A DNA stretch of 64,000 nt from Candidatus Jorgensenbacteria bacterium (GTDB lineage Bacteria > Patescibacteriota > Minisyncoccia > UBA6257 > GWB1-50-10): the NCBI GenBank assembly GCA_043807585.1, contig JAZDFV010000001.1, positions 46,590 through 110,589 on the forward strand, written 5' to 3'. A program made the translations under genes and the position numbers. Below, piece by piece: positions 1 to 64,000 of the stretch. How positions within the stretch are numbered: the first letter of the stretch is position 1; the number at the start of each line of letters is the position of its first letter. The notes below the pieces were generated by a model. That model was given only the letters and a program-made list of their open reading frames with translations, did not search any database and had not been told where the DNA came from.

Positions 1-1283
1 AATGCACCTCTCACCCCCTTCATTACCGAATTAAGTAGATTTGCCGCTGGTCTAGGTGCGGTAGCGCCGAACGTTTGGGTCCTAGCCCCCGCCCCCGACA
101 ATCTTGCCCCAGCATTCCTGATGGGTGCCGTGAAGTAGCGGGCAATCCTTCCTCCACCAGCTCCTACCCCTTGGAGCCGGTTTCCAACACCTTGGAGACC
201 GCCGCTGATCTGGCGTCCCCACCGCGATCCCGCGGCCGCAGCACCCCCTCGCAGTGCTTGTTGCCCAGCATACGCGGCGAAACCCTTTTTGACGCCACCA
301 CCAACTTTATTAGCTATACTCATTGCTCCCTTCGCGCCGGTGATGCTCATGTTTTGGGCCACAATGAGGCCGCCGATGAGAAACCCAGAGAGGAGAATCA
401 CATTCACCCCATCTATGAAGATGGATTGGATGATGCTGTCAACGCCGCTGATTGTCGCGCTTCCCGCTCCCTTCCAGAGTTCGCCGAGTCCTTGGGCGGC
501 AATGAAGGAGAGATACACGAAGAACGAGGTCGCGGGCGCGAAGAAGGTCCACTGCAGGAACTTGTTCCACCATTTACTGAACTGCCCTTGGAGCGCGGGG
601 ATGACGAAGAAAAGCCACGTGATGGGAGCGATGACGAGTAGGAAGGAAAGAGAGAGAAATCGGATGATGAGCATAAAGGCAAGGACGAGGATGGTGAAGA
701 GCATAATCAGATTAAAAGCGGTCGCGAGCCACGGTCCCATGACGAGATTGATGGTGATTGAGGCTCCCGCGGCGAGGGCGCTGCCGGGATCTTTAGCGCC
801 CGCGAGGAACCGCTGGGGTCCGAACGCTCCTAGAAGAGTTGAGCCGATCTCCCCCGGGGATAATGAGATCTTTGTGAAAAAGAAATCAGTGATGACCTGC
901 GAGAAACCAATAATAGAGGCGCCGATCTGCAGACTGAAGTTCACGAGGATGGCTGCCATGATAAGGCGGGGAAGGAGCTTCTTCGCGCCGTAGCTTTCAA
1001 TGCGGAGAATGGTGGCGAATGCAATGACGATGATGACGATGACGAACCCGAGGTTCGCGATGTCCCGCACAATAGTCCACCCTACCGTGACAATGGCGTT
1101 CTGGTCCGAGACGATGAAGGTTTGTATGTAGTTCGCCGCTCCCGCGATGAGCCCACCCAGCGATAGGAGGAGCCCCGAGAGCGTCATGGCAATCCACCCA
1201 ATTACCCCCGCGACCATCAAGGTTGGTCCTAGCACGACAGCCGCTGCCGCCGCTCCTAAGAGTCCTGTGATAAAGTTCACCAT
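1..1283 (-). CDS. polytopic membrane protein, N-terminal ~427 aa visible; the gene continues past the window start. Multi-TM N-half then a Gly-rich hydrophilic region (VirB6/TrbL-like architecture, inference)
   Basis: Own translation of the minus strand from ATG 1283..1281 runs without stop to position 1 (MVNFITGLLGAAAAAVVLGPTLMVAGVIGW...). Absent from the ORF track because no stop lies inside the window. It starts 3 nt after the stop of the upstream gene. Confidence 0.6.
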   Translation of the reverse strand, partial: MVNFITGLLGAAAAAVVLGPTLMVAGVIGWIAMTLSGLLLSLGGLIAGAANYIQTFIVSDQNAIVTVGWTIVRDIANLGFVIVIIVIAFATILRIESYGAKKLLPRLIMAAILVNFSLQIGASIIGFSQVITDFFFTKISLSPGEIGSTLLGAFGPQRFLAGAKDPGSALAAGASITINLVMGPWLATAFNLIMLFTILVLAFMLIIRFLSLSFLLVIAPITWLFFVIPALQGQFSKWWNKFLQWTFFAPATSFFVYLSFIAAQGLGELWKGAGSATISGVDSIIQSIFIDGVNVILLSGFLIGGLIVAQNMSITGAKGAMSIANKVGGGVKKGFAAYAGQQALRGGAAAAGSRWGRQISGGLQGVGNRLQGVGAGGGRIARYFTAPIRNAGARLSGAGARTQTFGATAPRPAANLLNSVMKGVRGA

Positions 1284-1286
1284 AGT

Positions 1287-2855
1287 TTACGGGGGTATCG
1301 GGAGACCCTTCAGGAGTTCCTGGAGTCCCTTCACGCCCGACTTCACGAGCTTATTCACGATGGAATCCTCGATTGTCTGGAGGAACATCGAGACATCCTG
1401 GGTGGCGGCGAGGTTGTCGAGGTCCACCTGCGAGGCGCGCTCGGCGAGCCCCGCGGCGACGGTGGCCGGGCTCGTGATCTTCTCATTCTCACACTCCCAG
1501 AAGTAAGAGTAGTCATTTTTCCAGAAGCGGGTTCCTTTCCCCACTGGTCCTGTTTGAGGATCTTTATTGAAGCCGCCCACAACGTTCCCGTCGGAGTCCA
1601 CGGGACCTATCGCCCCGTCAGGTGTCTGGTCGTTGGCGTATACGAAATTGCCTATTTCCAGTTCTGAGATTCGGTAGTCGGTAAGCGTATGTCCTCGTTC
1701 CATACCCTCGGCGATGTACTTCGTCCACTGGGTGCACTGCTTCACTGGCACAAATCCGCGTGCCTGCTCAAGGCGCGCATTTTCGGCGGCGGTGGCTTGC
1801 TGCCGCGCCGCCTCATCAATGAGTGAGAGCGAAGCACCGTAGTAGTTGTTCTGCGGTTGGAGCATCTCATTGTAGGCGACCCACCCTCCCTGCCGGAAGT
1901 CCTGGTAAAAGTTCTCTACATTTGCGACCACCTTGTCCAGTGTGCAGGTGATCTGCTCATAGAAAGGATTGTCTTCGCGCCGCACTGATGGGATTTGGAG
2001 CTGTACGTTTAAGCGGAACGGTTCGCAGAGACGCGGGGCGACCCGCGAGATGAAGCGGTCAACCGCGAGGCGACCCGTGTCTTCCAAAAATTTTCCCGGC
2101 TGTTTTATGAACTGCGGCGCCTTGCCGCTCTGTATCCAATCCACGATCTGGGTGGAGAGCTGGTAGAGGAGCGCTTTCTTGATGGTCTCGTTCGTCGTCT
2201 TCAGGAGTTCGGCGCACTTCGCGCGCGTGTCGGCGTTTACCTCCGCAATCTTTTGCTCTTTAATTTGCTTGTTTAATTTTTCCTTAAGCTTCTTTAAAGT
2301 CACTTCCTGCCGCGCTATAGCTCTCTCGTCTATTGTTGGCACGGTGGTGAGTCCGGCGGCTACGTCCGCCGCGCTCCTTACCGCCTCTTCGGCAGCATCT
2401 CTCGCGTCTTCGAGGGCAGATTCTCTCCCAATAGTTTTTAACTCCTCGCTTAAAATGTTTTCTATATCAGCCATCTGCTTATCTACCTCGGTTTTCATCG
2501 TGTTTCCGATGAGCCCATTGAAGGTGTTGCTCACGAAGTTACCCGCTGCGTCATATGCGCTCTGTTTAAGCGCGTTTATATCCAAGCCGATTTTTCCTAA
2601 TATCTCGTTCTGGACATAACCCACCATTTTATCGAGAACGGCGGTTTGGATTTTTGCTCTAAAATCTATATTTAGGGCAGCGAGGCGCCCGAAGCGGGTT
2701 GCGATTTCGGCTGCCTTAGCACAGAGCTCCATGCCGGGGGCTACCTTATTAGTTGACTGCGCGAGCGCCGTCGGGGGAAACGGAAACACGCCCCCCACCA
2801 TTAACGCGATGATGAGTAGTACCACGACAAAACCTTCCCTAAATGAGTTTCTCAT
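1287..2855 (-). CDS. secreted or membrane-anchored hypothetical protein with a coiled-coil-rich middle (522 aa)
   Basis: Long ORF with an N-terminal hydrophobic signal/TM (VVVLLIIALMVGGVF). EK-rich heptad-like segments. Same strand as the flanking genes, probable operon. Confidence 0.6.
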   Translation of the reverse strand: MRNSFREGFVVVLLIIALMVGGVFPFPPTALAQSTNKVAPGMELCAKAAEIATRFGRLAALNIDFRAKIQTAVLDKMVGYVQNEILGKIGLDINALKQSAYDAAGNFVSNTFNGLIGNTMKTEVDKQMADIENILSEELKTIGRESALEDARDAAEEAVRSAADVAAGLTTVPTIDERAIARQEVTLKKLKEKLNKQIKEQKIAEVNADTRAKCAELLKTTNETIKKALLYQLSTQIVDWIQSGKAPQFIKQPGKFLEDTGRLAVDRFISRVAPRLCEPFRLNVQLQIPSVRREDNPFYEQITCTLDKVVANVENFYQDFRQGGWVAYNEMLQPQNNYYGASLSLIDEAARQQATAAENARLEQARGFVPVKQCTQWTKYIAEGMERGHTLTDYRISELEIGNFVYANDQTPDGAIGPVDSDGNVVGGFNKDPQTGPVGKGTRFWKNDYSYFWECENEKITSPATVAAGLAERASQVDLDNLAATQDVSMFLQTIEDSIVNKLVKSGVKGLQELLKGLPIPP

Positions 2856-3618
2856 CGGTGATTTTTTTGTTTATCGCGGTCTGTATCTCTTGGAATTCGC
2901 GGTCGGCCTCCGCGGGAAGGAGGCGCGTCGCGGCGATGAGGTAGCGGAGCGGGTCCACATCAGCCGCGCCGAGCGAGCGGTAGATGTTCCGCTGTCGCAG
3001 GAAGAACGCGACGAGGTCGCGGTGCACGGTGAGCCACGAGGACGGCACATTCACCGCCTTCAAGAGCTCCGCGGTGTGGTCCAACGCGGCGGCGGTGTCA
3101 CCAAAGAACGCGGTGAGCGATGGCGATGAGGCGAGGTCTGGGAATTTATCACTTTGCGCCTCAAGGATCCGGTCTATGAAGAGCAGATACGCAAGTTGGG
3201 TGTCTTTGGAATCCGAGGCGTTCACATTGAGATCGGACTCCTTGATTGCTTCCGTGGCGAGTTCAGTGTCAATTATTTTTGAGACGATGGCGGCGACGTC
3301 CGCCTTCTCCGGGAGGAGCTTGGGGGTTTGGGCTGTTTCGCCGCCCGCCTTGAGCGTTTCGTTTTGCGCGATGAGCCGCTCGAGCGCCTGGTCGGTGAAC
3401 TCATTGGTGAGATTGGGCAGTGCCCGCACAAAATTAAGGTTTTGGGAGAGCGCGCCGGCGGCAGGCGCCCCAAAGCCGGGCGTGCCGCCCATGTTTTTCC
3501 CCGGAGCCGTTGCGAGTACAAGATAGACGCTCGCGGCGAGAGAGATGCCGAGGATGGCAACGGAGAAGAGTGCGCGACGACCGCGCGTCGAACTCGGAAA
3601 AGGTATATGCACGCGCAT
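2839..3618 (-). CDS. membrane-anchored hypothetical protein
   Basis: ORF 2839..3645 with start trimmed to ATG 3618 (MRVHIPF), preceded by GGAGG and a TATAAT box (tatataatagggaggaaATG on the minus strand). TM helix ALFSVAILGISLAASVYLVLA. Confidence 0.55.
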   Translation of the reverse strand: MRVHIPFPSSTRGRRALFSVAILGISLAASVYLVLATAPGKNMGGTPGFGAPAAGALSQNLNFVRALPNLTNEFTDQALERLIAQNETLKAGGETAQTPKLLPEKADVAAIVSKIIDTELATEAIKESDLNVNASDSKDTQLAYLLFIDRILEAQSDKFPDLASSPSLTAFFGDTAAALDHTAELLKAVNVPSSWLTVHRDLVAFFLRQRNIYRSLGAADVDPLRYLIAATRLLPAEADREFQEIQTAINKKITDEKLI

Positions 3619-3691
3619 TTCCTCCCTATTATATACCATCAACACAAAAGTGTCTCTCGAAAGAAGCGTTTTTGCGTGGTGAATTATCTTG

Positions 3692-4354
3692 TCATGGGCA
3701 GAGCTTTTTCAGAAGGTCCCCTACCAGCGGAATACTACCTATGACCGCGTTGCAGACCATTGAAGCGCCTTTGAAAATTACGCCTTCTATGGGTACGCCG
3801 ATTGGAGAACCAGAGCCAATCTGGTAAATGAGATTATCTACAGGGCAACCACTGGCCGATGCGAGTTGGCAGATTTCATCGAGTAATTCTTCCGAGATTG
3901 GGATAGATTTGCAGAGGTTTTTTGCGAATCCGGTGCCGACTTTCTCTCCCACTTCCTCTACCTTTTTACAGATACCGCAGAGGTCAATTGAGTTGCCGAG
4001 GACGTTGGTCCCGGGAACAAAGTACGCGAAGTTTCTCTTTACCGCGTTGATGTTTGGTATTGGCACCAACTCCACCCGGAGGAGGCCAAGCGTGGCTGAT
4101 GTCGGATCGCCCACGTCAATTTGTTCTATGGTCACGAGTGTCGTGAAAAAGGTAGCGACCAGTATGGGAAGTGTAATCTCACTTATGCAGGCGGCGGGTG
4201 CTGGGACATAGCTTTTAACCTTACCCCCGAAGGGAGTGAAGATTTGGAGCGCGCGTGTCTCACTTGGAGCACCCATCGCGATAATTCCTGCCACGAGCGC
4301 GAACGCCGTGATGTATGTCGCGAGGCGGACGTGTTTTGGGTGGTGCGGCTCCAT
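3692..4354 (-). CDS. Cys-containing small membrane protein, hypothetical
   Basis: ORF 3692..4363. N-terminal TM (YITAFALVAGIIAMGA). Several Cys pairs (CGICKK, CQLASASGC). Start uncertain. Confidence 0.45.
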   Translation of the reverse strand: MEPHHPKHVRLATYITAFALVAGIIAMGAPSETRALQIFTPFGGKVKSYVPAPAACISEITLPILVATFFTTLVTIEQIDVGDPTSATLGLLRVELVPIPNINAVKRNFAYFVPGTNVLGNSIDLCGICKKVEEVGEKVGTGFAKNLCKSIPISEELLDEICQLASASGCPVDNLIYQIGSGSPIGVPIEGVIFKGASMVCNAVIGSIPLVGDLLKKLCP

Positions 4355-4359
4355 ACCAC

Positions 4360-5358
4360 TCAAGTATAGCGCAACGACGCGATAGAGAGGATATCCTCCA
4401 CCGAGAGGTCTTGCGGGCGCCCCTCCGGCTTCATTCCCGCACCGCGCAGTTTCTCCGCGACCTCATGTCGTGCAACGCGCGGGTCTCCCGCGGTAAGGTT
4501 GTTGAGGATGGTCTTCCGCGGCTGTTTGAAAAGTGCATGGACGAGAGTGTAATACGCCGCAGGGTCGTATGCGGGCACTTTGGTGTCCAAGGCGAGGATG
4601 GCGGAGTCCACCTTCGGCGGTGGGCTAAATTCTTTTCTTGGAATGTAGCCGACGATGGTCGGCGCAGCCCAAAGTTGGATGCTCGCCGCCAATAAATTCA
4701 TTTTTGGCGGTTTCGCGATTATCCGTTCCGCGACCTCTTGCTGGACGGTGAGAACTACCCGAGTAATCAATGATTGATGATTGGTAATTAAATCACCAAT
4801 GACGCGCAAAAGCCGCCCGGTGAGATAGAAGGGAATATTTCCGACTATTTTATAGTTGGGATTTCTAATTTCCCCGCCTGTGGCGACCTGCGCTTCGTCG
4901 AAGGCTTCTCGCCTCGTCTCCGACGACGAGTCGGAGCGGGCGGCAAGGTGAGGGCTTCGGCGGGCGGGTAATTTCAAATTTCTAATCAATTTTGGAAGAA
5001 TTTTCAGAACATCACCTTCAATGATTTCAATTTTGGAATTTTGTGGTTTGGAATTTGTTTGGGAATTGTCCCGACCTTGTCGAGGACTCGCGACGAAGTC
5101 GGAGGAAATCGTCTCCATACGGGAGATCCCGCGAAGCGGGAGAAATTGGAAATTTTTTCTGAGTGAGGCAACCAACAAAGAATCTCGTTCTATGAGAATA
5201 AAGCGCGCTCCTGGCGTTTTTATCAACTCCTTGGTGAGCTCCCCATGCCCTGGGCCTATTTCCACCACCGTGTCGCTGGGTTCAAGTTCGAGCGCCCCCG
5301 CGATGCGGCGGAGATATATTCGAGATTCAAGAAAATGTTGCCCTAATCGTTTTCCCAT
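4360..5358 (-). CDS. rsmA: 16S rRNA (adenine1518/1519-N6)-dimethyltransferase RsmA/KsgA, with an ~50-aa inserted segment
   Basis: Motifs KRLGQHFL, VVEIGPGHGELT and NIPFY. ORF is 337 aa where ~265 is usual. Start placed at the second Met (MGKRLGQHFL). Confidence 0.85.
   Translation of the reverse strand: MGKRLGQHFLESRIYLRRIAGALELEPSDTVVEIGPGHGELTKELIKTPGARFILIERDSLLVASLRKNFQFLPLRGISRMETISSDFVASPRQGRDNSQTNSKPQNSKIEIIEGDVLKILPKLIRNLKLPARRSPHLAARSDSSSETRREAFDEAQVATGGEIRNPNYKIVGNIPFYLTGRLLRVIGDLITNHQSLITRVVLTVQQEVAERIIAKPPKMNLLAASIQLWAAPTIVGYIPRKEFSPPPKVDSAILALDTKVPAYDPAAYYTLVHALFKQPRKTILNNLTAGDPRVARHEVAEKLRGAGMKPEGRPQDLSVEDILSIASLRYT
4969..5068. repeat. AT-rich repeat tract (GAAATTC / TTGGAATTT units) embedded in-frame in rsmA
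   Basis: Local GC drops sharply. Units shared with intergenic copies at 19650-19810 and 33055-33170. The ORF reads through. Confidence 0.7.
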
Positions 5359-5362
5359 AAAT

Positions 5363-5387
5363 ATTAACGACATCGTAAGTCGTTAAT
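5363..5387. promoter_or_regulatory. 25-bp palindrome ATTAACGAC-atcgtaa-GTCGTTAAT just upstream of rsmA; candidate operator
   Basis: An identical 25-mer recurs at 13099-13123 in the rpsO/xer divergent region. Confidence 0.5.
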
Positions 5388-5498
5388 TTTGTTTTTTTAC
5401 AGCATACATATACTATTAAGACCATTAGTACTATAAGCCATAATAGCCCGCATCCCAAGCGGGTTTTCATAATAGTTGCCGTCGTGCTCTTTTTTCTG

Positions 5499-6446
5499 AT
5501 GGAAGGAACAGCGCACGCGTTTTTTTGGCGTACGCTATTCGGCTGGACGGGACTTGCAGCCATTCCGGCCGATGGAGCGGCGCCGTCGCAGTTTATAGAC
5601 ACCCATGACGGGACGATAACCCCCTTCTCCGTTCCCCTCGCGGGTGACGGCGCTCGTGAGATGTTCCTCGGTGCTGCCGAAGGAACCATCGTGGGGTTCT
5701 CCAACCCTTCAAGTATCGTGATTCAGGTGCGGGGAGGCCTGAAGCGCTACAAGGTGCAGAAGGGAGATACCCTCTCCAGGATTGCGGCACGTTTCGGCAT
5801 TTCCCTCGAGACCCTCCGCCAGGCGAATCCCGATGTGCTTCCCCCGCTTCGCGTGGGCACCGAGCTCCTCGTCCTACCCGTCTCGGGCATGCTCTACAAA
5901 GTTTCCGCCGGCGACTCGCTTGAAATGGTTGCCGCCCGCTACGGAGTAGACCCCGGTGCGGTGCGGCAGTACAACGCAGATCTTCAGAAAATTTTTACCG
6001 AAGGCCGCGGGACTCTCGTGCTCCCCAACGCACGAGCACCCCGCGCGGTGTCCGCGCCTCCCCGCGATGAGCTCCCCGACCTCAAGGGGTATTTCCTCCT
6101 CCCTGCCATGGGTTGGAATTGGGGAGAGCTCCATGGACAAAACGCGATAGATATCGGCGGGAAGTGCGATACGCTGGTGCGCGCCTCCGCCGACGGGTTG
6201 GTGATGGAGGCGGTCTCCGGTGGTGCGTGGAACGGAGGGTACGGAAACTTGGTAACTGTTGAGCACACGAACGGCACGCAAACGCGCTACGCGCACCTCG
6301 GGAAGGTACTCGTGCGGGTAGGTATCTTTGTGGCGCGCGGTGCGGAGATCGGGACCATGGGGGAAACTGGTGCCTCCCACGGCCCCACCGGGTGCTCGCT
6401 CCACTTTGAGGTGAAAGGGGCCAAGAACCCGTTCGCCGTCAGGTGA
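5499..6446 (+). CDS. peptidoglycan hydrolase with two LysM domains and a C-terminal M23 peptidase domain
   Basis: Two LysM-like segments (YKVQKGDTLSRIAARFGIS and YKVSAGDSLEMVAARYGV). M23 core (GIDIGG ... YGNLVTVEH ... LHFEV). Start uncertain, GTG 5484 or ATG 5499. Confidence 0.8.
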   Translation: MEGTAHAFFWRTLFGWTGLAAIPADGAAPSQFIDTHDGTITPFSVPLAGDGAREMFLGAAEGTIVGFSNPSSIVIQVRGGLKRYKVQKGDTLSRIAARFGISLETLRQANPDVLPPLRVGTELLVLPVSGMLYKVSAGDSLEMVAARYGVDPGAVRQYNADLQKIFTEGRGTLVLPNARAPRAVSAPPRDELPDLKGYFLLPAMGWNWGELHGQNAIDIGGKCDTLVRASADGLVMEAVSGGAWNGGYGNLVTVEHTNGTQTRYAHLGKVLVRVGIFVARGAEIGTMGETGASHGPTGCSLHFEVKGAKNPFAVR

Positions 6447-6450
6447 ACGC

Positions 6451-6537
6451 GATGCGAATATACTAATGCATACTAATTATACGAATAAAGGAATCCCCCA
6501 TTAGTAGCATTCGTATGAATTCGTATATTCGCATCGC
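6451..6537. repeat. long inverted repeat (perfect 15-bp arms GCGATGCGAATATAC / GTATATTCGCATCGC, 57-nt spacer with nested palindromes) between convergent genes; bidirectional terminator or small palindromic element
   Basis: Seen directly. AT-rich, with nested TACGAAT/ATTCGTA arms. Confidence 0.55.
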
Positions 6538-6539
6538 GC

Positions 6540-8081
6540 CTACTCGTTATTCCTGATTCGATATTGAAACGCCTCGGCGAGGTGGTGTTCCTTAACGCTG
6601 AATGAACCGTCAATGTCGGCCACTGTGCGCGCCACCTTGAGGGTTCTGTAGTAGCCGCGCGGGGAGAGGAATGCCCGCTCCAGTGCGCGTTTCAGGAACG
6701 ATTCCGCGGACTGCTCGAGGGATACCAGCGCTTCAATTTCACTCGAGGTCATTTCGCTGTTGGTGATCGCGTGGATGCCCGCGGTTTTGAATCGCTCGCG
6801 CTGCCGTTCGCGCGCCTGAGTTACCCTCCCTCGCGCCCGCTCGGTTTCTGCCGCGTCTCCTGCGCGCTCCTCCCTGAGTTCGGTCACGGAGATCCGCGGC
6901 ACGGTGAGGTGCATGTCAATGCGGTCGAGGAGCGGTCCGGAGATCTTCCGCTGGTAGCGGAAGATCTCGTGGGCGCTGCAGCGGCATTCGTGTTCCTGAT
7001 CCTCAAAGTAGCCGCAGGGGCAAGGGTTCATGGAGGCGATGAGCGTGAACCGCGCTGGGAGCGTGAGTGTGCGCTTCGCGCGGGCGATGTGGATAGCTCC
7101 TTCCTCGAGCGGTTGCCGGAGTCCTTCCAAAACGTCGCGGTGGAACTCCGGGATCTCGTCCAGGAAGAGCACCCCGCGGTGTGCCAAACTCACCTCGCCT
7201 GGTCGCGGGTGAGTTCCGCCTCCCAGGATGGAGACGAGGGAAGCGCTGTGGTGGGGAGTCCGAAATGGGCGGAACGGAATGAATGGTTGATTTTCGTTCA
7301 GCCCGGCCGCGCTGTAGATGCGGGTGATCTCAATACTTTCCTCGGTGGTTGGCGGTGGGAGTATGCTTGCGAGTGCCTGGGCAAGCATGGTTTTCCCGGT
7401 GCCCGGGGGACCGGACATGAGAAGGTGGTGACCGCCAGCAGCCGCCACGAGAAGTGCGCGCTTGCCCGCCTCGTTCCCTCGGATCTCGTGTAGCTGTACG
7501 GACTCGGATTGATAGCTGGGCGCGATGGTCGTCGGAGGTGCGGGAGGAATGGGCACTCGTACCTCCAGGTGAGCGATAAGTTCGCCCAAAGTTCCCACAG
7601 GGATCACCGAGATGCCAGAAACAGCGGCGGCCTCCTCGGCGTTTGCCAGTGGCACAAAAAGTTCTTGGATGCCCAGGGTGCGGGCGAGGATAGCGATATT
7701 CAAACATCCGTTCACCGGCCGGAGCGTCCCGTCCAGTGAAAGCTCTCCAACGAATAGTTTGCCGGCGGTGGGAAATGGCGCGAGTTGTTCGCTCGCGAGT
7801 AGGTAGGCAAGGGCGATAGGAAGATCAAAGCGTGACCCCGCCTTTTCCATGTCCGCGGGAGCGAGGTTCACGGTGATTCGGCGGTTCTCTTTGGTGGGCG
7901 GGCGAATTCCGGCGTGTTTCAATGCGGAATTCACCCTTTCTTTTGATTCCCCCACCGCTTTGTCGGCGAGCCCCACGATATTGAACGCGTGGAGGCCGAC
8001 GTTCAGGTCGGCCTCTATTTCCACCAAGTGCGCGTCAATGCCGTCGAGTTCTGCGGAGAGAAGTTTGGGGACAGGAGCCAT
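6540..8081 (-). CDS. comM: Mg-chelatase-like AAA+ ATPase, YifB/ComM family
   Basis: 513 aa. Walker A GPPGTGKT. Typical ComM N-terminal (LLSAELDGIDAHLVEIEAD) and C-terminal segments. Confidence 0.85.
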   Translation of the reverse strand: MAPVPKLLSAELDGIDAHLVEIEADLNVGLHAFNIVGLADKAVGESKERVNSALKHAGIRPPTKENRRITVNLAPADMEKAGSRFDLPIALAYLLASEQLAPFPTAGKLFVGELSLDGTLRPVNGCLNIAILARTLGIQELFVPLANAEEAAAVSGISVIPVGTLGELIAHLEVRVPIPPAPPTTIAPSYQSESVQLHEIRGNEAGKRALLVAAAGGHHLLMSGPPGTGKTMLAQALASILPPPTTEESIEITRIYSAAGLNENQPFIPFRPFRTPHHSASLVSILGGGTHPRPGEVSLAHRGVLFLDEIPEFHRDVLEGLRQPLEEGAIHIARAKRTLTLPARFTLIASMNPCPCGYFEDQEHECRCSAHEIFRYQRKISGPLLDRIDMHLTVPRISVTELREERAGDAAETERARGRVTQARERQRERFKTAGIHAITNSEMTSSEIEALVSLEQSAESFLKRALERAFLSPRGYYRTLKVARTVADIDGSFSVKEHHLAEAFQYRIRNNE

Positions 8082-8094
8082 CGGGGCGCACCGC

Positions 8095-8439
8095 CTACCG
8101 TTTTCTTCCCTTGCTCTTTTTGCAACTTATGCAGAGTGCAGATTCCGGATCCACGTCGAGGAGCACCGGCTCTATTTCTTTACTGCACCGTTCACAGCGG
8201 CCGTAGTTCCCCACCCCGATTTTCGCGAGGGCGCTCCGAATGCGGTCCAGCTGGTGCCCGAGTACCCTCTTCAGGCCCAGCCAAGTGCCGAATTCTTCCG
8301 TCTCATCCGCTTCCTCTTCGAGGTGATCGGTGTCGTCGCCGAAATCCAGCCCCTCCTTGAAGCGTGCGAGCTGTCCTTCAATCTTTTTCTCCTGCGAGCG
8401 CAGTTTCTCTTCCAAATCCTTGCGGCGCTTTTCTTCCAT
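8095..8439 (-). CDS. DksA/TraR-family C4 zinc-finger protein
   Basis: CERCSKEIEPVLLDVDPESALCISCKK four-Cys finger with an N-terminal coiled coil. Start trimmed to MEEKRRK, which lies immediately after the CTCTAACGGG element end. Confidence 0.7.
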   Translation of the reverse strand: MEEKRRKDLEEKLRSQEKKIEGQLARFKEGLDFGDDTDHLEEEADETEEFGTWLGLKRVLGHQLDRIRSALAKIGVGNYGRCERCSKEIEPVLLDVDPESALCISCKKSKGRKR

Positions 8440-8615
8440 CCCGTTAGAGGCAGTCCCGTTAGAAATCCGCCCTGCGAGAGCAGTGGCGGCAGCCACCGTG
8501 GGGCGGCTTATTTCTAACGGGACGTGATGCCTCGTCTAGTTTGACTCCTGCGACCTTGCCCGATTGTTGAATAAACATATGGTTCTGGATTTAGTTGCCT
8601 CTAACGGGATCCATA
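8438..8615. mobile_element. MITE-like element with perfect 15-bp terminal inverted repeats ATCCCGTTAGAGGCA / TGCCTCTAACGGGAT; contains a nested pair CCCGTTAGAAAT / ATTTCTAACGGG (8455-8520)
   Basis: Inverted-repeat termini seen directly. Member of a 7-copy family in this window. Confidence 0.6.
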
Positions 8616-8759
8616 CGGGAAACAATAGCCCCCGAGGGGGATGTGGTCAATCCCTCACCCTTCTTTGTATTGCCGAGAGAAACGCCTTCGGTAGCACTAG
8701 CATTATGAACCTCTCCCCGTGGTGTCTCGGGGAGGTAGCAGCGGAAGGGTGAGGGAGGG

Positions 8760-9953
8760 CTAAAACCCTAATCGGCGGGCTGCCTCTGCACCCGCAGCGG
8801 CGTTTGTGGATATAAGAAGTGTACGGTTAACCCATGTGTAGCCGAGAGTGGACCCGGGCGTTGCAAAGTCAGCCAGCGAGGCGGGGTGTCCCTTGATGGT
8901 GCCGTCCCGCCATGCGCCCCCTACACCAGGGTTGGTAAGGAAAAAGTTTCCATTATCGGGGTCGTGTTGGAGCAAGCTCATTTTTCCCTGTGCGTCGCCG
9001 AGGTTCGCCGCGCCTTTCAGAGGTACCGCGAGGCCGAACCAAGTGCCGTCGGCTGCCGCGTAGGTGAAGTAGGTTGCGTCATCAGCGAAATATGCCAAGA
9101 TATCGGTGGTGAAGAAGCCCGGGACGAGGCGCTTTGCGAGTTCCCCAAACGCCATCACTTTCCCTTCGGCGGTTTTTAGCACCACCTCGCGGAAGAGCGG
9201 CACCGAGGCGTGGTCAAATGGAAGCGCTGCTTGCAACCCCACCACGCTCACGGGGGTGAGGGTAATATCGGTGCGGATGTCGGCGGGAATCGTGAAGAGA
9301 GTCGCGTGAGTATCGATGCCTCGGATCACTTCAGCCGGCGTCGAGGTCGGCGCGGGCACTACTGGCGGTGTGGGAACTACTGGCGGTGTGGGAACTACTG
9401 GCGGTGTTGGCGTTCCGCTTGGAGGTGGCGTTGCCACTTCTTGCGCGGGGGTTCCGGCGAACATCGGATAGATGAAGAAGTATCCCACGGCGGCGAGGCC
9501 TATCACCACCACAAACGAGATGATGCCGATGAAGATACCTCGCTTTGACCTGGGTTTTCCCGCGGGCATTGGAGGCAGAGGTGCGGGCGGCCCGACGGGT
9601 ACGGGCGGTTTTGGAGGAACACCTGCCTGCGCGGGCAGGCCGGCAGTTCCTATTCTGGGCGGTGTGAAAGGAATTGCGGGTTTTGAAAACGGGGCGGCGG
9701 GAGGACTGCCGGGGACCCCGGGCGGCGGCGGTGGCACTGGCCTGGGGACGTAAGAGCGGGGCTCTCCCCCTCCCTGCTCCTGCATAGAGCGGAGGTCCGA
9801 CCCCATGGTCCGCACCTCGGTCTTTGGTTGCGTCGACGGCGCGAGCGGCACCTCTCCCTCACCCGTTGGGAGATTCTTTGGGGGCTGTGGGGTACCCCAT
9901 CCGGGAGTCGTGGTTTCCATGCTTCTATTATACATCCTGTGAAAAGCATCCAC
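8760..9953 (-). CDS. proline-rich membrane-anchored protein with a C-terminal globular domain, hypothetical
   Basis: TM helix GIFIGIISFVVVIGLAAVGYFFIYPMF. PTPPVV x3 encoded by an 18-bp tandem repeat (9355-9414). True start probably internal to the ORF. Confidence 0.5.
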   Translation of the reverse strand: MDAFHRMYNRSMETTTPGWGTPQPPKNLPTGEGEVPLAPSTQPKTEVRTMGSDLRSMQEQGGGEPRSYVPRPVPPPPPGVPGSPPAAPFSKPAIPFTPPRIGTAGLPAQAGVPPKPPVPVGPPAPLPPMPAGKPRSKRGIFIGIISFVVVIGLAAVGYFFIYPMFAGTPAQEVATPPPSGTPTPPVVPTPPVVPTPPVVPAPTSTPAEVIRGIDTHATLFTIPADIRTDITLTPVSVVGLQAALPFDHASVPLFREVVLKTAEGKVMAFGELAKRLVPGFFTTDILAYFADDATYFTYAAADGTWFGLAVPLKGAANLGDAQGKMSLLQHDPDNGNFFLTNPGVGGAWRDGTIKGHPASLADFATPGSTLGYTWVNRTLLISTNAAAGAEAARRLGF

Positions 9954-10012
9954 AAAGAAGAGGTGTGTATAAGTTTAAAAAAGCCCCTGATGGGCCTATG
10001 AGCAGGCTACTC

Positions 10013-12091
10013 CTAACGAGGCGGAATGTTTTTGAGCGAGAGTCCGATGCGCCCATCGGGGTCCGCACGGACCACCTTGGCTCGCACGCGATCGCCCATG
10101 TGCACCACGTTTTCCACATTCTGCACAAACCCCTCTTTGAGCTCGGAGACATGGATCATCCCGTCACGGCCGCCGCCGAGGTCCACGATGGCGCCGAAAT
10201 CCATGATTTTTATCACCGGTCCCTCCACGATATCCCCCACTTTATATTCCCGCGTAACCGCCTCCACCATAGCGAACGCTTTCTTGCCCGCCTCCGCATC
10301 GTTTGCCGACACGAACACGGTGCCGTCCTCGTCGATATCAATATCCACCTTATCTTTCCCGCCGCACGCATCAATAATGCCGTTGATGACCTTGCCGCCG
10401 GGGCCGATGAGCGCGCCGATCTTTTCCACCGCGATGCGGATGATCTTGATGGCGGGCGCGAAGGGCGACAGTTGTGGACGCGGCGCAGAGAGCGTTTTCG
10501 CCATCACGTCCAAAATGTGCAGGCGTGCCTTCTTGGCTCCCGCGAGCGCGTCTCGGAAAATTTCGGGCGTGATGCCGTTCACTTTCGTGTCCATCTGGAT
10601 AGCGGTGATGCCGTCGCGCGTGCCCGCCGTTTTCATGTCCATGTCGCCGTAGTGGTCCTCGGGCCCCTGGATGTCGGTGAGAATTTTGTATGGCCTATCG
10701 GCCCAATCGGACTTCCCGTAATTATCAACCATTAGCCCCATTGCGATGCCCGCCACGGGGGTCTTTAAAGGCACACCCGCGTCCATCAAGGCAAGCGAGG
10801 TGGCGCAGGCCGAGGCCATTGAGGAAGAGCCGTTCGATGAGAGCGTCTCCGCGACCACGCGGATGGTGTAGGGGAAAATGTCCTTCGGCGGGATGAGATT
10901 GCGCACCGCTTTTGCGGCGAGAGCCCCATGGCCTATCTCGCGGCGGCCCGGACCGCGCGCGCGGCCGGTTTCACCGGTGGAGAAACTTGGGAAGTTGTAG
11001 TGGAGCATGAAGCGCCGTTTTTCTGTGGACTCCATCGTTTCCACGATCTGTTCCGCGGAGGGAGAGGCGAGCGTTACCACGGCGAGGATTTGAGTATCGC
11101 CACGGATGAAAAGCGCCGAGCCGTGGAGGCGCGGGACGAGCCCCACCTCGGCGTAGAGGTCGCGCACTTCGTCGAATCGGCGCCCGTCGGGACGTTCGTT
11201 CTTTTCCAGCGCCGCACGCCGCACGTGCGCATCTACCGCATTTTCAAAGATGGTGTCGGCAAAACCCATAGCCTCTTCGCCGCCGTCGGTTGTGGCGAGG
11301 TACTCGTGGAGCGCCTTCAACAGGGCGCCCAGCGTTTTCGCGCGAATGGCGTCCGCGAGTTTTTCCTCGATGAAACCGAGCACCGTCGTTTTTGTTTGCG
11401 CCGACGGCTCCGCGAGCGGCACATCCATTTTTTTCTTGCCTATTTTCTCCGCGACGTCGCGCTGGAATGCCACGAGCGCCGCGATCTCTTTTTGGGCGCG
11501 CGCGAAGAGCTCCTGCACCTCCTCCTCCAAAACCTCGGCTCCTTCAAATTCGATCATGTTCACGAGCTTTTCGGGGCCGGCGAAGAAGGCCTGATGTCGG
11601 AGCGAGCCGTCGGGGTTCGTCGCGTTCAGTGATACTCCTGCCACTGGCCCGTTCCACGGAATATCCGAAATGGCGAGCGCGGCGGAGGTGGCGAGGAGCG
11701 CCACGGCGTCCGGGTCGTGTTTCTCGTCGTATGCGATGACCGTCACGGTTACCTGCACTTCGCGCCGGAGCCGCTGGTCAAAGAGCGGTCTGACGGTGCG
11801 GTCAATGAGGCGTCCGGAGAGCACCGCGTCATCGGAGGCCCTCCCCTCGCGCCGTACGAATCGGCTCCCGAGAATTTTCCCCGCGGCGTAGAAGCGCTCC
11901 TCGTAGTCAACAGTCAAGGGGAAGTAGTCGGTGGTGGTTTCTTTATCGCCTATTACCACGGCGGCGAGGACCACGGTATCCCCGTGGCGCCCCATGACGG
12001 CACCGTTCGCTTGATGGGCGAGTTCGGAAACCTCCAAGCTTACCGGTTCTCCATTGAGCGTGCTTTTGAAAATTTGGCGATTGAGATCCAT
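10013..12091 (-). CDS. pnp: polyribonucleotide nucleotidyltransferase (PNPase)
   Basis: 692 aa with two RNase PH domains plus KH and S1 domains (e.g. GRREIGHGALA, VKVGDIVEGPVIKIMDFGA). Confidence 0.95.
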   Translation of the reverse strand: MDLNRQIFKSTLNGEPVSLEVSELAHQANGAVMGRHGDTVVLAAVVIGDKETTTDYFPLTVDYEERFYAAGKILGSRFVRREGRASDDAVLSGRLIDRTVRPLFDQRLRREVQVTVTVIAYDEKHDPDAVALLATSAALAISDIPWNGPVAGVSLNATNPDGSLRHQAFFAGPEKLVNMIEFEGAEVLEEEVQELFARAQKEIAALVAFQRDVAEKIGKKKMDVPLAEPSAQTKTTVLGFIEEKLADAIRAKTLGALLKALHEYLATTDGGEEAMGFADTIFENAVDAHVRRAALEKNERPDGRRFDEVRDLYAEVGLVPRLHGSALFIRGDTQILAVVTLASPSAEQIVETMESTEKRRFMLHYNFPSFSTGETGRARGPGRREIGHGALAAKAVRNLIPPKDIFPYTIRVVAETLSSNGSSSMASACATSLALMDAGVPLKTPVAGIAMGLMVDNYGKSDWADRPYKILTDIQGPEDHYGDMDMKTAGTRDGITAIQMDTKVNGITPEIFRDALAGAKKARLHILDVMAKTLSAPRPQLSPFAPAIKIIRIAVEKIGALIGPGGKVINGIIDACGGKDKVDIDIDEDGTVFVSANDAEAGKKAFAMVEAVTREYKVGDIVEGPVIKIMDFGAIVDLGGGRDGMIHVSELKEGFVQNVENVVHMGDRVRAKVVRADPDGRIGLSLKNIPPR

Positions 12092-12174
12092 GTTTTTACT
12101 AAACGCTAATTTATGCTGATTTTGGCTGATTTACGCGGATATCTTTTTAGTCATTAGTTGTCAGTTGTAAGTTT

Positions 12175-12714
12175 TCAGCTATTTTTCCCTTTACCGCCAG
12201 AGCGCTGCGGGATTCTGATGAGGAGTTTGGGAACCTTTTCCAGATCGACGAAGAGGTCCGCGGCCTCGCGGAGCCGTCCCGATGAGGTGCGTCGGAACGC
12301 AGCGACCTCCACCTGTTTTCCCATTCCCCACTTCAGGTATTCCACAAGAGGGACAAAGTCACCGTCACCGGTTACGAGTACCACCGCGTCCAGGCTTGGG
12401 GCCATGCGCATGGCGTCCACCGCCATTCCCACGTCCCAGTCGGCTTTCTTGGTACCGTCGGGATAAATTTGGAGGTCCTTCAGGCGGAGTTCCATACCCA
12501 CCTGCCGGAGCGCCTCAAAGAACGATTCTTCTCCGAGAGCCGTCTCGCTCTTTACCACATAGGCGATAGCGCGGATCATGGGCCGGCGCGCGGAGAGCAC
12601 GCGGAGGAGCTCCCGGAAATTTACGCGGGAGTGGTAGAGGTGTTTCGCGGAGTGATAGATGTTTTGGACATCTACGAAAATACCTACGCGCTGGTTGGGA
12701 TGTGAAATGGCCAT
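12175..12714 (-). CDS. NYN-domain (LabA-like) protein
   Basis: VGIFVDVQNIY ... VLVTGDGDFVPLVEYLK pattern, typical of PF01936. Confidence 0.8.
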   Translation of the reverse strand: MAISHPNQRVGIFVDVQNIYHSAKHLYHSRVNFRELLRVLSARRPMIRAIAYVVKSETALGEESFFEALRQVGMELRLKDLQIYPDGTKKADWDVGMAVDAMRMAPSLDAVVLVTGDGDFVPLVEYLKWGMGKQVEVAAFRRTSSGRLREAADLFVDLEKVPKLLIRIPQRSGGKGKNS

Positions 12715-12721
12715 TCTGATT

Positions 12722-13012
12722 TTATCCGACGTTGAGCGCGAGCTTCTTGGTGAGCTTTTCGTATTGCTGCTCGTCTTCGCGCTTCAGGTACTGGAGAAAC
12801 TTGCGCCGCTTCCCCACCATCATAAGGAGTCCCCGCCGCGAGTGGTGGTCCTTGGGGTGCTTTTTCAGGTGGTCGGCGAGCGTTTGTATCTGCTTGGAGA
12901 GGAGCCCGATTTGTGCCTCCGCCGACCCCGTGTCGGTCTCATGGCGCTGGTGATCCTTTATAGCATTCTGTTTCTGTCGCTTGGAGAGCATGATTTTTAT
13001 AAGTTTTTTCAT
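12722..13012 (-). CDS. rpsO: 30S ribosomal protein S15
   Basis: 96 aa. HQRHETDTGSAEAQIGLLS ... LKKHPKDHHSRRGLL signature. Sits upstream of pnp as in many bacteria. Confidence 0.92.
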   Translation of the reverse strand: MKKLIKIMLSKRQKQNAIKDHQRHETDTGSAEAQIGLLSKQIQTLADHLKKHPKDHHSRRGLLMMVGKRRKFLQYLKREDEQQYEKLTKKLALNVG

Positions 13013-13039
13013 TCTATCAGGGATTATAGCGTTTGTCTA

Positions 13040-13054
13040 CCCCGTTAGAGACGG
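13040..13054. repeat. solitary CCCCGTTAGAGACGG end-motif of the CCCGTTAGAG element family, upstream of rpsO
   Basis: Motif identical to element termini. No partner inverted repeat found. On the minus strand it is followed by a TATAAT box 13 nt before the rpsO ATG. Confidence 0.4.
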
Positions 13055-13098
13055 CCCGTCCAGAGGCCATTCCGGTGCGCCGCTTCGCGTCCGCAATC

Positions 13099-13123
13099 AA
13101 TTAACGACATCGTAAGTCGTTAA
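13099..13123. promoter_or_regulatory. second copy of the 25-bp palindrome ATTAACGACatcgtaaGTCGTTAAT, in the rpsO/xer divergent promoter region
   Basis: Identical to 5363-5387. Followed by a second imperfect palindrome TTTTGCAACACAaaaaTGTGTCGCAAAA and a TATAAT 6 nt before the xer ATG. Confidence 0.5.
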
Positions 13124-13177
13124 TTTATTTTGCAACACAAAAATGTGTCGCAAAATAATCTTTGCTATAATGAGGCG

Positions 13178-14065
13178 ATGACCGAAGTCCAAAAACTAGT
13201 AAAAGAGTATCTGGACTACCTGGAGATCGAGAAAAACCGCTCCCCGAAGACGCGGGAGAACTACACCCACTACCTTCATAAGTTCCTAGAGCTCTCCGGG
13301 GCGCGGACGGTGCGCGACGTTAGCGCGGAGGCGGTGCGGGAGTTCCGGATTACGCTCGCGCGGAAGAATTTGAAGAAAAACACCCAGAGCTACTACGTGA
13401 TCGCACTCCGCAACTTCCTGAAGTACCTCGTGCGCCGCGGTATCCCCGCGCTCCCTCCGGAGACCGTGGAGCTCCCGAAGGTTGCGAGGCGCGACATAGA
13501 GGTGCTCTCCTACCCCGAGCTCGAGCGCATCCTTGCGGCCCCAAAAGGAAGCGACCTTCGCACCCTCCGCGACCGCGCCATCCTGGAAGTTCTCTTTTCT
13601 ACCGGCCTTCGTCTCTCTGAACTGTGTGCCCTCCCCCGCTATATGGATCTCGCCCGCGGCGAGCTTTCGGTGCGCGGTAAGGGAGACAAGTTGCGTGTGG
13701 TGTTCTTCTCTGAGAGCGCAAAGCGGGCCCTCAAGGAGTATCTTGGGAAGCGGACCGATACCGAGGAGGCACTCTTTGTGAGCTTGGACCGACGCGGACA
13801 AGTGATCGGGAAGATCACTCCGCGGGCGGTCGAACGCCTCGTGGAGACCCGCGCGCGTGAGGCGGGAATCGCTAGGTTTCGGGTTCATCCACATCTCGTC
13901 CGTCACGCGTTCGCAACCGACCTCCTCATCAACGGCGCCGATCTCCGCTCGGTGCAGGAACTCCTGGGGCACGCGAACGTCGCGACCACGCAGGTCTACA
14001 CCCATCTCACGAACCAGGAGCTCCGGGAAGTGCACAAGGCCTTCCACGGTCGCCGCCGCTCGTAG
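13178..14065 (+). CDS. tyrosine site-specific recombinase, XerC/XerD family
   Basis: RHAFATDLL, LGHANVATTQVYTHL and a catalytic Tyr region. Start trimmed to MTEVQKL, where TATAAT lies 6 nt upstream (possible leaderless transcript). Confidence 0.85.
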   Translation: MTEVQKLVKEYLDYLEIEKNRSPKTRENYTHYLHKFLELSGARTVRDVSAEAVREFRITLARKNLKKNTQSYYVIALRNFLKYLVRRGIPALPPETVELPKVARRDIEVLSYPELERILAAPKGSDLRTLRDRAILEVLFSTGLRLSELCALPRYMDLARGELSVRGKGDKLRVVFFSESAKRALKEYLGKRTDTEEALFVSLDRRGQVIGKITPRAVERLVETRAREAGIARFRVHPHLVRHAFATDLLINGADLRSVQELLGHANVATTQVYTHLTNQELREVHKAFHGRRRS

Positions 14066-14203
14066 CGGCTTTAGCGAACCAAGCCCGCCGTCGTCGCTGA
14101 TTCCTTCTTTTGACGGTGCCTGCGGGGTAGGGTAGGCTCAAGGCAGGCGCTTTATAGTCAACGATTTCTGACCGATTTTCCGAAAAGGAAGGAGGCGTGC
14201 ATT

Positions 14204-14620
14204 ATGTTCCCACGATATGACGGAAATGTCCTCGGGTGTGCTGGGCGGTTTCTGCGAGCGATCATCGAACATCGTACGGATCTCACCCAGCGGTGGCGGC
14301 TCGAGATGGACGACGAGGGGAATGTGAGCGTGTTCTGCAGTATGGCATCGCCCGACCCCGTCCTCAAAGAGTTCGATGCTGCGTTCTTCGAGCGGCACGG
14401 TCTCAACGCTGACCGCTGGTCTCCGGTGCTTCGGTTTCCGTGGGGTGAGCCGTGGAAACCGTACGTTCCCGGTTCGCAGGACCACGCGGGGAACATGGAC
14501 GTTGGGTGGCGGTACAGTGGAGCACCCACGGCAGCTACCGCCCTTGGAGACCAAGAGGAGGAGACCTCGGCAGCCACAGGTTCCGGAAGATCCACGTTTC
14601 CAAGAAAGATAATGGATTGA
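14204..14620 (+). CDS. hypothetical protein (138 aa)
   Basis: ORF with an AGGAGG RBS 7 nt upstream. No recognisable motifs. Confidence 0.4.
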   Translation: MFPRYDGNVLGCAGRFLRAIIEHRTDLTQRWRLEMDDEGNVSVFCSMASPDPVLKEFDAAFFERHGLNADRWSPVLRFPWGEPWKPYVPGSQDHAGNMDVGWRYSGAPTAATALGDQEEETSAATGSGRSTFPRKIMD

Positions 14621-14716
14621 ATCGAAGGAAGGGATTGTTTTATGGAAAGCGAAAATCCGCTCTGTTAATTGGAGCGGATTTTTCGTTGTGGGCAAGCTGC
14701 CTCTGTTTTGCTCCGG

Positions 14717-14799
14717 TGGGCAGGGTGGGATTCGAACCCACATGGACTTGCGTCCGCCAGCTCCTAAAACTGGTGCGTCTGCCGTTCCGCCACCTGCCC
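14717..14799 (-). tRNA. tRNA-Leu (anticodon TAG), type II with a long variable arm
   Basis: Manual fold of the minus strand. Acceptor GGGCAGG/CCTGCCC, anticodon stem CCAGT/GCTGG, anticodon loop TTTAGGA, variable arm GGAC-gcaa-GTCC, T-arm GTGGG-TTCGAAT-CCCAC, discriminator A. Confidence 0.85.
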
Positions 14800-14913
14800 C
14801 GGTTTTTATTGTAGGCGGAACGGGACAATTTGACAAATATTATGTTCTGTTATAGAATTTAACCAGCAAATAAGCAACTGAATTAAGGATAAACTACTGG
14901 AAGGAGAAATCTT

Positions 14914-15999
14914 ATGCCCGAACTAATAACCGTACTCATTGTTATCTTTTCATGCTGCATTCTTGAATTTCTGCTTTCGCTGAGATGGGTCAAGCCAGAT
15001 CCACCCCACAAGGGTATCCGCACCTTTCTTGGTGAGCGGGAGCCAGTGTTGGTGGATGAGGGCTTGAACCTCCTCCTCTTCCCACTCTTCGGGCACATCC
15101 CCGTGAAAGTCGAACAGATAGTTATGAATTTGGAGGAACAGGAAGACCTGCGCCCCCCCGACGGATCGGATCTCGTATGTTCAGCTTCGCTTACTCTTGT
15201 ACCCGCGTGGCAGGTGATGGAGAATGGGCAGCCGCGGAAAACCGCAGAACTTCTCATCAAATTCAAGAACGCCGGTGGTGCAGAGGGAGTCCAAGCCCAG
15301 CTGAAAGTTATCTTGCAGGAGCGATTGCGGCAGTGGGTGCGCTCCCCCAGGGAGGGCCCGCAAAATTGGGAAGAGGCGGTGGCAGCCCAGGAGGATGCCG
15401 CCGCAGTACTCCTCAAGGCGATACTGGGAGACCAACTCACACCCATTCCAGCACCTTTTCCCACCACCGTTCTTCTCCATTACTTCTTGGAGCCGCGACC
15501 GGTCCCCACGACGGCCGAGGTAACTTCTTTCGGGAAGAACTGGGAGACGATAGACGAATATTTCAAAGGGAAGGACGAGGAACGCAAAAAGGTGGCAGAG
15601 GCTGTTAGAGATAGGAGAAAAGAGATAAGGGAGGCGCGCGAAGGGAACGGTTCCCTGATCCACCGTCACCTTGGCGTCGCGATATGTCGCCTGAATATCA
15701 CCAAGATAAAGGTGGTTGGGAAGCTTGCCGATGCCGCCGAACTCAGGGCAACAGAGGAGCAAGAGCGGAAAGCGGAGGTATACGAGGTGGGGACCGAAAT
15801 CGAGAAGGCGAGGCTGCTGGTGGAAGCGGTGGAAGCGAAGGGTGAGAAGCTTTCCACCCAGCAGGCCTACCAGGTCATAATGGAATGGAAGACGACGAGA
15901 GAGGGTAAGGGATACACCATCCCTGGACTTTCTCCGGTGATTGAGGCAGCTCTCAGAGCCATTTTCCCCACCACGTCAAAGATCGTTTCATCCAAGTAG
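14914..15999 (+). CDS. SPFH/band-7 (stomatin/prohibitin/flotillin-like) domain protein
   Basis: N-terminal TM, then an SPFH-like core (GIRTFLGEREPVLVDEGLNLLLFP ... VKVEQIVMNL), then an EA-rich coiled-coil tail (RATEEQERKAEVYEVGTEIEKARLLVEAVEAKGEK). GGAG RBS. Confidence 0.6.
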   Translation: MPELITVLIVIFSCCILEFLLSLRWVKPDPPHKGIRTFLGEREPVLVDEGLNLLLFPLFGHIPVKVEQIVMNLEEQEDLRPPDGSDLVCSASLTLVPAWQVMENGQPRKTAELLIKFKNAGGAEGVQAQLKVILQERLRQWVRSPREGPQNWEEAVAAQEDAAAVLLKAILGDQLTPIPAPFPTTVLLHYFLEPRPVPTTAEVTSFGKNWETIDEYFKGKDEERKKVAEAVRDRRKEIREAREGNGSLIHRHLGVAICRLNITKIKVVGKLADAAELRATEEQERKAEVYEVGTEIEKARLLVEAVEAKGEKLSTQQAYQVIMEWKTTREGKGYTIPGLSPVIEAALRAIFPTTSKIVSSK

Positions 16000-16014
16000 A
16001 GAAAGGAGTACGCG

Positions 16015-16419
16015 ATGTCCAAGAAATGGATATTGATAGGAGGGGTTGCTATTGTGGTGCTGGGGGTGATCCTCGTGCTGTTACTCTCTGGGGGCAAGAA
16101 GCCGCCAGATTTATCGGGGGCTAACCAGTGGAAACCGGCTCAGGTACCACCACAGTCGTGGGTGCTCAATAAGCCCGGGGTGTGGGTGATGACGGTGACG
16201 AGTTTGGATACGGTCACCTGGTCGCCCACTTCCTACAAGATTTGGGCGGACAGGCCATATCGTGCCGCGGTCTATCCTTCCGGGTCCGGAGGGCAGCGGA
16301 GGGAGTACTCGATGCCAGCGGCACCGAAGTACTACCACGGCGCGCCGGGTCTCATAGATCACCTGGAGGTGATGGCTATTGATACCCTCACCGTTTTCTG
16401 GGCCCAGCGAGTAATGTAG
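16015..16419 (+). CDS. small single-TM protein; possible NfeD-like partner of the SPFH protein (speculative)
   Basis: AAAGGAG RBS. TM helix ILIGGVAIVVLGVILVLLL plus a ~100-aa C-terminal domain. Confidence 0.5.
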   Translation: MSKKWILIGGVAIVVLGVILVLLLSGGKKPPDLSGANQWKPAQVPPQSWVLNKPGVWVMTVTSLDTVTWSPTSYKIWADRPYRAAVYPSGSGGQRREYSMPAAPKYYHGAPGLIDHLEVMAIDTLTVFWAQRVM

Positions 16420-16426
16420 CAGAGAA

Positions 16427-16468
16427 AAACAAACCCCGTTGAGAAAAACTCAACGGGGTTCTTTTATT
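16427..16468 (+). terminator. rho-independent terminator (AACCCCGTTGAG-aaaaa-CTCAACGGGGTT followed by a T-tract)
   Basis: Perfect 12-bp stem followed by cttttatttg. Confidence 0.7.
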
Positions 16469-16554
16469 TGACAAATTTAGGGGTTTATGCTATCCTCCAA
16501 TTAGAATCTGAACAACTATTAAAACCGAATTAGGACAATTAAGGAGTGATTGTC

Positions 16555-17418
16555 ATGAAAAATCTTGGATCTGTAGAGAAAAACGCTCCGAATTTCAAAG
16601 GAATATTCAGAACGTTGGTTGTCGTATTTATTGTCCTTGCTGCATTTCTGCTCCTCATTGCTGCTGGCCAACTCGTCTTTTTCTTTGAGATGTTTGGTTG
16701 GTTTCAGCATCAAGTAAGGAGTTTGACTGGAGCTGACGTGTTGATCGCGAACGGTATCGCAGCGGTCATCATGGCGATCATTTTCGCCCTCCCCTTGTTG
16801 GCATTTCTTAGATCATTTCTGCCATTTCCGCAGAGGAAACGTGTTATGTACCGCGTTTCGATACTCTCCTTTTTTGCCATTCTCTTTTTCGCCTCGTACA
16901 TCCTTTCCCAGGACGTGTTTTTCGATCCGGATACGGGAGCGCCATTGAAGTACTACACCATTCGTCCGGATGGAGCGTACAAGTTCTATTCTACGGGAGG
17001 ATATGATGCTTTTACTGGCGACACCCTAAAAAGGGTTACAAAGGAAGTTGTGCTCCGCTATTCTGGTTTCCGCGATAGCAAACCGTCATCAGAGCGTCCG
17101 TCGGTTACTGCAAACACCGTGCAGCAGTTTGAAGCCAAAGAGGGGCAGGTATGGGTGAAGGCGGGTGAGCAGATCACCGATACGCTTGAAATGGGGCGAT
17201 GGTCTAAGCTTTTCCACCTCCCCCCTGACCACAAGAAGTTTTCCATGGATGTTTCTGAGGAGTTCCATGGAATACGGTTTTGGGATGGAACGGAGTGGGA
17301 TCGTGCGCAGATTCTCAACTATTTGAAATCGCACGATGGGTGGATGAGCACCGTGCCGTCAGCCTCCTTCCGGCTCCGCGGGAAGGGAGTTGTCACCATT
17401 ATGGTGGCAGCCAAGTAG
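16555..17418 (+). CDS. membrane protein (4 predicted TM) with a C-terminal soluble domain, hypothetical
   Basis: AAGGAG RBS 8 nt before ATG 16555. Local GC is lower than elsewhere in the window. Confidence 0.55.
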   Translation: MKNLGSVEKNAPNFKGIFRTLVVVFIVLAAFLLLIAAGQLVFFFEMFGWFQHQVRSLTGADVLIANGIAAVIMAIIFALPLLAFLRSFLPFPQRKRVMYRVSILSFFAILFFASYILSQDVFFDPDTGAPLKYYTIRPDGAYKFYSTGGYDAFTGDTLKRVTKEVVLRYSGFRDSKPSSERPSVTANTVQQFEAKEGQVWVKAGEQITDTLEMGRWSKLFHLPPDHKKFSMDVSEEFHGIRFWDGTEWDRAQILNYLKSHDGWMSTVPSASFRLRGKGVVTIMVAAK

Positions 17419-17430
17419 AAACAGTAACGA

Positions 17431-17470
17431 ACCCCGTTGAGGAAAACTCAACGGGGTTCTTATATTTTGC
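17431..17470 (+). terminator. rho-independent terminator, near-identical copy of the one at 16427
   Basis: AACCCCGTTGAG-gaaaa-CTCAACGGGGTT followed by cttatatttt. Confidence 0.7.
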
Positions 17471-17480
17471 AGAAGCCTAC

Positions 17481-17816
17481 TTAGCACCCGCTCGCGGAGG
17501 TGCAGAGGAGCGCTTTCGTGAGCGCGATGATGCCGGTGGCGAGGATAGCAGTCGCGACCGCGATGACCGCGTAGATGAGTTGTTTCTTCGCCGCCTCCAC
17601 CTTTTCCGCGCTTTCGCCTGCGGTGAGGAACGTGAATGCGGCGAAAATGATAAAGACCACGGCAACGGCGAGGAGAACGGCATAGGCCCAGCCACTGAAC
17701 TTATCTATGGCGGCAATCACCTTTGTCGGCGTGTCGATGTCCGAGGCCGCGAGAGCGGGCGCGGGGGAAAAGAGAGCGGCGGCCGTGAACCAGAAACTTT
17801 TAATGGGTAGTTTCAT
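17481..17816 (-). CDS. pilin-like small protein P1 (TrbC/VirB2-like T4SS-pilin architecture)
   Basis: Signal peptide (AALFSPAPALA) and two hydrophobic helices separated by a short charged loop (AAFTFLTAGESAEKVEAAKKQLIYAVIAVATAILA). Cys-containing C-terminus. Confidence 0.6.
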   Translation of the reverse strand: MKLPIKSFWFTAAALFSPAPALAASDIDTPTKVIAAIDKFSGWAYAVLLAVAVVFIIFAAFTFLTAGESAEKVEAAKKQLIYAVIAVATAILATGIIALTKALLCTSASGC

Positions 17817-17833
17817 AGCGCTTTAGTTTGCCG

Positions 17834-18274
17834 TTACGGAGGAGAGCAACTCCAGTCCCAGGTGTTGCAGATTTGGCCTGGTGGGCAGTAGACAGTGCCG
17901 CATAGTACTCCGGTGGGCGTTGTGAAAAACACCTGCGTGAGGTACACGATGCCGGTGGCGAGGATGGCCACCGCAAGCGCCACCACGGCGTAGATGATGT
18001 AGTTCTTTGCCTCCTTCACCTTCTCCTCATCTCCCCCGGATGTGAGGAAAAGGAAGGCCGCATAGACGATGAAAACCACAGCGAGGGCGAGGATGATGCC
18101 CCAGAACCACCCGCCCAGTTTCACGAGGAGCGCCACCACCGCATCGATTGGTGATGCGCTTGTTGATACGACCGACGTAGGCGGCGCGTTGGTGACCACA
18201 GCGCTTGCGAGGAGAGGGAGGAGCGCGGCCACTCCTATCGCTACCCATACCGACCTCGGCGTTTGCATGTGCAT
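17834..18274 (-). CDS. pilin-like small protein P2, with a Cys-rich C-terminal tail
   Basis: Core FLFLTSGGDEEKVKEAKNYIIYAVVALAVAILATGIV. Tail CGTVYCPPGQICNTWDWSCSPP. Confidence 0.6.
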   Translation of the reverse strand: MHMQTPRSVWVAIGVAALLPLLASAVVTNAPPTSVVSTSASPIDAVVALLVKLGGWFWGIILALAVVFIVYAAFLFLTSGGDEEKVKEAKNYIIYAVVALAVAILATGIVYLTQVFFTTPTGVLCGTVYCPPGQICNTWDWSCSPP

Positions 18275-18370
18275 ATTATAAGTGAAACAAAACCTCCCCG
18301 GTTACTTTCCCATTGTACCACAGCGTGTGGGGATGGGAAGCTCCAGGGGAGGTTTTTACGCTCCATGGTT

Positions 18371-18721
18371 TTAGATCGTCTGCCCGAAGAATACAGTCGT
18401 TACTACATACACGATACCTCTTGCGAGAACGCCAATTGCAATCGCGATGATGGCGTAGACAAGGTAGTTTTTCGCCGCCTTCACCTTTTCCTCATCGCCA
18501 CCGGAGGTGAGGTAAAGGAATGCTGAGTAGAGGATAAAGAGGACCGCGACGGCAACGAGGATGCCGAAGAACCAGTTCCCGATTTTTGTGATGAGAGCAG
18601 TGATGTCGGCGTAGCTGCTTATATTTTGTGCCAGAGTCGGCGGCTGCGCGCCCGCGAAGAGCGGTAGAGCCAAAGCCCCAACCATGGCAATTCCCGCGCC
18701 GATCTTCATAATTGATTTCAT
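18371..18721 (-). CDS. pilin-like small protein P3
   Basis: Core FLYLTSGGDEEKVKAAKNYLVYAIIAIAIGVLARGIV. N-terminal signal peptide. Confidence 0.6.
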   Translation of the reverse strand: MKSIMKIGAGIAMVGALALPLFAGAQPPTLAQNISSYADITALITKIGNWFFGILVAVAVLFILYSAFLYLTSGGDEEKVKAAKNYLVYAIIAIAIGVLARGIVYVVTTVFFGQTI

Positions 18722-18884
18722 TTTTTATTTTGATTCATTTTTAGGACCCGACCTTTCCGGGTAGTAGAACTTCGACTTGTTTTATATCCGTTCGCTCCGC
18801 GAACCAGTCGAAGTTTCACTACCCGGTTTTATTGTGTCTTTTTATTAGTGTTATTGGTGGTTTCCATTTGTGTACATTCGTGGT

Positions 18885-19286
18885 TTAAGGAGGGTTCGTA
18901 GTGAGCAATTTCTCAATAATAGACACCAATCCCCATCCGACGAAGATGATACCATAGCCCACCACCGCGTACAAGATGGTCTTCCGCCCCGTGCCGAATT
19001 TCTCCGGGTTGCCGCCCGCGAAGAGCATCTGGAACGCGCCGTAGATGATCATGACCGCCGCGATTGGCGCCGCCACAAGCACGAGCCAGTCCACGATGCG
19101 GCGCGCGAGCGTTTCCACGGTCGCGGTAGTGCCGAGGGGGTTAGGGAGGCAAATCCGCCCCGCGGGGCATTCAGCGATATCCCCGATTCCCTGGGTAGTT
19201 GCTGGGAAGAGCAACACGAGCGTTAGGCTGGTTACGATCGTGACAAGTGCCAAGGAAAAGTATCTCATGGTTGCTGACAATTCCAT
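18885..19286 (-). CDS. pilin-like small protein P4
   Basis: ORF 18885..19628 trimmed to Met MELSATMRYF; its ATG overlaps the stop of P5 (TAATG). Core AFQMLFAGGNPEKFGTGRKTILYAVVGYGIIFVGWGLV. Confidence 0.55.
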   Translation of the reverse strand: MELSATMRYFSLALVTIVTSLTLVLLFPATTQGIGDIAECPAGRICLPNPLGTTATVETLARRIVDWLVLVAAPIAAVMIIYGAFQMLFAGGNPEKFGTGRKTILYAVVGYGIIFVGWGLVSIIEKLLTTNPP

Positions 19287-19648
19287 TATATCACCGCGCA
19301 GGTCACCTGTGACCACGGGAGACCGGGATTCCCCGAGAGGAGCTGGAGAAGCTCGTTTATGAAAAGCCACGCGACGAGCGCAATGACGAGGCCAGTGACC
19401 GCTGCGGTCATGGTTTTCCGGCCGCCGGATACACGCTCCTCCGAACCGCCGGAGGTCACAAGCTGGATCGCGCCCCAGACGATCATCCCTACCGCGATCA
19501 CGAAAGCGATCTGCCAGAGGAACTGGATGATGTTCGAGGTGACTACCAAGGCGTCGCAGAAATTGCATGGGCCGGTGGGGCCGCCGGTGGTGATGGCAGA
19601 GGAAGCTCCGCACCTTGCTCCCTCCCAAATGTTGGCAATGATAGACAT
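19286..19648 (-). CDS. pilin-like small protein P5
   Basis: Core AIQLVTSGGSEERVSGGRKTMTAAVTGLVIALVAWLFI. Cys-containing N-terminal region. Confidence 0.55.
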   Translation of the reverse strand: MSIIANIWEGARCGASSAITTGGPTGPCNFCDALVVTSNIIQFLWQIAFVIAVGMIVWGAIQLVTSGGSEERVSGGRKTMTAAVTGLVIALVAWLFINELLQLLSGNPGLPWSQVTCAVI

Positions 19649-19649
19649 T

Positions 19650-19810
19650 CTGTTAAACTCTAAATTCTAATATCTAAACTCTAAACAAATTCCAACAACA
19701 AATCTCAAATAACAAATAAATCTCAAATTCAAAACTGTTTCGGTCATCGGAACTTATTTGGAATTTGGTGCTTGGAATTTGGTGCTTGTTTAGGATTTAG
19801 GATTTCGTGT
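19650..19810. repeat. AT-rich palindromic intergenic element (CAAATTCCAA ... TTGGAATTTGGTGCTTGGAATTTGG, GGATTTC units), homologous to 33055-33170
   Basis: Shared core AATTCAAAACNGTTTCNGTCAT plus TTGGAATTTGG arms. Local GC is about 30%. Confidence 0.65.
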
Positions 19811-19872
19811 TTCGGATTTCACCTTGCTTTCACTCATTATACCTACTCCGTGATTTGCGGGCATCCGCAGAA

Positions 19873-21183
19873 TCAGTATCGCATCCGTGACATGATCTGG
19901 GTTACCTGCCCCGCGGCATCGCGGAGGATGGCGGTGATCTGGTCCGGGTGCCCTTGGGCCCTCGCGATCATGTCGGAGAAAACATCCCGGACCGCGTCGG
20001 GGTCCGCCTGCGGCCATGAGCGCGCGGTGAGCATCTGGTTCGCAAATGTGCCGAGCTCGGGGTCGCTCTCAAATGACGATTTCAAGGCGAGGAGCGCGGG
20101 CGGGCGGCGGGTGGTGACGGCGTACTGCCGGGCACCGGACGCGTTCGTGGTGAGGTTCACAATGAACTGCCAGGCAAGGTCGGGTGCGCGGCTCTGGCGC
20201 GCCACCCCGTATCCCCAATAGCGTGGGTAAGCCACGGGAATTTTCGCGGCGCCCGATTGCGGCATTGGGGCAATGCGGTAATCGAGGAACGCGTTTTTGG
20301 CTCTCATCTCCGCAATGAATGAACTGTCCTTGAATATCATCGCGAGCCGCTCCGCAGCCCATAGGTTGTCCGCGGATGGGAGTGCGTCGTTCCACGTGTA
20401 GGCGCTGCTCCTCGGGTCCGCGAACTGTGCGTAGAAGCGGAGCGCCTGTGCTCCCTCGTTGGAGTCAAACGTCGCTCCAGCGAGGTCCGGCGACACCATT
20501 TTTGTCCCAGTTTGGAGCATAAGGAGCGAGAGTAGGTCAGCCGCCTCGCGCACTGTTTTTGCGGAACCACCGAGGGGAGCCGCTGCTTGTGTGATATTCC
20601 CCTTGCTGTCGATGGCCACGAACTTGGGCACAATCGTCTGGAATTCCTCCCATGTCGCTGGGGGGAGCGCCACGCCCGCGCGATCGAAGAGGTTTCGGTT
20701 GTAGAAGAGAGCGAGGGTGTCAACGGAGAGCGGGAGGCCGAAGATGGAGCCCTGTGGCGCAAAGTCCTGCTCCACTACTTTGGGGAAGAGCTGGCGCAGC
20801 TGTGTGAGGGTGAACCGAGCCGCTGGTGCTGGGAAAAGTTTTCCCGAGTCCCGGAGCACGTCGCGGTTTTCTACTGCGAAGATGTCAGGGCCTCGGCCCG
20901 CCGCGAGCGCGTCCAAGAGCGCCCGCCCGTACTCCCCTGTATCCATGAAGTTACGGTAGGTAACCGTGACGTTGGGGTAGATGGCCTTGAAGCTTTGGAT
21001 GGACGGGTCAATGGCCTCGCTGCGGTCCAGGCCCCACACCGTGAGGGCGCCGGTTACGCTTACCGGTCCAGTGCCTCCCCTCAAGCCCGGGAGTACGCCG
21101 GCGAGGACGAGCCCAAGGAGAACCACCACGAGGGCGACGACGCCGCCGATGATGAGTTGCGGTTTGGTGAGATTAACGGGCAT
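19873..21183 (-). CDS. extracellular solute-binding protein (ABC transporter SBP, family 1-like)
   Basis: 436 aa with an N-terminal TM anchor. LTVWGL ... GPDIF ... pattern typical of the SBP_bac_1 family. Confidence 0.7.
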   Translation of the reverse strand: MPVNLTKPQLIIGGVVALVVVLLGLVLAGVLPGLRGGTGPVSVTGALTVWGLDRSEAIDPSIQSFKAIYPNVTVTYRNFMDTGEYGRALLDALAAGRGPDIFAVENRDVLRDSGKLFPAPAARFTLTQLRQLFPKVVEQDFAPQGSIFGLPLSVDTLALFYNRNLFDRAGVALPPATWEEFQTIVPKFVAIDSKGNITQAAAPLGGSAKTVREAADLLSLLMLQTGTKMVSPDLAGATFDSNEGAQALRFYAQFADPRSSAYTWNDALPSADNLWAAERLAMIFKDSSFIAEMRAKNAFLDYRIAPMPQSGAAKIPVAYPRYWGYGVARQSRAPDLAWQFIVNLTTNASGARQYAVTTRRPPALLALKSSFESDPELGTFANQMLTARSWPQADPDAVRDVFSDMIARAQGHPDQITAILRDAAGQVTQIMSRMRY

Positions 21184-21184
21184 G

Positions 21185-21270
21185 GTCTTAGTGACAATAA
21201 CAATTACTATAACGATGACAATCTCCTCTCTTCACTTTTGTCATAGTTATCGTCATGGTCATAGTGGTTT
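21185..21270. repeat. AT-rich palindromic intergenic element (ATAACGATGAC / GTCATCGTTAT units); the same family sits inside gyrA at 21881-21951
   Basis: Inverted arrangement CTATAACGATGACAAT ... GTCATAGTTATCGTCATGGTCATAG. Confidence 0.6.
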
Positions 21271-21271
21271 G

Positions 21272-23809
21272 CTACAAGCAAACTATTCCTATCAATTTAT
21301 CTCCCTCGCCTAAGTCCATAATCCTTACCCCCTGTGTCGCGCGCCCGGCGACACGAATAGTGGCGAGTTTCGTCCGGAGCGCCTGGCCTTTTGATGAGAA
21401 CGCAAGCACCTCTTCTTCGTTTCCCTCAACGACCATCGCCGCGATCAGCGGCCCCGTCTTCCCGGTGACCTTTGCGGTGAGTATCCCTCCGCCCCCGCGC
21501 CGCTGCAGCTTGTACTCCTTCAAAGGCGTCTGCTTCGCAAAACCGTTTGCGGAGACCACCAGCAGCTTTGAGCTTTGAGCTTTGAGCTTTGAGTCCCCCA
21601 TTATTATATCAAGCCCCGCTACCGTGTCGCCTGGGCGGAGCCGCAGGCCCCTGATGCCGGCGGCGGCACGCCCCATCACCCGCACATCCTTCTCACGGAA
21701 GCGGATGGAGTGTCCTTTCGCGGTTGTGATGACGAGTTCATCGGAACCCGACGAGAGCTTGGCCCAGCGGAGAGCGTCCTTCCCTTTGAGCTTCAAAGCG
21801 ACAATGCCGTTCCGGCGCACGTTCACGAAATCCTTGAGTGCGGTCTTTTTAATGAGGCCTCCCGTGGTCGCCATCACCAAGTACAATGACTTTTGACGAT
21901 GACTATGACTTGATTTCTGCCGGTCATCGTTATGGTCATTGTCATAGTCGGTTGCGTGGAGCAGCCGCGCGTTTCCTTCCTCATAGCTCACCACCGCTGT
22001 GACGCGTTCCCCCGGCGGGATGGTGAGAAAATTTTGGACGAGTTTTCCCTTTGCGGTCCGCGCGGCCACCGGGATCTCATACGCCTTGGTTTGGAACACT
22101 TTTCCGCGGTCGGTGAAGAAGAGGACGTTCGCGTGGGTGGAAGCGGAGAGGATCTGGTGGATCTGGTCCTCATCCTTGAGCTCAAAGCCGATGGTTCCCT
22201 TCCCGCCGCGGCGCTGGGCGCGGAATGAGGTCGGGGGGAGCCGCTTGATATATCCGTCCTCGGTGAGGACGATAACCGCCTCTTCCTTGGCAATGAGATC
22301 CTCTTCGCGGAATTCCGTGAGGCCCGAAACCACCACACGCGTTTTCCGCGGACTCGGGAACCGCCCCTTGAGTTCCACCGCTTCTCCGAGGACCAGGTCC
22401 GTGATCTTCTTCGGGTGGGCGAGAATGGATTTGAATTCGGCGACGAGCTTTTGTTTTTCTTTGAGTTCCGCCTCCAGCTTCTCGCGCTCGAGCGCCGCAA
22501 GCGTCTGCAGTTTCATCTCCAGAATGGCGTTGGCCTGCACCTCGGTGAACGAGAATTGTTTTATAAGGTTCACTTTGGCGGCCTCGCGGTCCTTCGATTT
22601 CTTGATGGTGGCGATCACTTTATCGATAACGTCAAGCGCCTTCACGAGTCCCGCGAGAATGTGGGCGCGCTCCTCGGCTTTGCGGAGATCGAACCCGGTG
22701 CGGCGGCGGATGACGGTTGTGCGGTGCTCAAGGTACGCGGCGAGCACCTCTTTCAGGGAAAGCACCTGCGGCTGGATGCCATCCACGAGAGCGAGCATGT
22801 TGAAGTAAAAATTCTTCTGGAGCTCGGTGTACTCGTAGAGCTGGTTCAGGATCTTCTGTGGAGTCGCGTCGCTCTTGAGGTCTATCACAATGCGGAGCCC
22901 ATCTCGGTCGGATTCGTCGCGTAGGTCGCGAATACCCTCGATCTTCTTTTCCTGGACGAGCTCGGCAATCTTGGTCACGAGATCCGACTTGTTCACCTGG
23001 TAGGGAATTTCCGTCACCACGATCTGGAACGCGCCGCGCGACTGGGCGCGCTCCTGGATTTCAGCGACGCCGCGGATGGTGACGGAACCCTTGCCGGTGG
23101 CGTACGCTTCCCCCATCGCTTTCCGGTCGTAGATAACGCCGCCGGTGGGGAAATCGGGGCCGGGTATGAACTTCATAAGGTCGGCGGTGGAGGCGTCGGG
23201 GTGCGCGGCCAGGTAGGAGATGGCGTCCACGACCTCCCCGAGATTATGGGGCGGGATTGAGGTAGCCATGCCGACCGCGATTCCAACGGCGCCGTTCAGG
23301 AGTAGGTTGGGGAGCCGTGCGGGTAGGTATTTCGGCTCCACGCGCGTCGCATCGTAGTTCGGGATCCAGTCCACCGTGCCCTTTTCAATATCCATAAGGA
23401 GCTCCTCGGCAACCTTCGTGAGGCGCGCCTCCGTGTATCTCATAGCCGCCGGCGGATCCCCATCGAGTGAACCCCAGTTACCCTGGCCGTCCACGAGCGG
23501 ATAGCGAAGGGAAAAATCCTGCGCCATGCGTGCCATCGCATCGTAGACCGCCATGTCGCCGTGCGGGTGGTAGCGGCCCAAAACGGTGCCAACAACGTTT
23601 GCCGACTTCCGAAACTTCGTGTCGTGCGTGAGGCCGTCGTCCCACATGGCCCAGAGAATGCGCCGTTGCACCGGCTTCATGCCGTCTCTTACGTCCGGGA
23701 GGGCGCGCGAAACAATGACCGACATCGCGTAATCCAGGTACGATTCACGGAGCTCTTTGGTGATCTCCTGCGCTTCTATGCGATCGTATGCGTGGTTTTC
23801 TTTTTCCAT
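21272..23809 (-). CDS. gyrA: DNA gyrase subunit A
   Basis: [16 protein letters not shown], and [12 protein letters not shown] with the active-site Tyr region. C-terminal beta-pinwheel repeats. The 5-prime extension of the ORF (21272..24076) is rejected; start placed at MEKEN. Confidence 0.95.
21564..21591. repeat. (AGCTTTG)x4 heptamer tandem repeat embedded in gyrA
   Basis: Four perfect copies. The ORF reads through. Confidence 0.8.
21881..21951. repeat. AT-rich palindromic insertion in gyrA (GACGATGACTATGAC ... GTCATTGTCATAGTC), same family as 21185-21270
   Basis: Encodes [21 protein letters not shown] in-frame. Confidence 0.7.
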
Positions 23810-23816
23810 GATTGGG

Positions 23817-24299
23817 TTATTGCCCCTCTCCCTTCGCTGGCGCCTGCGGGAGCAAGACTGGCGGCACCGTTTGGAGATCAGGCGGCATGGATGAGGAAGC
23901 GGAGGATGTGGCGGCGGCATTTTCCCCTCCGAGAGTGAATTGGTTCTCGCGCTCCACGGTTTCCCGGAGGGAACGGAACGTTTGAGTGGTTTCTTCCTTC
24001 GCGCGTTCCCACTCTCGGGCGATGTCATCCGAGATCGCCGAAAATCCCCTCCCGAGCGTTTTCCCGAATGTATCACCTGCAGATTTCTCTGGAATTGGGG
24101 GTGGGCTCTCGCTCTGCGCTGTGGAAGGCAGAGTAATGTTCAAATAGACCACCCAGAGCACTACGACCACTACCATGGTCGTTACTGAGGCCGCCGTGAG
24201 CCAGCGTTTTCTGCTGGACTCTGGGGCGCGCTGGATCCGCCCGAGGCGAACTCTAAGGCGCGCGCGTAATGTTTCCAGTTTAGGTCCGATGGGAGACAT
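23817..24299 (-). CDS. small membrane protein upstream of gyrA, hypothetical
   Basis: ORF 23817..24341 trimmed so it does not overlap the preceding gene. TM helix [17 protein letters not shown]. Confidence 0.45.
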
Positions 24300-24300
24300 G

Positions 24301-24894
24301 TTATATGGAGAGGCAGTGGACCGCCATTGCTTTGGGAACAATGTCCTTCTTCTTCACGGTGAGCTTTTCTTCGGCGGGACATTTCCCATGCCCGAGCTCT
24401 TTGAGGAACGGCCCCAGATCCTTGGCGAGGGTGGGGACGATGATGCCGGGTTCGAGCTGGCGCACTATTTTTGCGGCGGTGCTCTGCGTGATGAGGGGTT
24501 TCCCGCCGCCGGGGACAAAAAGGATATCGAGATCGGCGAGCTCGGCGAGCGCCTTCACCTCCGGTTCCCGCATGAGGAATCCGAGGATGCCGATGGTGAT
24601 GTTGTCCAGGGTGACGCGGTAGGCAGTGTGCGCCCGCCCTCCTTCTTCACCCATGGGAATGCCGCGTACCTCAACGCCGCTCACCTCGTACTCGCCGGCG
24701 TGGTCGATCCAGAGCGGTTCGCGCATTTCAAGAAGTTCCCCGTTCGCTTTTCCCGCCTCAAGGACGGGTGGGAGAACGGTATGGAGCACAAGTTGCGCCC
24801 CCTTGAAGGAGCGCTGGTCGGTTGGATCCACAAGCGCCGTGAAACCCCCGGACTGTATTTTTACGTAGTTGCCGCCGTGGTAGGTGATGACCAT
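24301..24894 (-). CDS. metallo-beta-lactamase-fold hydrolase (Lactamase_B_3-like)
   Basis: MVITYHGGNYVKIQSGGFTALVDP ... DLDILFVPGGG pattern. Confidence 0.7.
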   Translation of the reverse strand: MVITYHGGNYVKIQSGGFTALVDPTDQRSFKGAQLVLHTVLPPVLEAGKANGELLEMREPLWIDHAGEYEVSGVEVRGIPMGEEGGRAHTAYRVTLDNITIGILGFLMREPEVKALAELADLDILFVPGGGKPLITQSTAAKIVRQLEPGIIVPTLAKDLGPFLKELGHGKCPAEEKLTVKKKDIVPKAMAVHCLSI

Positions 24895-24956
24895 GCCGAT
24901 TATGTACGAATTTTCGAGTCCGCAGACGAAGAAAATTCGTCTACAAAATCGAGCAC

Positions 24957-25060
24957 CCCGTTAGATGCGGACAAACACATTCGGAGTGGTTCGACGATTG
25001 TTATCCATAATGCTCTATTTTTGTATTGAAATTTCATGTTGTTACCGCTATCTAACGGGG
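24957..25060. mobile_element. MITE-like element, inverted-repeat termini CCCCGTTAGATGCGG / CCGCTATCTAACGGGG
   Basis: AT-rich interior. Member of the CCCGTTAGA family. Confidence 0.55.
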
Positions 25061-25148
25061 TAAGGTTTTGTTATTAGTATTTGCGCGCCTTTGGCTTCAA
25101 ATACTAAACAAAGCCCTTACATTTTATCGCATTTTTCGATTGTTTTCA

Positions 25149-25273
25149 ATCCCGTTAGAAGCAATTTAAACAATGAATTGGTTTCTAAATTACCCAAAAG
25201 AAACGAGAAAAAAGAAACGAGTAAAAATCTGCATTTGTTACGGTCGCATGTGGCGACCTGCTTCTAACGGGAT
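25149..25273. mobile_element. MITE-like element, inverted-repeat termini ATCCCGTTAGAAGCA / TGCTTCTAACGGGAT, with the internal hairpin TTACGGTCGCatgtgGCGACCTG
   Basis: Perfect 15-bp termini. Tandem to the copy at 24957. Confidence 0.6.
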
Positions 25274-25377
25274 CAATCGCGCGGTGGCTAAAATTTGACG
25301 TCCGCGCCCAACACAAGGTATGCTCAGCTGACCAAGTGACATAAGTAAACAGCTGACCAAGTGACTAATTAACCAGT

Positions 25378-26460
25378 ATGGTTACCAAATCGCCCAACAC
25401 ATTACTAACACAGCTCATAAAAAACGAGCCGGCGGCTTTTGCGCTTTTGAAACCCGGTGATCTCGTGGAAGGGGCCGTGCTCGAGAAGGGTGCCCGGCGT
25501 CTCCTCATAGACCTCGGGAAGTTCGGCGTTGGCGCCGTCTACCGTGGCGAGCTTCTCGCGGCGCGCGAGGTGGTCCGGAACCTGAAACCTGGGGACCAAG
25601 CGCACGCGAAAGTAATGGTAGTGGATAACGAGGAGGGATTCGTGGAGCTTTCCCTCGCAGAGGCGGGCCGCCAGAAAGCGTGGGCGGCGGTACTCGAGCT
25701 CCAGGAGAAAGGAGAGCCGTTCTCGGTCAAGATCACGGGTTGCAACCGCGGGGGAGTGACCGCGGAAGTGTGCGGTCTCCCCGCGTTCCTCCCTGTCTCA
25801 CAGCTTGGTGGCGAGCATTATCCGAAAGTGTCGCCAGAGGAGCGTGGGGAACTCGGTGCCGCGCTCCAGAAACTTGTGGGAGAAGAAATTACCGTGAAGA
25901 TCCTTGATGCGAACCCCCGCACTGAAAAACTCATTCTCTCGGAGCGGGAGGCGATGGAGATTTCCACACGGGAGCTCGTGAAGAACTACGCGGTGGGGCA
26001 GGTGGTGGAGGGCATCGTCTCTGGGGTGGCGGACTTCGGGGTCTTCGCGCGGTTCACCGACAATCCGGCCGTGGAGGGCCTGATCCACATCTCCGAACTC
26101 TCGCACCAAACAGTGGGGAATCCGAAGGAGGTGGTGAAGGTGGACGACGTGGTGAAGGTGAAGATCACCGACATCAAGGACGGACGCATCTCTCTTTCAT
26201 TGAAAGCGCTCCAGGCGGATCCGTGGGAGGCCGCCGCGGAGCGGTTCGCGGTGGGGCAGGAGGTCACTGGTACGGTCTACAATTTCAACCCGTTCGGCGC
26301 CATCGTCGCCGTGGGAGATCTCCAGGGGCAGCTCCACGTGACCGGTTTCGGGAGCATGGAGGATATGAAGAAGAAAGTGGCGCTGGGAGAGTCCTACTCC
26401 TTCGTGGTGCAGGACGTGAAACCGGCGGAGCGGCGACTGGTGCTGAAATTGAAGGAGTAA
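25378..26460 (+). CDS. S1 RNA-binding domain protein (ribosomal protein S1-like, about four S1 repeats)
   Basis: Repeated GxxVxGxV ... G(F/L)(V/I)H(I/V)SE S1 signatures. A candidate promoter TTGACG-18-TATGCT lies upstream. Confidence 0.8.
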   Translation: MVTKSPNTLLTQLIKNEPAAFALLKPGDLVEGAVLEKGARRLLIDLGKFGVGAVYRGELLAAREVVRNLKPGDQAHAKVMVVDNEEGFVELSLAEAGRQKAWAAVLELQEKGEPFSVKITGCNRGGVTAEVCGLPAFLPVSQLGGEHYPKVSPEERGELGAALQKLVGEEITVKILDANPRTEKLILSEREAMEISTRELVKNYAVGQVVEGIVSGVADFGVFARFTDNPAVEGLIHISELSHQTVGNPKEVVKVDDVVKVKITDIKDGRISLSLKALQADPWEAAAERFAVGQEVTGTVYNFNPFGAIVAVGDLQGQLHVTGFGSMEDMKKKVALGESYSFVVQDVKPAERRLVLKLKE

Positions 26461-26498
26461 TACCTCACTTTTTCGTATATAGTAGTGTTGCTAACCAT

Positions 26499-28343
26499 AT
26501 GAAACAGCTCACCCAACGCCTCCTCCTCGCCGTTACCGTGCTCCTTTTCATCACGGTGCTGTTCTCGCTTTTCACGGATACTTCAGGTGGCGGAGGGACG
26601 AAAGCCCTTTCCCTTGATGAGCTCGCGAAAGCCGTCACCGCGGGGAGTGTGAAACAGCTCACGGTGGCGGGCAACGGCATTGAGGCGGTGATGAAGGACG
26701 GTTCCAGCGCGACTTCCAAAAAGGAAACGGAGACCGGTCTCGTGGAAACTCTCAAAAATTACGGCGTCTCCGCCGAGTCGCTCCAGGGTGTCTCGCTCAC
26801 GATGGCGGAAGAGAGCGGCGCGAAATATTGGATGGGTGTCCTCGTACCGGCGCTCCTCCCCGTCATCGTTATGGTCGTCATCTTTTGGTGGATTTTCCGG
26901 CAGGCCCGCACGGGAGCGAACCAGGCGTTCTCGTTCGGCAAGGTGAACCTCCGGCTCTTTTCCCCCGCGCGCGACAAGGTGACTTTCAAGGATGTGGCGG
27001 GTTTGAAAGAGTCCAAGGAGGAGTTGGAGGAGATCGTTGATTTTTTGAAGAACCCGAAGAAGTTCCTGGGGATGGGTGCGCGTATTCCCCGCGGGGTGCT
27101 CCTCATGGGGCCGCCGGGCACGGGGAAAACGCTCCTCGCGCGGGCGACCGCGGGCGAATCCAGCGTGCCGTTTTTCCACCTCTCTGCCTCGGAGTTCGTG
27201 GAAATGTTCGTGGGTGTTGGCGCCTCGCGCGTCCGCGACCTCTTCCAGACCGCCAAGAAGGCGGCGCCCTCCATCATCTTCATAGACGAGATAGACGCGG
27301 TGGGGCGGGAGCGTGGCGCGGGTTTGGGCGGCGGCCACGACGAGCGGGAGCAGACATTGAATCAGATCCTCGTGGAGATGGACGGTTTTGAGCGCGACAC
27401 GAACGTGATCGTGATGGCCGCTACCAATAGGCCCGATATCTTGGACTCTGCGCTCCTCCGGCCAGGGCGTTTCGACCGCCGCATCATTCTTGATATGCCC
27501 GACATCAACGACCGCGAGAACATTCTGAAGATCCACGCGCGGGGGAAGCCCTTGGACCGGAGCGTGGACATCCGCGTGGTGGCGGTGCGGACCCCCGGGT
27601 TCTCGGGCGCCGACCTCGCGAATCTTATGAATGAGGCCGCCATTGCCGCGGCGCGGGAGAATCAGAAAATGGTGACCCAGATGCATCTCGTAAACTCCAT
27701 AGAGAAGGTGATGCTGGGGCCCGAGCGGCGGAGCCGCGCCATCTCGCAGAACGAGAAAAAACTCTCCGCCTACCACGAGGCTGGGCACGCGCTCGTCGCG
27801 GCGGCCCTGAAGGAAGCCGATCCGGTGCACAAAATTTCCATTGTTTCCCGCGGCATGGTGGGCGGCTACACCATGAAGCTCCCGCTTGAGGAGCGGCGGC
27901 TCCACACCCGCGCGCAGTTCCTCGCCGACCTCGCGGTGTCGTTTGGCGGCTACGCTGCGGAGCTCGCGGTTTTCAAAGACATTTCCACCGGCTCCTCCAG
28001 CGACATCAAGCAGGCGACTGACCTTGCGCACCAGCTTGTGACGAAGTACGGCATGAGTGAACGCCTCGGCCCCCGCTCGTTCGGGCGCGTGCAGGAGCTC
28101 GTCTTTTTGGGGCGGGAGATAGGCGCGGAGAAGGACTATTCGGAATCCTTAGGCACCGTCATTGATGAGGAGGTGGACCGTGTGATAGGGAAAGCGCTCG
28201 TCGCGGCGAAGAAGATCGTCGCAAAGCACCGCGTGGCGTTGGATGCCATCGCGAATACGCTTGTGGAGAAAGAAACCATAGAGCGGAATGAGTTTGAGGC
28301 GATTATCAAAAAGTTTCATCTGAAACCGATAGCGATTGTGTAG
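26499..28343 (+). CDS. ftsH: ATP-dependent zinc metalloprotease FtsH
   Basis: N-terminal TMs. GPPGTGKT Walker A, SRF region, HEAGHA zinc site. The ORF 5-prime extension overlapping the S1 gene is rejected; start placed at MKQLTQR. Confidence 0.95.
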
Positions 28344-28385
28344 TTTTGACGTTAAGATGCAGGCGACGTAGGATGGAGCGGCGAC

Positions 28386-28457
28386 CGGCCCGTAGCTCAA
28401 TGGCAGAGCTGTCGCCTTATACGCGAATGGTTGGGGGTTCGAGTCCCTCCGGGCCGA
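28386..28457 (+). tRNA. tRNA with anticodon TAT (would read AUA, Ile); anticodon stem has one G-A mismatch
   Basis: Manual fold. Acceptor CGGCCCG/CGGGCCG, D-arm GCTC-aatggca-GAGC, anticodon loop CTTATAC, T-arm GGGGG-TTCGAGT-CCCTC, discriminator A. Confidence 0.6.
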
Positions 28458-28458
28458 C

Positions 28459-28530
28459 GGACGGTTAGCTCAGCGGCAGAGCACTGCTTTTACACAGCAG
28501 GGGCCATAGGTTCGAATCCTATACCGTCCA
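28459..28530 (+). tRNA. tRNA-Val (anticodon TAC)
   Basis: Acceptor GGACGGT/ACCGTCC, anticodon stem CTGCT/AGCAG, anticodon loop TTTACAC, T-arm ATAGG-TTCGAAT-CCTAT. Confidence 0.85.
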
Positions 28531-28678
28531 CTTTGTGCGGGACACCGAGTAGGTTGGCGCAATCCCGCACCATCGCGTAAGCTATGGCGCGTGGCGATTC
28601 CATCAGCGCGCACAAATTCCCTTACGGGGGATTTTATTTGACACCGCGTTTTCGTGCGCGTATCGTAGTTGCACATAC

Positions 28679-29161
28679 ATGCCCACGTTGTTCCACAGTT
28701 CCTTCGGTCTCGAGCTTTCCCTGGGGCAGGTGGTTGCGGAGATCGTGCGCTTCATCACCGCGGACCCCACGCGGCGGTACAAAGTGACCATAGGTACCGA
28801 CTCCGAGCAGGACCCCTCCAAGATGGCGGATTTTGTGACCGCGGTCGTTGTGCACCGCGTGGGGAACGGCGGCCGCTACTTCTGGCGCCGCATCGAGCTG
28901 GGCAAATTCTACACGCTTCGCGACCGTATCATCCGTGAGGTCATGCTTTCCCTGGAGCTCGCGGAATCGCTCCTCGCACTTCTCCGTGAGGAGGCGAAGC
29001 ACCTGGAGTGGAGCTTTGAGATCCACGCCGATGTCGGCGAGAACGGCGAGACCAAGGTCTTGATTCAGGAGGTGGTGGGGATGATCCGCGCGAACCATTT
29101 CGAGGCGAAGACCAAGCCGGAGAGCTATGCGGCCTCCAAGGTGGCGGATAGGCATGTGTAG
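28679..29161 (+). CDS. RNase H-like protein, YkuK/DUF458-like
   Basis: YKVTIGTDSEQ motif and size about 160 aa. Assignment from memory of the family. Confidence 0.45.
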   Translation: MPTLFHSSFGLELSLGQVVAEIVRFITADPTRRYKVTIGTDSEQDPSKMADFVTAVVVHRVGNGGRYFWRRIELGKFYTLRDRIIREVMLSLELAESLLALLREEAKHLEWSFEIHADVGENGETKVLIQEVVGMIRANHFEAKTKPESYAASKVADRHV

Positions 29162-29188
29162 AGCTTTGTTCAAATCATTCAGACAACC

Positions 29189-29752
29189 ATGGCAGACAAA
29201 CTCGTTTTTGACATTGAGACGAAGAACACGTTCGACGACGTCAACAGCCACATACCAGAGTTCGAGGTGTCGGTGGTTGGCGTCTACTCCTATGGTGACG
29301 ATGTGTATACCTGCTTTGACGAGCACGAATTGGACAAGCTCGGCGAGATGCTCCAGCGCGCGCATTTCCTGATAGGTTTTTCAAGCAAGCGCTTCGATCT
29401 CCCCATCCTCCAGAAATACTTCAAGTTCAATCTTTCCACTATTGCCCACTTCGACATCTTGGAGGAGGTTGAAAAGAGCTACGGCCGTCGCGTGGGGCTT
29501 GGGGTGCTCGCGGAGGCGAACCTCGGTGTTGGGAAGAGCGCCCATGGGCTCCAGGCAATAGAGTTTTACAAGAACGGCGAGATGGAAAGGCTCAAATCCT
29601 ACTGCCTCCAAGACGTGAGACTCACGAAAGACCTCTACGAGCTTATGAAGCGCCAGGGATATCTCTGGATCCCCCAGCGTGACGTCCCGCAGATGACAAA
29701 AGCGTCATTCAATGTTGAGGAGCCGGTGCCCCCACCGGCGCAACTGCTATAA
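29189..29752 (+). CDS. DEDD-type 3-prime-5-prime exonuclease domain protein (PolB-exonuclease-like)
   Basis: LVFDIETKNTF (Exo I), FDLPIL and YCLQDV motifs. Confidence 0.55.
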   Translation: MADKLVFDIETKNTFDDVNSHIPEFEVSVVGVYSYGDDVYTCFDEHELDKLGEMLQRAHFLIGFSSKRFDLPILQKYFKFNLSTIAHFDILEEVEKSYGRRVGLGVLAEANLGVGKSAHGLQAIEFYKNGEMERLKSYCLQDVRLTKDLYELMKRQGYLWIPQRDVPQMTKASFNVEEPVPPPAQLL

Positions 29753-29759
29753 TCATTGT

Positions 29760-30071
29760 ATGGAGAGCTCGAAACTAAAGAAAAACAGAACGCTGCTTAT
29801 CGCTTTTGTGGTAGTTATGATAGCGGGTCTCGTGGCGGCTTACGTGCCGCTCATCTTCTCCCCGCCGCCGCTTGCCCCCGAGTCCGCAGCGCAACCGGAG
29901 AACGTGAATCCAGATCAACTCCTGATTCCCGTGGAACCAACCTCCACGGAGCCGACTGTTCTTCCTACCTCTTCCGCGCCACAGTCAGGCGTTCCTGAGA
30001 CCAAAGGATTCTCCGGTTTGAGCGAGGAAGGCCAATCGCTCCAAGATCTGGATTCGCTGTTGGGGGAGTAA
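29760..30071 (+). CDS. small membrane-anchored hypothetical protein
   Basis: ORF 29712..30071 trimmed to MESSKLKK. TM helix LLIAFVVVMIAGLVAAYVPLIF. Confidence 0.4.
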   Translation: MESSKLKKNRTLLIAFVVVMIAGLVAAYVPLIFSPPPLAPESAAQPENVNPDQLLIPVEPTSTEPTVLPTSSAPQSGVPETKGFSGLSEEGQSLQDLDSLLGE

Positions 30072-30176
30072 TCAAAAATTTGGAATTTTACGTCTTTTTT
30101 CTATTGCTATACAAGTAAGCATAACTAGGTTGACTTCCTTGATTTGTTTGCAATAAGCTATGCTATACTAAAAAAG

Positions 30177-30389
30177 ATGAGAAACATTAAAGAAACAACA
30201 AGGGGCCGCAGCTTTGCTGCTCTGACAAAAAAATATGAGAACAAATGGGTTGCTTTATCCGCGGACTATAAAAAGGTGTTAGCGGCAGGAAGTTCTTTAG
30301 ACGCTGTTTTGAAAGGAGTTAAGCAACAAGAGAAGGTAATAGTAAAAATTCTCCCGCAAGCTGGCTACGTTCCCGTTTCTTTGAAATGA
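30177..30389 (+). CDS. small DUF5678-like protein (antitoxin-like), in a low-GC islet
   Basis: YENKWVAL ... KVLAAGSSLDAVLKGVK pattern. Its stop overlaps the next ATG (ATGA). Confidence 0.4.
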   Translation: MRNIKETTRGRSFAALTKKYENKWVALSADYKKVLAAGSSLDAVLKGVKQQEKVIVKILPQAGYVPVSLK

Positions 30390-30814
30390 GGTTCCAATAT
30401 TGGCCGGTGGCGGGAGTTTTTGACTCAAGGGGAAAATTAGTAAAGAGGCCAGTTTTGGAATTAGAACTCATAGGCGAGAAGGGAGCGAGTATGAGCACGA
30501 TTGGCGTGGTGGATTCTGGCGCTGACACAACCACTCTCAATATCCAGTTCGCTAAGGCGTTGAATATTAAATTAGAAGAATCGAAAACTAAGGAGATTAT
30601 AGGCATTGGGGATGGCAAGGTAAAAGTGTATCTTGGGAAAATTCGTTTTAAAATAAAGCACACAGAGGAAGAAATTGAAGTTCCAGCGTGGTATGTAGAT
30701 AGTGACAATGTGAATTTTCTGATAGGACAAGAAGTTTTCTTTGATACTCACCGAATAAAGTTTGAAAAAGATCACGATTCTTTTGAGATTGTAAATTCAC
30801 GCAGTGGCAGATAG
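30386..30814 (+). CDS. retropepsin-like (clan AA) aspartic protease
   Basis: VDSGAD (D-S/T-G-A) active-site motif and IGIGDG flap-like segment. Low-GC codon usage. Confidence 0.7.
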   Translation: MRFQYWPVAGVFDSRGKLVKRPVLELELIGEKGASMSTIGVVDSGADTTTLNIQFAKALNIKLEESKTKEIIGIGDGKVKVYLGKIRFKIKHTEEEIEVPAWYVDSDNVNFLIGQEVFFDTHRIKFEKDHDSFEIVNSRSGR

Positions 30815-30828
30815 AAAAATAAAACTCA

Positions 30829-30860
30829 AAAACCCGCATTTGGAGCGGGTTTTTGGTATG
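30829..30860 (+). terminator. rho-independent terminator (AAAACCCGC-atttggag-CGGGTTTTT)
   Basis: Stem-loop followed by a T-tract. Confidence 0.65.
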
Positions 30861-31015
30861 TTGATGGTTCGATAAACTCACCATCAATGCTGAGCTTGCC
30901 GAAGCATTGACTTATTTAGGTACATGTGCTAGTATGAAACCGTAGTTGGGAACCGCTCAATTACGTTCTTTACCAACATTTTCGGCGCGAATGCAAGCGC
31001 CAGGAGGATTACAAA

Positions 31016-31705
31016 ATGTTGTATACATTCATTGATTGGGGAAACCGTTCGTTCCCCTGGTGTGTCGCCGTTATCGCATTGTTAGTAGTTGCCCTTATCC
31101 TTCCCGTACATCTTTCCTTACCAGCGGGTATTTACATCGCCACGATTCTTGTATTCATCATCTCTGGCCTTGCTGACCTAATAGGTGACGCAAGAAAGAG
31201 GCAGAAGCGGTTTTGCGATCTCACCATCCCCGCCGGTGGAGGGGAAATGAATCTTGTGAACAAGGCAATGTGGCCCCATCCTGGTTCAGAGGCATGGACT
31301 GCTAGAATCTACTGGGTCAGAGAGCTCTGTGAGCTGATGAGATATCCCGCGGGGCGCGTGTGTCTTCAAGCGCTATTCGATTTGAGGCTCGCGGCGCTCG
31401 CAAAGAAGTTCAACGACACTGATGATGCCCAAACTAGTTTCAGAAAGCGGCTTGAGAGTACGCTCAAAAGCCCGAAAGAACACTGGACAATGAATGTTGA
31501 GGGTGTCGAGAACCTTCTGGATAGAGAGGAAAAGGAACATGCGGCGGCACTGGATAGGGCAAAGGAGGCAATGAATTTTGCCCGGACCGCGGTTGGTAAA
31601 CTTGGTTTCCGGACGTGGAGGAATTACCGAGCGTATCTTTTGCTGAACGAGGATGAGGTTCTCAAGGAGGCGCTTTATAAAATCTTCGAGGCGAAGAAGG
31701 GGTAA
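31016..31705 (+). CDS. membrane protein, hypothetical
   Basis: Two N-terminal TM helices. AGGAGG RBS. Confidence 0.5.
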   Translation: MLYTFIDWGNRSFPWCVAVIALLVVALILPVHLSLPAGIYIATILVFIISGLADLIGDARKRQKRFCDLTIPAGGGEMNLVNKAMWPHPGSEAWTARIYWVRELCELMRYPAGRVCLQALFDLRLAALAKKFNDTDDAQTSFRKRLESTLKSPKEHWTMNVEGVENLLDREEKEHAAALDRAKEAMNFARTAVGKLGFRTWRNYRAYLLLNEDEVLKEALYKIFEAKKG

Positions 31706-31803
31706 ATGCTATTGTTGTCATGAAATCGAATTGCCGTTCCTATGGAGCGGCAATTTTTGTTTCTGGTTTGGAGTTCCGCATTGCTTTGTTGTACAGTTAC
31801 GCT

Positions 31804-33051
31804 ATGCGCGACAAAGCCATCGAGCGGCTCATAGGGAAAGAAGAGCAGCGGCAAAAGCGCGTGATAAACCTCATCGCGTCGGAGAATTTCGTTTCGCCTG
31901 ACGTGCTCCGCACCTTGGGGTCAGTGTTCACCAACAAGTACGCCGAGGGATATTCCCACCTCCGCTACTACGGCGGGAACGAGGTGGTGGATGAGCTGGA
32001 GGATTTGGTAAAGGAGCGCGCGCTCAAGCTTTTTAAACTTTCCCCGAAGGCGTGGAGCGTCAACGTCCAACCGTATTCCGGTTCTCCCGCAAATCTCGCT
32101 GTCTACCACGCGCTCGTGCCGGTGGGTGGGAAAATCATGGGAATGGCCTTGGACATGGGCGGGCATCTCACGCACGGCCACAGGGTGAGCGTGACCGGAA
32201 AGCTCTGGAAACAAATTCCCTATGGCGTGGACAGGAAAACCGAACGATTGGACTACGGCGCGCTTTTAAAACTCGCGAAGAAAGAGAAACCGGCACTCAT
32301 CGTCGCGGGCTACACTGCCTACTCGCGCATCATTGATTTCAAAAAGTTTAGGAAGATCGCGGATGCCGTGGTTTACCCTGAGTCAAATCGAAGGGGCGCC
32401 ATCCTCATGGTAGATATGTCCCACTTTGCGGGCCTCGTGGCGGGCGGCGCCTACCCATCCCCCTTTCCCTACGTGGATGTGGTTACTACCACAACCCACA
32501 AGACCTTGCGCGGGCCGAGGGCAGCGCTTATATTCGCAAGGAAATCCGAAATCCGAAATCAGAAATCCGAAACAAATTCGAAATTCGAAATTCGAAATTC
32601 GAAATTATCAATCGCAGAAGCGATTGATAAGGCAGTATTTCCTGGCCTCCAGGGAGGACCGCATATGAACGCCATCGCCGCGGTGGGGGTGGCACTCCAT
32701 GAGGCATCACAGCCAGCGTTCAAAAAGTACGCGAAACAGGTGGTGAGGAATGCCAAGGCGCTCGCGGAGGGATTGAAAAAATTGGGCTGGCGCATCGTCT
32801 CGGGCGGGACCGACACGCATCTTTTTCTCGTGGATACCTTTGCGCGTGGCGTGAGCGGGAAAGTCGCAAGTGAAAAATTGGAACGCAAGGATATCATCGT
32901 GAACAAGAACATGATCCCCTACGACACGCGAAAGCCCACCGACCCCTCCGGCATCCGTCTCGGCACCCCCGCGGTCACCACTCGCGGGATGAAGGAGAAG
33001 GATATGGCCCGCCTCGCCCGCCGCATCGATCAAGCGCTGAAGAGTGCGTAA
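31804..33051 (+). CDS. glyA: serine hydroxymethyltransferase, with a repeat-encoded loop expansion
   Basis: INLIASENF, TTTTHKTLRGPR and VFPGLQGGPHMN motifs. Start trimmed to MRDKAIERL. Confidence 0.95.
   Translation: MRDKAIERLIGKEEQRQKRVINLIASENFVSPDVLRTLGSVFTNKYAEGYSHLRYYGGNEVVDELEDLVKERALKLFKLSPKAWSVNVQPYSGSPANLAVYHALVPVGGKIMGMALDMGGHLTHGHRVSVTGKLWKQIPYGVDRKTERLDYGALLKLAKKEKPALIVAGYTAYSRIIDFKKFRKIADAVVYPESNRRGAILMVDMSHFAGLVAGGAYPSPFPYVDVVTTTTHKTLRGPRAALIFARKSEIRNQKSETNSKFEIRNSKLSIAEAIDKAVFPGLQGGPHMNAIAAVGVALHEASQPAFKKYAKQVVRNAKALAEGLKKLGWRIVSGGTDTHLFLVDTFARGVSGKVASEKLERKDIIVNKNMIPYDTRKPTDPSGIRLGTPAVTTRGMKEKDMARLARRIDQALKSA
32539..32630. repeat. AT-rich heptamer repeat tract (GAAATCC / GAAATTC) plus the perfect palindrome TTATCAATCGC-agaa-GCGATTGATAA (32605-32630), embedded in-frame in glyA
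   Basis: Encodes RKSEIRNQKSETNSKFEIRNSKLSIAEAIDK. E. coli GlyA has about 19 aa at this position, here 31. Confidence 0.8.
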
Positions 33052-33054
33052 ATT

Positions 33055-33170
33055 CCAAACCCCAAGCACCAAGTTTCAAATAAATTCCAATAGCCAAAAT
33101 TCAAAACAGTTTCAGTCATTGAGGTTTAGATATTATTTGTGATTTGGAATTTGGAGCTTGGAATTTAAAA
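33055..33170. repeat. AT-rich palindromic intergenic element, homologous to 19650-19810
   Basis: AAATTCCAAACCCCAAGCACCAAG ... CTTGGAGCTTGGAATTT arms around AATTCAAAACAGTTTCAGTCAT. Confidence 0.65.
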
Positions 33171-33172
33171 CC

Positions 33173-34096
33173 ATGGTAATAGACGGCAGAAAAATTGCGG
33201 AGGAACTGCTCGTGGAGCTTAAAAAACTACCGAAGCCGGAGAAATTTCTCGCAGTGGTAATGGTGGGTGAGGATCCCGCCTCCGAGAGTTTCGTGGGGCA
33301 GAAAGAAAAAGTGGCGCGCGAACTCGGGGTAGATTTTCGCATCTACCGGTTTCCCGTGGATGCCTCACAGGACGCGCTGCGGAAGGAGGTGTTGAAGATC
33401 ACGGAGCACAAAACCTGCGGCGGGGTCGTAGTGCAACTCCCCCTCCCCGCGGCCGTGAACAAGCAGTATGTGTTGAACGCCATCCCGCGCGAGAAAGACG
33501 TAGACGTGTTGGGAGAACGGGCGCTCGGCGCTTTTTATGCGGGCCGGAACTTAGTGTTGCCGCCCGCCGTCGGCGTTCTTAATGAAATAATCCGGCGTCT
33601 ATTTCCTCTCGGAACCGGACGTTCTTCGGCTCCAGCGGCCGAAGCCGTCCTGCGCTCTCGGCCGCAAGACGCCACAGGCGACCAAGCTCTTGCGTCCTCC
33701 GAGAGCTTCCGTTCGGAAACAGCCGCCGTACTTTTAAAAGACAAAAAGGTTGCCGTCGTTGGGCTTGGTTTCTTGGTTGGGAAGCCCATTGCGACGTGGC
33801 TTGCGGGAAAGTGTGCGGAGATTTTTGCGCTTGACCTAGGAAGCGATTTCAATATTTTGAAGGACGCGGATGTGGTTATCTCCGGCGCCGGGAAAGCGGG
33901 GATCCTGAAACCCGAGATGCTCAAAAATGACGCGCTCGTAATTGATTTTGGCTATTCATTCGTTGACGGGAAGATTTCCGGCGACTTTGATGCGTCATCG
34001 TCATCGTCGTTGGCGTACACGCCAACGCCCGGCGGCACCGGCCCCATTCTTGTAGCTAAGCTGTTTGAGAATTTCTATAAACTAGCTATACTTTAA
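33173..34096 (+). CDS. folD: bifunctional methylenetetrahydrofolate dehydrogenase/cyclohydrolase FolD, with a ~40-aa insertion
   Basis: GRKIAEE, VQLPLP and GLGFLVGKP motifs; C-terminal LVAKLFENF. Insertion RRLFPLGTGRSSAPAAEAVLRSRPQDATGDQALASSESFRSETAAV. Confidence 0.9.
   Translation: MVIDGRKIAEELLVELKKLPKPEKFLAVVMVGEDPASESFVGQKEKVARELGVDFRIYRFPVDASQDALRKEVLKITEHKTCGGVVVQLPLPAAVNKQYVLNAIPREKDVDVLGERALGAFYAGRNLVLPPAVGVLNEIIRRLFPLGTGRSSAPAAEAVLRSRPQDATGDQALASSESFRSETAAVLLKDKKVAVVGLGFLVGKPIATWLAGKCAEIFALDLGSDFNILKDADVVISGAGKAGILKPEMLKNDALVIDFGYSFVDGKISGDFDASSSSSLAYTPTPGGTGPILVAKLFENFYKLAIL
33600..33720. repeat. GC-rich palindromic insertion inside folD (GGACGTTCTTCGGCTCCAGCGGCCGAAGCCGTCC hairpin)
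   Basis: Nested inverted repeats. Has no counterpart in canonical FolD, but reads in-frame. Confidence 0.6.
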
Positions 34097-34146
34097 GCAG
34101 CTGCTGTAAAAAAGTGATTCTCTCACAGATACGAAAGGAGGCTGTT

Positions 34147-34461
34147 ATGGGCAAGATGGTTTTCAACCGAGAGGAAGAGGTGGAGAAGTTCAGAAGGGTT
34201 CTGAATAACCCCGGCATGAAGAAGGTCATGAGGCGAGTAGAAAAGAAGTTAGAGCGGGAAATGAGAGCTGCTACGAAAGCCGTTGATGAAATGATGCTGA
34301 AACAAAGTGAAAAGATAGGTCAGATAATGAAAGGGAGAAACGTCGGCGTAAGCGCAGCTCTTGAAATCCTGGTAGATGGAACCTGCGCTGAGGAGCAACT
34401 CCGTGAGAAGAGCGGTTCTCGTAGGATCCAATCTCGAAAAAGAACCCCGAGGTCGAAATGA
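34147..34461 (+). CDS. hypothetical basic protein (104 aa)
   Basis: AAAGGAGG RBS 6 nt before ATG 34147. K/R/E-rich. Confidence 0.45.
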   Translation: MGKMVFNREEEVEKFRRVLNNPGMKKVMRRVEKKLEREMRAATKAVDEMMLKQSEKIGQIMKGRNVGVSAALEILVDGTCAEEQLREKSGSRRIQSRKRTPRSK

Positions 34462-34478
34462 CCCGGGGTTTTTGTTCG
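34443..34478 (+). terminator. rho-independent terminator (CCCCGAGG ... CCCGGGG followed by TTTTTG)
   Basis: Hairpin with a T-tract at the stop of the preceding gene. Confidence 0.55.
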
Positions 34479-34492
34479 AAGAATATCGACTA

Positions 34493-35074
34493 CTACGCTC
34501 GCTTCGGTGCCTTACTGACCAAGCGCATCATACCCATCGCATTCGAGGTGTATGAGACAAACGTGGCGAAGGAAAAGAACGACATAAAGGCGAGGGCGAC
34601 GAGAATAGGGCTCCCGCTCCACGGCTCTCCAAAGGTCAGGATGAGCAGTACGAGAGACATCGCGATGACGTGACAAACCTGGCGCGCCTTCCCGAAGCCA
34701 TTCGTTCTCACGAACAAGCCCGTTCTTCGCTTTGTAATGGCTCTCAAGACCCAAATGCTGGCCTCGCAAGTGAATACCATAGCGGCAAAGAGAAGCTCCG
34801 GTGTACTTCGCAGATAGTCCCAGGAATACATCTGATATAGGAAGACAAAGAGAATGAGACGGTCTCGAAGTGGGTCGATTTGCCGTCCCAGCTCCGTTAC
34901 CATCCCCAACTTTCCCGCGGCGTAACCGTCGAAGAAGTCCGATAGTCCGGCGAGAGCGAAGCCCAGGATAATCCATATGGAATCGTGCATATAACAAGCG
35001 TAAGCGTAGAGCCCGGCCATCACGAAGCCGAAGGCCGTGATGCGGTTTGGGGTAAGCCATTTGGGCCAATTCAT
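34493..35074 (-). CDS. CDP-alcohol phosphatidyltransferase (PgsA-like)
   Basis: DFFDGYAAGKLGMVTELGRQIDPLRD matches the D-x2-DG-x2-AR ... G-x3-D-x3-D motif. Several TMs. Confidence 0.8.
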   Translation of the reverse strand: MNWPKWLTPNRITAFGFVMAGLYAYACYMHDSIWIILGFALAGLSDFFDGYAAGKLGMVTELGRQIDPLRDRLILFVFLYQMYSWDYLRSTPELLFAAMVFTCEASIWVLRAITKRRTGLFVRTNGFGKARQVCHVIAMSLVLLILTFGEPWSGSPILVALAFMSFFSFATFVSYTSNAMGMMRLVSKAPKRA

Positions 35075-35179
35075 GGGACACCTCCGCTTTTATGGTGGAT
35101 TGGTTCTGTGAAGGAAATCTGGACCCACTATAATACGGCCCCCGGAAAAGCGCAAAAAAACCGGACGTTATGTCCGGTC

Positions 35180-35330
35180 TTTCTCATCCCGAGCTTGTCG
35201 AAGGGCCATTCTTCGCTCGTTCCACCAACAATCCCTTTTCTCTCTTTGTTATCTGCCCCCGGCGGCACCGCCTCCATCCTCATTGCGAAATTGTTTGAGA
35301 ATTTTTATACGCTAAATGCATGTAGTGGTC
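35180..35330. pseudogene. relic fragments: a copy of the recA 3-prime end/terminator region (35180-35232) and a copy of the folD 3-prime end (35262-35325)
   Basis: GAGCTTGTCGAAGGGCCATTCTTCGCTCG resembles the true recA end at 35503-35540. CCCGGCGGCACCGCCTCCATCCTCATTGCGAAATTGTTTGAGAATTTTTATAC resembles folD 34020-34085 (encodes PGGTASILIAKLFENFY). Confidence 0.6.
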
Positions 35331-35522
35331 ATAAAACCAATTGTCTTATGAGGGTTTTTGAAGTTGGAAGGGTGGGTAGTTTAGGATCTATTTTTTGATG
35401 TATTAAAACTATCCTATGGTTACGGTCGTCTCTGTAGGATAGTTCAAGTTTTACCCGCGTTAAAGAAAGAAACCACGGGTGTAAGCCCGTGGAATTTCAT
35501 TTACCCTGAGCTTGTCGAGGGG

Positions 35523-36566
35523 TTATTCTTCGTCCGCAGGCGAACTTGCTCCTATCACTATCTTCTTCTCCGCCGCTTCCATGGTTTTCTTTCTTAAGGT
35601 ATCCAAAAGTTTTTTATCCTCTTTCAATTTCAGGCGCACCGTGTCAAAGCCCACGCCCAGTTTTTCCTCGCCGAAGGAGTAGCTCGCGCCGGACTTGCTG
35701 ACCACGCCGTACTTTATGGCCGAGTTGAGCACGTCGCCCTCGTAGGAAATACCCTCGCCGTACATGATATCGAACTCCGCGATGCGGAATGGTGACGCTA
35801 CCTTATTTTTCACCACCTTCGCCTTCACGCGGTTTCCGACGATCTCCTCCCCCCTCTTTATCTGCGCCACGCGGCGGATATCAATGCGCACCGAGGCGTA
35901 GAACTTCAGAGCCATGCCGCCCGGCGTCGTCTCGGGGTTCCCGTACACGATGCCGATCTTCATGCGGGTCTGGTTGATGAAAATGACGATGGTGCCGGAT
36001 TTCGCGGCGATGGCGGTGAGTTTCCGGAGCGCCTGGGACATAAGGCGTGCCTGGAGCCCCATGTGCTGGGCTCCCATCTCGCCCTCGATTTCCGCGCGGG
36101 GTGTCAGGGCCGCGACCGAGTCAATCACCACCACCCCGATGATGCCCGAGCGCACCAAACTCTCCAAAATATTAAGCGCTTCCTCGCCGTTGTCGGGCTG
36201 GGAAATGATGAGGTCCTTCACGCGCACCCCTATCCTCCCCGCGTACTCGGGGTCCAGGGCATGCTCGGCGTCGATGAATGCCGCTTTCCCGCCATGCTTC
36301 TGCACCTCTGCGACTGCGTGGAGCGCGAGGGTGGTTTTGCCGCTCGATTCCGGGCCGAATATTTCAATAACGCGCCCTTTCGGGAATCCTCCTACCCCAA
36401 GCGCAAGGTCAAGCGAGAAGGAACCCGTAGGTATGGTTTCCACCTTTGCGCGGTGGGTGTCGCCCAACGTCATCACCGCGCCCTCGCCAAAGCGGGACTG
36501 GAGCGATTCCATGAGGGCTTCAAGTTCGCCCTCCGGTTTTTTCTCCGGTTTCTTTGCGGGGGCCAT
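35523..36566 (-). CDS. recA: recombinase RecA
   Basis: [12 protein letters not shown] Walker A, loop regions and a C-terminal acidic tail. Confidence 0.97.
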
Positions 36567-36570
36567 TTTT

Positions 36571-37269
36571 TTATTCCGTAGATGTCGCGCTCGCCTGTCC
36601 GGTAGGCAGAGTACTCGTTGTCATCTGATAGAAAATTTGTTTCGTGAAGGTTTTTCCCGCGCCGAGGAGCCGTTTCACTCTGAACTCGAACGTGTTCCAA
36701 CCGTCTTTCAAGGTCACCAATTTTTCAAATGCGCCGTTGCTGTAAGGATAGAGCACTTCGCCGTTCAGCGTCAATTGATCGTTTTCGTTCACCGTGCCTT
36801 TGATGGTGAACGCGGATTCCTGCACCACCATGCCTTCGGTGATGTTCACCGAGAACTCATAGGAGTCCACAAAGGCGGGAATGCGAAAGAGAACGTACCC
36901 GAGGATGAGAACTCCGAGGAGCACCCAGAGAACCATCTTCCAGTTGAACCGCGGGATCGCGAAGCGGTTCGGGGGGAAAGTGTCACTTTCCCCCGCGCGG
37001 CGGACCGCGGCGCTCTCCGCGAGGTACCTGCGCCAGAGTTCTTCGCCGTCCAAGCCCAGCACCTCCGCGATTTTCACGAGGTAGCCGCGCATGTAGGGCG
37101 CCGCAGGGAGCTTGTGGTAGTGCTCTCCTACGAGGAGCTCCAAGAAGCGGTCCGAGATGCCCGTGAGCTGACTCAAGCGCTCCAAGGAAACACCCTTCAT
37201 ACGGAGGCCGTCCACGATTAGGTTCGCGAGGGCGCGCGTCTCCGGTGTGATTGGTTCACTCCGATTCAT
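36571..37269 (-). CDS. RodZ-like protein (N-terminal HTH, single TM, C-terminal DUF4115-like domain)
   Basis: HTH ([20 protein letters not shown]), TM ([17 protein letters not shown]) and a C-terminal beta-rich domain. Its start abuts the element end CTCTAACGGG. Confidence 0.7.
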
Positions 37270-37388
37270 CCCGTTAGAGGCAGGAAGCGCTGGCGCTTCC
37301 GTGCATGGAACACGAGACCTTTGATCCGGTTGATGCTGTGTGTTGCGGTTTTAGATTTCATTTCGCATTTTGATTGCCTCTAACGGGA
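37270..37388. mobile_element. MITE-like element, inverted-repeat termini CCCGTTAGAGGCA / TGCCTCTAACGGG
   Basis: Perfect termini. Internal palindrome AGGAAGCGCTGGCGCTTCC. The right end supplies the TAG stop of ftsK and the left end abuts the rodZ-like ATG. Confidence 0.6.
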
Positions 37389-39506
37389 CTCGTTTTCATT
37401 GAGGTAGACGTCCCGCGGCTTCGCTCCTTCGCCGGGACCTATCGCTCCCTGTTCTTCCATGATATCCAGGAGCCGCGCCGCGCGCGCGTAGCCGACCTTG
37501 AGGCGCCGCTGGAGAAGCGAGGCGGATGCTTTTTTCGCGCTCCGCACGAGTGCCACCGCCTCGGAGAGGAGCGGGTCTTCGTCACTTCCCTCCCCGCCCG
37601 CAACCGCTTCAAAGGGAGAGGTAGGTGCTTCTGCAGGTCCGACCTCCCCTGCCTGCACAGGCAGACCGTTCGCTGATGCGATTTCCACCGTTTCCTCCGG
37701 CGCCTCGTTGTGTTCGCAGATGAAATCCACCACTTTTTTCACCTCCTCCTCGGAAATGTAGCTCCCCTGAAGTCGAGTTGGTTTGGATTTTTCCGCGGAG
37801 ACGTAGAGGAGGTCGCCGCGGCCCAAGAGTTTCTCGGCGCCCCCGGTGTCCAGGATGGTACGCGAGTCCACTTGGCTCGCCACCTGGAGGGCGACGCGGG
37901 TGGTGATGTTCGCTTTGATGAGGCCGGTGATGACCTCCACCGAGGGCCGCTGCGTTGAAACTACCAAGTGAATGCCGGTGGCTCTGGACATCTGTGCCAG
38001 GCGGATGATGTACCCCTCCACCTCGCGCCCGAAGGTGGTCATGAGGTCGGCGAGTTCGTCAACCACCGTCACGATGTAGGGAATCGGTTCCGCGGCATTC
38101 TTGTTGTAACCCCTGATGTCGCGCGCCCCCGCCTTCAGAAGCAACCCGTAGCGGCGGTCCATCTCATGGATGAGCCACCGTAGCGCCCCCAGTGCCCTCT
38201 TGTTCTCCGTCACGACCGGCGCGATGAGATGCGGGATGCCGTCGTAGACCGAAAGCTCCACCCGTTTCGGGTCCACTAGGATGAGGCGGAGCATCTCGGG
38301 CGAATTTTTGTAGAGAAGCGAGATGAGGAGCGCGTGGATGGCGATGGATTTCCCCGAGCCGGTAGCGCCGGCGAAAAGGAGGTGCGGCATGCGATCGATG
38401 TTGGGGAAAATTGGTTCCCCCTGCACGTTCCGTCCCAGTGCGAAGGTGAGCGACTCCCCTTTCTGGAACTCGGGGTAGAGGAACAAACTCCCGAGGCGCA
38501 CCACGGCGGCCGCTTTGTTTGGAACCTCAATTCCCACGAGTGATTTCCCGGGGATTGGCGCTTCAATGCGGATTGGGTGGGCGGCGAGGGCGAGTGAGAG
38601 GTCGGACCCGAGCGCGGTAATTCGGGAAAGTTTCACCCCCTCCGCCGGTTTCAGGGTGAAGCGGGTGACCGTGGGGCCCACGTTCACCTCCCCCATCTCC
38701 ACGGGGATGCCGAAACTCTCCAAGGTGCGTTTGATGATGTTTGCGTTCGCCTGGAGGTCGCCGATGGTAGGTTTCTCCACCGAGGAGATGAGGAGCGAGA
38801 GGGGCGGCGCCACGTAGTTCCTGATTGGGCGTGTGCGTGCCTTCTGTGCTGGTGCCGTGGTAAACTCGGCGACCACTTCCATTGCGCGTTCTTTTTTCGC
38901 TTCCTCCCGTTTCTCCTTTGACGATCTTGACGATTCCCCTCCCGGTTCCGGGGGCAGTTTGATCTCCAGTTTCTCGCCCAGTTCCTCATCCATCTTGCGG
39001 AGCTTGCGCAGGCGTCCTAGCGAGAAGGGGCGGTTCACCGCCACAAGGAACGAAGCTACAAGAATGGTTCCAGTGATGACGAGCGAGGCGGGAATGCCGA
39101 ACGGATCCTGCAGACCACCAATGCCTACCCCCACCAAGCCGCCCTTCCCCGGTGCGACGATGTCAATGAAACCGAGGGCGGCGAGGATAAAGAGGGATGC
39201 CCCCACGAGCGTGATGCCCCAGAAGCGCCGTGGCTCCGGTGAGAGGAACGAGAGTCCCAGGATGAGCGCGGTGAGTGGAAGGAGGTAGTAACCCCACCCG
39301 AAAAGTTTCTCAAAAAAACGAAAGAACGCGCCGCCCCATGGACCTGCCTGCCCGACGGCGGCGAGGATGAATACTACAGTTAGGCTGAAGCACAAGAGTG
39401 CGGCTACGTGCCGTTTCGTATCCGGGTGGAGCTCAACGCGCGTCTCGCGCGTTTCCTCTTGCTCGTTCTCGTCTCTCCGCGGCCGCCCGCGTTTCCGTTT
39501 TGCCAT
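37380..39506 (-). CDS. ftsK: DNA translocase FtsK
   Basis: N-terminal TMs, linker, motor domain (GATGSGKS Walker A) and C-terminal gamma wHTH domain. Confidence 0.9.
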   Translation of the reverse strand: MAKRKRGRPRRDENEQEETRETRVELHPDTKRHVAALLCFSLTVVFILAAVGQAGPWGGAFFRFFEKLFGWGYYLLPLTALILGLSFLSPEPRRFWGITLVGASLFILAALGFIDIVAPGKGGLVGVGIGGLQDPFGIPASLVITGTILVASFLVAVNRPFSLGRLRKLRKMDEELGEKLEIKLPPEPGGESSRSSKEKREEAKKERAMEVVAEFTTAPAQKARTRPIRNYVAPPLSLLISSVEKPTIGDLQANANIIKRTLESFGIPVEMGEVNVGPTVTRFTLKPAEGVKLSRITALGSDLSLALAAHPIRIEAPIPGKSLVGIEVPNKAAAVVRLGSLFLYPEFQKGESLTFALGRNVQGEPIFPNIDRMPHLLFAGATGSGKSIAIHALLISLLYKNSPEMLRLILVDPKRVELSVYDGIPHLIAPVVTENKRALGALRWLIHEMDRRYGLLLKAGARDIRGYNKNAAEPIPYIVTVVDELADLMTTFGREVEGYIIRLAQMSRATGIHLVVSTQRPSVEVITGLIKANITTRVALQVASQVDSRTILDTGGAEKLLGRGDLLYVSAEKSKPTRLQGSYISEEEVKKVVDFICEHNEAPEETVEIASANGLPVQAGEVGPAEAPTSPFEAVAGGEGSDEDPLLSEAVALVRSAKKASASLLQRRLKVGYARAARLLDIMEEQGAIGPGEGAKPRDVYLNENESR

Positions 39507-39558
39507 CGTCCCTTTATTTAACGTGAAACTGCGCTAAAATTCAATTGAGAAAATTACA

Positions 39559-39587
39559 TTGACAGGAAAATAGTTTTCTTTTACAAT
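39559..39587 (+). promoter_or_regulatory. sigma70-type promoter TTGACA-17-TACAAT
   Basis: Hexamers and spacing read directly; sits 60 nt upstream of ATG 39649. Confidence 0.6.
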
Positions 39588-39648
39588 CGTATTCAGAATA
39601 GATTTTAACAAACGGCGGTTTTATCACTCACCATAACGGAGGTGGCTC

Positions 39649-40116
39649 ATGAAACAACTACAGTGGTGGTTTCTTTTCGCTTCGAAGCTTCTGGGAATCG
39701 TGGTGGCAGTGCTTCTGGTGTTCGCGGCGTTGCGGGCGATGGTGCGCGATCCAGATGGTGTGGCCTGTCTCCTGCTTGCTGTGGCAGCATCATTCTTCGC
39801 CTTTTGTTTTGCGAAGAATGAAGTGAGAGGGGTTTTCGGATTCTTCCCAATGTTAGTGGTGGCGTGGATGCTCGCCGCGGTGTGTTCGTGGCTCGGTTCT
39901 GAGGTTCTCAAGATATTCCTAGGAATCTCGACATTTTCCAATTTCAGCGTCTGCTTTGCGGCACTCGCGATGTGCATCTCCTTTGATGTGTTCCGTGGGG
40001 AACCAGAGGAGACGCAGAGCAAGGGATCTGGATGGTTTGGGAGTACGGGCATTGCCATAGGCGCGCAGATAGTCTCAGGTTGGGTCGCGGTGTTTTGGGT
40101 AGACGGCCTCTTCTGA
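39649..40116 (+). CDS. membrane protein (4 TM), hypothetical
   Basis: GGAGG RBS. Hydrophobic throughout. Confidence 0.5.
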   Translation: MKQLQWWFLFASKLLGIVVAVLLVFAALRAMVRDPDGVACLLLAVAASFFAFCFAKNEVRGVFGFFPMLVVAWMLAAVCSWLGSEVLKIFLGISTFSNFSVCFAALAMCISFDVFRGEPEETQSKGSGWFGSTGIAIGAQIVSGWVAVFWVDGLF

Positions 40117-40480
40117 AGCCATCCGCCGATGTTTAGAGAACGGCCTCCTCGGGATAACCTTGGGGGCTGTTGTTTTATCCGGAAGACCCGGAAAACCGGG
40201 AAAAACAGGAAAACCGGTTAAACTGATAAATCTGTTAAACTGATAAATCAGATAATGCGATGAAACCTACATGTGTAGGTTTAATGCGGTTATTGAGTAA
40301 TGCGATGAAACCTACACTTTTTAAAATTTGATGTAAATTTTGTTTATTTTCAAACACTTTGAAACAAAAAACGACCCTCATCTTACAATTCCGGCCAAAT
40401 TTTCTGACCTCGTTAATGAGATAATTTTAGTGAGTTGGGAGGGAAAAACACGATTTGGCAATTCCTGTATAATTCAAAAG

Positions 40481-40867
40481 ATGGGAACGAAGCGTTCCGT
40501 GCTCGGACAATTGGGAGAAGAGGCCGCGGCACGGTATCTGTCGCAAAAGAAATACCGTATCATTGTGCGGAATTTCAGGCGTTCCTTCGGGGAATTGGAC
40601 ATTGTGGCGATGGCGCCGGATAAGACCCTTGTGTTCGTGGAGGTGAAGACCACCACACCTGGGCGGTTTAAACCGGAAGATCAGATGACCAAAGCAAAGC
40701 TCACGAAATTCAAGCGAGCCGCATCGCTCTATGCGGGCGCGCATCAGAAACTCATCAAGGACAAGAAGGGCTGGCGGCTGGACCTCGTGGCACTCGTTTA
40801 TGAATCCGCTTGTGCGGGCAGGCCAGCCGGTTTCCGCGTCCGCCATTATGAAAATATATTCCTATAA
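40481..40867 (+). CDS. YraN/UPF0102-family predicted endonuclease
   Basis: GEEAAARYL ... GELDIVAM ... LVFVEVKT motif. Start trimmed to MGTKRS. Confidence 0.75.
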   Translation: MGTKRSVLGQLGEEAAARYLSQKKYRIIVRNFRRSFGELDIVAMAPDKTLVFVEVKTTTPGRFKPEDQMTKAKLTKFKRAASLYAGAHQKLIKDKKGWRLDLVALVYESACAGRPAGFRVRHYENIFL

Positions 40868-40920
40868 AGAAAATGTCCCCGTTTGTTTCGATCGATTAGT
40901 GATTAATTAATCGTGAATTC

Positions 40921-40961
40921 TCTTACTACACCAATTGACGGTCGGAAATTGGTGTAGTAAC
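40921..40961. repeat. 40-bp hairpin element TACTACACCAATT-gacggtcgga-AATTGGTGTAGTA; a second copy lies at 41643-41684
   Basis: Perfect 13-bp arms. Preceded by the palindrome CGATTAGTGATTAATTAATCG. Confidence 0.6.
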
Positions 40962-40996
40962 TTGAAATAGGGTTGGGAGACGGGTGAGGGAAAAAC

Positions 40997-41584
40997 ATGA
41001 GGCACGGAGAGGCAATTCCAAAAATTCTTGAGATCTTACAGGCAGGCGCAGAGGCGAGCGCCGGGCTCTTTGATGCGTTTACTTCCGGCTACGGGGCTTC
41101 GTATCGAAAATTTTCGCGCATGGCGCAGAGCGGCCCCGCGCGATTTAAAACGGATTGGGCAGAATCTTATCGTGAACACCAAAAATTCTATACACTCCTC
41201 AATAAATTAAAGCGCGATGGTTTGGTGGTGAACGAGGGAAAGCAGCGAGCGGCTATCTGGAAGATCACAGAGAGGGGAGTTGCAAAATTAAAACAAAGAA
41301 AGAAAAGGGTACATTTGATTTCTACTCCGCCCGTGTACGGAGGAGGGAAGGGAGAAAAGTTGTATGTTATTTCTTACGATATCCCCGAGCGGGAGCGGCA
41401 CAAACGTGCCTGGCTCCGCGCGGCGCTTCTCTCGCTCGGTTTTTCGCCGCTCCAAGAGAGCGTGTGGGTAGGGAAGCGACTGATTCCCGAGGATTTCATT
41501 CACGATCTCCGTGAATGGGATATAGTGCGCTACGTGCACATTTTTGAGGTGAGCAAGAGCGGAACCCTCACCCCGTTTAAATAA
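40997..41584 (+). CDS. wHTH domain fused to a Cas2-like C-terminal domain (PaaX-like/Cas2-like regulator or nuclease)
   Basis: The C-terminus (LYVISYDIPERERHKRAWLRAALLSLGFSPLQESVWVG) follows the Cas2 core pattern hhhVxYDI ... RR ... L ... G ... Q-SVF/W. The N-terminus is HTH-like. Confidence 0.45.
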   Translation: MRHGEAIPKILEILQAGAEASAGLFDAFTSGYGASYRKFSRMAQSGPARFKTDWAESYREHQKFYTLLNKLKRDGLVVNEGKQRAAIWKITERGVAKLKQRKKRVHLISTPPVYGGGKGEKLYVISYDIPERERHKRAWLRAALLSLGFSPLQESVWVGKRLIPEDFIHDLREWDIVRYVHIFEVSKSGTLTPFK

Positions 41585-41642
41585 ACTCTCCGCTTTTCTT
41601 TCCGCCATATTCTTTCTTTTCTCACAAATTGTCACAAAACGT

Positions 41643-41684
41643 TCTTACTACACCAACTAACGGTCGGAAATTGGTGCAGTAAGG
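41643..41684. repeat. second copy of the 40-bp hairpin element (TACTACACCAACT-aacggtcgga-AATTGGTGCAGTA)
   Basis: Near-identical to 40921-40961. Confidence 0.6.
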
Positions 41685-41847
41685 GGAAAAAGGGAATTAT
41701 TGTATCGAGCTTTAGGGTATAAAAAACGGCGGACCCTGAGCCCCGCCATTTTAATGAGAGAAAGCACCGCTCCATACGTTGTTAATGGATGCTGTTTCAT
41801 TACCCTTCGTTTTTGCCCGTTTTTCCAGTAACATAATCAATATTCAA

Positions 41848-43992
41848 ATGCTTGAGACGCGATACGATTCCAGGACGCTGGAAGCGAGGATCTATAAGTT
41901 GTGGGAGCAATCCGGTTATTTCAACCCGGATAACCTGCCTGTAAAAAAATCGGCCAAAAACTACATCGTTTACATGCCCCTCCCCAACGTGACGGGGTCG
42001 CTCCACATGGGGCATCTTTTGAACAATGCCATTCAGGACGTGCTTGTTCGTTACGAACGCATGCGCGGGAAGAGGGCGCTCTACCTCCCCGGCACGGACC
42101 ACGCAGGCATCGCGACGCAATATGTCGTCGAGAAAGAGCTCAAGAAGCAGGGGATAAATCGCTGGGAGCTCGGGCGTGAGAAATTCATAGAGAAAGTATG
42201 GGAGTGGAAAAAGCAGTACGGAGGTGTCATTTTCGACCAACTCAAGAAGATCGGTATCTCGGCGGATTGGTCGCGCGTCCGCTTTACCATGGACTCCGCA
42301 TATACCAAGGACGTTCTTGAGGCATTCGTCCATTACCACAAAAAGGGCTTGCTCTATCGCGGGTTCCGCACCGTGAACTGGTGCCCCAGGGACGGGACGA
42401 GTTTATCCGAACTCGAGCTTGAATATAAGGACGAGAAAACGTCGCTTTGGTTTATACGCTATAGCGGGCTCATTGTTGCGACGACGAGGCCGGAAACAAT
42501 GCTCGGGGATACCGCGGTCGCGGTGAACCCTCGGGACAAGCGCTATGCGAAATGGATCGGTGGGAAGGTGACACTCCCAATAGAGAACAGGGAGATACCG
42601 GTTATCGCCGACGATGCAATAGATCCCGAGTTCGGAACGGGCGCGGTGAAGGTGACGCCTGCGCACGACATCGCCGACTTCGAGATCGGTGTGCGCCACA
42701 AACTCCCTACGATACAGGTCATCGACGAACGCGGAAAGATGAATGCGCGAGCGGGGGAATATGCGGGTATGAAAGCGGAGGACGCGCGGGAAAAGATAGT
42801 TGAGAGGCTTGAGCGTGAAGGACTTTTGGAAAAAGCCGAGCCATACGAACACCGCGTCGCGGTTTGCTATCGGTGTGGTGCGACGATAGAACCGCTTCCG
42901 TCATCGCAGTGGTTTTTGAAGATGGAGGGCCTTGCAAAGGAGGCGCTCGGGGCGGTGAGGAGCGAGAAAGTGAAGATATGGCCGAAGAATTTTGAGCGTC
43001 CGTACCGCGATTGGCTCTCGAACATCCGCGACTGGACGGTATCGCGTCAGATATGGTGGGGGCACCAGTTACCTGTTTGGTTCTGTAAAAACCAAACAGG
43101 AATTTCTAGTGACAAATTTCTGATTTCTAAACCGAAAGAGGAGCAGTTCGTGGTCGCATTGGAGAAACCGAAAACGTGTCCGTTCTGTAGAAATTGCGAC
43201 ATGGAACAGTCGCCCGACGTATTGGACACGTGGTTCTCGTCCGCGCTCTGGCCGTTCGCGGGTTTCTCCGAAGACGATCTCAAAAAGTATTATCCAGGAA
43301 GCGCACTCATCACCGCGCGCGACATTCTGAATTTGTGGGTCGCGCGAATGATATTTTCCGGCCTTGAGTTCAGGAAGAAACTGCCGTTCGCTAACGTGTT
43401 CATACACGGGACCATTTTGACGAAAGATGGGAAGCGCATGTCCAAAAGCTTAGGCACGGGCATCGATCCGCTCCGTTGCATAGAGCGGTACGGGGCGGAT
43501 GCCGCGCGCTTCGCGGCGATCTGGCAGGCCACCGGGCAAGACATCCGTTGGGACGAGGCGGCGGCCGTCGCGGGCATGAAATTCTGCACCAAGATTTGGA
43601 ACGCGGCGCGGTTCGTCATCGCGCACGTGCCGGCGAAGGCGTTCGCGGCGAAGGCGCGCCCCCGCGGGATTACGGCGGCGGACAGAACGATCCTCAAGAA
43701 ACTTTCGGCGGCTACCTCGCAAACCGAAGGGCTCATTGGAACGTTCGCATTCAGCAAAGCGCTCCGCGGGCTCTATGATTTTTTCTGGCATGAGTTTTGC
43801 GATATATACGTGGAACGATCAAAAAAGCAGCTCGCCGACGGGAAGCTCAAGAAGAACACCGAGATTATGCTCGCGTACGTGCTTTTCTCGTCGCTGAAGC
43901 TGCTCCATCCGTTCCTGCCGTTCGTGACAGAAGCGCTCTATCAGGAACTCCCGCGGCGGGAGCGTGAATTCCTCATGATCGCGCCATGGTGA
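41848..43992 (+). CDS. valS: valyl-tRNA synthetase (short form, lacks the C-terminal coiled-coil)
   Basis: HMGHLLN (HIGH) and KMSKSLGTG (KMSKS) motifs plus editing domain. Start trimmed to MLETRYD. Confidence 0.95.
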   Translation: MLETRYDSRTLEARIYKLWEQSGYFNPDNLPVKKSAKNYIVYMPLPNVTGSLHMGHLLNNAIQDVLVRYERMRGKRALYLPGTDHAGIATQYVVEKELKKQGINRWELGREKFIEKVWEWKKQYGGVIFDQLKKIGISADWSRVRFTMDSAYTKDVLEAFVHYHKKGLLYRGFRTVNWCPRDGTSLSELELEYKDEKTSLWFIRYSGLIVATTRPETMLGDTAVAVNPRDKRYAKWIGGKVTLPIENREIPVIADDAIDPEFGTGAVKVTPAHDIADFEIGVRHKLPTIQVIDERGKMNARAGEYAGMKAEDAREKIVERLEREGLLEKAEPYEHRVAVCYRCGATIEPLPSSQWFLKMEGLAKEALGAVRSEKVKIWPKNFERPYRDWLSNIRDWTVSRQIWWGHQLPVWFCKNQTGISSDKFLISKPKEEQFVVALEKPKTCPFCRNCDMEQSPDVLDTWFSSALWPFAGFSEDDLKKYYPGSALITARDILNLWVARMIFSGLEFRKKLPFANVFIHGTILTKDGKRMSKSLGTGIDPLRCIERYGADAARFAAIWQATGQDIRWDEAAAVAGMKFCTKIWNAARFVIAHVPAKAFAAKARPRGITAADRTILKKLSAATSQTEGLIGTFAFSKALRGLYDFFWHEFCDIYVERSKKQLADGKLKKNTEIMLAYVLFSSLKLLHPFLPFVTEALYQELPRREREFLMIAPW
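43072..43135. repeat. palindrome CCTGTTTGGTT-ctgtaaa-AACCAAACAGG plus an AT-rich tract embedded in valS
   Basis: Perfect 11-bp arms overlapping the codons for QLPVWFCKNQTGISSDKFLISK. Confidence 0.65.
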
Positions 43993-44696
43993 CAAGTGTT
44001 CTAGCGGCTCTTATCGCTTTCGCGCCGGCCCTGGTCTGGCTCGCGTTCTTCCTCCGAGAGGACGTTCACCCGGAGCCGAAAAAGTGGCTCACCATCGCGT
44101 TTTTTGCGGGTGCGCTCGCTTCCGTCCCCGTCTTCTTCCTCCAGTGGGGCGCGCAGGAGGCGGTGGGAAAATGGGGAGGGGGAGCGCTTTTTCTTGTGCT
44201 GGCGTTCGCCCTCGCTGAGGAGATGTTCAAATTCCTCTCCGCGTACCTTGTGGTTCGGAAGAATCCGGTCTTCGACGAGCCGATAGATGCCATGATCTAC
44301 CTCGTGGTGGCGGCACTCGGGTTTGCCACGGTGGAGAACGTGTTCGTTATGAACGGCATGGCGAGCGTACGCGCGTCCTTCGGCGATTTCCTCGCGGCGG
44401 GGACCCCGCTCTACACGCTCTCGCTCCGCCTCGTGGGCGCCACGCTTCTCCACGCGCTCTCATCGGCGCTCGTGGGATACTACTGGGCGCGGGGGCTCGC
44501 GAAGGGTACCGCGGTTGGACGCTTTGTGGTGTTCGGCATCGTGGCGGCCACCTTGCTCCACGCGTTTTTCAACTACCTTGTCACGATGTTCCAGGAGGCC
44601 AATCTCATCTTCCCCACGCTCTTCCTCGTGGCGGTAGGGTTCTTTATCCTCGCCGATTTTGAGAAGGTGCGGATGCGTGGCGGACCGAGGGTGTGA
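43986..44696 (+). CDS. PrsW-family intramembrane protease
   Basis: EEMFKF (EExxK) and FATVEN motifs. Multiple TMs. Confidence 0.7.
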   Translation: MVTSVLAALIAFAPALVWLAFFLREDVHPEPKKWLTIAFFAGALASVPVFFLQWGAQEAVGKWGGGALFLVLAFALAEEMFKFLSAYLVVRKNPVFDEPIDAMIYLVVAALGFATVENVFVMNGMASVRASFGDFLAAGTPLYTLSLRLVGATLLHALSSALVGYYWARGLAKGTAVGRFVVFGIVAATLLHAFFNYLVTMFQEANLIFPTLFLVAVGFFILADFEKVRMRGGPRV

Positions 44697-44713
44697 TATA
44701 CTGTAGATATGGA

Positions 44714-44830
44714 TCCCGTTAGAGACAATTGAAATAACTACCATGCAATCCATTATTTATAAGAGTAAAATAACAACGGAGAAAAAGTCGCTTTTTTTAC
44801 GGTCGTCTATGACGACCTGTCTCTAACGGG
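44714..44830. mobile_element. MITE-like element, inverted-repeat termini TCCCGTTAGAGAC / GTCTCTAACGGGA, with the internal hairpin TTTACGGTCGtctatgaCGACCTG
   Basis: Perfect 13-bp termini. The right end directly abuts the hsp20 ATG. Confidence 0.65.
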
Positions 44831-45298
44831 ATGGAAGAAAAATCGAAGGATAACTCATCGGACGTGTTTGCGGAGCTCGCAAAGGTGAGGAGCTCCCCTA
44901 CGCCGCTTAAGATAGAGGTGGCGGATACTCCTCCTCCGCTCACGGAGGAGATAGAAGACGAAAGCGAGGGCCAGCTCACGGTGGACGTGTATCGCAACGG
45001 GAACGACACCATCGTGGTGCAGTCCACGGTCGCGGGGGTGAACCCCGAGGATTTGGAGATCAACATCACGAACGAATCAGTGACCATCCGAGGCGCCCGC
45101 GGGAGGACGGAAAAGGTGGAAGATAAGGACTACTTCTATCAGGAATGTTTCTGGGGCAAGTTCTCGCGGTCCGTCATTCTGCCCTTTGAAGTGGACCCGG
45201 AGAAATCAACCGCCACGGTCCGGAACGGCGTGCTCACTGTCCGCCTCCCGCGCCTGAACCGCCAAAAAGTAAAGAAATTGAAGGTCAAAACCGATTAG
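44831..45298 (+). CDS. Hsp20/alpha-crystallin family small heat-shock protein
   Basis: LTVDVYRNGNDTIVV ... GVLTVRLPR alpha-crystallin domain. Confidence 0.85.
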   Translation: MEEKSKDNSSDVFAELAKVRSSPTPLKIEVADTPPPLTEEIEDESEGQLTVDVYRNGNDTIVVQSTVAGVNPEDLEINITNESVTIRGARGRTEKVEDKDYFYQECFWGKFSRSVILPFEVDPEKSTATVRNGVLTVRLPRLNRQKVKKLKVKTD

Positions 45299-45330
45299 GC
45301 ACAGAGCGGAAAATGTAAGAACCCCTTCCG

Positions 45331-45681
45331 TTAGGCTGGTTGGGGTTCTTTTTGTGCTGCGACACGTAGGCGTGCAGCTATATCGGGAATTTCTTTCCCT
45401 TCTTGCAAGAGTCGGAGGATCGTTTGGGCATCGTCCCAATCGATTGGCACACCGAGGATTTCCTCAATGTGGTCCTTAGTACGGACGATTTCCCATTCGT
45501 GCGTACCGACGTTCCGTTGGAGTTCCATTCCTTCGCACAGTGCTTCAAGCATTGCGTCCTCCCCGATTTGTTGCACGTTGCAATTCTCGAGGATAGCCTT
45601 TACTTTGCCAGCGGCATCGAGTGACTCATTCGCTCGTTCAGGAAATAGTTCCCGAAACGTTCGGTCAATCATATCAGGCAT
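45331..45681 (-). CDS. hypothetical protein (116 aa)
   Basis: ORF only. Confidence 0.4.
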   Translation of the reverse strand: MPDMIDRTFRELFPERANESLDAAGKVKAILENCNVQQIGEDAMLEALCEGMELQRNVGTHEWEIVRTKDHIEEILGVPIDWDDAQTILRLLQEGKEIPDIAARLRVAAQKEPQPA

Positions 45682-45716
45682 GGCTTACCTCGTATAGTTG
45701 GTGGAAAGGGTCTTAT

Positions 45717-47156
45717 CTACCTCCAGTATAGGTTGAATTTCCTCCCGCGGTCAAACTCGTTTCTGAACTTTTCAAAGCTCGCGGCGCCGGGGGAGAAAAG
45801 GACGAAGGAAGACGTGTCCTGCCTCACCTTTTCCTTCACCGCGCGGATGAGGGAGGGGAGCTCCTCAAAAAGCTGTGGATAAGATTTTCCGAAGTAGCCG
45901 ACCCTCCTGAGCGCCCGCACCATCTTTTTGGTGGCGCTCCCGCCGAGGAGGAAAAGGCGCTCCGGTTTCACGCGGCGCTTCACGGCGCGGGCCCATCCGT
46001 TGAATTCCAGTTTTTTGTCCGTGCCGCCCGCGATGAGGATGAGATTTTTGTTTTTGAAGCGGGCAAGCGCCGCGATGGTCCCGTCAGGCGAGGTGGCGGC
46101 GGTGTCGTTCACCACCGTGAGATGCTTTCGCGTCACAATGAACTCCTGCCGGAAGGGAATTTGCGGGAGCGTGGGGATACGCCTCCGGATTTCTGGCCAC
46201 GGGATTCCCAAGAGATGCGCTGCGAGCATCGCCGCAAGGAGATTCCGAAGGTTGTGGGTGCCCTGTGGTGCGAATGCACGCACTGCACGAGCATTCAAAA
46301 CCTCCGTCTTCAATTTTCGGAAGTCCGACTTCCGAAAATTAGAGAGAACGCGATTGTGGGAGAGGTAGATGCCATCGCGGTTTCCGGGGAGCGGTTTCAG
46401 CGAGAAAAAGTACGTTGCACTCTTCAGTTTCCGCTTGAGGAAGAATGGCGTCCACTCATCCTCGGCGTTCAGGATGAGCGACTGCGTTTTTTTCTGGCGC
46501 GCGAAGATGTTTGCCTTCGCGCGCGCGTAATCGTTCATCCCGCGGTAGCGGTTAAGGTGGTCGGGGTAGAGATTTGTGATTATGGCGATATCGGGGCCGC
46601 GGCGGGCGCGGTCTACCTGCTCAAGCTGCCACGAGGAAAGCTCAACGACCGCGGGAATTTTGGTACTCACCAGCCGGTCGATCACGGAGAGGAGCGGCAT
46701 CTCGGGAGTGTTCCCAGCCGCCACCGCGCTCAGGTGGCGGCCTTTCATGAAGTGAGCGATCCAGTTCGTGGTGGTGGTTTTTCCCCGCGTGCCGGTCACC
46801 GCCACGACGGGATTCCGGACGAGGTCGAGGAATATCTTTGCGTCGTTCGTGATATCATTTCCGGCACGGCGCGCAATTTTCAAAAACTTACTCTCTCGGG
46901 GCACCGCCGGGTTCACTACGATAAGATCGTGCGTTTTAAAATCGCCCGGGCGGTGATGGCCAAGAACGAACTTCACCTTTTTCGCGCTTGTGCCGAGCGC
47001 GCGAATGGAAACCGCGAGCTCGCGCCGTGTACGGAGATCGGTCACGGTGACTTTCGCGCCGTGCTTCACGAACCACTTCGTGGTCGCGACTCCGCCTCCC
47101 AAAACCCCTAGACCCATCACGAGGACTTTTTTGTCTTTGAATTCTCCAGCGCGCAT
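45717..47156 (-). CDS. murD: UDP-N-acetylmuramoylalanine--D-glutamate ligase MurD, with a palindromic insertion
   Basis: KVLVMGLGVLGGGVATTKWFVKHGAKVTVTD N-terminus. GTRGKTT P-loop. Mur ligase middle and C-terminal domains. Confidence 0.9.
   Translation of the reverse strand: MRAGEFKDKKVLVMGLGVLGGGVATTKWFVKHGAKVTVTDLRTRRELAVSIRALGTSAKKVKFVLGHHRPGDFKTHDLIVVNPAVPRESKFLKIARRAGNDITNDAKIFLDLVRNPVVAVTGTRGKTTTTNWIAHFMKGRHLSAVAAGNTPEMPLLSVIDRLVSTKIPAVVELSSWQLEQVDRARRGPDIAIITNLYPDHLNRYRGMNDYARAKANIFARQKKTQSLILNAEDEWTPFFLKRKLKSATYFFSLKPLPGNRDGIYLSHNRVLSNFRKSDFRKLKTEVLNARAVRAFAPQGTHNLRNLLAAMLAAHLLGIPWPEIRRRIPTLPQIPFRQEFIVTRKHLTVVNDTAATSPDGTIAALARFKNKNLILIAGGTDKKLEFNGWARAVKRRVKPERLFLLGGSATKKMVRALRRVGYFGKSYPQLFEELPSLIRAVKEKVRQDTSSFVLFSPGAASFEKFRNEFDRGRKFNLYWR
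46291..46350. repeat. perfect palindrome AATTTTCGGAAGTC-c-GACTTCCGAAAATT (46312-46340) with AT-rich flanks, embedded in murD
   Basis: 14-bp arms. Encodes LSNFRKSDFRKLKTEV in-frame. Confidence 0.75.
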
Positions 47157-47367
47157 GCGGGTATTATACCCGCCTCCGAGAAACTATATATAGTTTGTCA
47201 GAATGCCGCTATTTTATATAGTTTCCCCAACTAAAAAGAGTCATCCGGTTGATATGGGTTTTCGCCGCGGTTTGCTCCGGCATTACGTATGATCGGAGAA
47301 TTCGGTTTCCCCATTCTCCTCAAAAAGCAAAAAAGGCCACGATGGTGTGACCTTTTTGCCTGAATCT

Positions 47368-48297
47368 TTAGATTATGTGCCGGCTTACCTCTTCCCGGCG
47401 CACTTCCTTTTCACACCCCCAAGGGTACTGAGTCTCTCCCACCTTCCCCACCCACAGTATCCCCTTCTGTGGTGCTGAGTTCGATATCACAAACCCCTCG
47501 GGAAGGTTAATCCCGTAGAATACGAAGTCTCCTTCATACTCCACTTCTTCTTCCCATGTTCCCCCCTCCTTACGATACCCATCGCCACTGGGGTTAAAGC
47601 CTCGACCCCCCATCTCCTGCACTTTGTACCGCTTCTTTTCTCGTTTGATTTCATCAAACGAGACTTTCTCCTCTCTCCTCGTGGTCCTTGTGGTTTCCAC
47701 GAGGATGGAATTGGCTTGGGGATCGGCGCTTATAATCTTCCTCTTTACGTCGAGCCCGCCCCCTCCTACGTTGGTTGCTCCGAGGAGGTGCCAGTATACT
47801 TTTACCGCCACTGCCGAGTCGTAGAGCGGGTTGTGCGTCCCGCCCTCGAACTCGCCGACGGACAGTCCGTGCTTCTGCACGTACTTGTCAACTGACGTCG
47901 GGTCCCCACCGGCTTGCTGGAGATTTCCCGCCAGGTCAATGAGGGGGTACGGCCCATCAAAGTCACCAATGAGTCCTTGGTCGTGCATGTCTCGCAAGAG
48001 ACCTGCCTCGACCGGTACACCCATGTGGACGATGACGTCCGCATCGGCCTTGTTCGCCATATAGAACTTGGCGAAATCGGCCAAGAGAGCATCGTAGCTC
48101 TCATAGGTGACTGGGATTGTGGTCATCTGGGGGAGAACGTTCTTCTCTACCCAGTCATTGACCATGCCCTCAATGGGGCAACGGCCAACGAAACGAGCGA
48201 TCTCCATACCCCGCCCGTTGTAAACGAGCGCGCCGATGGCGAACGGCCGACCCCAGAGACCATTGGTCTCTGCGTCAAACGAGAATACCTTTTTCAT
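47368..48297 (-). CDS. DnaQ-like (DEDDh) 3-prime-5-prime exonuclease with a C-terminal extension
   Basis: FSFDAETNGL (Exo I), and HNPLYDSAVAVKVY (Exo III with His). GGAGG RBS. Confidence 0.75.
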   Translation of the reverse strand: MKKVFSFDAETNGLWGRPFAIGALVYNGRGMEIARFVGRCPIEGMVNDWVEKNVLPQMTTIPVTYESYDALLADFAKFYMANKADADVIVHMGVPVEAGLLRDMHDQGLIGDFDGPYPLIDLAGNLQQAGGDPTSVDKYVQKHGLSVGEFEGGTHNPLYDSAVAVKVYWHLLGATNVGGGGLDVKRKIISADPQANSILVETTRTTRREEKVSFDEIKREKKRYKVQEMGGRGFNPSGDGYRKEGGTWEEEVEYEGDFVFYGINLPEGFVISNSAPQKGILWVGKVGETQYPWGCEKEVRREEVSRHII

Positions 48298-48457
48298 ATT
48301 TCCTCCAAGCCCGTATTAGCACACGGCGCCGGTGGCGCAGATAAGCCCGTCGGTTTTCGACGACGCATCACTGCAGCCCAAGGGAGCGACGGAGGTTCGC
48401 TGGTTCCCGAGGATGCTCTTTCGAGCGGGGAAGATAAATTTCAATCTTCTAGCTTGA

Positions 48458-48486
48458 ATTATACACTATAATGTAAGGTTTGTCAA
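48458..48486 (-). promoter_or_regulatory. consensus sigma70 promoter TTGACA-17-TATAAT on the minus strand, about 150 nt upstream of the exonuclease gene
   Basis: Exact consensus hexamers and spacing read on the reverse complement. Part of a 42-bp module repeated at 49300-49343. Confidence 0.65.
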
Positions 48487-48738
48487 ACGCTCAAAAACCC
48501 TTGTTTTACGAAGGTTTTTCAGGGTGTTTCTGGTATTCATACCTAACATCCACGAATAATTTCCGCCCGTGTTTTCTGAAACAACTCTCGTTTTTAATCC
48601 CGCGCCCATTACAAGAACCTTTTTGTTTCTAAAGAAATCCTCCATGGTTCAATTATGGGTGTAAATCCGTTTTCTCTCAAATTTTTGGAAATAAAAATGA
48701 GCCAGTTTAAAGAAAAGACATGGCTCGGGTCTTAGTTT

Positions 48739-49176
48739 TTATTCCTCTTTGACGAGGCTGGAGAGAAAGGTCGACACCTTTCCTGTCGCGCTGTCCCACC
48801 GAATCTGGACAGTGGTTTTTTCGTCAAAAACCCTATCAGGGCTTTTGACCGACAGAACGTGGGGCAGGTCGATCTCTACCCACCTGCTTTCCGTCCACGT
48901 TCCATTCCATCGGAACGTCCCCAACTCCGTCTTACCCTTTTTTATCTGGATGTCTGGGCCCTGCAGATACGACCCTGGCATCCCATTTTCGCGGTGGAAC
49001 GAACAAAACGCGGGAAGTGCCCGAAGCGTAACCTCCGCGAGTGGATTACTTTTTATCCACTCAGCCATCCCGTGATCATTTGCCTCGCTTGATGAGACAA
49101 GGGAAAGAATTATCCCCATTGCCCCTTTCAAGGAGATTACCGCTTCTCCAGCTGCGGTTTCAAAAAGCCGTGTCAT
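48739..49176 (-). CDS. hypothetical protein (145 aa)
   Basis: GGAGG RBS. Driven by the promoter at 49281-49309. Confidence 0.5.
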   Translation of the reverse strand: MTRLFETAAGEAVISLKGAMGIILSLVSSSEANDHGMAEWIKSNPLAEVTLRALPAFCSFHRENGMPGSYLQGPDIQIKKGKTELGTFRWNGTWTESRWVEIDLPHVLSVKSPDRVFDEKTTVQIRWDSATGKVSTFLSSLVKEE

Positions 49177-49280
49177 AAAACCTCCGTAACGAAAATGGTA
49201 GATTCTTCGCCGCTCTTAATGAGCTGGCAATCCCTCTGATGAAGATCAGGGCCAAAAATTCATGTTCAGTTTCTAAGTAT

Positions 49281-49309
49281 ATTATACACCCAATATACGA
49301 GTTTGTCAA
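49281..49309 (-). promoter_or_regulatory. second consensus sigma70 promoter TTGACA-17-TATAAT (minus strand), with the same ~35-bp upstream box as 48458-48486
   Basis: Exact hexamers. The upstream box GAAAAACCTTCGTAAAACAAGGGT(C/T)TTTGAG(T/C)GTTTGACAAAC is shared. Confidence 0.65.
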
Positions 49310-49383
49310 ACACTCAAAGACCCTTGTTTTACGAAGGTTTTTGGCGCTACTTCTTATTCATCTGTTCCACTATAATGTAGCGT

Positions 49384-49911
49384 ATGGAACACATTGATGT
49401 TCTGGATGAATGCGGCGCTCCGACCGGAGCGACGAAACTGCGCGACGAAGTTCACCGCGACGGCGATTGGCACCGCGCCGTGCACGTGTGGGTGGTGAAC
49501 AGCCGCGGAGAGGTGTTGCTCCAGAAACGCTCGGCCACGATAGATCTCTTTCGAAACCTTTGGGATATTTCGCTTGTGGGGCATATGCGGTCGGGTGAGA
49601 AAAGCGCCGATGCGGCGCTGCGGGAACTCAAAGAGGAGCTTGGTATTACCGTGGAAGAGCACGAACTGCAGTTTGTCGCCGCGATACCATCGCAACTCAA
49701 AGACGGGATGCTTCGCGACAATCAGTTCAGCGACATCTATCTCCTCCGCCGCGACGTTGATATTGAAAAACTAGAAAAGCAGAAAGAGGAAGTGGCCGAA
49801 ATCACGTTCATGCCGCTTCAAGAGCTCCAGACGCTGGTACGTAAAAACGCCGGACGTTTCGTTCCCCGCACCAAGGAATACGAGGAAATGTTTCGCCTCC
49901 TCGCGCGATAA
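49384..49911 (+). CDS. NUDIX hydrolase
   Basis: Nudix box GHMRSGEKSADAALRELKEELGI. TATAAT lies 7 nt before the ATG (possible leaderless mRNA). Confidence 0.8.
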   Translation: MEHIDVLDECGAPTGATKLRDEVHRDGDWHRAVHVWVVNSRGEVLLQKRSATIDLFRNLWDISLVGHMRSGEKSADAALRELKEELGITVEEHELQFVAAIPSQLKDGMLRDNQFSDIYLLRRDVDIEKLEKQKEEVAEITFMPLQELQTLVRKNAGRFVPRTKEYEEMFRLLAR

Positions 49912-50034
49912 CCGCCATCGTTGCTGTTCAGTTCATAAACAAAAACAGCCCGGAGGGGCCTTTTTTGTTCTATTTAATTTATATCACTTTCAACGATCGT
50001 TGAAAGTGATATACTTTCCATTCCTCACAATTTC

Positions 50035-51345
50035 TCACTCCGCTCCTGCAGCTTTCTCTTCCGTTTTTTCTTTCTCTGCTTCTGTTTCTTCCGGCGTTTC
50101 CTTAGTTGCCCCGCCCTCGGGGCTCACGGCGATGCCGCCCTCCTGTACCTCCTCGGGGCGGGATTGCGAGCGGACGTCGATCTTCCATCCGGTGAGCTTC
50201 GCGGCGAGTCGGACATTCTGGCCGCCCTTACCGATGGCCAAGGAGAGCTGGTCCTCGGCGACGAGCACCTTCGCCTCGCGCCGCGGCATGATCTCCGTGA
50301 GCTTCGCCTTGGCGGGGGAGAGGGCGTTCCCGATGTACTTCTCCTGCTCCTCGGCCCACTCGATGATGTCAACTTTTTCGTTGCCCAGTTCGTTCGTGAC
50401 CGCCATTACGCGTGTGCCGCGCTGGCCTACCGCGGCCCCAACCGGGTCCACCCCCTCGGCGCGGGAGGCGACCGCCACCTTCGTGCGGCTCCCCGGCTCG
50501 CGGGCAATACCCTTGATCTCCACGGTGCCGTCGGCGATCTCCGGCACCTCCATCTCGAACAGTTTTTTCACGAAGTTCGGGTGGGAGCGGGAGAGGATGA
50601 TGCCGGGGCGGCGCGGGTCGTCCTGCACCGCGAGGACGTAGAAGCGGAGGCGCTCCCCGATTCGGTAGTGCTCGCCGGGAATGCTCTCCATGCCGAACAT
50701 GACTCCCACTGCGCGGCCGATGTCCACGTACACGTTGCCGCGGTCAAAGCGCTGGACGATGCCGCTCACGATGGCGCCTTCCTTGTCTGCAAATTCCTTG
50801 CGGATGGAGGCGCGCTCCGCCTCGCGGATGTTCTGGAGAATGACCTGTTTTGCGGTCTGCGCGGCGATGCGCCCGAAATCCTCGTGGGTCTCAAGCGGGA
50901 ATTCCATCTCTTCGCCGGGGGCGGCGTCGGACTTGAGCTCTAGTGCCTCTTCAAGGAAGATGTGGCGGTCCGGATTGTAGCGGGGGAGCGATTCTTCTTC
51001 CTCACTTACTATAGCCTTAGCGGAGGCGGGTTCATGTTGTTCTGATTTCTCACGTTTCTCGCCCCCATCCAGTTTCTCCACCGCTTCCGCTTCCGGTTCC
51101 ACGATGCGGACCTCGGATGGATCCACCACCGTTTTCACCTGGGAGAACACCATCTCGCCACTTTTCAAATCGAACCTGCACTTCACGATCTCGGAGCGTT
51201 TGCGGTACTCGCGCTTGTACGCCGCGGCGATTGCGGCCTCGATGGCGCCCAAAACCTGCTCGGGTTGTATACCCTTCTCCGCGGCTATCTGTTCCGCCGC
51301 ACCGGCGAGGGCCTTGAGATCTATGTGCATCCTTTTAGTAAACAT
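50035..51345 (-). CDS. nusA: transcription termination/antitermination factor NusA
   Basis: N-terminal domain, S1, two KH domains and an acidic C-terminal tail. Confidence 0.95.
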   Translation of the reverse strand: MFTKRMHIDLKALAGAAEQIAAEKGIQPEQVLGAIEAAIAAAYKREYRKRSEIVKCRFDLKSGEMVFSQVKTVVDPSEVRIVEPEAEAVEKLDGGEKREKSEQHEPASAKAIVSEEEESLPRYNPDRHIFLEEALELKSDAAPGEEMEFPLETHEDFGRIAAQTAKQVILQNIREAERASIRKEFADKEGAIVSGIVQRFDRGNVYVDIGRAVGVMFGMESIPGEHYRIGERLRFYVLAVQDDPRRPGIILSRSHPNFVKKLFEMEVPEIADGTVEIKGIAREPGSRTKVAVASRAEGVDPVGAAVGQRGTRVMAVTNELGNEKVDIIEWAEEQEKYIGNALSPAKAKLTEIMPRREAKVLVAEDQLSLAIGKGGQNVRLAAKLTGWKIDVRSQSRPEEVQEGGIAVSPEGGATKETPEETEAEKEKTEEKAAGAE

Positions 51346-51477
51346 CCGCTCCTCTCTGGAGCGGCTGTCAATGGGGGAAGTATAGCATAATGCGTATGCT
51401 CGTCAATCGCTTCGCCAGTTGATGCATAAAAGAGCAGCCCTCACATCTTTTTTGACGCGAGGGCTTTTTCTCTATTT

Positions 51478-51996
51478 TCAGCGGAGCAGTATTCCATGCT
51501 CCACCAAATATTTCTGGAGGGCTCGCTCGTGCTTTTCGAGCACAAGTCCGGAGTTTAAAAGCCCCACCAGTTGCCGCTCATTGAAGATCGCGGCGTTGTG
51601 GACTCCGGTAATACCGGGGCTGAACCTGAGGCGCTTTAAAAGATCAGAGTCGGACGGTTCGCTGTGAGCGAACACGACAAACTCATGGACATTCGGACCT
51701 TCCACGAGGTCAGTGCTGAAAAGTTCGTCGGACGAAATTTTCAGTGAAACTCCGAGTTCCTCCTCCAACTCCCGGCGTGCCGTCTCGTTCCACAATTCTT
51801 TTTTCTTTTTTTTCCCGCCAGGGATTTTCCAGAAATTTGGTCCCGTATCCCCATCTTGAATGAGGAGAACTTTTACATGGCGTGGGATATTTTCTTCCGC
51901 GGTATCAATGATGGCGAACACCGCAGCGTCCTTGGGGTGAATAGACACCTCTTCCCTAGTTTTCATATCAACCTCCAGAAAAATGAACGATGTCAA
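51478..51996 (-). CDS. NUDIX hydrolase (second copy)
   Basis: Nudix box GGKKKKKELWNETARRELEEELGV. Contains an A8 homopolymer in the coding sequence. Confidence 0.75.
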   Translation of the reverse strand: MTSFIFLEVDMKTREEVSIHPKDAAVFAIIDTAEENIPRHVKVLLIQDGDTGPNFWKIPGGKKKKKELWNETARRELEEELGVSLKISSDELFSTDLVEGPNVHEFVVFAHSEPSDSDLLKRLRFSPGITGVHNAAIFNERQLVGLLNSGLVLEKHERALQKYLVEHGILLR

Positions 51997-52427
51997 TCTA
52001 GCGTTACTGGGTAAAATCCTATCACAAATGTTCTATTCTGTCAAACCCCTGCCTTCGGCAGACAGGCCCACACCCATACATAGGTGTGGGGGTCAGATAA
52101 CAGGCATGGTCAGAGGTTCAGATTCCCGTCCACAGGGAATAGCTTGACTTTTTATTGCCTATATGCTACGATGCAAACAGATTATAAAAGGGGCATTCAG
52201 CCCTCGATGTTGAAAACCAAATATGTGAATAGCGGTGAGATTCACCAGCAACGCAGTGAGAGCAATAAAGCATCAATATTGTTCCTGGTGCGCTGCTGGT
52301 GAGGGAAATAAATGGATCCTTGCCAACCCGTCACATGTCTGCGGCTCGGCAGCGGCTCGGACAGTCGCCTGATAAGAACAGGCGATGACCCAATCGGCCG
52401 ATAAGAACGGCTGAAAGGAGAAACACT

Positions 52428-52982
52428 ATGTCACCTCAAAAATCGCTGAGGATAGCGCGAATAACGCGCATATTGGAAAGGGTGCGGGATTTTGGGCCGG
52501 CTTTCCTCATACTGCCGCTCTTTCTCCTGTTCGCTCTCGATTTAGCATTTCTTGCTTGGAACGCAGGGATTGAAACGGTCATCAGGCCCTCTGGGGCGGC
52601 GACCCTAGACCTGGGCGCTTCGATTATTCGGGCAGTGGCATTTCTCGCGGCAGAGGTATTCATAATACTCAGCTCTCTATATCTTGCAGTTCAATGCAGC
52701 ACGAAACTTCTTCCTGACCCCATCATCAATGTGATTCAGTTCTTGATTCTCTGCAGGTCTTATCCATTGAGTGCTAAGGATCGGATGGGGGTGGCAAGAG
52801 CTGCGGTGTCCGCTCTCGCGGCACGCTTCGTCAGTATGTCGGATGAGAAAGCTGGTATCAGCAAGCGCGATGATCCAGAACTTAGTGCCGCCTGCGAATT
52901 GCTTTGGCGGGCCGTGAAATATGCCAAGGAAAATGGGTGCCCGATTCAGGGGGAGAGTGCGAGAGATTTTGTCATCTCGTAG
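52428..52982 (+). CDS. membrane protein, hypothetical
   Basis: AAAGGAG RBS. Two or three TMs. Confidence 0.45.
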   Translation: MSPQKSLRIARITRILERVRDFGPAFLILPLFLLFALDLAFLAWNAGIETVIRPSGAATLDLGASIIRAVAFLAAEVFIILSSLYLAVQCSTKLLPDPIINVIQFLILCRSYPLSAKDRMGVARAAVSALAARFVSMSDEKAGISKRDDPELSAACELLWRAVKYAKENGCPIQGESARDFVIS

Positions 52983-53034
52983 TAGAATCAGTTAGAGCGC
53001 CCGGCAGAAATTCATTCTGCTGGGCGTGTTGTTT

Positions 53035-54129
53035 TTACAAATTCAGATTCCCGTTCGCAACTAAGGGAAGTTTTTCCTTGCGGAGGTAGGCGATGTAGCC
53101 GGCGGCACCGATGATGGCGGCATTGTCGGTGTTCAGGTTCATAGGGGGAGCGAAGAAATCGACAGACAACTTACGACTAACGACTAACAACTCTTCGCGG
53201 AGCGCGGAGTTTGCCGCGACGCCGCCCGAGAGCATGATGGACCTGGCTTTATATTCCCGCGCCGCGCGTTCCGTTTTCGCAGCGAGGACGTCAATTGCGG
53301 CTTGCTGGAAACTTGCGGCGATATTCGCTGCGAACGCGGATTTATGCGGATTTTTTACTGATTTATGCGGACATTTATTGTCGCGGAGGTAGTAGAGTAC
53401 CGAGGTTTTGAGTCCGGAAAAGCTGAAATCATAGTTCTTCGAGTGGAGCATCGGGCGGGGGAATGGGATGGCGGCGGGATTGCCCTGCGCGGCGAGCTTC
53501 TCGATCTCTGGGCCACCTGGGTAGGGGAGCTCGAGGAGCCGTGCCACTTTGTCGAACGCCTCGCCCACCGCGTCGTCGCGGGTCTCGCCGAGTTTTTTCA
53601 TTTTAGTAAGCGAATCCATCTTGAGCAGGATGGTGTGTCCCCCGGAAACGATGAGGGCTACTGCTGGAAAAAGTTTAGAAATTAGAAATTTGGAATTAGA
53701 AATTCCAGTTTTCTCCGAAAGGAGAAAACTGTACAGGTGTCCCTCCAGGTGGTTCACGCCGATGAGTTTCAGCTTTGAGCTTCTAGGTTTTAGCCTTAAG
53801 CAAATCTCTTGGGCAAAATTCACGCCTGTCCAGAGCGCGGGTTCCAGGCCTGGGCCAACGGTAACGGCGATGAGGTCAGGGATAAATTTCGAATTTCGGA
53901 TTTCGGATTTCGAATTTGCAAAAACCTTCCGATAAAGTATCGGAAGGTTTTTGAGGTGCTCCCGCTTCGCGAGGTTTGGCACCACGCCGCCGAACGGGCG
54001 ATGGATTGCAATCTGCGAGGAGACGAGGTTTTCGAGAATTTTAAACCGCGGGGCGCGGAGACCCCCCTGCGCCTCAAGGAGTGCAATCGCGGTTTCGTCA
54101 CACGATGTTTCTATCGCGAGAACGCGCAT
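53035..54129 (-). CDS. tsaD: tRNA N6-adenosine threonylcarbamoyltransferase TsaD (Kae1/YgjD), with two repeat-encoded loop expansions
   Basis: MRVLAIETSCDETAIALL, GVNHLEGHL, VSGGHT and DNAAMIG-like motifs. The ORF 5-prime extension is rejected. Confidence 0.9.
   Translation of the reverse strand: MRVLAIETSCDETAIALLEAQGGLRAPRFKILENLVSSQIAIHRPFGGVVPNLAKREHLKNLPILYRKVFANSKSEIRNSKFIPDLIAVTVGPGLEPALWTGVNFAQEICLRLKPRSSKLKLIGVNHLEGHLYSFLLSEKTGISNSKFLISKLFPAVALIVSGGHTILLKMDSLTKMKKLGETRDDAVGEAFDKVARLLELPYPGGPEIEKLAAQGNPAAIPFPRPMLHSKNYDFSFSGLKTSVLYYLRDNKCPHKSVKNPHKSAFAANIAASFQQAAIDVLAAKTERAAREYKARSIMLSGGVAANSALREELLVVSRKLSVDFFAPPMNLNTDNAAIIGAAGYIAYLRKEKLPLVANGNLNL
53672..53735. repeat. AT-rich tract (TTAGAAATT units) plus the perfect palindrome CAGTTTTCTCC-gaaa-GGAGAAAACTG (53706-53731), embedded in tsaD
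   Basis: Encodes LSEKTGISNSKFLISKLF. About 10 aa longer than E. coli TsaD at this loop. Confidence 0.8.
53884..53953. repeat. heptamer repeats (GAATTTC / GGATTTC) plus the perfect palindrome AAAACCTTCCGATA-aag-TATCGGAAGGTTTT (53921-53951), embedded in tsaD
   Basis: Encodes YRKVFANSKSEIRNSKFIPD. Confidence 0.8.
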
Positions 54130-54248
54130 ATGTTTTGGTTTATTGTACTGGTACGGCCGTGATTTGACAAAGGTGTCTTGTTGTGATAGAAAAGATACAG
54201 CGTACAAATCACGTTTTTGTTCAATTAACAATCTGGAAAGGGATGCAT

Positions 54249-54731
54249 ATGAAAACGTCACGAGTGATTCGTTTTTTTGCCTCCGTGGCATTCGGGGTCA
54301 TCTGTGTGTTGTTGTTTTGGAACGCGGGACCGACCATGCTTCTCATTGGGTTCCTCGCTCTACTCGCCTTTATCATTGGGGCATTGCTTCTTTTGGAGGG
54401 GGCGAGTTCAAATCAACAGCGCAATGTTTTGAAGGTTGGATTGCTTCTTCTCATGACCGCAATCGGGGTAATTATCGGCTGGACGAATATCGGATTCGTC
54501 TTCGTTTACGGCATCGGGTGCATCGGTACTGGGTTTTTGTTTCTTGTGCTTGCGCTTCGGTTCTATCCGCGTCGGGAGACGGCAGAACGCTTTCTCGAGG
54601 GCACTCTGCGTGCCATTCTTTATCTTTTGGTACTCCTTTTAGGACGCGGGAGAAATGAGCCGACGGAGGAAAAGGTCAGGAATCTTGCATCCCATATCAG
54701 AATGCGTCTCCGCGAAAATCTGTTCACATGA
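54249..54731 (+). CDS. membrane protein (4 TM), hypothetical
   Basis: ORF trimmed to MKTSRV. Confidence 0.5.
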   Translation: MKTSRVIRFFASVAFGVICVLLFWNAGPTMLLIGFLALLAFIIGALLLLEGASSNQQRNVLKVGLLLLMTAIGVIIGWTNIGFVFVYGIGCIGTGFLFLVLALRFYPRRETAERFLEGTLRAILYLLVLLLGRGRNEPTEEKVRNLASHIRMRLRENLFT

Positions 54732-54863
54732 GACGAACCATAGTGTGCCCGCTCCTCTCCAGGGAACGGGCACTTTGTATTTTTCCACCGCATTTGACAG
54801 CGCGTCTGCTTCCCCGTACCTTTATTCGCAGAACGTTTGTTCCACATTCGGAGAGGAGGAGCC

Positions 54864-55055
54864 ATGGAACGGCTCTTGAACATGCTTGCGGCAATGGGGC
54901 AGATGACTTTCGGGCTTGTGGGTTTCCTGATCGTGATGGTTGGTTCCATCTTGATCGGTACGCTCCCGACGCTGTATTTTCTCGCTGTCATCCGCTTCTA
55001 CCACACGCGCGCCGTGGTGCAGGTGCGCATCAAACCAGGCCCGTTCTCGCGATAA
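54864..55055 (+). CDS. small membrane protein (63 aa), hypothetical
   Basis: GGAGAGGAGG RBS. One TM. Followed by a terminator. Confidence 0.35.
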   Translation: MERLLNMLAAMGQMTFGLVGFLIVMVGSILIGTLPTLYFLAVIRFYHTRAVVQVRIKPGPFSR

Positions 55056-55084
55056 TCGTGAGAACGGGCGCTTTCTTTTTTTGG
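55040..55084 (+). terminator. rho-independent terminator (CCCGTTCTCGCG-ataat-CGTGAGAACGGG followed by a T-tract)
   Basis: 12-bp stem with one G-U pair, then ctttctttttttgg. Confidence 0.65.
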
Positions 55085-55310
55085 CAGCGGGAGGGTATAC
55101 TAACTTCTGGCAATTGGAAAGGTCGTCCCGATTTTGTATGAGCGAAGCGAATTTACAAAAGCGAGGACCGAGCACATAAGGCATTTACTATGAATGTTTC
55201 AAGGGAACAAAAACCAACCGTTTTCCGAAAGAACCTTATGTGCTCGGTGCTCAATCTTAAACTAAATTTTATTCGCCGCAGATCGGCTCTAAAATTCAAA
55301 TAAAATTGGC

Positions 55311-55718
55311 ATGATCCAACCACTTTTCGTGTTCTACGATTGGGGGCTCCTCGCTCTCCGGGTGATTCTCGGGGTCATCCTCGTCGTCCACGGATTTCCA
55401 AAGCTGAAGAATCTCAAGGTGGCGGGAGGGGGGTTTGCGGCGATGGGGTTTCGGCCCGGCGTGTTCTGGGCGGTGGTCGTCGGTGTCGTGGAGTTCGTGG
55501 GCGGGCTCATGCTCATCGCAGGGTTCTTGACCCAGCTCGTGGCGCTCCTCGTGTTTCTCCAGTTCCTTGTCGTCATCTTCAAGGTGAAGCGGGGGAAGGG
55601 TTTCACGGGGGAATACGAATTCGATCTCTTGATTGCGGCAGCGGCGCTCCTTCTCATGACCACCGGCGGGGGCTTTTGGAGCATTGAGCAGGCGAACGGA
55701 ACGTTCCTGCTATACTGA
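55311..55718 (+). CDS. DoxX-family membrane protein
   Basis: LALRVILGVILVVHGFPKL and overall 4-TM DoxX pattern. Confidence 0.75.
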   Translation: MIQPLFVFYDWGLLALRVILGVILVVHGFPKLKNLKVAGGGFAAMGFRPGVFWAVVVGVVEFVGGLMLIAGFLTQLVALLVFLQFLVVIFKVKRGKGFTGEYEFDLLIAAAALLLMTTGGGFWSIEQANGTFLLY

Positions 55719-55762
55719 AGGGCTTGGTCCCCGACGCTACGTCGGGGTTACCAAGCCCTTCA

Positions 55763-55867
55763 CCCCGTTAGATAGCGGTAACAATATGAAACTTCAGTAC
55801 AAAAATGAAAAACTACAAACCATCACCACTGAGCCACCTCGCGTGGATTTGTACGCATCTAACGGGG
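55763..55867. mobile_element. MITE-like element, inverted-repeat termini CCCCGTTAGATAGCGG / CGCATCTAACGGGG
   Basis: The termini are cross-matched with the copy at 24957-25060. AT-rich interior. Confidence 0.55.
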
Positions 55868-55928
55868 TGCTCGGTTTTATAGCTAAATTTCCGGCGCTTG
55901 CTCGCTTGGAAATTTAGATAAAAACAGC

Positions 55929-57434
55929 ATGGTACGCCTCTTCGAGCTGTTCCCCGGGGCGCTCTCGTGGGTGACGCTACTCGGCCTCATCTTTCTCTCT
56001 TGGCGACTGCCCGTAGTGGTGGCGGTGTTCATCGTGCTCTACGACCTCTACTGGCTCTTGAAGACCATCTACCTTTTTTTTCATCTGCGATTCTCTTTTG
56101 CGCGGATGAAGGAATATTTGAAAACCGACTGGCTCGCAAAACTCCGGGTGCTTCCATACCGCGACCGCGAGCCGCGGCGATGGGATGAGATATTCCACCT
56201 CGTGATACTCCCAATGTGCCACGAGCCCTATGAGCTTGTGTGCGGCACCCTTCGAAGCTTGGCGGCGGTGAATTACCCCCTGGAGAAGCTCCTCATAGTG
56301 CTCGCTACTGAGGCGCGCGCGGGGGAAGCGGATGCGGCGCTCGCCGCGCGCATCGAGGAGGAGTTCGGTGAGAAGTTCGGGGGATTTCTCATCACGACTC
56401 ACCCCGCGGGGCTCCCTGGCGAACTCCCCGGAAAGGGCTCCAACGAAAAGTGGGGAGTGCAGCGGGCGCTCGCCGACCTCATTGACCGCCGTGCCATTCC
56501 CCGCTCAAACGTACTTGTCTCGGTATTCGATATCGATACGCGCCCGGGGCCGGAGTACTTCGGGGTGCTCGCCTACCACTTCCTGACCGAGCCGCGCAGC
56601 GACCGAGCGAGCTATCAACCTATCCCCCTTTTCATCAACAACATTCACGGCGTGCCAATGTTCGCGCGCATCATTGCGTTCGTCGCCACGTTCTGGCAGT
56701 TCATGCAGCAGTCGCGGCGTGATCAGCTCGTCACCTTTTCTTCGCACAGTATGCCGCTCGAGCCGCTCGTGGAGATCGGTTTTTGGGATACCGATATCGT
56801 TTCCGAGGACTCGCGCATTTTTTTCCAGTGTCTCACCCACTACCGTGGTGACTGGCGCACGGTCCCGCTCTTTTACCCCATCTACATGGATGCGGTTTCT
56901 GGTCCCACGACAGTGGAGGCGCTCAAAAACCTATACAAACAGCAGCGGAGGTGGGCGTGGGGTATTGAGAACATCCCCTACGTGTTCTCTCGGTTCGTCC
57001 GTGACAGGGGACTTTCCCTCCGGCGCAAGCTTTCCTGGTCCTTCATGCTCACTGAAGGGTTCTATTCATGGGCGACAAGCTCGTTCATTATCTTTCTCTT
57101 CGGGTGGCTTCCCAACCTCCTCGGGGGCGATGCGTTCCGCCGCTCGGTGCTCTCCGCAAATCTCCCCGGCGTGACCGGCTTTCTCATCAACCTTTCCACC
57201 GTGGGCATCATCACCTTCGCGTTCGTGAGCATTTTCCTAATACCGCCGCTCCCAACCGGCGAACGGCTGAGGCTACGCCATTACGCCCTCTATCTCTTCC
57301 AGTGGTTCCTTATTCCCATCACCTTCATTTTCTGGAGCGCGGTTCCCGCGCTCGAGGCGCAAACCCGCATGATGCTGGGGGGGCGCTTCAAGTTGGGGTT
57401 TTGGAAAACGCCGAAGGGTGCCGCGTCATCATGA
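55929..57434 (+). CDS. processive family-2 glycosyltransferase (cellulose/chitin/hyaluronan-synthase-like), integral membrane
   Basis: DxD (VFDIDT), TED-like SEDSRIF and QQRRWAWG (QxxRW) motifs. N- and C-terminal TMs. Confidence 0.8.
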   Translation: MVRLFELFPGALSWVTLLGLIFLSWRLPVVVAVFIVLYDLYWLLKTIYLFFHLRFSFARMKEYLKTDWLAKLRVLPYRDREPRRWDEIFHLVILPMCHEPYELVCGTLRSLAAVNYPLEKLLIVLATEARAGEADAALAARIEEEFGEKFGGFLITTHPAGLPGELPGKGSNEKWGVQRALADLIDRRAIPRSNVLVSVFDIDTRPGPEYFGVLAYHFLTEPRSDRASYQPIPLFINNIHGVPMFARIIAFVATFWQFMQQSRRDQLVTFSSHSMPLEPLVEIGFWDTDIVSEDSRIFFQCLTHYRGDWRTVPLFYPIYMDAVSGPTTVEALKNLYKQQRRWAWGIENIPYVFSRFVRDRGLSLRRKLSWSFMLTEGFYSWATSSFIIFLFGWLPNLLGGDAFRRSVLSANLPGVTGFLINLSTVGIITFAFVSIFLIPPLPTGERLRLRHYALYLFQWFLIPITFIFWSAVPALEAQTRMMLGGRFKLGFWKTPKGAASS

Positions 57435-57435
57435 A

Positions 57436-57966
57436 ATGAAAGAGTATGTGACCCAGGCAATCGTCCTTGGGGTGCGGGGTTCCGGAGAGCGGGATCGCGT
57501 GGTCCGCCTTTTCTCCAAGGAACTGGGGACGCTCGAGGCGCGCGTGGTGGGAGGCCGGCGGGTGCTTTCCAAGTTTGCGTCCCACCTGGACCCGGGGAAC
57601 CTCGCAATCGTCCGCCTGGTAAAGAAGAACGCCTATACGGTGGCAGATGTGGTGAGCGGAGAGCGGTTCACGAAACTCCGCCGGACAACGAAGGAATTTG
57701 CCCGCGCGCTTGCGCTTCTCTCCCTCCTGTCCCGTCTCCTCCCGCGGGAGGCACCGGATCTGCGCCTCTGGCACTTCGTGGCGCGTTCGTTCGCCACTGC
57801 GCGCGTGGATGTGGGAGCGACCCTGAAACTCCTGGGGTATGATCCGCTCCACGCCACTTGCGAAGTGTGCGGGCGGAAGCGCCCTTCGTATTTCGTGCCC
57901 GCCACCCAGTCGTTCATTTGCGTTTTGTGTCGTGGGAAATTCGGTGCGGATGGGGTATTATGGTAA
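57436..57966 (+). CDS. recO: DNA repair protein RecO (short form)
   Basis: N-terminal OB fold (AIVLGVRGSGERDRVVRLFSKELGTLEARV) and C-terminal CxxC ... CxxC zinc motif. Start is 2 nt after the glycosyltransferase stop. Confidence 0.75.
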   Translation: MKEYVTQAIVLGVRGSGERDRVVRLFSKELGTLEARVVGGRRVLSKFASHLDPGNLAIVRLVKKNAYTVADVVSGERFTKLRRTTKEFARALALLSLLSRLLPREAPDLRLWHFVARSFATARVDVGATLKLLGYDPLHATCEVCGRKRPSYFVPATQSFICVLCRGKFGADGVLW

Positions 57967-58198
57967 GTACGATCCGAAACGACGAATCTATCTGAGTATT
58001 CTGAATAAATCCGAACTCGTTCGTAGCAGATTTGTGGATTCGGATGCATTCGTAGTTTTAAATCGCGTTATCATGTCACTCGATAGTTTGGAAAAACGTT
58101 TGTATACGGAGAAAGGTACCCGCCGCACCACACCTCGCCCCCGCGGGGAGGTTGGACGTGGAAACCCCGCGGTCCCGGAGGAGTGGCAGCGTGAGGGA

Positions 58199-59944
58199 AT
58201 GAAGGGTGAAACCCCCCGTCGCCCGTTTTTCCGGTGGATGCTGGCGGCTGTGGCGGTGCTCGTTGTCCTTGCGGTTGGAATCGCGGTTCTCTTATTGGGC
58301 TCCGGAGGAGGCGGCGGGGAGAATACTTCTCTCACGCTTTATGCCCCGTCGGAAATCTACCGCGGGGTGCCATTTGCCCTTGAGGTGAATGTGGAAAACC
58401 AGCTTGATGCGGTGATTCGCGACGCGGCACTCACCCTGAACCTTCCGGCGGGGCTCGTCTCCGTAGACAATATCGGGACCAACCTCGCTATCACGAACGA
58501 ATCCATCGGGGACATCGGGGGGAGGACTGTGGCAAAGAAATCATTCCGTCTCCTTGCGGTTGGGCCGCCAGATTCGCTGCAGAAGGCGAACGTCACCCTC
58601 TCATACGGAACGGGTGGACGGAGCCGCTTCCAGGTGAGCGCTGAGAAGGAGATAATCGTGAACCGAGAGGCGGTGAAGCTCACAGTGACAAAGCCGGAGC
58701 GGGTGATTTCCGGTTCGTCATTTGAATTGGAAGTGGGGTATGAGAACGGTTCCACGTTTGGTTTCTCCGACGTGACTCTCCGCATGAAGTATCCGGACGG
58801 GTTCCGCTTCCAATCGGCAAGCATGAACCCAGATTCATTAGACAGCTCCTGGCGCCTGGGGGCGCTCCAGGCGGGTTCCAAGGGCGTGCTCCGCGTGAAA
58901 GGTATTTTGACGGGAGCGGATGACGCGAAGTTTTCCCTGCCGGTCACCGTTGTCGCGAATTTCGGGGGTGAGGAGTATCCGCTCGCAGGGGAAGACGTGG
59001 CGCTGGCCTTGGCGCCCGCGCCGGTGAATCTTCAGGTGCTCGTGAACGGACGCAATGACTACGTGGCGCGCGTTGGGGACGCGCTTACCTACACCGTTTC
59101 CTACAAGAACGGGAGCGGTATTGCGCTTGCCGATGTGGTCCTGAAGCTCTCGCTCTCCGGCGAACTCTTTAACTTCACGACCTTGGACACCGACGGGCAG
59201 ATCGACTCGCTTACCAACACAATCACCTGGAATGCCGGGAACGTCCCAGCATTCCGCCTTCTGGACCCGGGCGCCTCAGGAGAGGTACGTGTGACGGTGC
59301 ACCTGGCGTCCACCTTCCCCATTCGGCGGTTCTCCGACAAGAATTTCCTTATCCGTGCCCAGGCACGGGTGGATTCCCCATCGGTTCCCTCCTACCTTGC
59401 TGCGGACAAAACGACCGCCCTCGCGGGTTTGGAAACCAAGGTGGCGGGTCTCGCCGTGGTGGACGCGCAGGCATTCTTCCGCGACGTGGCGGCGGGGATG
59501 TTGAACGAGGGAGAGATGCCCCCGCGGGTGGGGCAGTCCACCGAGTACACCATTCACTGGGTGCTTAAGAACTACGGCACCGACGTGACGAACGTGGTGG
59601 TAAGCGCGTTTCTCCAATCGGGTGTCACGTGGGCCGGGCTAGTGAAAAGCAGCATTGATGTGGTGCCGTCCTGGAACGAGCGGACCGGCGAGGTTACGTG
59701 GCAGATAGACAAGATTGCGGCGACCAAGGGGGTCATTTCCAATCCCATTGAGGCGGTTTTCCAGGTGCGGGCGACGCCCGATGCAACGAAAGTGGGGCAG
59801 AACCAGCCGCTCATAGGCGAGACGACGCTCAAAGCCACCGACGATTTCACTGGCTTGGAGCTTACCAGTCGCGATGCGGGGCTCACCACGGCGCTCCCCG
59901 ACGACCACACCGTTGGCCAGGATGCGGGGAGGGTGATACCGTAG
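58199..59944 (+). CDS. cell-surface protein with DUF11/CARDB-like repeat domains
   Basis: N-terminal TM or signal (FFRWMLAAVAVLVVLAVGIAVLLL). Repeated beta-rich segments such as DALTYTVSYKNGSGIALADVVL. Start uncertain. Confidence 0.6.
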   Translation: MKGETPRRPFFRWMLAAVAVLVVLAVGIAVLLLGSGGGGGENTSLTLYAPSEIYRGVPFALEVNVENQLDAVIRDAALTLNLPAGLVSVDNIGTNLAITNESIGDIGGRTVAKKSFRLLAVGPPDSLQKANVTLSYGTGGRSRFQVSAEKEIIVNREAVKLTVTKPERVISGSSFELEVGYENGSTFGFSDVTLRMKYPDGFRFQSASMNPDSLDSSWRLGALQAGSKGVLRVKGILTGADDAKFSLPVTVVANFGGEEYPLAGEDVALALAPAPVNLQVLVNGRNDYVARVGDALTYTVSYKNGSGIALADVVLKLSLSGELFNFTTLDTDGQIDSLTNTITWNAGNVPAFRLLDPGASGEVRVTVHLASTFPIRRFSDKNFLIRAQARVDSPSVPSYLAADKTTALAGLETKVAGLAVVDAQAFFRDVAAGMLNEGEMPPRVGQSTEYTIHWVLKNYGTDVTNVVVSAFLQSGVTWAGLVKSSIDVVPSWNERTGEVTWQIDKIAATKGVISNPIEAVFQVRATPDATKVGQNQPLIGETTLKATDDFTGLELTSRDAGLTTALPDDHTVGQDAGRVIP

Positions 59945-60088
59945 AGGAAATTTCTAATTACTAATTTCTAATGTCTAACCAAATTTTCATTTCTCAATAA
60001 CCATTGATCGGGAATCTTAGAAATTAGACATTTACTTATTTAGATATTGATTAGAAATTAGGTTAATTAGGGATTAGAAATTTTTATT
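59945..60088. repeat. AT-rich intergenic tract made of TTAGAAATT / AATTTCTAA units in inverted arrangement
   Basis: Same unit as the tsaD insert at 53672-53700. Confidence 0.6.
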
Positions 60089-61444
60089 ATGGATCTATTA
60101 GAAAAAATTGTCTCGTTGGCCAAGCGGCGGGGGTTTGTCTACCCCGGCTCCGAGATCTACGGAGGATTTGCAGGTACCTATGACTTTGGGCACTACGGCG
60201 TCGCGCTTCGGCACAACATTGTGGAAATGTGGAAACGGGATCTTCAGAAACATGGCGAGATTGCATTTATCGAATCAAGTATTTTTTCTGCGCCGAAGGT
60301 GTGGGAAGCGAGCGGGCACGTGAGCGGTTTTTCCGACCCGCTCGTGATCTGCAGCGCGTGTCACGCCAAGTATCGGGCTGATCATCTTCTTGGGTCAGTG
60401 GGTGTCGCGGCGGACGAAAAGATGACGGAAGCAGAACTGAACGTGCTCTTTGACGCACACCGCAAGGATCTAAAATGCCAAAGCTGCGGCAAAAAGAATT
60501 TCGGCCGTGTGACTGCAAAAAGTCTTCTCGTAACCTCCACGCTGGGAGTGTTCGAGGAGGGTGACCAGGAAGTATACCTACGAGGTGAAACAGCGCAGGG
60601 AATCTACATTAATTTCAAAAATGTATTGAACACCGGCTCTTATTCCGTTCCGTTCGGCATCGCGCAGGTCGGAAAGGTATTTCGGAACGAGATTAGTCCC
60701 CGCCAGTTTCTTTTCCGTATGCGCGAGTTCGAACAGATGGAAATGCAGTACTTCGTGCATCCGAGGGACGCCCAAAAGGCGTATGAGTGTTGGAAGAAAG
60801 CGCGCATGGAATACTACACGGAAGTATTGGGTATTGCGAAGGAAAAATTACGTTGGGAGCAGCACAAACACCTCGTCTTCTACGCGAAGGACGCGTGGGA
60901 CATCCAATACGAGTTTCCCTTCGGTTGGAACGAGCTGGAAGGGGTGCATTATCGGGGCGATTACGACCTTTCCCAGCACCAGAAATTTTCAGGAGCCGAC
61001 ACCACGGTCTACGAAGAAGAGACGAAAGAGCGTTATACCCCGCATGTGGTGGAAACTTCGGTGGGCGTTGAGCGCACCATCCTTGCGCTCCTCTGCGACG
61101 CGTATTCCGAGGACGGGAAGCGTGTGGTGATGAAGTTTCATCCGAAAATTGCGCCGGTGAAAGTAGCGGTGTTTCCGCTCCTCGCAAACAAGCCGGACTT
61201 GGTGAAACTCGCACGGAAAATCTACGACGAACTGAAACAGGAATTTGTGGTTGCCTGGGACGACCGTGGAAACATCGGCAAGCGCTACTACGCGCAGGAC
61301 GAGATCGGCACCCCCTTCTGCATCACTGTGGATTTTGACTCGCTCGAGAAGAACGACGTGACGGTGCGGGACAGGGATACGATGAAGCAGGAGAGGGTGA
61401 AAATACAAGAACTCAAAGAATACATACAAAAGCGCCTCGAATGA
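60089..61444 (+). CDS. glyQS: glycyl-tRNA synthetase (dimeric class II type)
   Basis: 451 aa. FVYPGSEIYGG ... class II motifs ... anticodon-binding domain. Confidence 0.95.
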   Translation: MDLLEKIVSLAKRRGFVYPGSEIYGGFAGTYDFGHYGVALRHNIVEMWKRDLQKHGEIAFIESSIFSAPKVWEASGHVSGFSDPLVICSACHAKYRADHLLGSVGVAADEKMTEAELNVLFDAHRKDLKCQSCGKKNFGRVTAKSLLVTSTLGVFEEGDQEVYLRGETAQGIYINFKNVLNTGSYSVPFGIAQVGKVFRNEISPRQFLFRMREFEQMEMQYFVHPRDAQKAYECWKKARMEYYTEVLGIAKEKLRWEQHKHLVFYAKDAWDIQYEFPFGWNELEGVHYRGDYDLSQHQKFSGADTTVYEEETKERYTPHVVETSVGVERTILALLCDAYSEDGKRVVMKFHPKIAPVKVAVFPLLANKPDLVKLARKIYDELKQEFVVAWDDRGNIGKRYYAQDEIGTPFCITVDFDSLEKNDVTVRDRDTMKQERVKIQELKEYIQKRLE

Positions 61445-61464
61445 GGCGCTTTTTATCGCTTGTA

Positions 61465-61558
61465 CCACGGAGGGTGCTTCGATTAATCGAAGCACCCACC
61501 GAAAAGGCATCGGTTGCCGATTGTCGTGTCTCTTTGCAATACGATAGGTGGCATGCGG
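61465..61558. repeat. about 95-bp repeat containing the perfect 24-bp palindrome GGTGCTTCGATTAATCGAAGCACC and the palindrome CATCGGTTGCCGATTG; copy 1 of 2.5
   Basis: Direct repeat with 62113-62205. A deleted variant lies at 61634-61661. Confidence 0.7.
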
Positions 61559-61697
61559 AAAAGTTTTTTAAAACTCACCCTCCCCAACGGCCTCCAGATT
61601 CTTTTTTGCTTCGCTGATCGCTGCGCCACATAGGGTGCTTTGATTAATCAAGGCATGCCGGAGGCAGCACTCGTCTCTTGATAGCAGATTTCTGTTT

Positions 61698-62081
61698 TTA
61701 CAAGTCATTCAACCAGCGCCAGCGGCCGCGGCCCATGGGTGGAGGGGAAAGAAGAATGTGCCCTTTTTTGCGTGGTGTACGGAGCGGGCTGTACTGGCGC
61801 GGCGTCCTCGGTTTCCTCGTGAGACCGTGCTTCATGAAGCTGATTGCGGCGGGACCTATATCAATCGTGCGGCCAATTTCGCGATAGCTCATGCCGCGTG
61901 CGAGGAGGATGGGTACCGCGAGCCGCTTCTCGATGAGGAGTAGTTCGGTGGTGGTAAGGATTTTGGCGAGGGCGCGGAAAAGTTCATCGCCGGAAGTTGT
62001 TCCGTGGAGCAAGCGGCGCAGTCGTTCTCGCACCTCCTCCCGGAGTTTCGCGGGGAATTGGGTTTTATTTACGCGGGCCAT
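61698..62081 (-). CDS. TrpR/YerC/YecD-family DNA-binding protein
   Basis: LLTTTELLLIEKRLAVPILLARGMSYREIGRTIDIGPAAIS matches the Trp-repressor-like HTH. Confidence 0.7.
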   Translation of the reverse strand: MARVNKTQFPAKLREEVRERLRRLLHGTTSGDELFRALAKILTTTELLLIEKRLAVPILLARGMSYREIGRTIDIGPAAISFMKHGLTRKPRTPRQYSPLRTPRKKGHILLSPPPMGRGRWRWLNDL

Positions 62082-62112
62082 AGTGTGGGCATCAATGAAT
62101 CATGGCCATTAT

Positions 62113-62205
62113 ATCACGGTGCTTCGATTAATCGAAGCACCCACCGAAAAGGGCATCGGTTGCCGATTATAGTGTCTCTTTGCGATACGACTAGGTGGCA
62201 TGCGG
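62113..62205. promoter_or_regulatory. copy 2 of the palindrome-rich repeat, in the promoter region of the TrpR/YerC-like gene; candidate operator
   Basis: Same 24-bp palindrome, with a TTAA centre like the E. coli trp operator. Confidence 0.55.
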
Positions 62206-62298
62206 GGAAGTTTTCAAAGACCCCACTCTTCCCAATGACCTCCGGGTCATTCGGATAAAAAGCAAAACCCCTTCGGATTTCTCCGAAGGGGCTTTTCC

Positions 62299-62835
62299 TT
62301 AAGCGGTTTGCGCGAGCGGTTTATTCCTCGGTTTCATCGCCACAATAAGAGCCCTACCGATGAGGTACGAGCCAGCCAATGCAAGTACCATCCCAACGAG
62401 CACCATGGACCAGACCACCCCCCCTACCCTCTTAGGGAAAAAGACAAGAGAGTGACCGCGTAGTTCCGTTTCTTTAGTTTCAGTCGCAACCGTGATACTG
62501 CCCCAGCGTGGCGAGCCAAACCATTCCTCCGCGCTGAATAGGATGCCCTGCTCGGAGAGCAGGTAGCGCACAAGGCCGTTCTTGTTCCAGATGACGTGGA
62601 GCGTGTTTTGCGATTTCCCGGCACGCTCGATGATGTCGCCCGTAGATACAGAAACGACCACGCCTGGATTTTGCATTGAGACGTCTCCCTGAATGATTTG
62701 TGGCTTGCCGGCGACGGGGAATTCTATTGTGGTGGATTCGGGGAGGTTACCTATTGTCAGCACGGTTGTAATTGGAAAGACAGCGATAACAAGAAGCACC
62801 AGCCCGACCGCCAGTCGCAGCGCATTTGTTCCCAT
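62299..62835 (-). CDS. secreted or membrane hypothetical protein with N- and C-terminal TMs
   Basis: ORF with hydrophobic termini. Confidence 0.4.
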   Translation of the reverse strand: MGTNALRLAVGLVLLVIAVFPITTVLTIGNLPESTTIEFPVAGKPQIIQGDVSMQNPGVVVSVSTGDIIERAGKSQNTLHVIWNKNGLVRYLLSEQGILFSAEEWFGSPRWGSITVATETKETELRGHSLVFFPKRVGGVVWSMVLVGMVLALAGSYLIGRALIVAMKPRNKPLAQTA

Positions 62836-62971
62836 AGCAACCTCCTCTGTAATTGTGAATCTGCGGTGGTTTAAGTTTCCGCTGGCATATGTATACGCTT
62901 CAGGGGAATATTGTCAATGAGCGGGGTGGCACGATCTCCAAAAATTGCGCCCCTTGCGCCAGTGCCGTATG

Positions 62972-64000
62972 ATGAACTCCATGCAACCTTTCCAGAAACT
63001 GATTCTCAAGAACGGCCTGCGTGTCATCCTGGTACCGGAGCCGCAGAGTTTGGCAACCACGGTTTTGGTTTCGGTTGAGACAGGTTCAGAGTACGAAGCG
63101 AAGGAAATAAACGGCATCTCGCATTTTTTGGAGCACATGTGCTTCAAGGGCACCACGAACCGCCCGCGACACATTGACATCGCGAACGAGTTGGACGGCC
63201 TCGGCGCTGAATACAACGCGTTCACCAGCGAAGAATCAACGAGCTACTACGCGAAGGTGCGGAATGATGACTTTGAGAAAGCGCTGGATGTGGTGGCGGA
63301 TCTCTACCTCAACCCAACTTTTGATGCAGGCGAGATCGAAAAAGAACGCGGCGTGATTGTGGGCGAGATAAATATGTATGAGGACCTGCCCCAGCGGCGC
63401 GTGCAGGAATTCTTTATGGAACTCGTGTACGGCGACCAGCCGGCTGGTCGCTCCATTGCGGGGACAAAGGATATTGTCCAGAAGCTCCAGCGCGACGATT
63501 TCCTGAAGTACCGCGGAGCGCACTACCTTGCGTCAGCAACCGTGGTGACCATCGCGGGAGGTTTTTCCGCCAAAGGCGGATCCGCCTTCGGCGGAGACGT
63601 TGAGTATGCAACAAAGCTCGCTGAGCGGTATTTCAACTCGCTCGGTGTCGGCGAGAAAGGTGTTAAGCCGAAGACGGTGGAGGTTCAGAATGTACCGCGC
63701 GAGCTCGTCCGTTTTAAAGAGGTGGACCAGACCCATATGGTGATGGGATTCCGCGCGTTTGACATTCACGACGAACGGCGCTTTATGCTTATACTTCTAA
63801 CGGATATTTTGGGCGGCGGGATGGGATCGCGCCTTTTCCAGGTGGTGCGCGAAGAACTGGGTGCCGCGTACTACGTGCGTGCCTCCGCAGACCTCTATTC
63901 CGACCACGGGCTTGTGGCGATGAGCGCTGGAGTTCACCACGAAAAATTACCGGAGGTTATCACCGTATCGCTCAAGGAATTCGCGCGGTTTAAGGAGGAA
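62972..64000 (+). CDS. M16-family zinc peptidase (pitrilysin/insulinase-like), 3-prime end beyond the window
   Basis: HFLEHMCFKGT (HxxEH) motif. Own translation is open to the window end, so it is absent from the ORF track. Confidence 0.8.
   Translation, partial: MNSMQPFQKLILKNGLRVILVPEPQSLATTVLVSVETGSEYEAKEINGISHFLEHMCFKGTTNRPRHIDIANELDGLGAEYNAFTSEESTSYYAKVRNDDFEKALDVVADLYLNPTFDAGEIEKERGVIVGEINMYEDLPQRRVQEFFMELVYGDQPAGRSIAGTKDIVQKLQRDDFLKYRGAHYLASATVVTIAGGFSAKGGSAFGGDVEYATKLAERYFNSLGVGEKGVKPKTVEVQNVPRELVRFKEVDQTHMVMGFRAFDIHDERRFMLILLTDILGGGMGSRLFQVVREELGAAYYVRASADLYSDHGLVAMSAGVHHEKLPEVITVSLKEFARFKEE

Follow-up and report, generated by a model that had tools for sequence, protein, structure and literature searches.

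Hairpin-forming 7-nt repeat elements and co-varying palindromes in frame within essential genes of a Candidatus Jorgensenbacteria genome

Why should the essential genes of a groundwater bacterium with a tiny genome contain short AT-rich repeats and perfect palindromes that are translated in frame? The question is raised by a 64-kb stretch of a Candidatus Jorgensenbacteria (CPR) genome, the window analysed here, whose GC content we measured at 55.4% and not the ~60% given in a first-pass annotation. The window holds 22 perfect hairpins (stem ≥10 bp, loop ≤10), where ~0.6 would be expected and Markov shuffles contain 0-2. This is a density of 3.4 per 10 kb, while non-CPR control loci (764 kb) have 0.69; for intragenic hairpins the values are 1.9 and 0.29 per 10 kb. 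Period-7 arrays occur at 12.5 per 100 kb, ~10-fold above the 1.2 of the controls, and period 7 is the outlier when compared with periods 5, 6 and 8-10. The 7-nt units initially reported were recovered by Tandem Repeats Finder (TRF) as period-7 arrays at eight window sites (19654-19686, 19756-19820, 21564-21593, 32541-32606, 33142-33166, 53675-53704, 53885-53917 and 59949-59978). Low GC had been ascribed to all tracts, but the insert in folD and the core of rsmA insert 2 are GC-rich nested hairpins. Nor do the tracts form the single element family that had been assumed; they fall into several distinct repeat families, some GC-rich. We concentrate on Family 1, Families 2-6 having been followed in the window and a few relatives. 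The explanation that we favour, and consider reasonably probable, is that two DNA-level processes are superimposed: an element resembling the intervening sequences (IVS) of 23S rRNA genes, and template switching at inverted repeats.

Since the window derives from a metagenome-assembled genome and repeats can mis-join contigs, the tracts might be suspected of being assembly or chimera artefacts. The probability of this is negligible. Reading frames and Pfam domains run through every tract, with Pfam matches on both sides in RsmA, GyrA, GlyA, FolD, ValS, MurD and TsaD, as anticipated from the open reading frames, and the peptides first quoted proved correct. Orthologous inserts are moreover present in independent assemblies (NCBI, ENA, JGI and Logan), and the elements sit between functionally paired genes.

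The Family 1 arm is ~65 nt long and consists of four AAATYCN units, AAACAAATTC, 3-4 further units and a final AATGACC(A/G)AAAC. In its complete form the element is an inverted doublet giving a hairpin of ~130-170 nt (median 157 nt), ordered A-rich arm, loop, T-rich arm in 29 pairs and reversed in 1. The arm is present on 80 metagenome contigs with GC contents of 32-67%, and 85 metagenome arms align with a sharp 5′ edge, a fixed unit order and unrelated flanks. An nhmmer profile built from these 85 arms matches glyA (E=1.3e-15), tsaD, rsmA, the glyA and valS genes of the close relative L081 and both intergenic elements of the window. One of the latter (19650-19830) comprises an A-rich arm, a centre with GTTTCGGTCAT and a T-rich arm; it fills the spacer of two minus-strand genes and its alignment has invariant positions at 7-nt spacing. 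The other (33050-33166) fills the glyA-folD spacer, its first unit providing the glyA stop codon. These two had been thought homologous and are indeed related, with a common core AAAACWGTTTCRGTCATYG in addition to the profile match. Intergenic copies are inverted doublets forming ~157-nt hairpins, while coding copies are single arms. One metagenome contig, L239, belongs to Chthoniobacter (Verrucomicrobiota), as indicated by its response regulator, which shares 94% identity with a protein of that genus; there the element occupies the whole kinase-regulator spacer. Judged by this match, Family 1 is without lineage restriction and reaches at least the Verrucomicrobiota, Chthoniobacter being the sole non-CPR host named. 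We found no transposase, target-site duplication or target motif for Family 1 copies, so that mobility is suggested by their distribution and not demonstrated. A search for a published description of this repeat family in the literature returned none.

The glyA gene contains a single arm as its main AT-rich tract (32541-32606, plus strand; TRF period 7, 9.9 copies), built of 4 x GAAATCN, the junction GAAACAAATTC and 4 x GAAATTC and encoding KSEIRNQKSETNSKFEIRNSK; the nhmmer match spans 32542-32604. Compared with Thermus SHMT, GlyA has inserts of 20 and 8 aa, of which the longer corresponds to this arm. Across 120 orthologues the site measures 7-58 aa with a mode of 28 (+21 aa, or 63 nt), and their tree requires at least 19 state changes. 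The neighbouring intergenic doublet is present in the relative L082, with a nested GC-rich module, and absent from L081, where glyA and folD overlap. Similarly, the 41-aa folD insert (33605-33727, plus strand), its length measured against a close relative, is made of GC-rich nested hairpins and not AT-rich; it is missing from L081, while L082 has a short version. It folds with -71.8 kcal/mol over 183 nt and its peptide resembles an insert in GlyA P0087. In rsmA, a partial Family 1 arm consisting of the junction and inner units (5016-5064, minus strand; E=1.3e-4, profile positions 26-74) is read in frame as NSQTNSKPQNSK. A second rsmA insert (4850-4990, minus strand) is a GC-rich nested hairpin with GAAATTA-type units on its flanks, folding with -49.5 kcal/mol over 174 nt and having the motif CGCCACAGGCG in common with the folD insert; in all, RsmA has ~65 extra residues relative to 6ifs_A. 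TsaD carries inserts of 6, 5, 10 and 11 aa relative to the solved structure 6nak_B (site b, 5; site c, 10; site d, 11). Its site a (53885-53917, minus strand) is a truncated Family 1 arm (E=4.7e-6) encoding NSKSEIRNSKF; L295 has the full arm with the junction at this site, and L294 and L296 are without the arm.

The annotation had likened the tracts to Rickettsia palindromic elements (RPE), that is, a small palindromic repeat, mobile or recombining, that stands alone between genes and is also read in frame inside essential ones. This reading is supported because orthologue alignments show the insert sites to be polymorphic in both presence and length, one relative lacks the intergenic copy, the same arm recurs across genes and organisms, and the inserts lie in low-confidence loops. 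Surface-loop positions had been proposed by comparison with E. coli sequences; in agreement with the structure alignments, AlphaFold pLDDT drops below 50 at the inserts and nowhere else (in TsaD at residues 74-79 of site a and 140-147 of site c). Extragenic copies exist as well, in the window as the Family 1 doublets, a Family 2 hairpin and an ATGAC-unit hairpin. Both RPE and Family 1 are palindromic families of ~100-150 bp, lie between genes and in frame in unrelated housekeeping genes, and have no associated transposase. The peptides added by RPE are compatible with the protein fold (PMC10969869). Compared by description, Family 1 differs from RPE in its hosts (CPR and also Verrucomicrobiota), in arms of 7-nt units that are stop-free in six frames, in coding copies that are mostly single arms instead of whole palindromes, and in the PF05635 gene that some copies carry.

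How a repeat can be tolerated inside so many genes is suggested by the arm itself. In-frame arms were confirmed by Pfam on metagenome contigs in TatD, MiaA, TsaE, ValS, GT4, PpsA, PurL and MurB, and in 12 of 12 verified coding copies the sense strand is the A-rich one. The outer arm is stop-free in six frames over 46 nt, which was matched by 9 of 20,000 shuffles, and the 7-nt unit rotates through all three frames, so that the arm is readable in whichever frame it entered. We propose that single or truncated arms would survive in genes only with a length that is a multiple of three and in a stop-free G or C flavour, and further only at a surface-loop site with the A-rich strand as sense, which would give hydrophilic peptides rich in K/S/E/N/Q/T. 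One could argue instead for ancient, lineage-wide protein loops with a role at the protein level, the DNA periodicity being incidental. Many Parcubacteria do have inserts at these same sites, the hydrophilic sense strand is used by all coding copies, and in eukaryotic SHMT an insert likewise occupies the position seen in GlyA. We nevertheless regard this as very improbable, given that unrelated proteins and intergenic DNA contain the same nucleotide sequence, that the peptide is a three-frame translation of the 7-nt unit, that one site has seen at least 19 gains or losses, that pLDDT is <50 at the inserts and that nucleotide conservation goes beyond amino-acid logic.

This last point deserves attention, as the glyA insert retains 83-85% identity between genomes that agree at 39-54% of their synonymous sites. 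Such conservation of the arm, far above that of the surrounding synonymous sites, could mean function rather than selfish turnover, and the elements might be cis-acting and maintained by selection: intercistronic sites for RNase III processing or mRNA stability, terminators, or arrays bound by a protein that recognises 7-nt repeats, the coding copies having been exapted. The doublets fill spacers of co-directional genes such as glyA-folD and the kinase-regulator pair, their polarity is strict, hairpins in host codons are maintained by compensatory change and the stems of IVS serve as substrates for RNase III (PMC4990558). On the other hand, the close relative L081 dispenses with the glyA-folD element, no consistent terminator-like orientation is seen across sites, no Rfam family matched the element, and the coding copies lie in low-confidence loops of freely varying length. 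Mismatches between arms (34 G.T, 46 A.C and 117 other) show neither a G-U bias nor a compensatory pattern; without a G-U excess, the long hairpin is not obviously conserved as RNA. A cis-acting role in place of selfish DNA seems rather unlikely to us.

A possible origin of the element is indicated by four doublets that enclose a gene of the PF05635/TIGR02436 family ("23S rRNA intervening-sequence protein"), encoding a four-helix bundle of ~117-121 aa. All 4 PF05635 matches in the 494 kb searched lie between arms (Pfam, 40.8 bits; TIGR02436, 68.7 and 59.5 bits), and the start codon of the gene lies inside the arm, as the ATG of the inner-end motif AATGAC, in the context AAATGAC. The family comprises proteins encoded in 23S rRNA intervening sequences and is related to DGR Avd. 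The architecture of these ORF-carrying doublets is that of the Coxiella IVS (PMC4990558); here as in Coxiella and Leptospira, a ~120-aa PF05635/TIGR02436 gene is enclosed by terminal inverted repeats that pair into a long stem, ~430-490 nt in total. Such IVS are regarded as selfish, with unknown mobility and signs of horizontal transfer (PMC4990558), and Family 1 is likewise regarded here as selfish and bears signs of horizontal transfer. There are differences: the rRNA elements sit in helix 25 or 45, whereas Family 1 occurs within coding sequences and in the spacers of protein genes; most Family 1 copies are ORF-less and their arms are heptamer arrays; and excision by RNase III could not rescue a Family 1 coding copy. 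Neither the window nor those close relatives that were readable contain a copy with the IVS-protein gene. Since the arms enclose this gene in some doublets, the copies in the window look like derivatives that have no ORF, and the window element like a gene-less relative of the intervening sequences of rRNA genes. The AT-rich 7-nt-unit tracts would then be copies of hairpin-forming repeat elements descended from an IVS-like element spread across phyla, much as MITEs descend from insertion sequences, and in this compact genome their doublets occupy entire intergenic spacers. We infer the direction of this derivation, from ORF-carrying to ORF-less, as we do the mode of insertion and any function of the elements.

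Bacterial MITEs (Correia/NEMIS, ERIC, Coxiella QMITE and Nezha) are also short non-autonomous inverted repeats in many copies, sometimes intragenic in frame and forming hairpins in transcripts, but Family 1 lacks a target-site duplication, its terminal repeats are almost the entire element, and the gene found in its ORF-carrying relative is no known transposase. REPs are extragenic, GC-rich, species-specific and tied to a RAYT gene. REP/REPIN sequences resemble Family 1 in occurring as singlets and as inverted doublets forming hairpins, without target duplications and in operon spacers; Family 1 copies, by contrast, are AT-rich, lie within genes and span phyla, and we saw no RAYT gene with them. 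The cyanobacterial STRR are uniform arrays of tandem 7-nt units, dispersed in the genome. Family 1 has in common with them the dispersal of tandem 7-nt units and differs in that its arm is fixed, with a junction and an inner motif, has an inverted partner and also occurs as coding copies.

Other tracts belong to further families. At tsaD site c (53675-53704, minus strand) TRF detects a Family 2 array of TTAGAAA / AATTTCT units, translated as GISNSKFLISK; each of four relatives has a different 4x7-nt array here, which fits better with local generation of 7-nt arrays than with insertion of one fixed element. The proposed link between tsaD and the hairpin at 59945-60088, where AATTTCT units and, further on, AGAAATT units fill a whole spacer, holds in that both contain AATTTCT (Family 2) units; a similar outer element surrounds a Family 1 doublet in L225. 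In valS the Family 2 array AATTTCT... follows a short hairpin (43072-43135, plus strand), and L081 has GAAATTC x4 in its place. Site b of tsaD (53766-53800) contains the AGCTTTG unit of gyrA insert 2 (21564-21593, minus strand; AGCTTTG x4.3, TRF 100% matches, a 10-letter peptide). Site d (53338-53381, minus strand) is an ATCCGCATAAATC-type repeat detected by TRF and encoding NKCPHKSVKNPHKS, hypervariable among orthologues and with a pLDDT of 59. The gyrA insert 1 (21881-21951, minus strand) is a full hairpin of ATGAC-type units with both arms translated (22 protein letters). It was correctly matched to the intergenic ATGAC-unit hairpin at 21185-21270, just downstream of gyrA, with which it shares 27-33-nt blocks at 82-85% identity. 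Could all heptamer tracts have arisen as local microsatellites, by slippage during replication in a genome poor in repair, with nothing moved or copied between loci? Several unrelated period-7 unit types are enriched in the lineage, whose 12.5-19 arrays per 100 kb compare with 1.2 in controls, the four arrays at one tsaD site point the same way, and all units changed together between the window and L081, as in GAAATCC -> CAAATCC. Yet across contigs of 32-67% GC and different phyla the order of Family 1 units is fixed and non-uniform, the boundary is sharp and the inner motif is not repetitive; the same arm is found in many unrelated genes, and doublet polarity is 29:1. Slippage alone cannot produce this combination, and we consider it quite unlikely as the whole explanation.

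The short perfect palindromes require a refinement of the first reading, as they are not copies of the repeat element. All five originally listed were found, the fifth with other limits (53919-53953 with 16-bp arms, not 53921-53951). In each, one arm consists of conserved host codons and the other is an inverted, co-varying copy. The 11-bp hairpin in glyA (32605-32630; TTATCAATCGC-agaa-GCGATTGATAA) has the conserved codons A-I-D-K in its right arm; L293 has a compensatory C-G -> T-A change, and in L081 the loop is flipped (TTCT vs AGAA) between identical arms. The left arm of the 11-bp valS hairpin (43072-43100) corresponds to the conserved L-P-V-W codons, and the hairpin is kept in 3 genomes through compensatory changes. 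In tsaD, the 16-bp hairpin encodes KNLPI-L-YRKVF, its left arm (gene sense) being the conserved KNLPI codons, and L295 keeps it via the compensatory change AAC/GTT -> AAT/ATT; the palindrome-type pentapeptide co-occurs with the adjoining insert (21/24 vs 30/92, p=1.3e-6). One arm of the 11-bp tsaD hairpin at 53706-53731 is the conserved Y-S-F-L-L codons, and here L295 retains a 9-bp hairpin whose arms differ in sequence from those of the window but compensate each other (TCGTTTTTG/CAAAAACGA). The 14-bp murD hairpin (46312-46340; SNFRKSDFRKL) lies within a 3+9-aa insert relative to a solved structure and has no heptamer array beside it.

Because compensatory arm changes are seen in valS, glyA and both tsaD hairpins, and because a loop is flipped, we attribute the palindromes to templated mutation. 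Protein-coding genes of Nematomorpha mitochondria are reported to contain perfect inverted repeats whose two arms are both translated (PMC6649704); the palindromes here are short (11-16 bp), on a bacterial chromosome and beside heptamer arrays, features that set them apart. Replication template switching at inverted repeats would create, perfect and maintain short palindromes from host codons, would flip their loops and would probably turn over the adjoining arrays. In quasi-palindrome template-switch mutagenesis (the Ripley model) and hairpin-loop inversion, coordinated substitutions perfect inverted repeats and loops flip. The same two signs, clusters of coordinated substitutions and loop flips between otherwise identical arms, are found here. 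One such cluster is in an HTH_25 gene, where a perfect 11-bp palindrome (36972-36994) was created in this lineage: the window reads GGG GAA AGT GAC ACT TTC CCC and relatives GGA GCG AGT GAC ACG CTT CCC, five to six coordinated substitutions having made the palindrome perfect, with A-to-E and L-to-F replacements that use complementary codons.

The repeats of the window had been described in the first-pass annotation as palindromic elements like the Rickettsia palindromic elements (RPE), lying in frame within rsmA, gyrA, glyA, folD, valS, murD and tsaD. The RPE-like reading is supported, with the corrections that the palindromes are templated by host sequence, that several families are present and that the main family occurs beyond this lineage and beyond reduced genomes. 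The gene identities are borne out by Pfam domain matches flanking the tracts on both sides in RsmA, GyrA, FolD, ValS, MurD and TsaD, and GlyA was confirmed separately. All five palindromes originally named are present in the window, the one at 53919-53953 being longer than first described, with arms of 16 bp. The window, with a GC content of 55.4%, is part of a CPR/Patescibacteria genome and not of a classical endosymbiont, as its GlyA and TsaD match proteins of a Candidatus Jorgensenbacteria MAG with 100% identity. It contains 22 perfect hairpins (stem of at least 10, loop of at most 10) compared to 0-2 in shuffled sequences, a density of 3.4 per 10 kb including 1.9 deep inside genes, whereas 764 kb of non-CPR control loci have 0.69 per 10 kb with 0.29 deep inside genes. 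Tandem Repeats Finder also detected many period-7 arrays, and period 7 is specifically enriched relative to neighbouring periods. The window has 12.5 such arrays per 100 kb and related Parcubacteria 19, against 1.3 in other CPR and 1.2 in non-CPR sequences, a gap of about 10-fold.

The main family (Family 1) consists of arms of about 65 nt built of 7-nt units. A metagenome scan using its junction motif AAATYCSAAACAAATTCSAAA matched at least 120 stretches, and 80 loci were read. Among the matches listed, 85 motif-aligned instances begin abruptly at the 5′ side and keep their units in one constant order (AAATCCG AAATCCG AA(TAT|GCA)CG AAATCCG AAACAAATTCG AAATTC AAATGxxC AATGACC(A/G)AAAC) while their flanks are unrelated. 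A profile built from the metagenome arms and searched for further copies matched glyA at 32542-32604 (E=1.3e-15), tsaD at 53887-53917 (E=5e-6) and rsmA at 5016-5064 (E=1e-4), as well as the glyA and valS inserts of the syntenic relative L081. The intergenic tracts 19650-19830 and 33050-33166, previously noted as homologous, are indeed relatives, both arms of each matching the profile more weakly than the coding tracts. Where two arms are adjacent they form an inverted pair, or doublet, in the order A-rich arm, loop, T-rich arm in 29 cases versus 1 with the opposite order, with a median total length of 157 nt (both among the matches listed) and with the ends 5′-AAATYCGAAATCC ... GGATTTCGRATTT-3′. 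Intergenic doublets measure 127-170 nt with arms that are about 83% complementary, and some lie within GC-rich clamps. One contig (L244, 5666-5977) has five arms of the same orientation in tandem, an array form seen at no other locus read.

The GC content of the element-bearing contigs ranges from 0.32 to 0.67 among the matches listed. L239, one of these contigs, carries genes for a TonB-dependent receptor, a histidine kinase and a sigma-54 response regulator. The regulator shares 94% identity with a Chthoniobacter protein, and the spacer between kinase and regulator is taken up by the Family 1 element. Family 1 is found nearly unchanged in a soil Verrucomicrobium of 67% GC. In another contig (L172, 125-2031) a doublet at 1347-1531 is situated between genes in which Rfam detects the pyrrolysine-insertion signals of mtbB and mttB, at 84.9 and 69 bits; this hints at a methylamine-using and possibly archaeal host. 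The doublet-bearing contig L203 also has a group II intron at 1801-2386, recognized by Rfam through its domains D1-D4 and catalytic core. We rejected a phage feature, only 2 of 86 junction-motif matches in viral contigs having repeat context. Topic and sequence-string searches of the open-access literature returned no description of Family 1, no printed copy of its sequences and no account of such elements in CPR or Verrucomicrobia.

Several other readings of the arms were abandoned. Folding energies of the long arms do not differ between strands and G-U pairs are not in excess, so that no case could be made for an RNA gene; with Rfam at gathering thresholds only tRNAs pass in the window, and in the element-bearing loci the elements match nothing but eukaryotic miRNA-precursor models, and these below threshold. 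A terminator-like orientation, with a hairpin followed by a T-rich tract, is present in valS, at tsaD site c and in glyA read antisense, but not at tsaD site a (~53885-53917), and is therefore not general. TIGR-Tas arrays are ruled out by the lack of a 36-nt periodicity.

Among the matches listed, metagenome arms also occur in frame within TatD, MiaA, TsaE, ValS, a GT4 glycosyltransferase, PpsA/PPDK, PurL and MurB. The A-rich strand is the sense strand in all 12 coding copies verified in the window, its relatives and the metagenome, and gives peptides rich in K/S/E/T/N/Q, whereas the opposite strand would yield peptides rich in F/G/I/R. In arms of the G and C flavours the outer 46 nt are free of stops in six frames, which was matched by 9 of 20,000 shuffles; T-flavour units (e.g. 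TAAATTC) contain stops and are found exclusively between genes. Since 7 and 3 are coprime, a unit is read in its three frames in turn and the predicted peptide composition is independent of the entry frame, as follows directly from the sequence of the arm. The elements would be tolerated in genes because of the 7-nt unit, the absence of stops in six frames and the hydrophilic sense strand.

Compared with solved structures, TsaD has inserts of 6, 5, 10 and 11 aa, GlyA of 20 + 8 aa and MurD of 3 + 9 aa, RsmA is extended by ~65 residues, and FolD has 41 residues more than its syntenic relative. The expected loop positions are confirmed for TsaD: its AlphaFold model has a mean pLDDT of 88 and falls below 50 only at residues 74-79 (KSEIRN) and 140-147 (KTGISNSK), with 59 at 251-260, and each of these stretches connects secondary-structure elements. 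The alignments also bear out the length polymorphism of inserts, which is strong at the GlyA site and at four TsaD sites. In 120 orthologues, the GlyA site between RGPRAALIF and AIDKAVFPG is 7-58 aa long, with a mode of 28 aa corresponding to an addition of 21 aa, 63 nt or nine heptamers, and at least 19 state changes are required on a neighbour-joining tree. In the orthologue alignment the four TsaD sites are similarly hypervariable, with recurring peptide types. CPR loci made up about 7 of 80 in the scan of genomes with the GlyA alignment (among the matches listed), and relatives were taken instead by exact-protein look-up. The relatives L081 and L082/L083 are syntenic with the window from gyrA through valS and reveal lineage-specific inserts in valS, recA, folD and glyA; the intergenic element between glyA and folD is wholly absent from L081, where the two genes overlap. 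Inteins (Intein_splicing and LAGLIDADG) are present in GyrA and FtsH of the close relatives L082/L083; judged by their length, GyrA (21272-24076) and FtsH (26223-28343) of the window are intein-free.

The short perfect palindromes had been considered copies of the element. Instead, each pairs a stretch of conserved host coding sequence with an inverted copy of it, the host codons being those for A-I-D-K in GlyA, L-P-V-W in ValS, and K-N-L-P-I and Y-S-F-L-L in TsaD. The arms co-vary, in valS across three genomes (GTTTGGTT/AACCAAAC, GTTTGGCA/TGCCAAAC and CAGTTTTTT/AAAAAACTG), in glyA from ATCGC/GCGAT to ATTGC/GCAAT, and in the tsaD hairpins from AAC..GTT to AAT..ATT and from AGTTTTCTC/GAGAAAACT to TCGTTTTTG/CAAAAACGA, so that complementarity determines which amino acids the derived arm encodes. 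The loop of the glyA hairpin is flipped between identical arms (AGAA in the window, TTCT in L081), and in an HTH_25 gene a palindrome of 11 bp has become perfect, from an imperfect repeat, through 5-6 coordinated substitutions that include A to E and L to F via complementary codons. Template switching at quasi-palindromes during replication is an established mutational mechanism, and these changes are its expected footprints. They show DNA structure driving amino-acid replacements (A to E together with L to F; E/K/T versus Q/K/R) in proteins that are essential to a minimal genome. Hairpin and adjacent insert are linked in TsaD: an insert of at least 12 aa accompanies the palindrome-type pentapeptide in 21 of 24 sequences as opposed to 30 of 92 that lack it (p=1.3e-6, uncorrected for phylogeny), and the window and L295 have both hairpin and insert while L294 and L296 have neither. 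The glyA host-codon hairpin is confined to a Jorgensenbacteria-like subset; that FLISELIDK-type GlyA inserts form a hairpin with host codons proved wrong for L290-L292.

The glyA insert has the same length in the window and L081 with each unit changed alike (GAAATCC to CAAATCC, GAAATTC to AAAATTC). Between genomes its identity is 83-85%, against only 39-54% for the synonymous third positions of glyA in the same genomes. Either its nucleotide sequence is constrained or the copies are refreshed from other copies. At tsaD site c (53638-53751) the window, L294, L295 and L296 have four different 4 × 7-nt arrays at one and the same codon position, which agree in period and length but not in the sequence of the unit; similarly, the valS array is of the AATTTCT type in the window versus GAAATTC x4 in L081. 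These two sites behave as hot spots of 7-nt array replacement. In the relative L294, a gene for an rve-family integrase (3358-4413) is located directly 3′ of tsaD.

The other repeats belong to further families. The element at 59945-60088 shares its AATTTCT/AGAAATT units with tsaD site c and valS, in agreement with the link to tsaD made earlier, and the grouping of gyrA 21881-21951 with 21185-21270 is likewise upheld by ATGAC-unit hairpins in both. AGCTTTG arrays are found at gyrA site 2 (21564-21593) and tsaD site b (53766-53800), and a ATCCGCATAAATC-type repeat at tsaD site d (53338-53381). The folD insert (33605-33727), listed among the low-GC tracts, does not belong there: it contains GC-rich nested hairpins, as does the core of the second rsmA insert. 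Its peptide GRSSAPAAEAVLRSR resembles the insert GGSSAPAADALLRSR in a GlyA orthologue (P0087), a different protein from a different organism, which suggests, as judged from these sequences, a second, GC-rich family of in-frame elements. In L082, a GC-rich hairpin module (TCCGCCGAAAGCGGATCCGCCTCCGGCGGA, 11260-11300) is nested inside an AT-rich doublet and recurs within the coding inserts of valS and recA, giving peptides such as SAKGGSPPKADAP and QGGSASGG.

Four doublets enclose a gene of 117-121 aa (L248, L183, L191 and a fragment in L196), and Family 1 is thereby physically linked to the gene for a "23S rRNA intervening-sequence protein". The product scores 40.8 bits with PF05635 (23S_rRNA_IVP) and 68.7 and 59.5 bits with TIGR02436 (four helix bundle protein), and matches PDB 2rld. 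Among the matches listed, these four are the only PF05635-protein matches in 494 kb, all exactly between the arms; no PF05635 gene was found in the window. The start ATG lies inside the inner-end motif (...AAACAATTTCAA ATG ACA AAA...), which is retained in ORF-less doublets as AATGACCAAAAC and in the two intergenic copies of the window as ATGACCGAAAC and ATGACTGAAAC. We infer that the ORF-less doublets are internal-deletion derivatives of the ORF-carrying forms. The latter measure ~475-485 nt and equal the ORF-containing intervening sequences (IVSs) of 23S rRNA in size and layout. Such IVSs have been described as selfish, of unknown origin and excised by RNase III, and a role of their ORF in mobility was once proposed (PMC4990558). 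Both kinds of element have complementary termini that form a long stem, and some IVSs and some doublets carry the internal S23p/PF05635/TIGR02436 ORF. However, IVSs reside in the 23S rRNA gene, at helix 25 or 45, while the Family 1 copies were seen outside rRNA: the window has no rRNA gene by Rfam, and no arm lies inside an rRNA gene in the 80 element-bearing loci, the sole LSU fragment (L210) being without one. The ORF-carrying rRNA IVSs are the closest structural relatives of Family 1, which differs from them in location.

Other classes fit less well. With RPEs, Family 1 shares a hairpin-forming palindromic structure, a similar size (~100-150 bp for the class, 127-170 nt for the doublets) and the presence of in-frame copies in unrelated housekeeping ORFs, where the protein fold tolerates them; in contrast to RPEs, the coding copies are mostly single arms. 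Membership in the RPEs is unlikely on taxonomy alone because the host is Candidatus Jorgensenbacteria. Terminal inverted repeats are shared with MITEs, but no direct repeat indicative of a target-site duplication flanks any of the 29 doublets, and no transposase parent is apparent: none is encoded between arms in 494 kb of loci among the matches listed, the only ORF there being that of the PF05635 four-helix-bundle protein. Family 1 works like RPEs and MITEs and, lacking target duplication and transposase, is not demonstrably a member of either. REPs are extragenic and associated with a RAYT transposase, whereas many Family 1 copies are intragenic, and no Y1/RAYT gene was present among the proteins scanned, which included part of the ORFs of the window. 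A simple microsatellite would not have the fixed unit order, junction and inner motif of Family 1, although AGCTTTG x4-type arrays do fit a uniform-unit description.

We favour insertion of the arms by hairpin-associated template switching or by a process assisted by the four-helix-bundle protein. A more far-reaching proposal, which we regard as improbable, is that heptamer-armed hairpins are a non-ribosomal and still-active source of 23S rRNA IVSs, moved or copied by an S23p/Avd-family protein. This protein would recognize the 7-nt repeat arms, which would then be delivered as copies beside DNA hairpins or cruciforms. Retrohoming of DGRs requires Avd and a hairpin beside the target. Copying driven by an S23p protein would account for arms beside host-codon palindromes, absent target duplications, cross-phylum and possibly cross-domain spread, and the 7-nt ruler; CPR proteins would then owe a major share of their new surface loops to these elements. 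Since the early 1990s it has been an open question how IVSs arose and move and what S23p-family proteins do, and the large population of ORF-less and ORF-carrying elements outside rRNA provides concrete sequences for addressing it. To our knowledge, in-frame selfish palindromes had essentially one textbook case, Rickettsia, and comparable behaviour is now seen in the Candidate Phyla Radiation. For annotation, caution is advisable with K/N/S/E/I-rich loops of CPR proteins as these are repeat-derived.

Further repeats were observed in the window. At 5385-5411 and again at 13099-13125, the palindrome AATTAACGAC-atcgtaa-GTCGTTAATT stands a short way 5′ of a plus-strand gene (starts 5484 and 13130, respectively) and may be an operator common to the two genes. 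Near-identical terminator-like hairpins, ACCCCGTTGAG (16432-16460) and CTCAACGGGGT (17429-17459), stand on either side of ORF 16546-17418. The loop-less palindrome GGTGCTTCGATT|AATCGAAGCACC occurs twice, at 61472-61497 and 62118-62141 with ~650 nt between, and a loop-less perfect palindrome of 17+17 bp occupies 49980-50013 in the spacer adjoining gene 50035-51345. ORF 8760-9953 includes a near-perfect tandem repeat of 18 nt x3 (9354-9407, 97% matches). Three small tandem genes at 17481-18721 each match the T4SS pilin family PF18895, and at 28386-28531 tRNA-Ile(TAT) directly abuts tRNA-Val(TAC) with zero spacer.

Follow-up and report, generated by a model that had tools for sequence, protein, structure and literature searches.

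Repeat Copies and Their Gene Neighbors

The window, a 64-kb stretch of DNA (64,000 nucleotides) from a Candidatus Jorgensenbacteria MAG, contains a family of short repeats whose termini read CCCGTTAGA…TCTAACGGG. Direct reading confirmed the copies noticed earlier, seven of them paired and one a solitary end, with the earlier coordinates off by no more than 1–2 nt. When at most one mismatch was allowed, the core motif CCCGTTAGAG was matched 15 times on both strands of the window, compared with 3.6 ± 1.8 expected matches, and none of 100 shuffled windows attained this number. The copies and the genes around them are the following.

8095-8439, minus strand: DksA/TraR-like gene (Pfam zf-dskA_traR); the A of its ATG is the terminal base of copy 8439..8609
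8439..8609, minus strand: outer ORF-less copy, T…A type, on the start codon of the DksA/TraR-like gene; arms 8440-8449 and 8599-8608; encloses the inner copy
8454..8522, no strand given: inner nested copy, 69 bp; arms 8455-8464 and 8512-8521; GC-rich hairpin interior
12722-13012, minus strand: rpsO (Pfam Ribosomal_S15)
13040..13052, minus strand: solitary decayed right-type arm, 28 nt upstream of rpsO; exact CCCGTTAGAG at 13041-13050
24956..25060, orientation not securely assigned: ORF-less copy, C…G type; arms 24957-24966 and 25050-25059
25150..25272, plus strand: ORF-less copy, T…A type; arms 25151-25160 and 25262-25271
25378-26460: S1-domain gene; copy 25150..25272 lies 105 nt upstream
36571-37269, minus strand: RodZ-like HTH_25 gene (Pfam); the A of its ATG is supplied by copy 37269..37388
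37269..37388, minus strand: ORF-less copy, T…A type, between ftsK and the RodZ-like gene; arms 37270-37279 and 37378-37387
37380-39506, minus strand: ftsK (Pfam); its last two codons and TAG are supplied by copy 37269..37388
44714..44831, plus strand: ORF-less copy, T…A type, on the hsp20 start codon; arms 44715-44724 and 44821-44830
44831-45298: hsp20; its start codon is the insertion point of copy 44714..44831
55311-55718: DoxX gene (Pfam), left of copy 55763..55867
55763..55867, orientation not securely assigned: ORF-less copy, C…G type; arms 55764-55773 and 55857-55866
55929-57434: family-2 glycosyltransferase gene (Pfam), right of copy 55763..55867

The window copies are small (69–171 bp) and occur several times in 64 kb, and neither a GIY-YIG ORF nor any other conserved ORF was found within any of them. 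Their interiors are AT-rich, as had been described, and the internal hairpin reported as common to several copies (TTACGGTCG…CGACCTG) is present in both 25150 and 44714; the copy at 37269 has an analogous one (ACGGAAGCGC…GCGCTTCC). The 3' module TTACGG-TCGC…GCGA-CCTGC is present in the copy at 25150..25272, a relative of the copy at 44714-44831 (alignment score 129 vs. 66.5). The copy at 24956..25060, which has an extra A in one arm, lies in the divergent intergenic region that separates the S1-domain gene from a Lactamase_B_3 gene; an alignment score of 137.5 vs. 70.5 marks it as a relative of 55763-55867 in reverse complement. The inner copy at 8454..8522 occupies the place of the subterminal hairpin found in other copies, and appears to have arisen by nested insertion into the outer copy; one copy nested inside another was also found in another genome (L008). 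No partner for the solitary arm was found within 3.5 kb at up to two mismatches. A Xer-like tyrosine recombinase gene (13130-14065) adjoins this arm. The TATAAT box that the earlier note placed after the arm is indeed present upstream of rpsO, but lies outside the element, between the arm and the ATG. A supposed degenerate relative at 35400-35445 is without the termini and has only 12 nt (TTACGGTCGTCT) in common with the family, within an unrelated 9-bp hairpin. Matches to a shorter motif at 41657, 45328, and 63796 represent chance or coding sequence.

Element ends do coincide with start and stop codons, and the biology of the family centers on this coincidence. The TAG of ftsK comes from the element arm, as claimed, and the DksA-like, RodZ-like, and HSP20 ORFs do share an identical start context, all three opening CTCTAACGGG-ATG. 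At the hsp20 locus, a copy of the old start codon persists at 44709-44711, left of the element, where it opens a 7-codon uORF (MDPVRDN*), and TATACT at 44697-44702 is probably a leaderless -10 box for hsp20.

Flanking Duplications and Empty Sites

The repeats are mobile DNA that has moved between species. Across 147 copies, a flanking 4-bp direct repeat matched at 0.75–0.82 per position, compared with about 0.2–0.3 in other registers, and among oriented copies with sufficient flank (from a total of 136), 91 had a perfect duplication. Perfect duplications in the window are TCCA (8435-8438 and 8610-8613, reading TGGA in gene orientation), TCAA (25146-25149 and 25273-25276), and TGGA (44710-44713 and 44832-44835). 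An intact duplication is missing from three of the six paired copies and from the inner nested copy. The flanks are AGCA and TAAG at 24956..25060, and GCAG and CGTG at the inner copy; no flanking duplication was found at 55763..55867, and the absence of the left duplication copy at 37269..37388 points to a 7-nt deletion.

Empty sites at hsp20, ftsK/rodZ, and DoxX/GT2 occur in the syntenic Jorgensenbacteria contigs L124–L127. The hsp20 sites in L124, L125, and L126 are colinear with the reconstructed site, the ftsK and rodZ-like genes of L124 overlap by ATGA with no element between them, and the DoxX and glycosyltransferase genes of L126 are 32 bp apart without an element. L124 carries family copies at other places. 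Both checks suggested earlier, namely a search of the collected copies for a target-site duplication and of related genomes for empty sites, thus gave positive results, which bear out the proposal of a MITE-like mobile family distinct from Correia, RUP, and BOX.

The terminal inverted repeat (TIR) is 13 bp long, and its positions 0, 10, 11, and 12 are alike in both arms in 88–94% of the 147 copies; the invariance of positions 1–9 is an effect of ascertainment, because both collection scans demanded exact 9-mers at each end. The same termini were found in at least 120 loci, nearly all of them in MAGs of Patescibacteria, Omnitrophota, Planctomycetota, or Deltaproteobacteria (Desulfobacterota). 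The earlier note had missed the duplication, including those of three window copies, as well as the wide taxonomic spread, the fixed orientation of start-codon copies, and the GIY-YIG coding partner that are described below.

Target Choice and Rebuilding of the Start Codon

The target of the CPR-type (T…A) copies is A|TGRA, the host start codon. The reconstructed empty site of these copies reads A (48 of 53), T (51), G (43), R, and A (43), and the duplication shows a preference for TGAA over TAAA, and for TAAA over TGGA. An ATG or GTG is abutted by 74 of the 136 oriented copies, and about 60 of the 74 start an ORF of 60 aa or more; the neighbor at the left of a copy is typically the end of a gene, and that at the right the start of one. 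ORF-less copies face the start codon in 74 cases and face away in about nine. Many target genes have TANNNT 5–8 nt before the ATG, with a peak at 6 nt, and few have a Shine-Dalgarno sequence. For the C…G-type copies, neither a start-codon preference nor a consistent orientation was found.

The last base of the element and the duplicated TG together form the rebuilt host ATG or GTG. The element therefore contributes just one base of the start codon, its first (A; G in other copies), and the remainder is duplicated target, so that ATGGAAGAAAA, previously taken for an initiation context carried by the element end, is native hsp20 sequence. Element-free relatives begin hsp20 with the same ATGGAAGAAA, and the likeness between hsp20 and the other gene start sharing ATGGAAGAAAA reflects the target preference A|TGGA. 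The analogy with promoter-carrying elements was not supported either. An outward promoter was sought in the 136 copies, and -10-like hexamers were about equally frequent on both strands (80 sense, 76 antisense), without a fixed position or positional peak; no positional -10 or -35 signal was found, and just one window copy matched the promoter consensus.

A Full-Length Element With a GIY-YIG Gene

The full-length form is known from other genomes and measures ~265–290 bp (264–293 bp in the set examined, ~280 bp typically); no full-length copy was found in the 64-kb window. It ends in 13-bp inverted repeats, [T/C]CCCGTTAGA-NNN … NNN-TCTAACGGG[A/G], flanked by the 4-bp target duplication, and its sole gene encodes an 86-residue GIY-YIG nuclease of the UPF0213/COG2827 type that consists of the catalytic domain only. 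Similarity to GIY-YIG was detected in 95 of 123 elements of 264–293 bp with the same arms. The ORFs of two loci (L107 and L008) match Pfam GIY-YIG (PF01541) at E = 6e-14 and 2e-15, respectively, and among solved structures, the UPF0213 protein 1ZG2 is the closest (E = 2e-7). In 29 aligned family members, the GIY-YIG residues Tyr, Tyr, His, and Glu are invariant and Arg and Asn nearly so, and the C-terminus is LSLTG or LTLTG/LTLTV in 27 and GGLTG in two shorter variants. Identical nuclease proteins on many contigs represent one locus resampled in many samples, so recent bursts are not seen.

The nuclease gene takes its stop codon from the target. The element itself lacks a stop codon: its ORF extends across the right repeat (…F-L-S-L-T-G) and is closed by a TGA or TAA, made up of bases 1–3 of the duplicated target, that overlaps the rebuilt host start. 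When 92 copies were oriented by their ORF, a TGA was found as the junction codon in 53 and a TAA in 11; the rebuilt start is ATG in 42 copies and GTG in 19, and 50 of these 61 open real ORFs. The original host ATG is in frame with the nuclease ORF in 20 copies (MNPVR…).

The ORF-less copies and the full-length element have the TIR, duplication, and target in common. Besides the repeats with their duplication and target, the window copies retain the orientation and ~10 nt of 3' subterminal sequence, in which homology to the full-length element was found in the sense orientation only. A nhmmer comparison of MITE interiors with the nuclease gene gave no match at E ≤ 1, so it is from their ends that they appear to be deletion derivatives. 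It is likely that the window copies are ORF-less, non-autonomous members (MITEs) of a mobile-element family that is widespread. In 23 of 74 copies, the interior leaves the frame CCC-GTT-AGA open, compared with 10 and 7 for the other frames, and the lengths of start-codon copies modulo 3 are skewed (40/21/13). The upstream reading frame is kept open in only ~31% of start-codon MITEs, and no in-frame fusion was left open among the start-codon copies.

Alternative Explanations

The predicted RNA folds of the copies are very stable, with z-scores from -4.3 to -7.3 (-40.2 kcal/mol and z = -6.3 for 25150..25272; -48.4 kcal/mol and z = -7.3 for 37269..37388; -38 kcal/mol and z = -6.6 for 44714..44831). 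The 13-bp terminal stem contains four covarying pairs, with both sides changed in 23 of 48 sequences. Such folds and compensatory changes would suit elements that persist chiefly as RNA-level regulators of the host, their mobility being ancient and incidental, with the terminal stem serving as an RNase III site, thermosensor, or translational gate, for example at hsp20 or dksA. Furthermore, the last paired base is the A of the start codon, the arms of same-genome copies are still complementary although these copies are old and diverged, and of the three window genes with a copy on the start codon, two are stress genes. On the other hand, the downstream genes are mutually unrelated among the matches listed (120 loci), orthologous genes of close relatives lack the element, and the same ends enclose a nuclease gene. 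G-U pairs fill just 3 of 144 cells at the variable stem positions, unlike in selected RNA helices. No Rfam family was matched: only three tRNAs reached the gathering threshold in the 64-kb window, and copy 44714-44831 yielded nothing meaningful at E ≤ 10. A primarily regulatory role is improbable. A vertically inherited, immobile promoter or operator box common to many genes would place the motif directly upstream of gene starts, as in most window copies, but this reading is refuted by the empty sites at orthologous loci and the flanking duplications, and can scarcely be credited when nearly all the termini are paired, a positional -10 or -35 signal is lacking, and a coding full-length form exists. 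The GTTAGA/TCTAAC core (GTTAGAR/YTCTAAC) resembles integron attC core sites (GTTRRRY/RYYYAAC), and the size range of 66–133 bp, the covarying stems, and the extra-helical base in some copies likewise recall attC; together with the recombinase gene beside the solitary arm, these features would be expected of an attC-like or Xer/dif-like hairpin recombined by a tyrosine recombinase. This is very improbable, being contradicted by the reversed polarity (5'-GTTAGAR…YTCTAAC-3' here, 5'-RYYYAAC…GTTRRRY-3' in attC) and by the variable 4-bp target duplications, which are not a product of site-specific recombination; the copies are also dispersed singly at gene starts and form no array beside an integrase.

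A weightier alternative, although still unlikely, is that these are conventional MITEs mobilized by a classical transposase that escaped detection, such as an IS1380- or piggyBac-like DDE enzyme. The GIY-YIG gene would then be a passenger, addiction, or homing module in some copies, and the start-codon enrichment would result from a preference for ATGAA combined with purifying selection. IS1380 makes a 4–5 bp duplication and has CC ends, and piggyBac has a TTAA target and CCCTAGAAAG… ends, so that the T-N-N-A 4-bp duplication, the termini starting with CCC ([T/C]CCCG), and the short terminal repeats recall both. The two are related to each other (PMC10813416; PMC12732532). A staggered cut followed by fill-in is the textbook source of such duplications. 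GIY-YIG enzymes are hydrolases for which strand-transfer activity is not known; known examples leave 1–2-nt 3' overhangs, unlike the 4-nt stagger that the 4-bp duplication suggests. However, in ~0.9 Mb around 150 copies, neither arm pairs more than 400 bp apart nor a recurrent neighboring protein family was found, and no DDE transposase gene was detected between the same repeats in these flanks or in the 123 mid-size elements, in 95 of which the nuclease is the only ORF found between the arms. The ORF is also built into the termini through its repeat-encoded LSLTG and target-derived stop, unlike passengers, and a DDE transpososome on symmetric TIRs predicts both orientations, in contrast to the 74 copies facing and ~9 facing away from the start codon. 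The target moreover differs from that of piggyBac (TGAA or TAAA rather than TTAA).

Comparison With Known Systems

Bacterial MITEs such as Correia/NEMIS of Neisseria and pneumococcal RUP are likewise ~100–170 bp, ORF-less, and multi-copy, with TIRs, target-site duplications, and polymorphism between related genomes, and they too form long hairpins in transcripts and can alter gene ends. The present family differs in its T-N-N-A duplication of 4 bp rather than TA (IS630-type), in termini (CCCGTTAGA) unlike those repeats, and in its precise insertion on start codons, which are rebuilt, in a fixed orientation. It also extends over several phyla rather than one genus, is partnered by a ~280-bp GIY-YIG element rather than an IS with a DDE transposase, and yielded no conserved promoter.

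Free-standing GIY-YIG homing endonuclease genes (T4 seg and I-TevI-type) lie between host genes or at their edges and use host signals for expression. The full-length relatives, and they only, have a comparable selfish nuclease gene at host-gene edges with the conserved catalytic Tyr, Tyr, Arg, His, Glu, and Asn. In contrast to the homing genes, they encode an 86-residue protein without a separate DNA-binding domain, have 13-bp inverted-repeat ends and a 4-bp duplication, occupy many unrelated loci per genome instead of one cognate site, and have ORF-less derivatives. Other UPF0213/COG2827 proteins (E. coli YhbQ, B. halodurans BH0048, PDB 1ZG2) belong to the same group, with the same size and catalytic residues, and their genes count as ordinary cellular ones whose role is not known; the gene described here, unlike those, lies within inverted repeats, ends inside a repeat, and needs the target for its stop. 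The intervening sequences of 23S rRNA with an S23p/four-helix-bundle ORF occur in many phyla and are suspected to be mobile. They similarly place a small ORF within stem-forming inverted repeats, but the protein family is different, and they reside inside rRNA helices without rebuilding a start codon. An S23p-type gene adjoins a GIY-YIG copy at one locus (L134). No published description of a GIY-YIG element inserting into start codons in this arrangement was found.

Proposed Mechanism and Biological Meaning

Elements of the T…A (CPR) lineage insert at A|TGRA, in the start codon of a host gene; such genes often are leaderless or have no Shine-Dalgarno sequence. The old start codon then remains at the left of the element, in frame with CCC-GTT-AGA (M-x-P-V-R…), and the rebuilt ATG or GTG overlaps the stop of the nuclease ORF as (A/G)TGA. 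The element is thus placed as a leading cistron behind the initiation signals of the host gene, with ribosomes probably passed on to that gene by termination-reinitiation, under which start codons would be tolerated landing sites. Translational coupling of the element ORF and the host gene is, on this arrangement, somewhat favored; it cannot explain every case, given that the upstream frame is open in so few start-codon MITEs and that hsp20 is preceded by a short uORF.

The window copies contain no ORF, and therefore their movement would have to be in trans. The GIY-YIG nuclease is the best candidate for the mobility enzyme, at slightly under even chances. On one possible route, ATGAA would be cut and a resident copy then used as the template by way of the short flanking repeat; the single orientation of ORF-less copies would be accounted for as well. 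The joint reading, in which the nuclease moves the element as a start-codon parasite that is translated by host initiation, takes its stop from the target, gives the host back a rebuilt ATG or GTG through the stop-start overlap, and has seeded MITEs across phyla, is advanced tentatively. If true, it would represent a new class of prokaryotic transposable elements outside the DDE, DEDD, HUH, serine, and tyrosine classes and, at ~280 bp, the smallest autonomous transposable element known to us, with MITEs seeded across CPR, Omnitrophota, Planctomycetota, and Desulfobacterota.

Copies of the Element in the Window

The motif CCCGTTAGAG, with at most one mismatch, matched 15 times over both strands of the window, compared with 3.6 ± 1.8 times in shuffled sequences. 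On direct reading, the repeat family described in the earlier note was borne out as seven inverted pairs and one solitary arm, and the shorter motif matches elsewhere in the window were attributed to chance or coding sequence.

Element copies in the window, by direct reading
8439-8609, inverted pair, outer
8454-8522, inverted pair, nested within 8439-8609
24956-25060, inverted pair
25150-25272, inverted pair
37269-37388, inverted pair
44714-44831, inverted pair
55763-55867, inverted pair
13040-13052, solitary arm

A further, degenerate copy had been proposed at 35400-35445; this stretch is without termini, has only 12 nt in common with one copy, and was discarded. The assigned genes (DksA/TraR-like, RodZ-like HTH_25, FtsK, HSP20, S15, S1, and DoxX) were all confirmed in the window, which belongs to a Candidatus Jorgensenbacteria MAG and has a G+C content of 55%. 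The four copies ending in T…A and the solitary arm face gene starts, and the two C…G copies do not do so securely. At 37380-37388, element sequence supplies the end of FtsK, namely its last two codons (Ser-Arg) and the TAG stop. Comparison with L124, a contig of a related Jorgensenbacteria genome, suggests that ftsK originally ended in a TGA lying across the rodZ ATG, and that a 7-nt deletion has since taken away the left duplication copy.

The two arms are identical across 13 positions, of which the search pattern itself set nine; the other four, the terminal base and positions 10-12, differ from copy to copy, yet the two arms of one copy match there in 88-94% of cases among the matches listed. 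In a 48-copy alignment, the 13-bp stem showed 99.7% pairing, with four pairs changed on both sides (23 of the 48 sequences at three of these), and this support vanished when the register was slid. G-U pairs are almost absent from the stem, which suggests a constraint at the DNA level rather than at the RNA level. A second short helix, ACGG-NNNNN…NNNNN-CCT, is stacked on the 3' arm and thus makes the element asymmetric. The folds are much more stable than those of shuffled sequences (z from -4.3 to -7.3).

Several other features of the window were recorded. A tyrosine recombinase gene (13130-14065; Phage_integrase and SAM-like N-terminal domains; Xer-like), divergent from rpsO, adjoins the solitary arm; it is probably a housekeeping Xer, its position is probably a coincidence, and no link between it and the element was found. 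Two exact copies of a 23-bp hairpin, TTAACGACATCGTAAGTCGTTAA, each with a T-rich run behind it, were present (5364-5386 and 13101-13123; none expected by chance), one across the start of a KsgA-like gene and the other between the solitary arm and the recombinase gene; they may belong to another small repeat family, or act as a terminator or operator common to both places. A tRNA-Ile with anticodon UAU, which is uncommon among bacteria, directly adjoins tRNA-Val(UAC) at 28386-28531. A T4SS-pilin/TrbC-like protein (18885-19628) and a protein with a PaaX/Cas2-like domain (40997-41584) were not tied to the element.

Target Duplication and Empty Sites

A scan of one genome per species with the pattern CCCGTTAGA-N80-110-TCTAACGGG returned at least 120 loci. 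Among the matches listed, 147 flanked copies gave direct-repeat matches of 0.50, 0.82, 0.75, 0.77, 0.80, and 0.44 over the six bases on each side of the core, compared with approximately 0.2-0.3 in every other register. The unit is therefore [T/C]CCCG…CGGG[A/G], flanked by a 4-bp duplication with the consensus T-N-N-A. Three window copies have this duplication in perfect form (TCCA, TCAA, and TGGA).

Contigs of related Jorgensenbacteria (ValRS 69% identical) are syntenic with the window and retain the gene orders ValRS-PrsW-HSP20, FtsK-RodZ, and DoxX-GT2, and the element is absent from all three places. The hsp20 start reads TGTTATACTTGAAGC-ATGGAAGAAAC in L126 and GATATAATAAAGAGGT-ATGGAAGAAAAT in L124, both element-less relatives at this locus, and GTGATATACTGTAGATA[TGGA]T-element-A[TGGA]AGAAAAATCG in the window. 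The window copy thus entered cleanly at the native hsp20 start codon and left the target duplicated. At the other two places, ftsK runs into rodZ with an ATGA overlap in L124, and 32 bp separate DoxX from GT2 in L126; L124 carries copies of the element elsewhere. The earlier note had proposed collecting copies and comparing relatives; the copies displayed target duplications and the relatives displayed empty sites. The repeat family is mobile DNA.

Tandem elements were also observed, either with one copy of the duplication in common (…TCTAACGGG-ATTCAT-CCCGTTAGA…) or as a short copy followed directly by a full-length one (L033, 7674-7895; L120, 6798-7171; also protein P0206). One annotated nuclease protein continues into the next element (…LSLTGVNPVRD). 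Other small genes, of types that are typically multi-copy, lie beside element copies: a 23S_rRNA_IVP (four-helix-bundle) gene and NYN-domain genes beside a GIY-YIG copy (L134, 641-2671), and a putative GxxExxY-like ORF adjoining a solitary arm (L038, 6796-7260). Such places may be hotspots for small selfish genes.

Start Codons as the Target

Among the matches listed, 136 copies were oriented from their own sequence alone, without use of the flanks. The base triplet after the oriented copy was ATG in 61 and GTG in 13, with approximately nine copies reversed, and approximately 60 of these 74 start codons opened an ORF of at least 60 amino acids. Most often, among the matches listed, a copy had one gene ending on its left and another beginning on its right. 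Reconstruction of the empty site from T…A copies whose duplication is perfect gave A (48 of 53)-T (51)-G (43)-R-A (43) among the matches listed; the start codon is thus rebuilt from the last base of the element and the duplicated TG, and the old start codon is kept on the left. The C…G copies, which are common outside CPR, preferred T-W-W-A, and neither a start-codon bias nor an orientation bias was present in them among the matches listed.

Upstream of the old ATG, TANNNT was found at 5-8 nt (peak at 6 nt) in 15 of 55 targets, and a Shine-Dalgarno-like run in only 8 of 55, among the matches listed; a good many targets therefore look leaderless or close to it. The hsp20 gene is an example of the leaderless type, with TATACT 6 nt before the ATG in both the window and L126. 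In the window, its leaderless 5' AUG has become the start of a 7-codon uORF, and the real AUG has no Shine-Dalgarno sequence and is located at the foot of a stem of -38 kcal/mol. Several window genes seem to be leaderless or almost so: TATACT or TATAAT precedes the ATG of hsp20 and of a MurD-like gene by 6 nt (44697-44711 and 47157-47175), TATAAT lies 10 nt before rpsO (13013-13035), and other window genes have clear GGAGG sites, which points to a mixture of initiation modes in this CPR genome.

A GIY-YIG Nuclease Gene Between the Same Ends

Longer elements with the same ends and an ORF were found in L107 (279 bp) and L008 (386 bp, split by a 106-bp copy nested in it). Both ORFs encode a GIY-YIG domain (PF01541; E = 6e-14 and 2e-15, respectively), the closest solved relative of which is the UPF0213 protein 1ZG2. 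The nuclease family comprised 1,746 clusters at E < 1e-5, typically of 86 amino acids and annotated only as "GIY-YIG nuclease family protein." Further full-length copies were present in the CPR loci L120 and L031, and at least 123 elements were recovered when metagenomes were scanned for these arms at a spacing of 245-275 nt; 95 of 123 such mid-size elements among the matches listed had GIY-YIG similarity. The catalytic Tyr, Tyr, His, and Glu were invariant in 29 aligned sequences, and Arg and Asn nearly so. The C-terminus, …L-S/T-L-T-G/V, is encoded by the repeat in all 29 except two short GGLTG variants.

When 92 copies among the matches listed were oriented by this ORF, the codon after the terminal base was TGA in 53 and TAA in 11; the duplicated target supplies the stop codon of the nuclease. 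In the same 92 copies, the terminal base and the next two bases formed ATG in 42 and GTG in 19, and 50 of these 61 rebuilt starts opened real ORFs. In 20 cases, the old host start codon led into the nuclease ORF in frame, with no stop between them. The whole arrangement is visible in the locus L128, AAAA[TGAA]C-CCCGTTAGAGATTATTCT-ATG TTT TAC … CTA TCT CTA ACG GGG-[TGA A]AATCGG, which reads M-N-P-V-R-D-Y-S-M-F-Y-T-Y…L-S-L-T-G-stop, with the nuclease stop overlapping the rebuilt GTG of a glycosyltransferase.

The window copies and the full-length element have repeats, duplication, target, and orientation in common, together with a 3' subterminal stretch of approximately 10 nt (TTCCT-R-Y, covering the F-L codons) that matched in the sense orientation only; the TTACGG motif of the window copies corresponds to the D-L-R codons. 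A search of the short-copy interiors with nhmmer, using a profile of 91 full-length elements with the ends removed, gave no match to the nuclease gene at E ≤ 1. Because the interiors have no detectable homology, we infer rather than observe that the window copies are deletion derivatives. Among the matches listed, the frame of the old ATG (CCC-GTT-AGA) met no stop across the interior in 23 of the 74 copies at start codons, compared with 10 and 7 for the other frames, and core length modulo 3 was distributed 40/21/13, skewed toward the class that ends at the right-arm TAA, 4 nt before the rebuilt ATG. Of the 13 copies among the matches listed for which an in-frame fusion to the host protein would result, none was open. 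Traces of the coding arrangement thus persist in the short start-codon copies.

Proposed Mechanism and Alternative Readings

The element inserts with a 4-bp duplication, targets and rebuilds start codons, and has its nuclease ORF integrated into its termini. On balance, we slightly favor a model in which it would be translated from host initiation signals and would pass ribosomes on through the stop-start overlap; with this handover, insertion at a start codon would be safe in genomes dense with genes. That the nuclease itself moves the element is possible, at a little under an even chance. Against it, GIY-YIG enzymes are hydrolases, and known examples leave short 3' overhangs. Were movement a purely symmetric cut-and-paste, ORF-less copies should land in random orientation; the bias seen would fit either copying of a resident copy through the ATGAA repeat at a break made by the nuclease, or selection by the host. 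No other candidate mobility enzyme was seen in arm pairs up to 3.5 kb or in the flanking ORFs of the 120 loci listed.

The window family behaves like a MITE family, with the general MITE hallmarks of terminal inverted repeats, target duplication, several small non-coding copies, and empty sites in relatives. A classical autonomous insertion sequence as its source was sought in arm pairs up to 3.5 kb and among partners of solitary arms, which gave nothing beyond degenerate partners and elements 279-392 bp long; one candidate pair of 888 bp, in L038, has a thiolase-like gene between its arms. When 714 flanking ORFs were clustered all against all, no recurrent family emerged, the largest occurring at 9 of 120 loci among the matches listed. 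Among possible sources of this kind, IS1380 and piggyBac are related to each other (PMC10813416; PMC12732532), and a 4-5 bp duplication is described for this family. The noted likeness to promoter-carrying Correia, RUP, and BOX elements did not hold, since the element carries no promoter: consensus scans of three copies for promoters or terminators, and a tally by position of -10-like hexamers over 136 copies among the matches listed, gave no signal beyond AT-richness. Its distinctness from these three families was upheld by its different duplication and ends as well as by the absent promoter. Rfam found no known RNA family, either at the gathering threshold over the whole window or at E ≤ 10 for one copy.

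An integron attC or Xer site was ruled out by polarity, which is reversed relative to attC, by dispersal, and by the duplications. A phage origin was rejected: of three matched viral contigs (L121, L122, and L123), the two inspected, L121 and L123, matched the pattern by chance through unrelated palindromes, GTTAGAAC-N4-GTTCTAAC, spaced approximately 60-130 bp apart (L121, 6240-6990; L123, 8380-9210), which look like a repeated operator or binding-site array of the phage genome. Apparent recent multi-copy bursts, with identical nuclease proteins on 14-40 contigs, were one locus in many samples. The coding partner is like free-standing GIY-YIG homing genes in its type of enzyme; it differs from them in its much smaller size, its inverted-repeat ends, its duplication, and the many loci at which it is found. 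The literature consulted, the coverage of which was incomplete so that an earlier report may exist, held no description of the sequence, of CPR MITEs, of start-codon MITEs, or of GIY-YIG/UPF0213 elements with such ends. There is a substantial chance that the element is a new class of transposable element.

Implications

Many "GIY-YIG nuclease family protein" annotations of uncultured phyla are probably this element. Start codons that adjoin CTCTAACGGG are chimeric, C-termini can be derived from the element, as in the FtsK of the window, and N-terminal MxPVR extensions are insertion artefacts. Insertions of the element are also dense and can be dated, which makes them useful markers for population genetics at the strain level in metagenomes from groundwater and sediment, and, because many of its targets look leaderless, the family offers a direct way to study translation start in CPR. 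If the nuclease drives mobility, the element would represent a sixth enzymatic class among prokaryotic transposable elements and a new lower size limit for an autonomous one. We know of no previous description of an element that lands on a start codon, duplicates it, and hands it over. This is a strategy for survival in compact genomes, in which the start codon is duplicated, the old copy serves the element, and the rebuilt one is returned to the host through the (A/G)TGA overlap.

Follow-up and report, generated by a model that had tools for sequence, protein, structure and literature searches.

Layout of the array and its surroundings

Five open reading frames stand in a row on the minus strand between positions 17481 and 19648 of the window, the 64,000-nucleotide stretch of a Candidatus Jorgensenbacteria MAG whose six-frame ORFs were analyzed. 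Read along that strand they are P5 (19286-19648, 120 aa, the first gene of the array), P4 (18885-19286, 133 aa, or 127 aa if started at ATG 19268), P3 (18371-18721, 116 aa), P2 (17834-18274, 146 aa) and P1 (17481-17816, 111 aa, the fifth gene), and these coordinates bear out the original prediction of five consecutive same-strand genes of 111-146 aa. Each gene has its own start and full length, the paralogues are 21-51% identical to one another, and neither silent cassettes nor signs of gene conversion were found among them. A family HMM run over every six-frame ORF in the window matched P1-P5 and no other; they are therefore clustered far beyond chance. A 290-aa membrane protein (16546-17418) with a weak HMM match was considered as a sixth pilin and rejected, because its match is confined to a single TM helix and it shows no relationship to the extended pilin that the related locus L006 encodes.

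The helix-loop-helix architecture that had been predicted agrees with hydropathy, which gives two strongly hydrophobic helices and a short charged linking loop in each of P1-P5, and with the AlphaFold2 models of P3 (helices 37-71 and 77-112, pLDDT 83.9) and P5 (helices 30-64 and 70-105, pLDDT 89). The core AAFLFLTSGGDEEKVKEAKNYIIYAVVALAVAILATGIV and the tail CGTVYCPPGQICNTWDWSCSPP quoted in that prediction are present, both of them within P2, and so is the 1-nt overlap (TAATG) at the junction where the ATG of P4 overlaps the stop codon of P5. The start of P4 is ambiguous, i.e., this overlapping ATG at 19286 or the ATG at 19268 (M7), the latter in agreement with the L002 orthologue, which begins with MRYF.

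The further claims that every gene encodes a signal peptide and that the variable tails carry clustered cysteines stood only in part. P1 to P4 have a signal peptide (predicted cut AGA|QPP in P3, ALA|ASD in P1), as claimed; P5, which starts with MSIIANIWEGARCG, has none, its ATG being preceded by no more than 6 open codons. The signal peptide is likewise missing in the P5 orthologues of two further lineages, although most of 42 homologues of the P5 subfamily do have one. Cysteines occur at positions 13, 28, 31 and 117 of P5, at 40 and 46 (N-tail) of P4, at 125, 130, 136 and 143 of P2 and at 105 and 111 of P1. The claim fails for P3, which has short tails and no cysteine, and for P5, in which the cysteines are conserved in the subfamily. 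P4 combines its signal peptide with an NPLG motif and the pilin core; in P2 the core is followed by a 22-aa C-terminal tail with four cysteines (nt 17837-17902), similar to that of the homologue P0015, and in P1 by a C-terminal CTSASGC.

Directly upstream of the array lies the gene of a membrane-anchored orphan solute-binding protein (SBP_bac_1; 19873..21183, minus strand), which occupies this position in every related locus examined (L001, L012, L016/L017). The gap between SBP and P5 (19649..19872, minus strand) is an AT-rich leader with imperfect 7/14-nt tandem repeats and presumably holds the array promoter; the corresponding gap, 237 nt long in L012, is just 20-26 nt in L001 and L016. Between P4 and P3 there is a near-perfect hairpin of 70 nt (18757..18826, minus strand; fold z -4.6), present in one copy in the window, near-identical in L001 and absent from L002. 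The gap between P3 and P2 is also structured (18283..18365, minus strand; fold dG -40.5 kcal/mol, z -4.9), with a long hairpin AAAACCTCCCC...GGGGAGGTTTT and a T-run enclosing a conserved extended -10 TGTGGTACAAT, the promoter-like site (18339-18312), promoters and terminators of CPR being poorly known. The element TGTGGTAyAATGG is kept in L001 and L002, both with a classical terminator CCCTCCCCTTGCGGGGAGGGTTCTTGTTT just upstream. A hairpin at 17429..17459 (13-bp stem, dG -27.4 kcal/mol, z -5.5) ends both the array and the convergent gene at 16546-17418 and reads as a strong bidirectional intrinsic terminator, again with the reservation that terminators of CPR are poorly known. None of the intergenic hairpins matched Rfam. 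A gene for a XerC-like integrase and a tRNA-Leu also lie near the array. The edge of a mobile island, which these two could mark, was rejected as a reading because the gene order from integrase to array is kept in related genomes; the L002 gene at the integrase position has no Pfam match on record.

Family membership and conservation of the paralogues

All five proteins exceed the curated gathering threshold of the Pfam family PF18895 (T4SS_pilin; 26.6 bits), with 38.9 bits for P1, 48.4 for P2, 53.7 for P3, 49.5 for P4 and 43.0 for P5, which supports the original assignment to VirB2/TrbC-type T4SS pilins of a family reported from CPR. They also have the architecture of PF18895 (two helices, a charged loop and usually a signal peptide), except that P5 lacks the signal peptide. 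For TrbC/VirB2 (PF04956) none of the five reaches the gathering threshold of 27.9 bits; sub-threshold matches over nearly the full profile length were obtained for P4 (23.6 bits, E 5.9e-5) and P1 (20.4 bits, E 6e-4), and no match to this family for P2, P3 and P5 in Pfam. The NCBIfam model NF045849, the Mollicutes/Mycoplasma-ICE "Mbov_0395 family pilin-like conjugal transfer protein", gave 38.2 (P3), 34.6 (P2), 26.2 (P1), 25.1 (P4) and 13 bits (P5), all below its curated cut-off of 40 bits, with E-values that are significant for P1-P4 (8.5e-10 in P3 to 1e-5). Neither Foldseek on the PDB nor a profile search of its sequences found a VirB2/TraA match; the latter returned only chance matches to designed proteins. 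Homology to PrgF of pCF10 was not detected by hhalign of the A1 profile (probability 0.2), a weak test with a single-sequence target.

Two other lineages of Jorgensenbacteria have positional orthologues of the array genes, in 1:1 correspondence. P5 (77-82% identity), P4 (61-67%), P3 (72-77%) and P1 (61-67%) are conserved about as GyrA (76%; PNPase 77-84%), and P2 alone is fast: its orthologues are only 47-52% identical, and over three genomes the conservation of its C-tail amounts to 9%. From these comparisons P2 appears to be the one fast-evolving gene of the array, and it is probably the host-facing subunit. Conservation is 9-59% in the tails as against 51-81% in the cores, and Cys-rich tails appear and vanish between lineages (e.g., the tails of the P1 orthologues lack the Cys pair). 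P3 is of the five the closest to the family consensus and is 100% identical to V1696_00375 from a Candidatus Jorgensenbacteria MAG. Its similarity to the consensus, the terminator-like structures and the amplification of its type in a relative make it a candidate for the major subunit.

In the P5 subfamily C28, C31, N39, G59 and C117 are invariant among 42 homologues and C13 is kept in most; C28 and C31 form a CxxC-D motif and C117 is C-terminal. P5 belongs to a distinct, widely conserved subfamily of PF18895; when metagenomes were scanned with P5, the population of L002 was all that came back. The order of a P5-type gene followed by a P4-type gene, adjacent or overlapping, recurs in L010 and L016. 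In L016 four P3-like copies (74-84% identical) stand inside a GyrA-SBP-array-Band_7 frame, and the array lies between SBP_bac_1 and Band_7 genes in relatives down to 58% GyrA identity. The array has the appearance of a conserved, closely spaced head pair, one gene of P5-type and one of P4-type, with a duplication-prone P3-like tail. Relatives also encode fused "polypilins" of 7 and 8 units (P0262 and P0257), a hint of co-assembly, as well as pilin-PKD and pilin-Cys-rich fusions, the C-terminal extensions of which suggest outward-facing C-termini and surface display on a projecting structure.

T4SS genes near the array

The original prediction stated that no VirB4/VirB11-type ATPase lies within the window, which is literally correct, but a T4SS operon does enter it. 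At its left edge, which the gene runs off, a VirB6/TrbL-like polytopic membrane protein is encoded (1-1283, minus strand), about 16 kb from the array and on the same strand. The full protein has 479 aa (V1696_00275; P0017, 100% identical). The part in the window has no Pfam match; 10 of 43 homologues match TrbL (PF04610; best E 2.2e-6), among them P0050 with 26.6 bits against a cut-off of 25.9. In L006 and L008 the VirB6-like orthologue is followed by one gene, then by PrgI/VirB3 and then by VirB4, and the orthologous array, PrgI and the N-terminal gene of VirB4 lie on one contig (L001/L008). The search for T4SS machinery that had been proposed thus found a VirB6-like gene in the window and PrgI/VirB3 and VirB4 behind it in syntenic relatives. 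With the VirB4 of L006 as query, no V1696 entry was among the best 120 matches, which were Paceibacteria proteins 78-93% identical; from the synteny with L006 and L008 we infer that the source genome probably encodes a VirB4.

The VirB6-like gene and ksgA (4360-5373) flank the genes of three conserved secreted or membrane proteins of 522, 268 and 223 aa (1287..4363, minus strand), all with signal or TM segments and without a match in Pfam or NCBIfam. Their order is the same in L008 (46-76% identity), and that of the 268- and 522-aa genes also in L006 (30-38%); they are probable accessory components of the T4SS. The array itself is 12-16 kb away from the T4SS genes; what separates it from the operon is a 12-kb stretch of housekeeping genes.

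Proposed function and alternative readings

We propose, with a probability of roughly two in three, that P1-P5 are paralogous VirB2-like subunits (PF18895) of a chromosomal, MPF-FATA-related Patescibacteria T4SS, assembled as follows. P1 to P4 would be Sec-exported and then processed by signal peptidase, and P5 would insert into the membrane leaderless with its N-tail outward. All five would then be membrane-embedded helical hairpins with the conserved SGG-D/E-E-K loop in the cytoplasm and both tails outside, and from the membrane they may be extracted and polymerized on the VirB6-like platform with VirB4 as the driver. The product would be a short filament or conduit, the loop lining its lumen and the variable, partly disulfide-bonded tails forming its surface. 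The head pair, of which the P5-type member would be disulfide-stapled, is probably an initiator, tip or adaptor; P3, P2 and P1 would be P3-like tail genes that arose by tandem duplication, and the array as a whole would be a stable set and not a pool of interchangeable variants. Family membership, architecture, the pattern of orthology and the nearness of the T4SS operon are observed here; topology, polymerization and the role of each paralogue are inferred. The function is drawn from homology and gene neighborhood, as no PF18895 protein has yet been observed in a filament.

The original prediction left a choice between antigenic or receptor variation and multiple minor pilins. Under the former, the paralogues would be fast-diverging tandem duplicates that provide alternative filament surfaces for different hosts or for evasion of hosts or phages, an idea also raised in PMC12102498. 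The low conservation of the tails compared with the cores, the rapid divergence of P2, the gain and loss of Cys-rich tails between lineages, the four recent P3-like duplicates in L016 and the short tandem repeats in the leader upstream of P5 would all agree with it. However, across three lineages all but one of the genes are in 1:1 orthology and conserved about as GyrA and PNPase, residues of the P5 subfamily are invariant in distant taxa, the genes are complete with their own starts, without silent cassettes or signs of gene conversion, and the fused polypilins imply that units are used simultaneously and not alternatively; furthermore, a pilin series is reported to be essential in Southlakia epibionticum (PMC10633639). 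We therefore consider antigenic variation improbable: only P2 and the tails evolve fast, and specialized co-assembling subunits of one T4SS filament are favored because four of the five genes have orthologues with housekeeping-like conservation.

The VirB2-like proteins might instead function without an extended pilus, either as part of a T4SS channel that is embedded in the membrane or spans the cell wall or, independently of a T4SS, in the envelope together with SBP and the SPFH/Band_7 protein. The housekeeping genes that separate the array from the T4SS operon, the persistence of the SBP-array-Band_7 frame down to 58% GyrA identity with SBP gaps of just 20-26 nt in L001 and L016, and the roughly 40% of Patescibacteria assemblies with VirB2-like genes in which these are not near virB4 (PMC12102498) point in this direction. 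Other PF18895 genes, however, do adjoin VirB4 (e.g., L006 16803-17711, and in 1135 assemblies according to PMC12102498), the PKD and Cys-rich C-terminal extensions suggest display on a projecting structure, and the linkage to SBP and Band_7 may be conserved synteny alone, so that this reading, too, has little probability in our view. That the five are unrelated small two-helix membrane proteins (holin-like, or T4P pilins) with a misleading Pfam name is hardly credible: the two-helix hairpin is a simple fold without a specific Foldseek match and the name of PF18895 was inferred from context, but no holin or other competing family was found for P1-P5 in Pfam or PHROGs, nor a T4P pilin family among the Pfam matches, none of the five contains the class III prepilin motif (G|FTLxE), and the neighbors are housekeeping, SBP and Band_7 genes, with no lysis or phage genes near the array in the window. 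The matches to TrbC/VirB2 and to the Mollicutes ICE family are independent and significant. The findings that had been named beforehand as speaking against pilins, i.e., holin-like homology or a lack of both pilin profile similarity and secretion machinery, were thus not made, given the PF18895 matches and the VirB6-like gene.

Within the preferred reading of co-assembling subunits, a bolder version can be offered tentatively, although we think it rather unlikely as a whole: the filament would be a heteropolymer of VirB2-like paralogues in fixed order or stoichiometry, nucleated or capped by a universally conserved, stapled P5-type subunit and the P4-type subunit, with a shaft of P3-like subunits that would carry lineage-specific surface modules. 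Speculatively, the N-tail and C-terminal cysteines of P5 might tie the termini together, as a disulfide analogue of the head-to-tail cyclization of T-pilin and TrbC, and in the polypilins (7-8 units) and the pilin-PKD fusions of relatives this assembly would exist in covalent form. To our knowledge all solved conjugative pili are homopolymers, and a heteropolymeric filament, if true, would therefore be a new pilus architecture.

Relation to known pilin systems

Pilin arrays of this kind are already known in Patescibacteria, as 441 VirB2-like arrays of 2-11 divergent genes each have been reported in 383 assemblies (Quinonero-Coronel et al. 2025, PMC12102498) and one pilin series, in the SEML1_0006-0019 region, is essential in S. 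epibionticum (Wang et al. 2023, PMC10633639); the Jorgensenbacteria locus is a further example. It shares with those arrays (PF18895/PF04956) the Pfam family, the phylum, divergent tandem genes (mean 25% and maximum 54% identity there, PMC12102498), the chromosomal location with no relaxase nearby and a monoderm MPF-FATA-like T4SS. Unlike them, it lies outside the T4SS cluster in its GyrA-SBP-array-Band_7 frame, and its host bears the NCBI name Jorgensenbacteria, whereas arrays are most abundant in Microgenomatia and Saccharimonadia (PMC12102498). A head pair with a P3-like tail and a leaderless P5 are not mentioned for the arrays in PMC12102498 and PMC10633639.

The classical TrbC/VirB2/TraA pilins (PF04956; T-pilus, RP4, F pilus) have in common with P1-P5 the small size, two hydrophobic helices and charged loop, both termini out, VirB6 and VirB4 as partners and usually a long signal peptide; the present locus differs in its five paralogues instead of one gene, its monoderm host and scores below the Pfam gathering threshold. 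We know of no cyclization enzyme for array pilins, unlike for classical conjugative pilins. PrgF and the NF045849 pilins likewise have a charged loop between the two TM segments of a hairpin, whether or not a signal peptide precedes it, and the VirB6-PrgI-VirB4 gene order of their systems resembles that in L006 and L008, but those systems are conjugative elements, each with only one pilin gene, and P1-P4 score 25-38 bits against the 40 required. A model of PrgF, a monoderm VirB2-like protein, shows it as a pilus that stands on a pentamer of VirB6 (bioRxiv 10.64898/2025.12.18.695078). Tandem amplification and divergence of a T4SS pilin gene in host-associated bacteria are also seen in the T4SSs of Bartonella (Trw) and Anaplasma, diderm pathogens whose multiple VirB2 paralogues have been interpreted as variant surface subunits (host range or immune evasion); in contrast to these, most paralogues of the Jorgensenbacteria array are old and conserved 1:1 between lineages.

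The Patescibacteria T4SS is essential for epibiotic growth in the one species tested, and pilin arrays distinguish it from other monoderm T4SSs. What the analysis of the Jorgensenbacteria locus adds is the pattern of 1:1 orthology, the structure of head pair and tail, and the polypilins of relatives, but no new category. With its positional orthologues, head pair, one fast gene and nearby T4SS genes it is a clean comparative case and can thus guide the choice of paralogues to be tested for the roles of initiator, shaft and host contact.

Identity and architecture of the five pilin genes

Five consecutive minus-strand ORFs lie in 17481-19648, as the original prediction held; in transcription order they are P5 (19286-19648, 120 aa), P4 (18885-19286, 133 aa), P3 (18371-18721, 116 aa), P2 (17834-18274, 146 aa) and P1 (17481-17816, 111 aa). 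The core quoted for them, the four-Cys tail of P2 and the TAATG junction were all found in the sequence. The proposed VirB2/TrbC-type T4SS pilin identity was borne out by Pfam PF18895 (T4SS_pilin), the gathering score of which was exceeded by all five proteins (38.9-53.7 bits vs 26.6). Significant yet sub-threshold matches were obtained with the Pfam TrbC/VirB2 profile (P4 and P1) and with NCBIfam NF045849, a Mollicutes ICE pilin-like conjugal transfer protein (P1-P4). Profile searches of P1-P5 returned no holin, T4P or any other competing family; holin-like and T4P pilin identities were rejected. The pilin-like reading of the array is supported, and a family-built HMM run against all six-frame ORFs of the window matched these five only. 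P3 is 100% identical to V1696_00375 on a 124-kb contig of a Candidatus Jorgensenbacteria MAG.

By hydropathy, all five proteins have two strongly hydrophobic segments with a short charged loop between them, and AlphaFold2 models of P3 (H37-71 and H77-112, pLDDT 83.9) and P5 (H30-64 and H70-105, pLDDT 89) are long helical hairpins. A signal peptide had been claimed for every gene, which fails for P5 (just six open codons precede its ATG); the claim of clustered cysteines in hypervariable tails holds for the four-Cys tail of P2 but not for P3, which has zero Cys, nor for P5, whose cysteines (C28, C31 and the C-terminal Cys) are invariant in its subfamily. P4 has two Cys, both within its N-tail, and may begin either at the ATG that overlaps P5 (19286) or at M7 (19268), the latter agreeing with the start of an orthologue.

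When 3,035 genomes of Patescibacteria were screened with the PF04956 and PF18895 profiles, 383 assemblies proved to hold 441 arrays, each of 2-11 VirB2-like genes, with identities that average 25% and reach 54% at most (PMC12102498; Quinonero-Coronel et al. 2025). Southlakia epibionticum has a predicted pilin series inside an essential T4SS cluster (Wang et al. 2023, PMC10633639), which a 2025 review (PMC12857230) singles out as the exception among the T4SSs of monoderms. In a December 2025 preprint (bioRxiv 10.64898/2025.12.18.695078), the VirB2-like PrgF of pCF10 is shown to be essential and is modelled as a pilus atop a VirB6 pentamer; some VirB2-like proteins of this type have a signal peptide and others lack one. 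Given these precedents, the window array adds an example to a kind already described.

Secretion machinery and genomic setting

Apart from the array, the window carries ordinary chromosomal genes (PNPase, GyrA, FtsH, FtsK, LeuRS, MurD, NusA, RecA, SHMT and others). The earlier statement that no VirB4/VirB11 ATPase lies in the window is literally correct, and VirD4 is likewise absent from the 64 kb, but a VirB6/TrbL-like gene of a T4SS operon is present at the left edge. This minus-strand operon (1-5373) runs from ksgA (4360-5373) through three conserved secreted or membrane proteins of unknown family (3692-4363, 2839-3645 and 1287-2855) to a VirB6/TrbL-like polytopic membrane protein (1-1283) cut by the window edge (V1696_00275, full length 479 aa); 10 of its 43 homologues match Pfam TrbL/VirB6 and no second family recurs.

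Operon counterparts occur in Jorgensenbacteria GW2011_GWB1_50_10 (L006, 9857-15716) and in L008 (5823-14176, continuing to PrgI/VirB3 and VirB4). In L006 one gene separates the VirB6-like orthologue from PrgI/VirB3, after which VirB4 is split between a TraC-like N-terminal gene and a P-loop_TraG/AAA_10/DUF87 gene; a few genes further on lies a protein of 302 aa that has a PF18895 domain at its N-terminus. The split VirB4 of relatives consists of a 190-215-aa TraC-like N-terminal gene and an ATPase gene of ~585-600 aa. A single 24.9-kb contig of GCA_043808525 (L001/L008) carries an orthologous five-pilin array together with ksgA, VirB6-like, PrgI and the VirB4 N-terminal gene, ksgA being ~10 kb from the array; the corresponding distance in the window is 12.1 kb, and 16.2 kb separate the array from the start of the VirB6-like gene, all on the same strand. 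From this synteny, VirB4 of the source genome probably lies just past window position 1.

Between comM and the ksgA-T4SS operon is a LysM and Peptidase_M23 protein (5484-6446, plus strand); some Patescibacteria VirB1-like hydrolases have these domains (PMC12102498). Elsewhere, a XerC/D-type tyrosine recombinase gene (13130-14065) lies beside tRNA-Leu(UAG) (14715-14799), which is overlapped by a 232-aa ORF that looks spurious (14138-14836). Just after ftsH, tRNA-Ile (anticodon UAU, uncommon among bacteria) and tRNA-Val (UAC) are adjacent (28386-28531). The 934-aa GyrA ORF (21272-24076) has a probably spurious 5' extension, the likely true start being MEKENHAY; that of L012 (4206-8072) has 1288 aa, and that of L001 (50-2872) a weak intein match.

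Conservation, expansion and fusion of the array

The frame GyrA-SBP-five pilins-small protein-Band_7 (SBP, an SBP_bac_1 solute-binding protein) is common to the window, L001 and L002, and synteny extends through the integrase position, S15, NYN and PNPase. Orthologues from first to fifth position are 77-82% (P5), 61-67% (P4), 72-77% (P3), 47-52% (P2) and 61-67% (P1) identical, against 21-51% among paralogues inside one array and, for reference proteins of the same genomes, 76% (GyrA) and 77-84% (PNPase), which indicates that the array is old and stably inherited. Across the three genomes cores are conserved at 51-81% and tails at 9-59%; lineage-specific features are the P1 and P4 Cys pairs and the four-Cys P2 tail, although a tail resembling the last is seen again in the homologue P0015.

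P5 is a member of a distinct subfamily that is widespread (376 representative clusters at E<=1e-10) and in which C28 and C31 (CxxC-D motif), N39, G59 and the C-terminal Cys are invariant across 42 homologues. Most members have a signal peptide, and the Jorgensenbacteria orthologues start exactly at the predicted mature N-terminus. The P5-type to P4-type order, adjacent or overlapping, is also found in L010 (55% identical relative) and L016 (GyrA 58% identical to that of the window). L016 keeps the GyrA-SBP-array-Band_7 frame with eight pilin genes, among them four P3-like copies (74-84% identical) and P0262 (10001-11821), a 606-aa polypilin, meaning a single ORF with one signal peptide and seven tandem PF18895 hairpin units. 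In another lineage, P0257 of L014 (9925-12387, 820 aa) has one signal peptide and eight such units and is followed by a pilin-PKD fusion; the cited papers make no mention of polypilins. Together, the recurring order, the L016 expansion and the fusions suggest a conserved head pair and a duplication-prone P3-like tail, of which P3, P2 and P1 of the window (39-51% identical among themselves) would be older products.

Pilins fused to C-terminal extensions, either PKD repeats or Cys-rich domains of ~170-190 aa, were seen in L014 (13152-14303, 14325-16481), L006 (16803-17711), L007 (7725-8663) and P0266, some adjoining VirB4, which suggests that the pilin C-terminus displays adhesin-like modules.

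Host-range versatility or antigenic variation has been suggested for such arrays (PMC12102498). That the window array is an antigenic or receptor variation system would suit its variable tails, the fast-evolving P2 and the recent L016 duplicates, but is contradicted by four genes conserved 1:1 at housekeeping level, an invariant P5 subfamily, the existence of fused polypilins and the reported essentiality; fast evolution is limited to P2 among the five genes. Alternatively, the array may have a non-filament membrane role, perhaps tied to the orphan SBP and Band_7 genes that always adjoin it. The membrane-anchored SBP_bac_1 (19873-21183) is always directly upstream (window, L001, L012, L016; gap of 20-26 nt in L001 and L016), with no ABC permease or ATPase gene beside it in the window, and the small membrane protein and SPFH/Band_7 protein (14914-16419) are always downstream, a linkage that holds as far as a genome with GyrA 58% identical. 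Between array and this pair, a protein of 290 aa (16546-17418, plus strand), which has three TM segments at its N-terminus and matches no family, is an insertion of this genome only; L001 and L002 lack it at the corresponding place.

Expression signals and putative assembly

Promoter and terminator calls around the array are consensus-level only. The leader upstream of P5 (19649-19872) is AT-rich with imperfect 7- and 14-nt tandem repeats (plus strand: TAAACTC x4.7, TTGGAATTTGGTGC x2.2, TTTCGGA x4.6); similar heptad repeats occur in L002/L012, and the spacer is almost zero in L001 and L016. The P4-P3 spacer holds a near-perfect 70-nt hairpin (18757-18826), single-copy in the window and without an Rfam match, that is nearly nucleotide-identical in L001, where the proteins are only ~76% identical, and absent from L002. 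After P3, a stable hairpin and T-run (z -4.9) encloses an extended -10, TGTGGTACAAT, which is conserved in L001 and L002, where a classical terminator lies immediately upstream; a strong bidirectional terminator (17429-17459) ends the array. This pattern would fit separate dosage control of P3, as for a major subunit.

Drawing on established VirB2/TraA pilus knowledge and the PrgF model, P1-P4 would undergo Sec export and signal-peptidase cleavage (sites ALA|AS, ASA|VV and AGA|QP, predicted by eye, satisfy the -3/-1 rule), and P5 leaderless insertion with its N-tail outward. In the membrane, all five would form hairpins with the SGG-(D/E)-E-K loop inside; VirB4 would power their extraction and their polymerisation on a VirB6-like platform. 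The lumen would be lined by the loop, and the tails would sit on the surface, disulfide-bonded wherever Cys is present. Under a bolder and less likely reading, the T4SS filament would be a heteropolymer whose initiator subunit is stapled by a disulfide.
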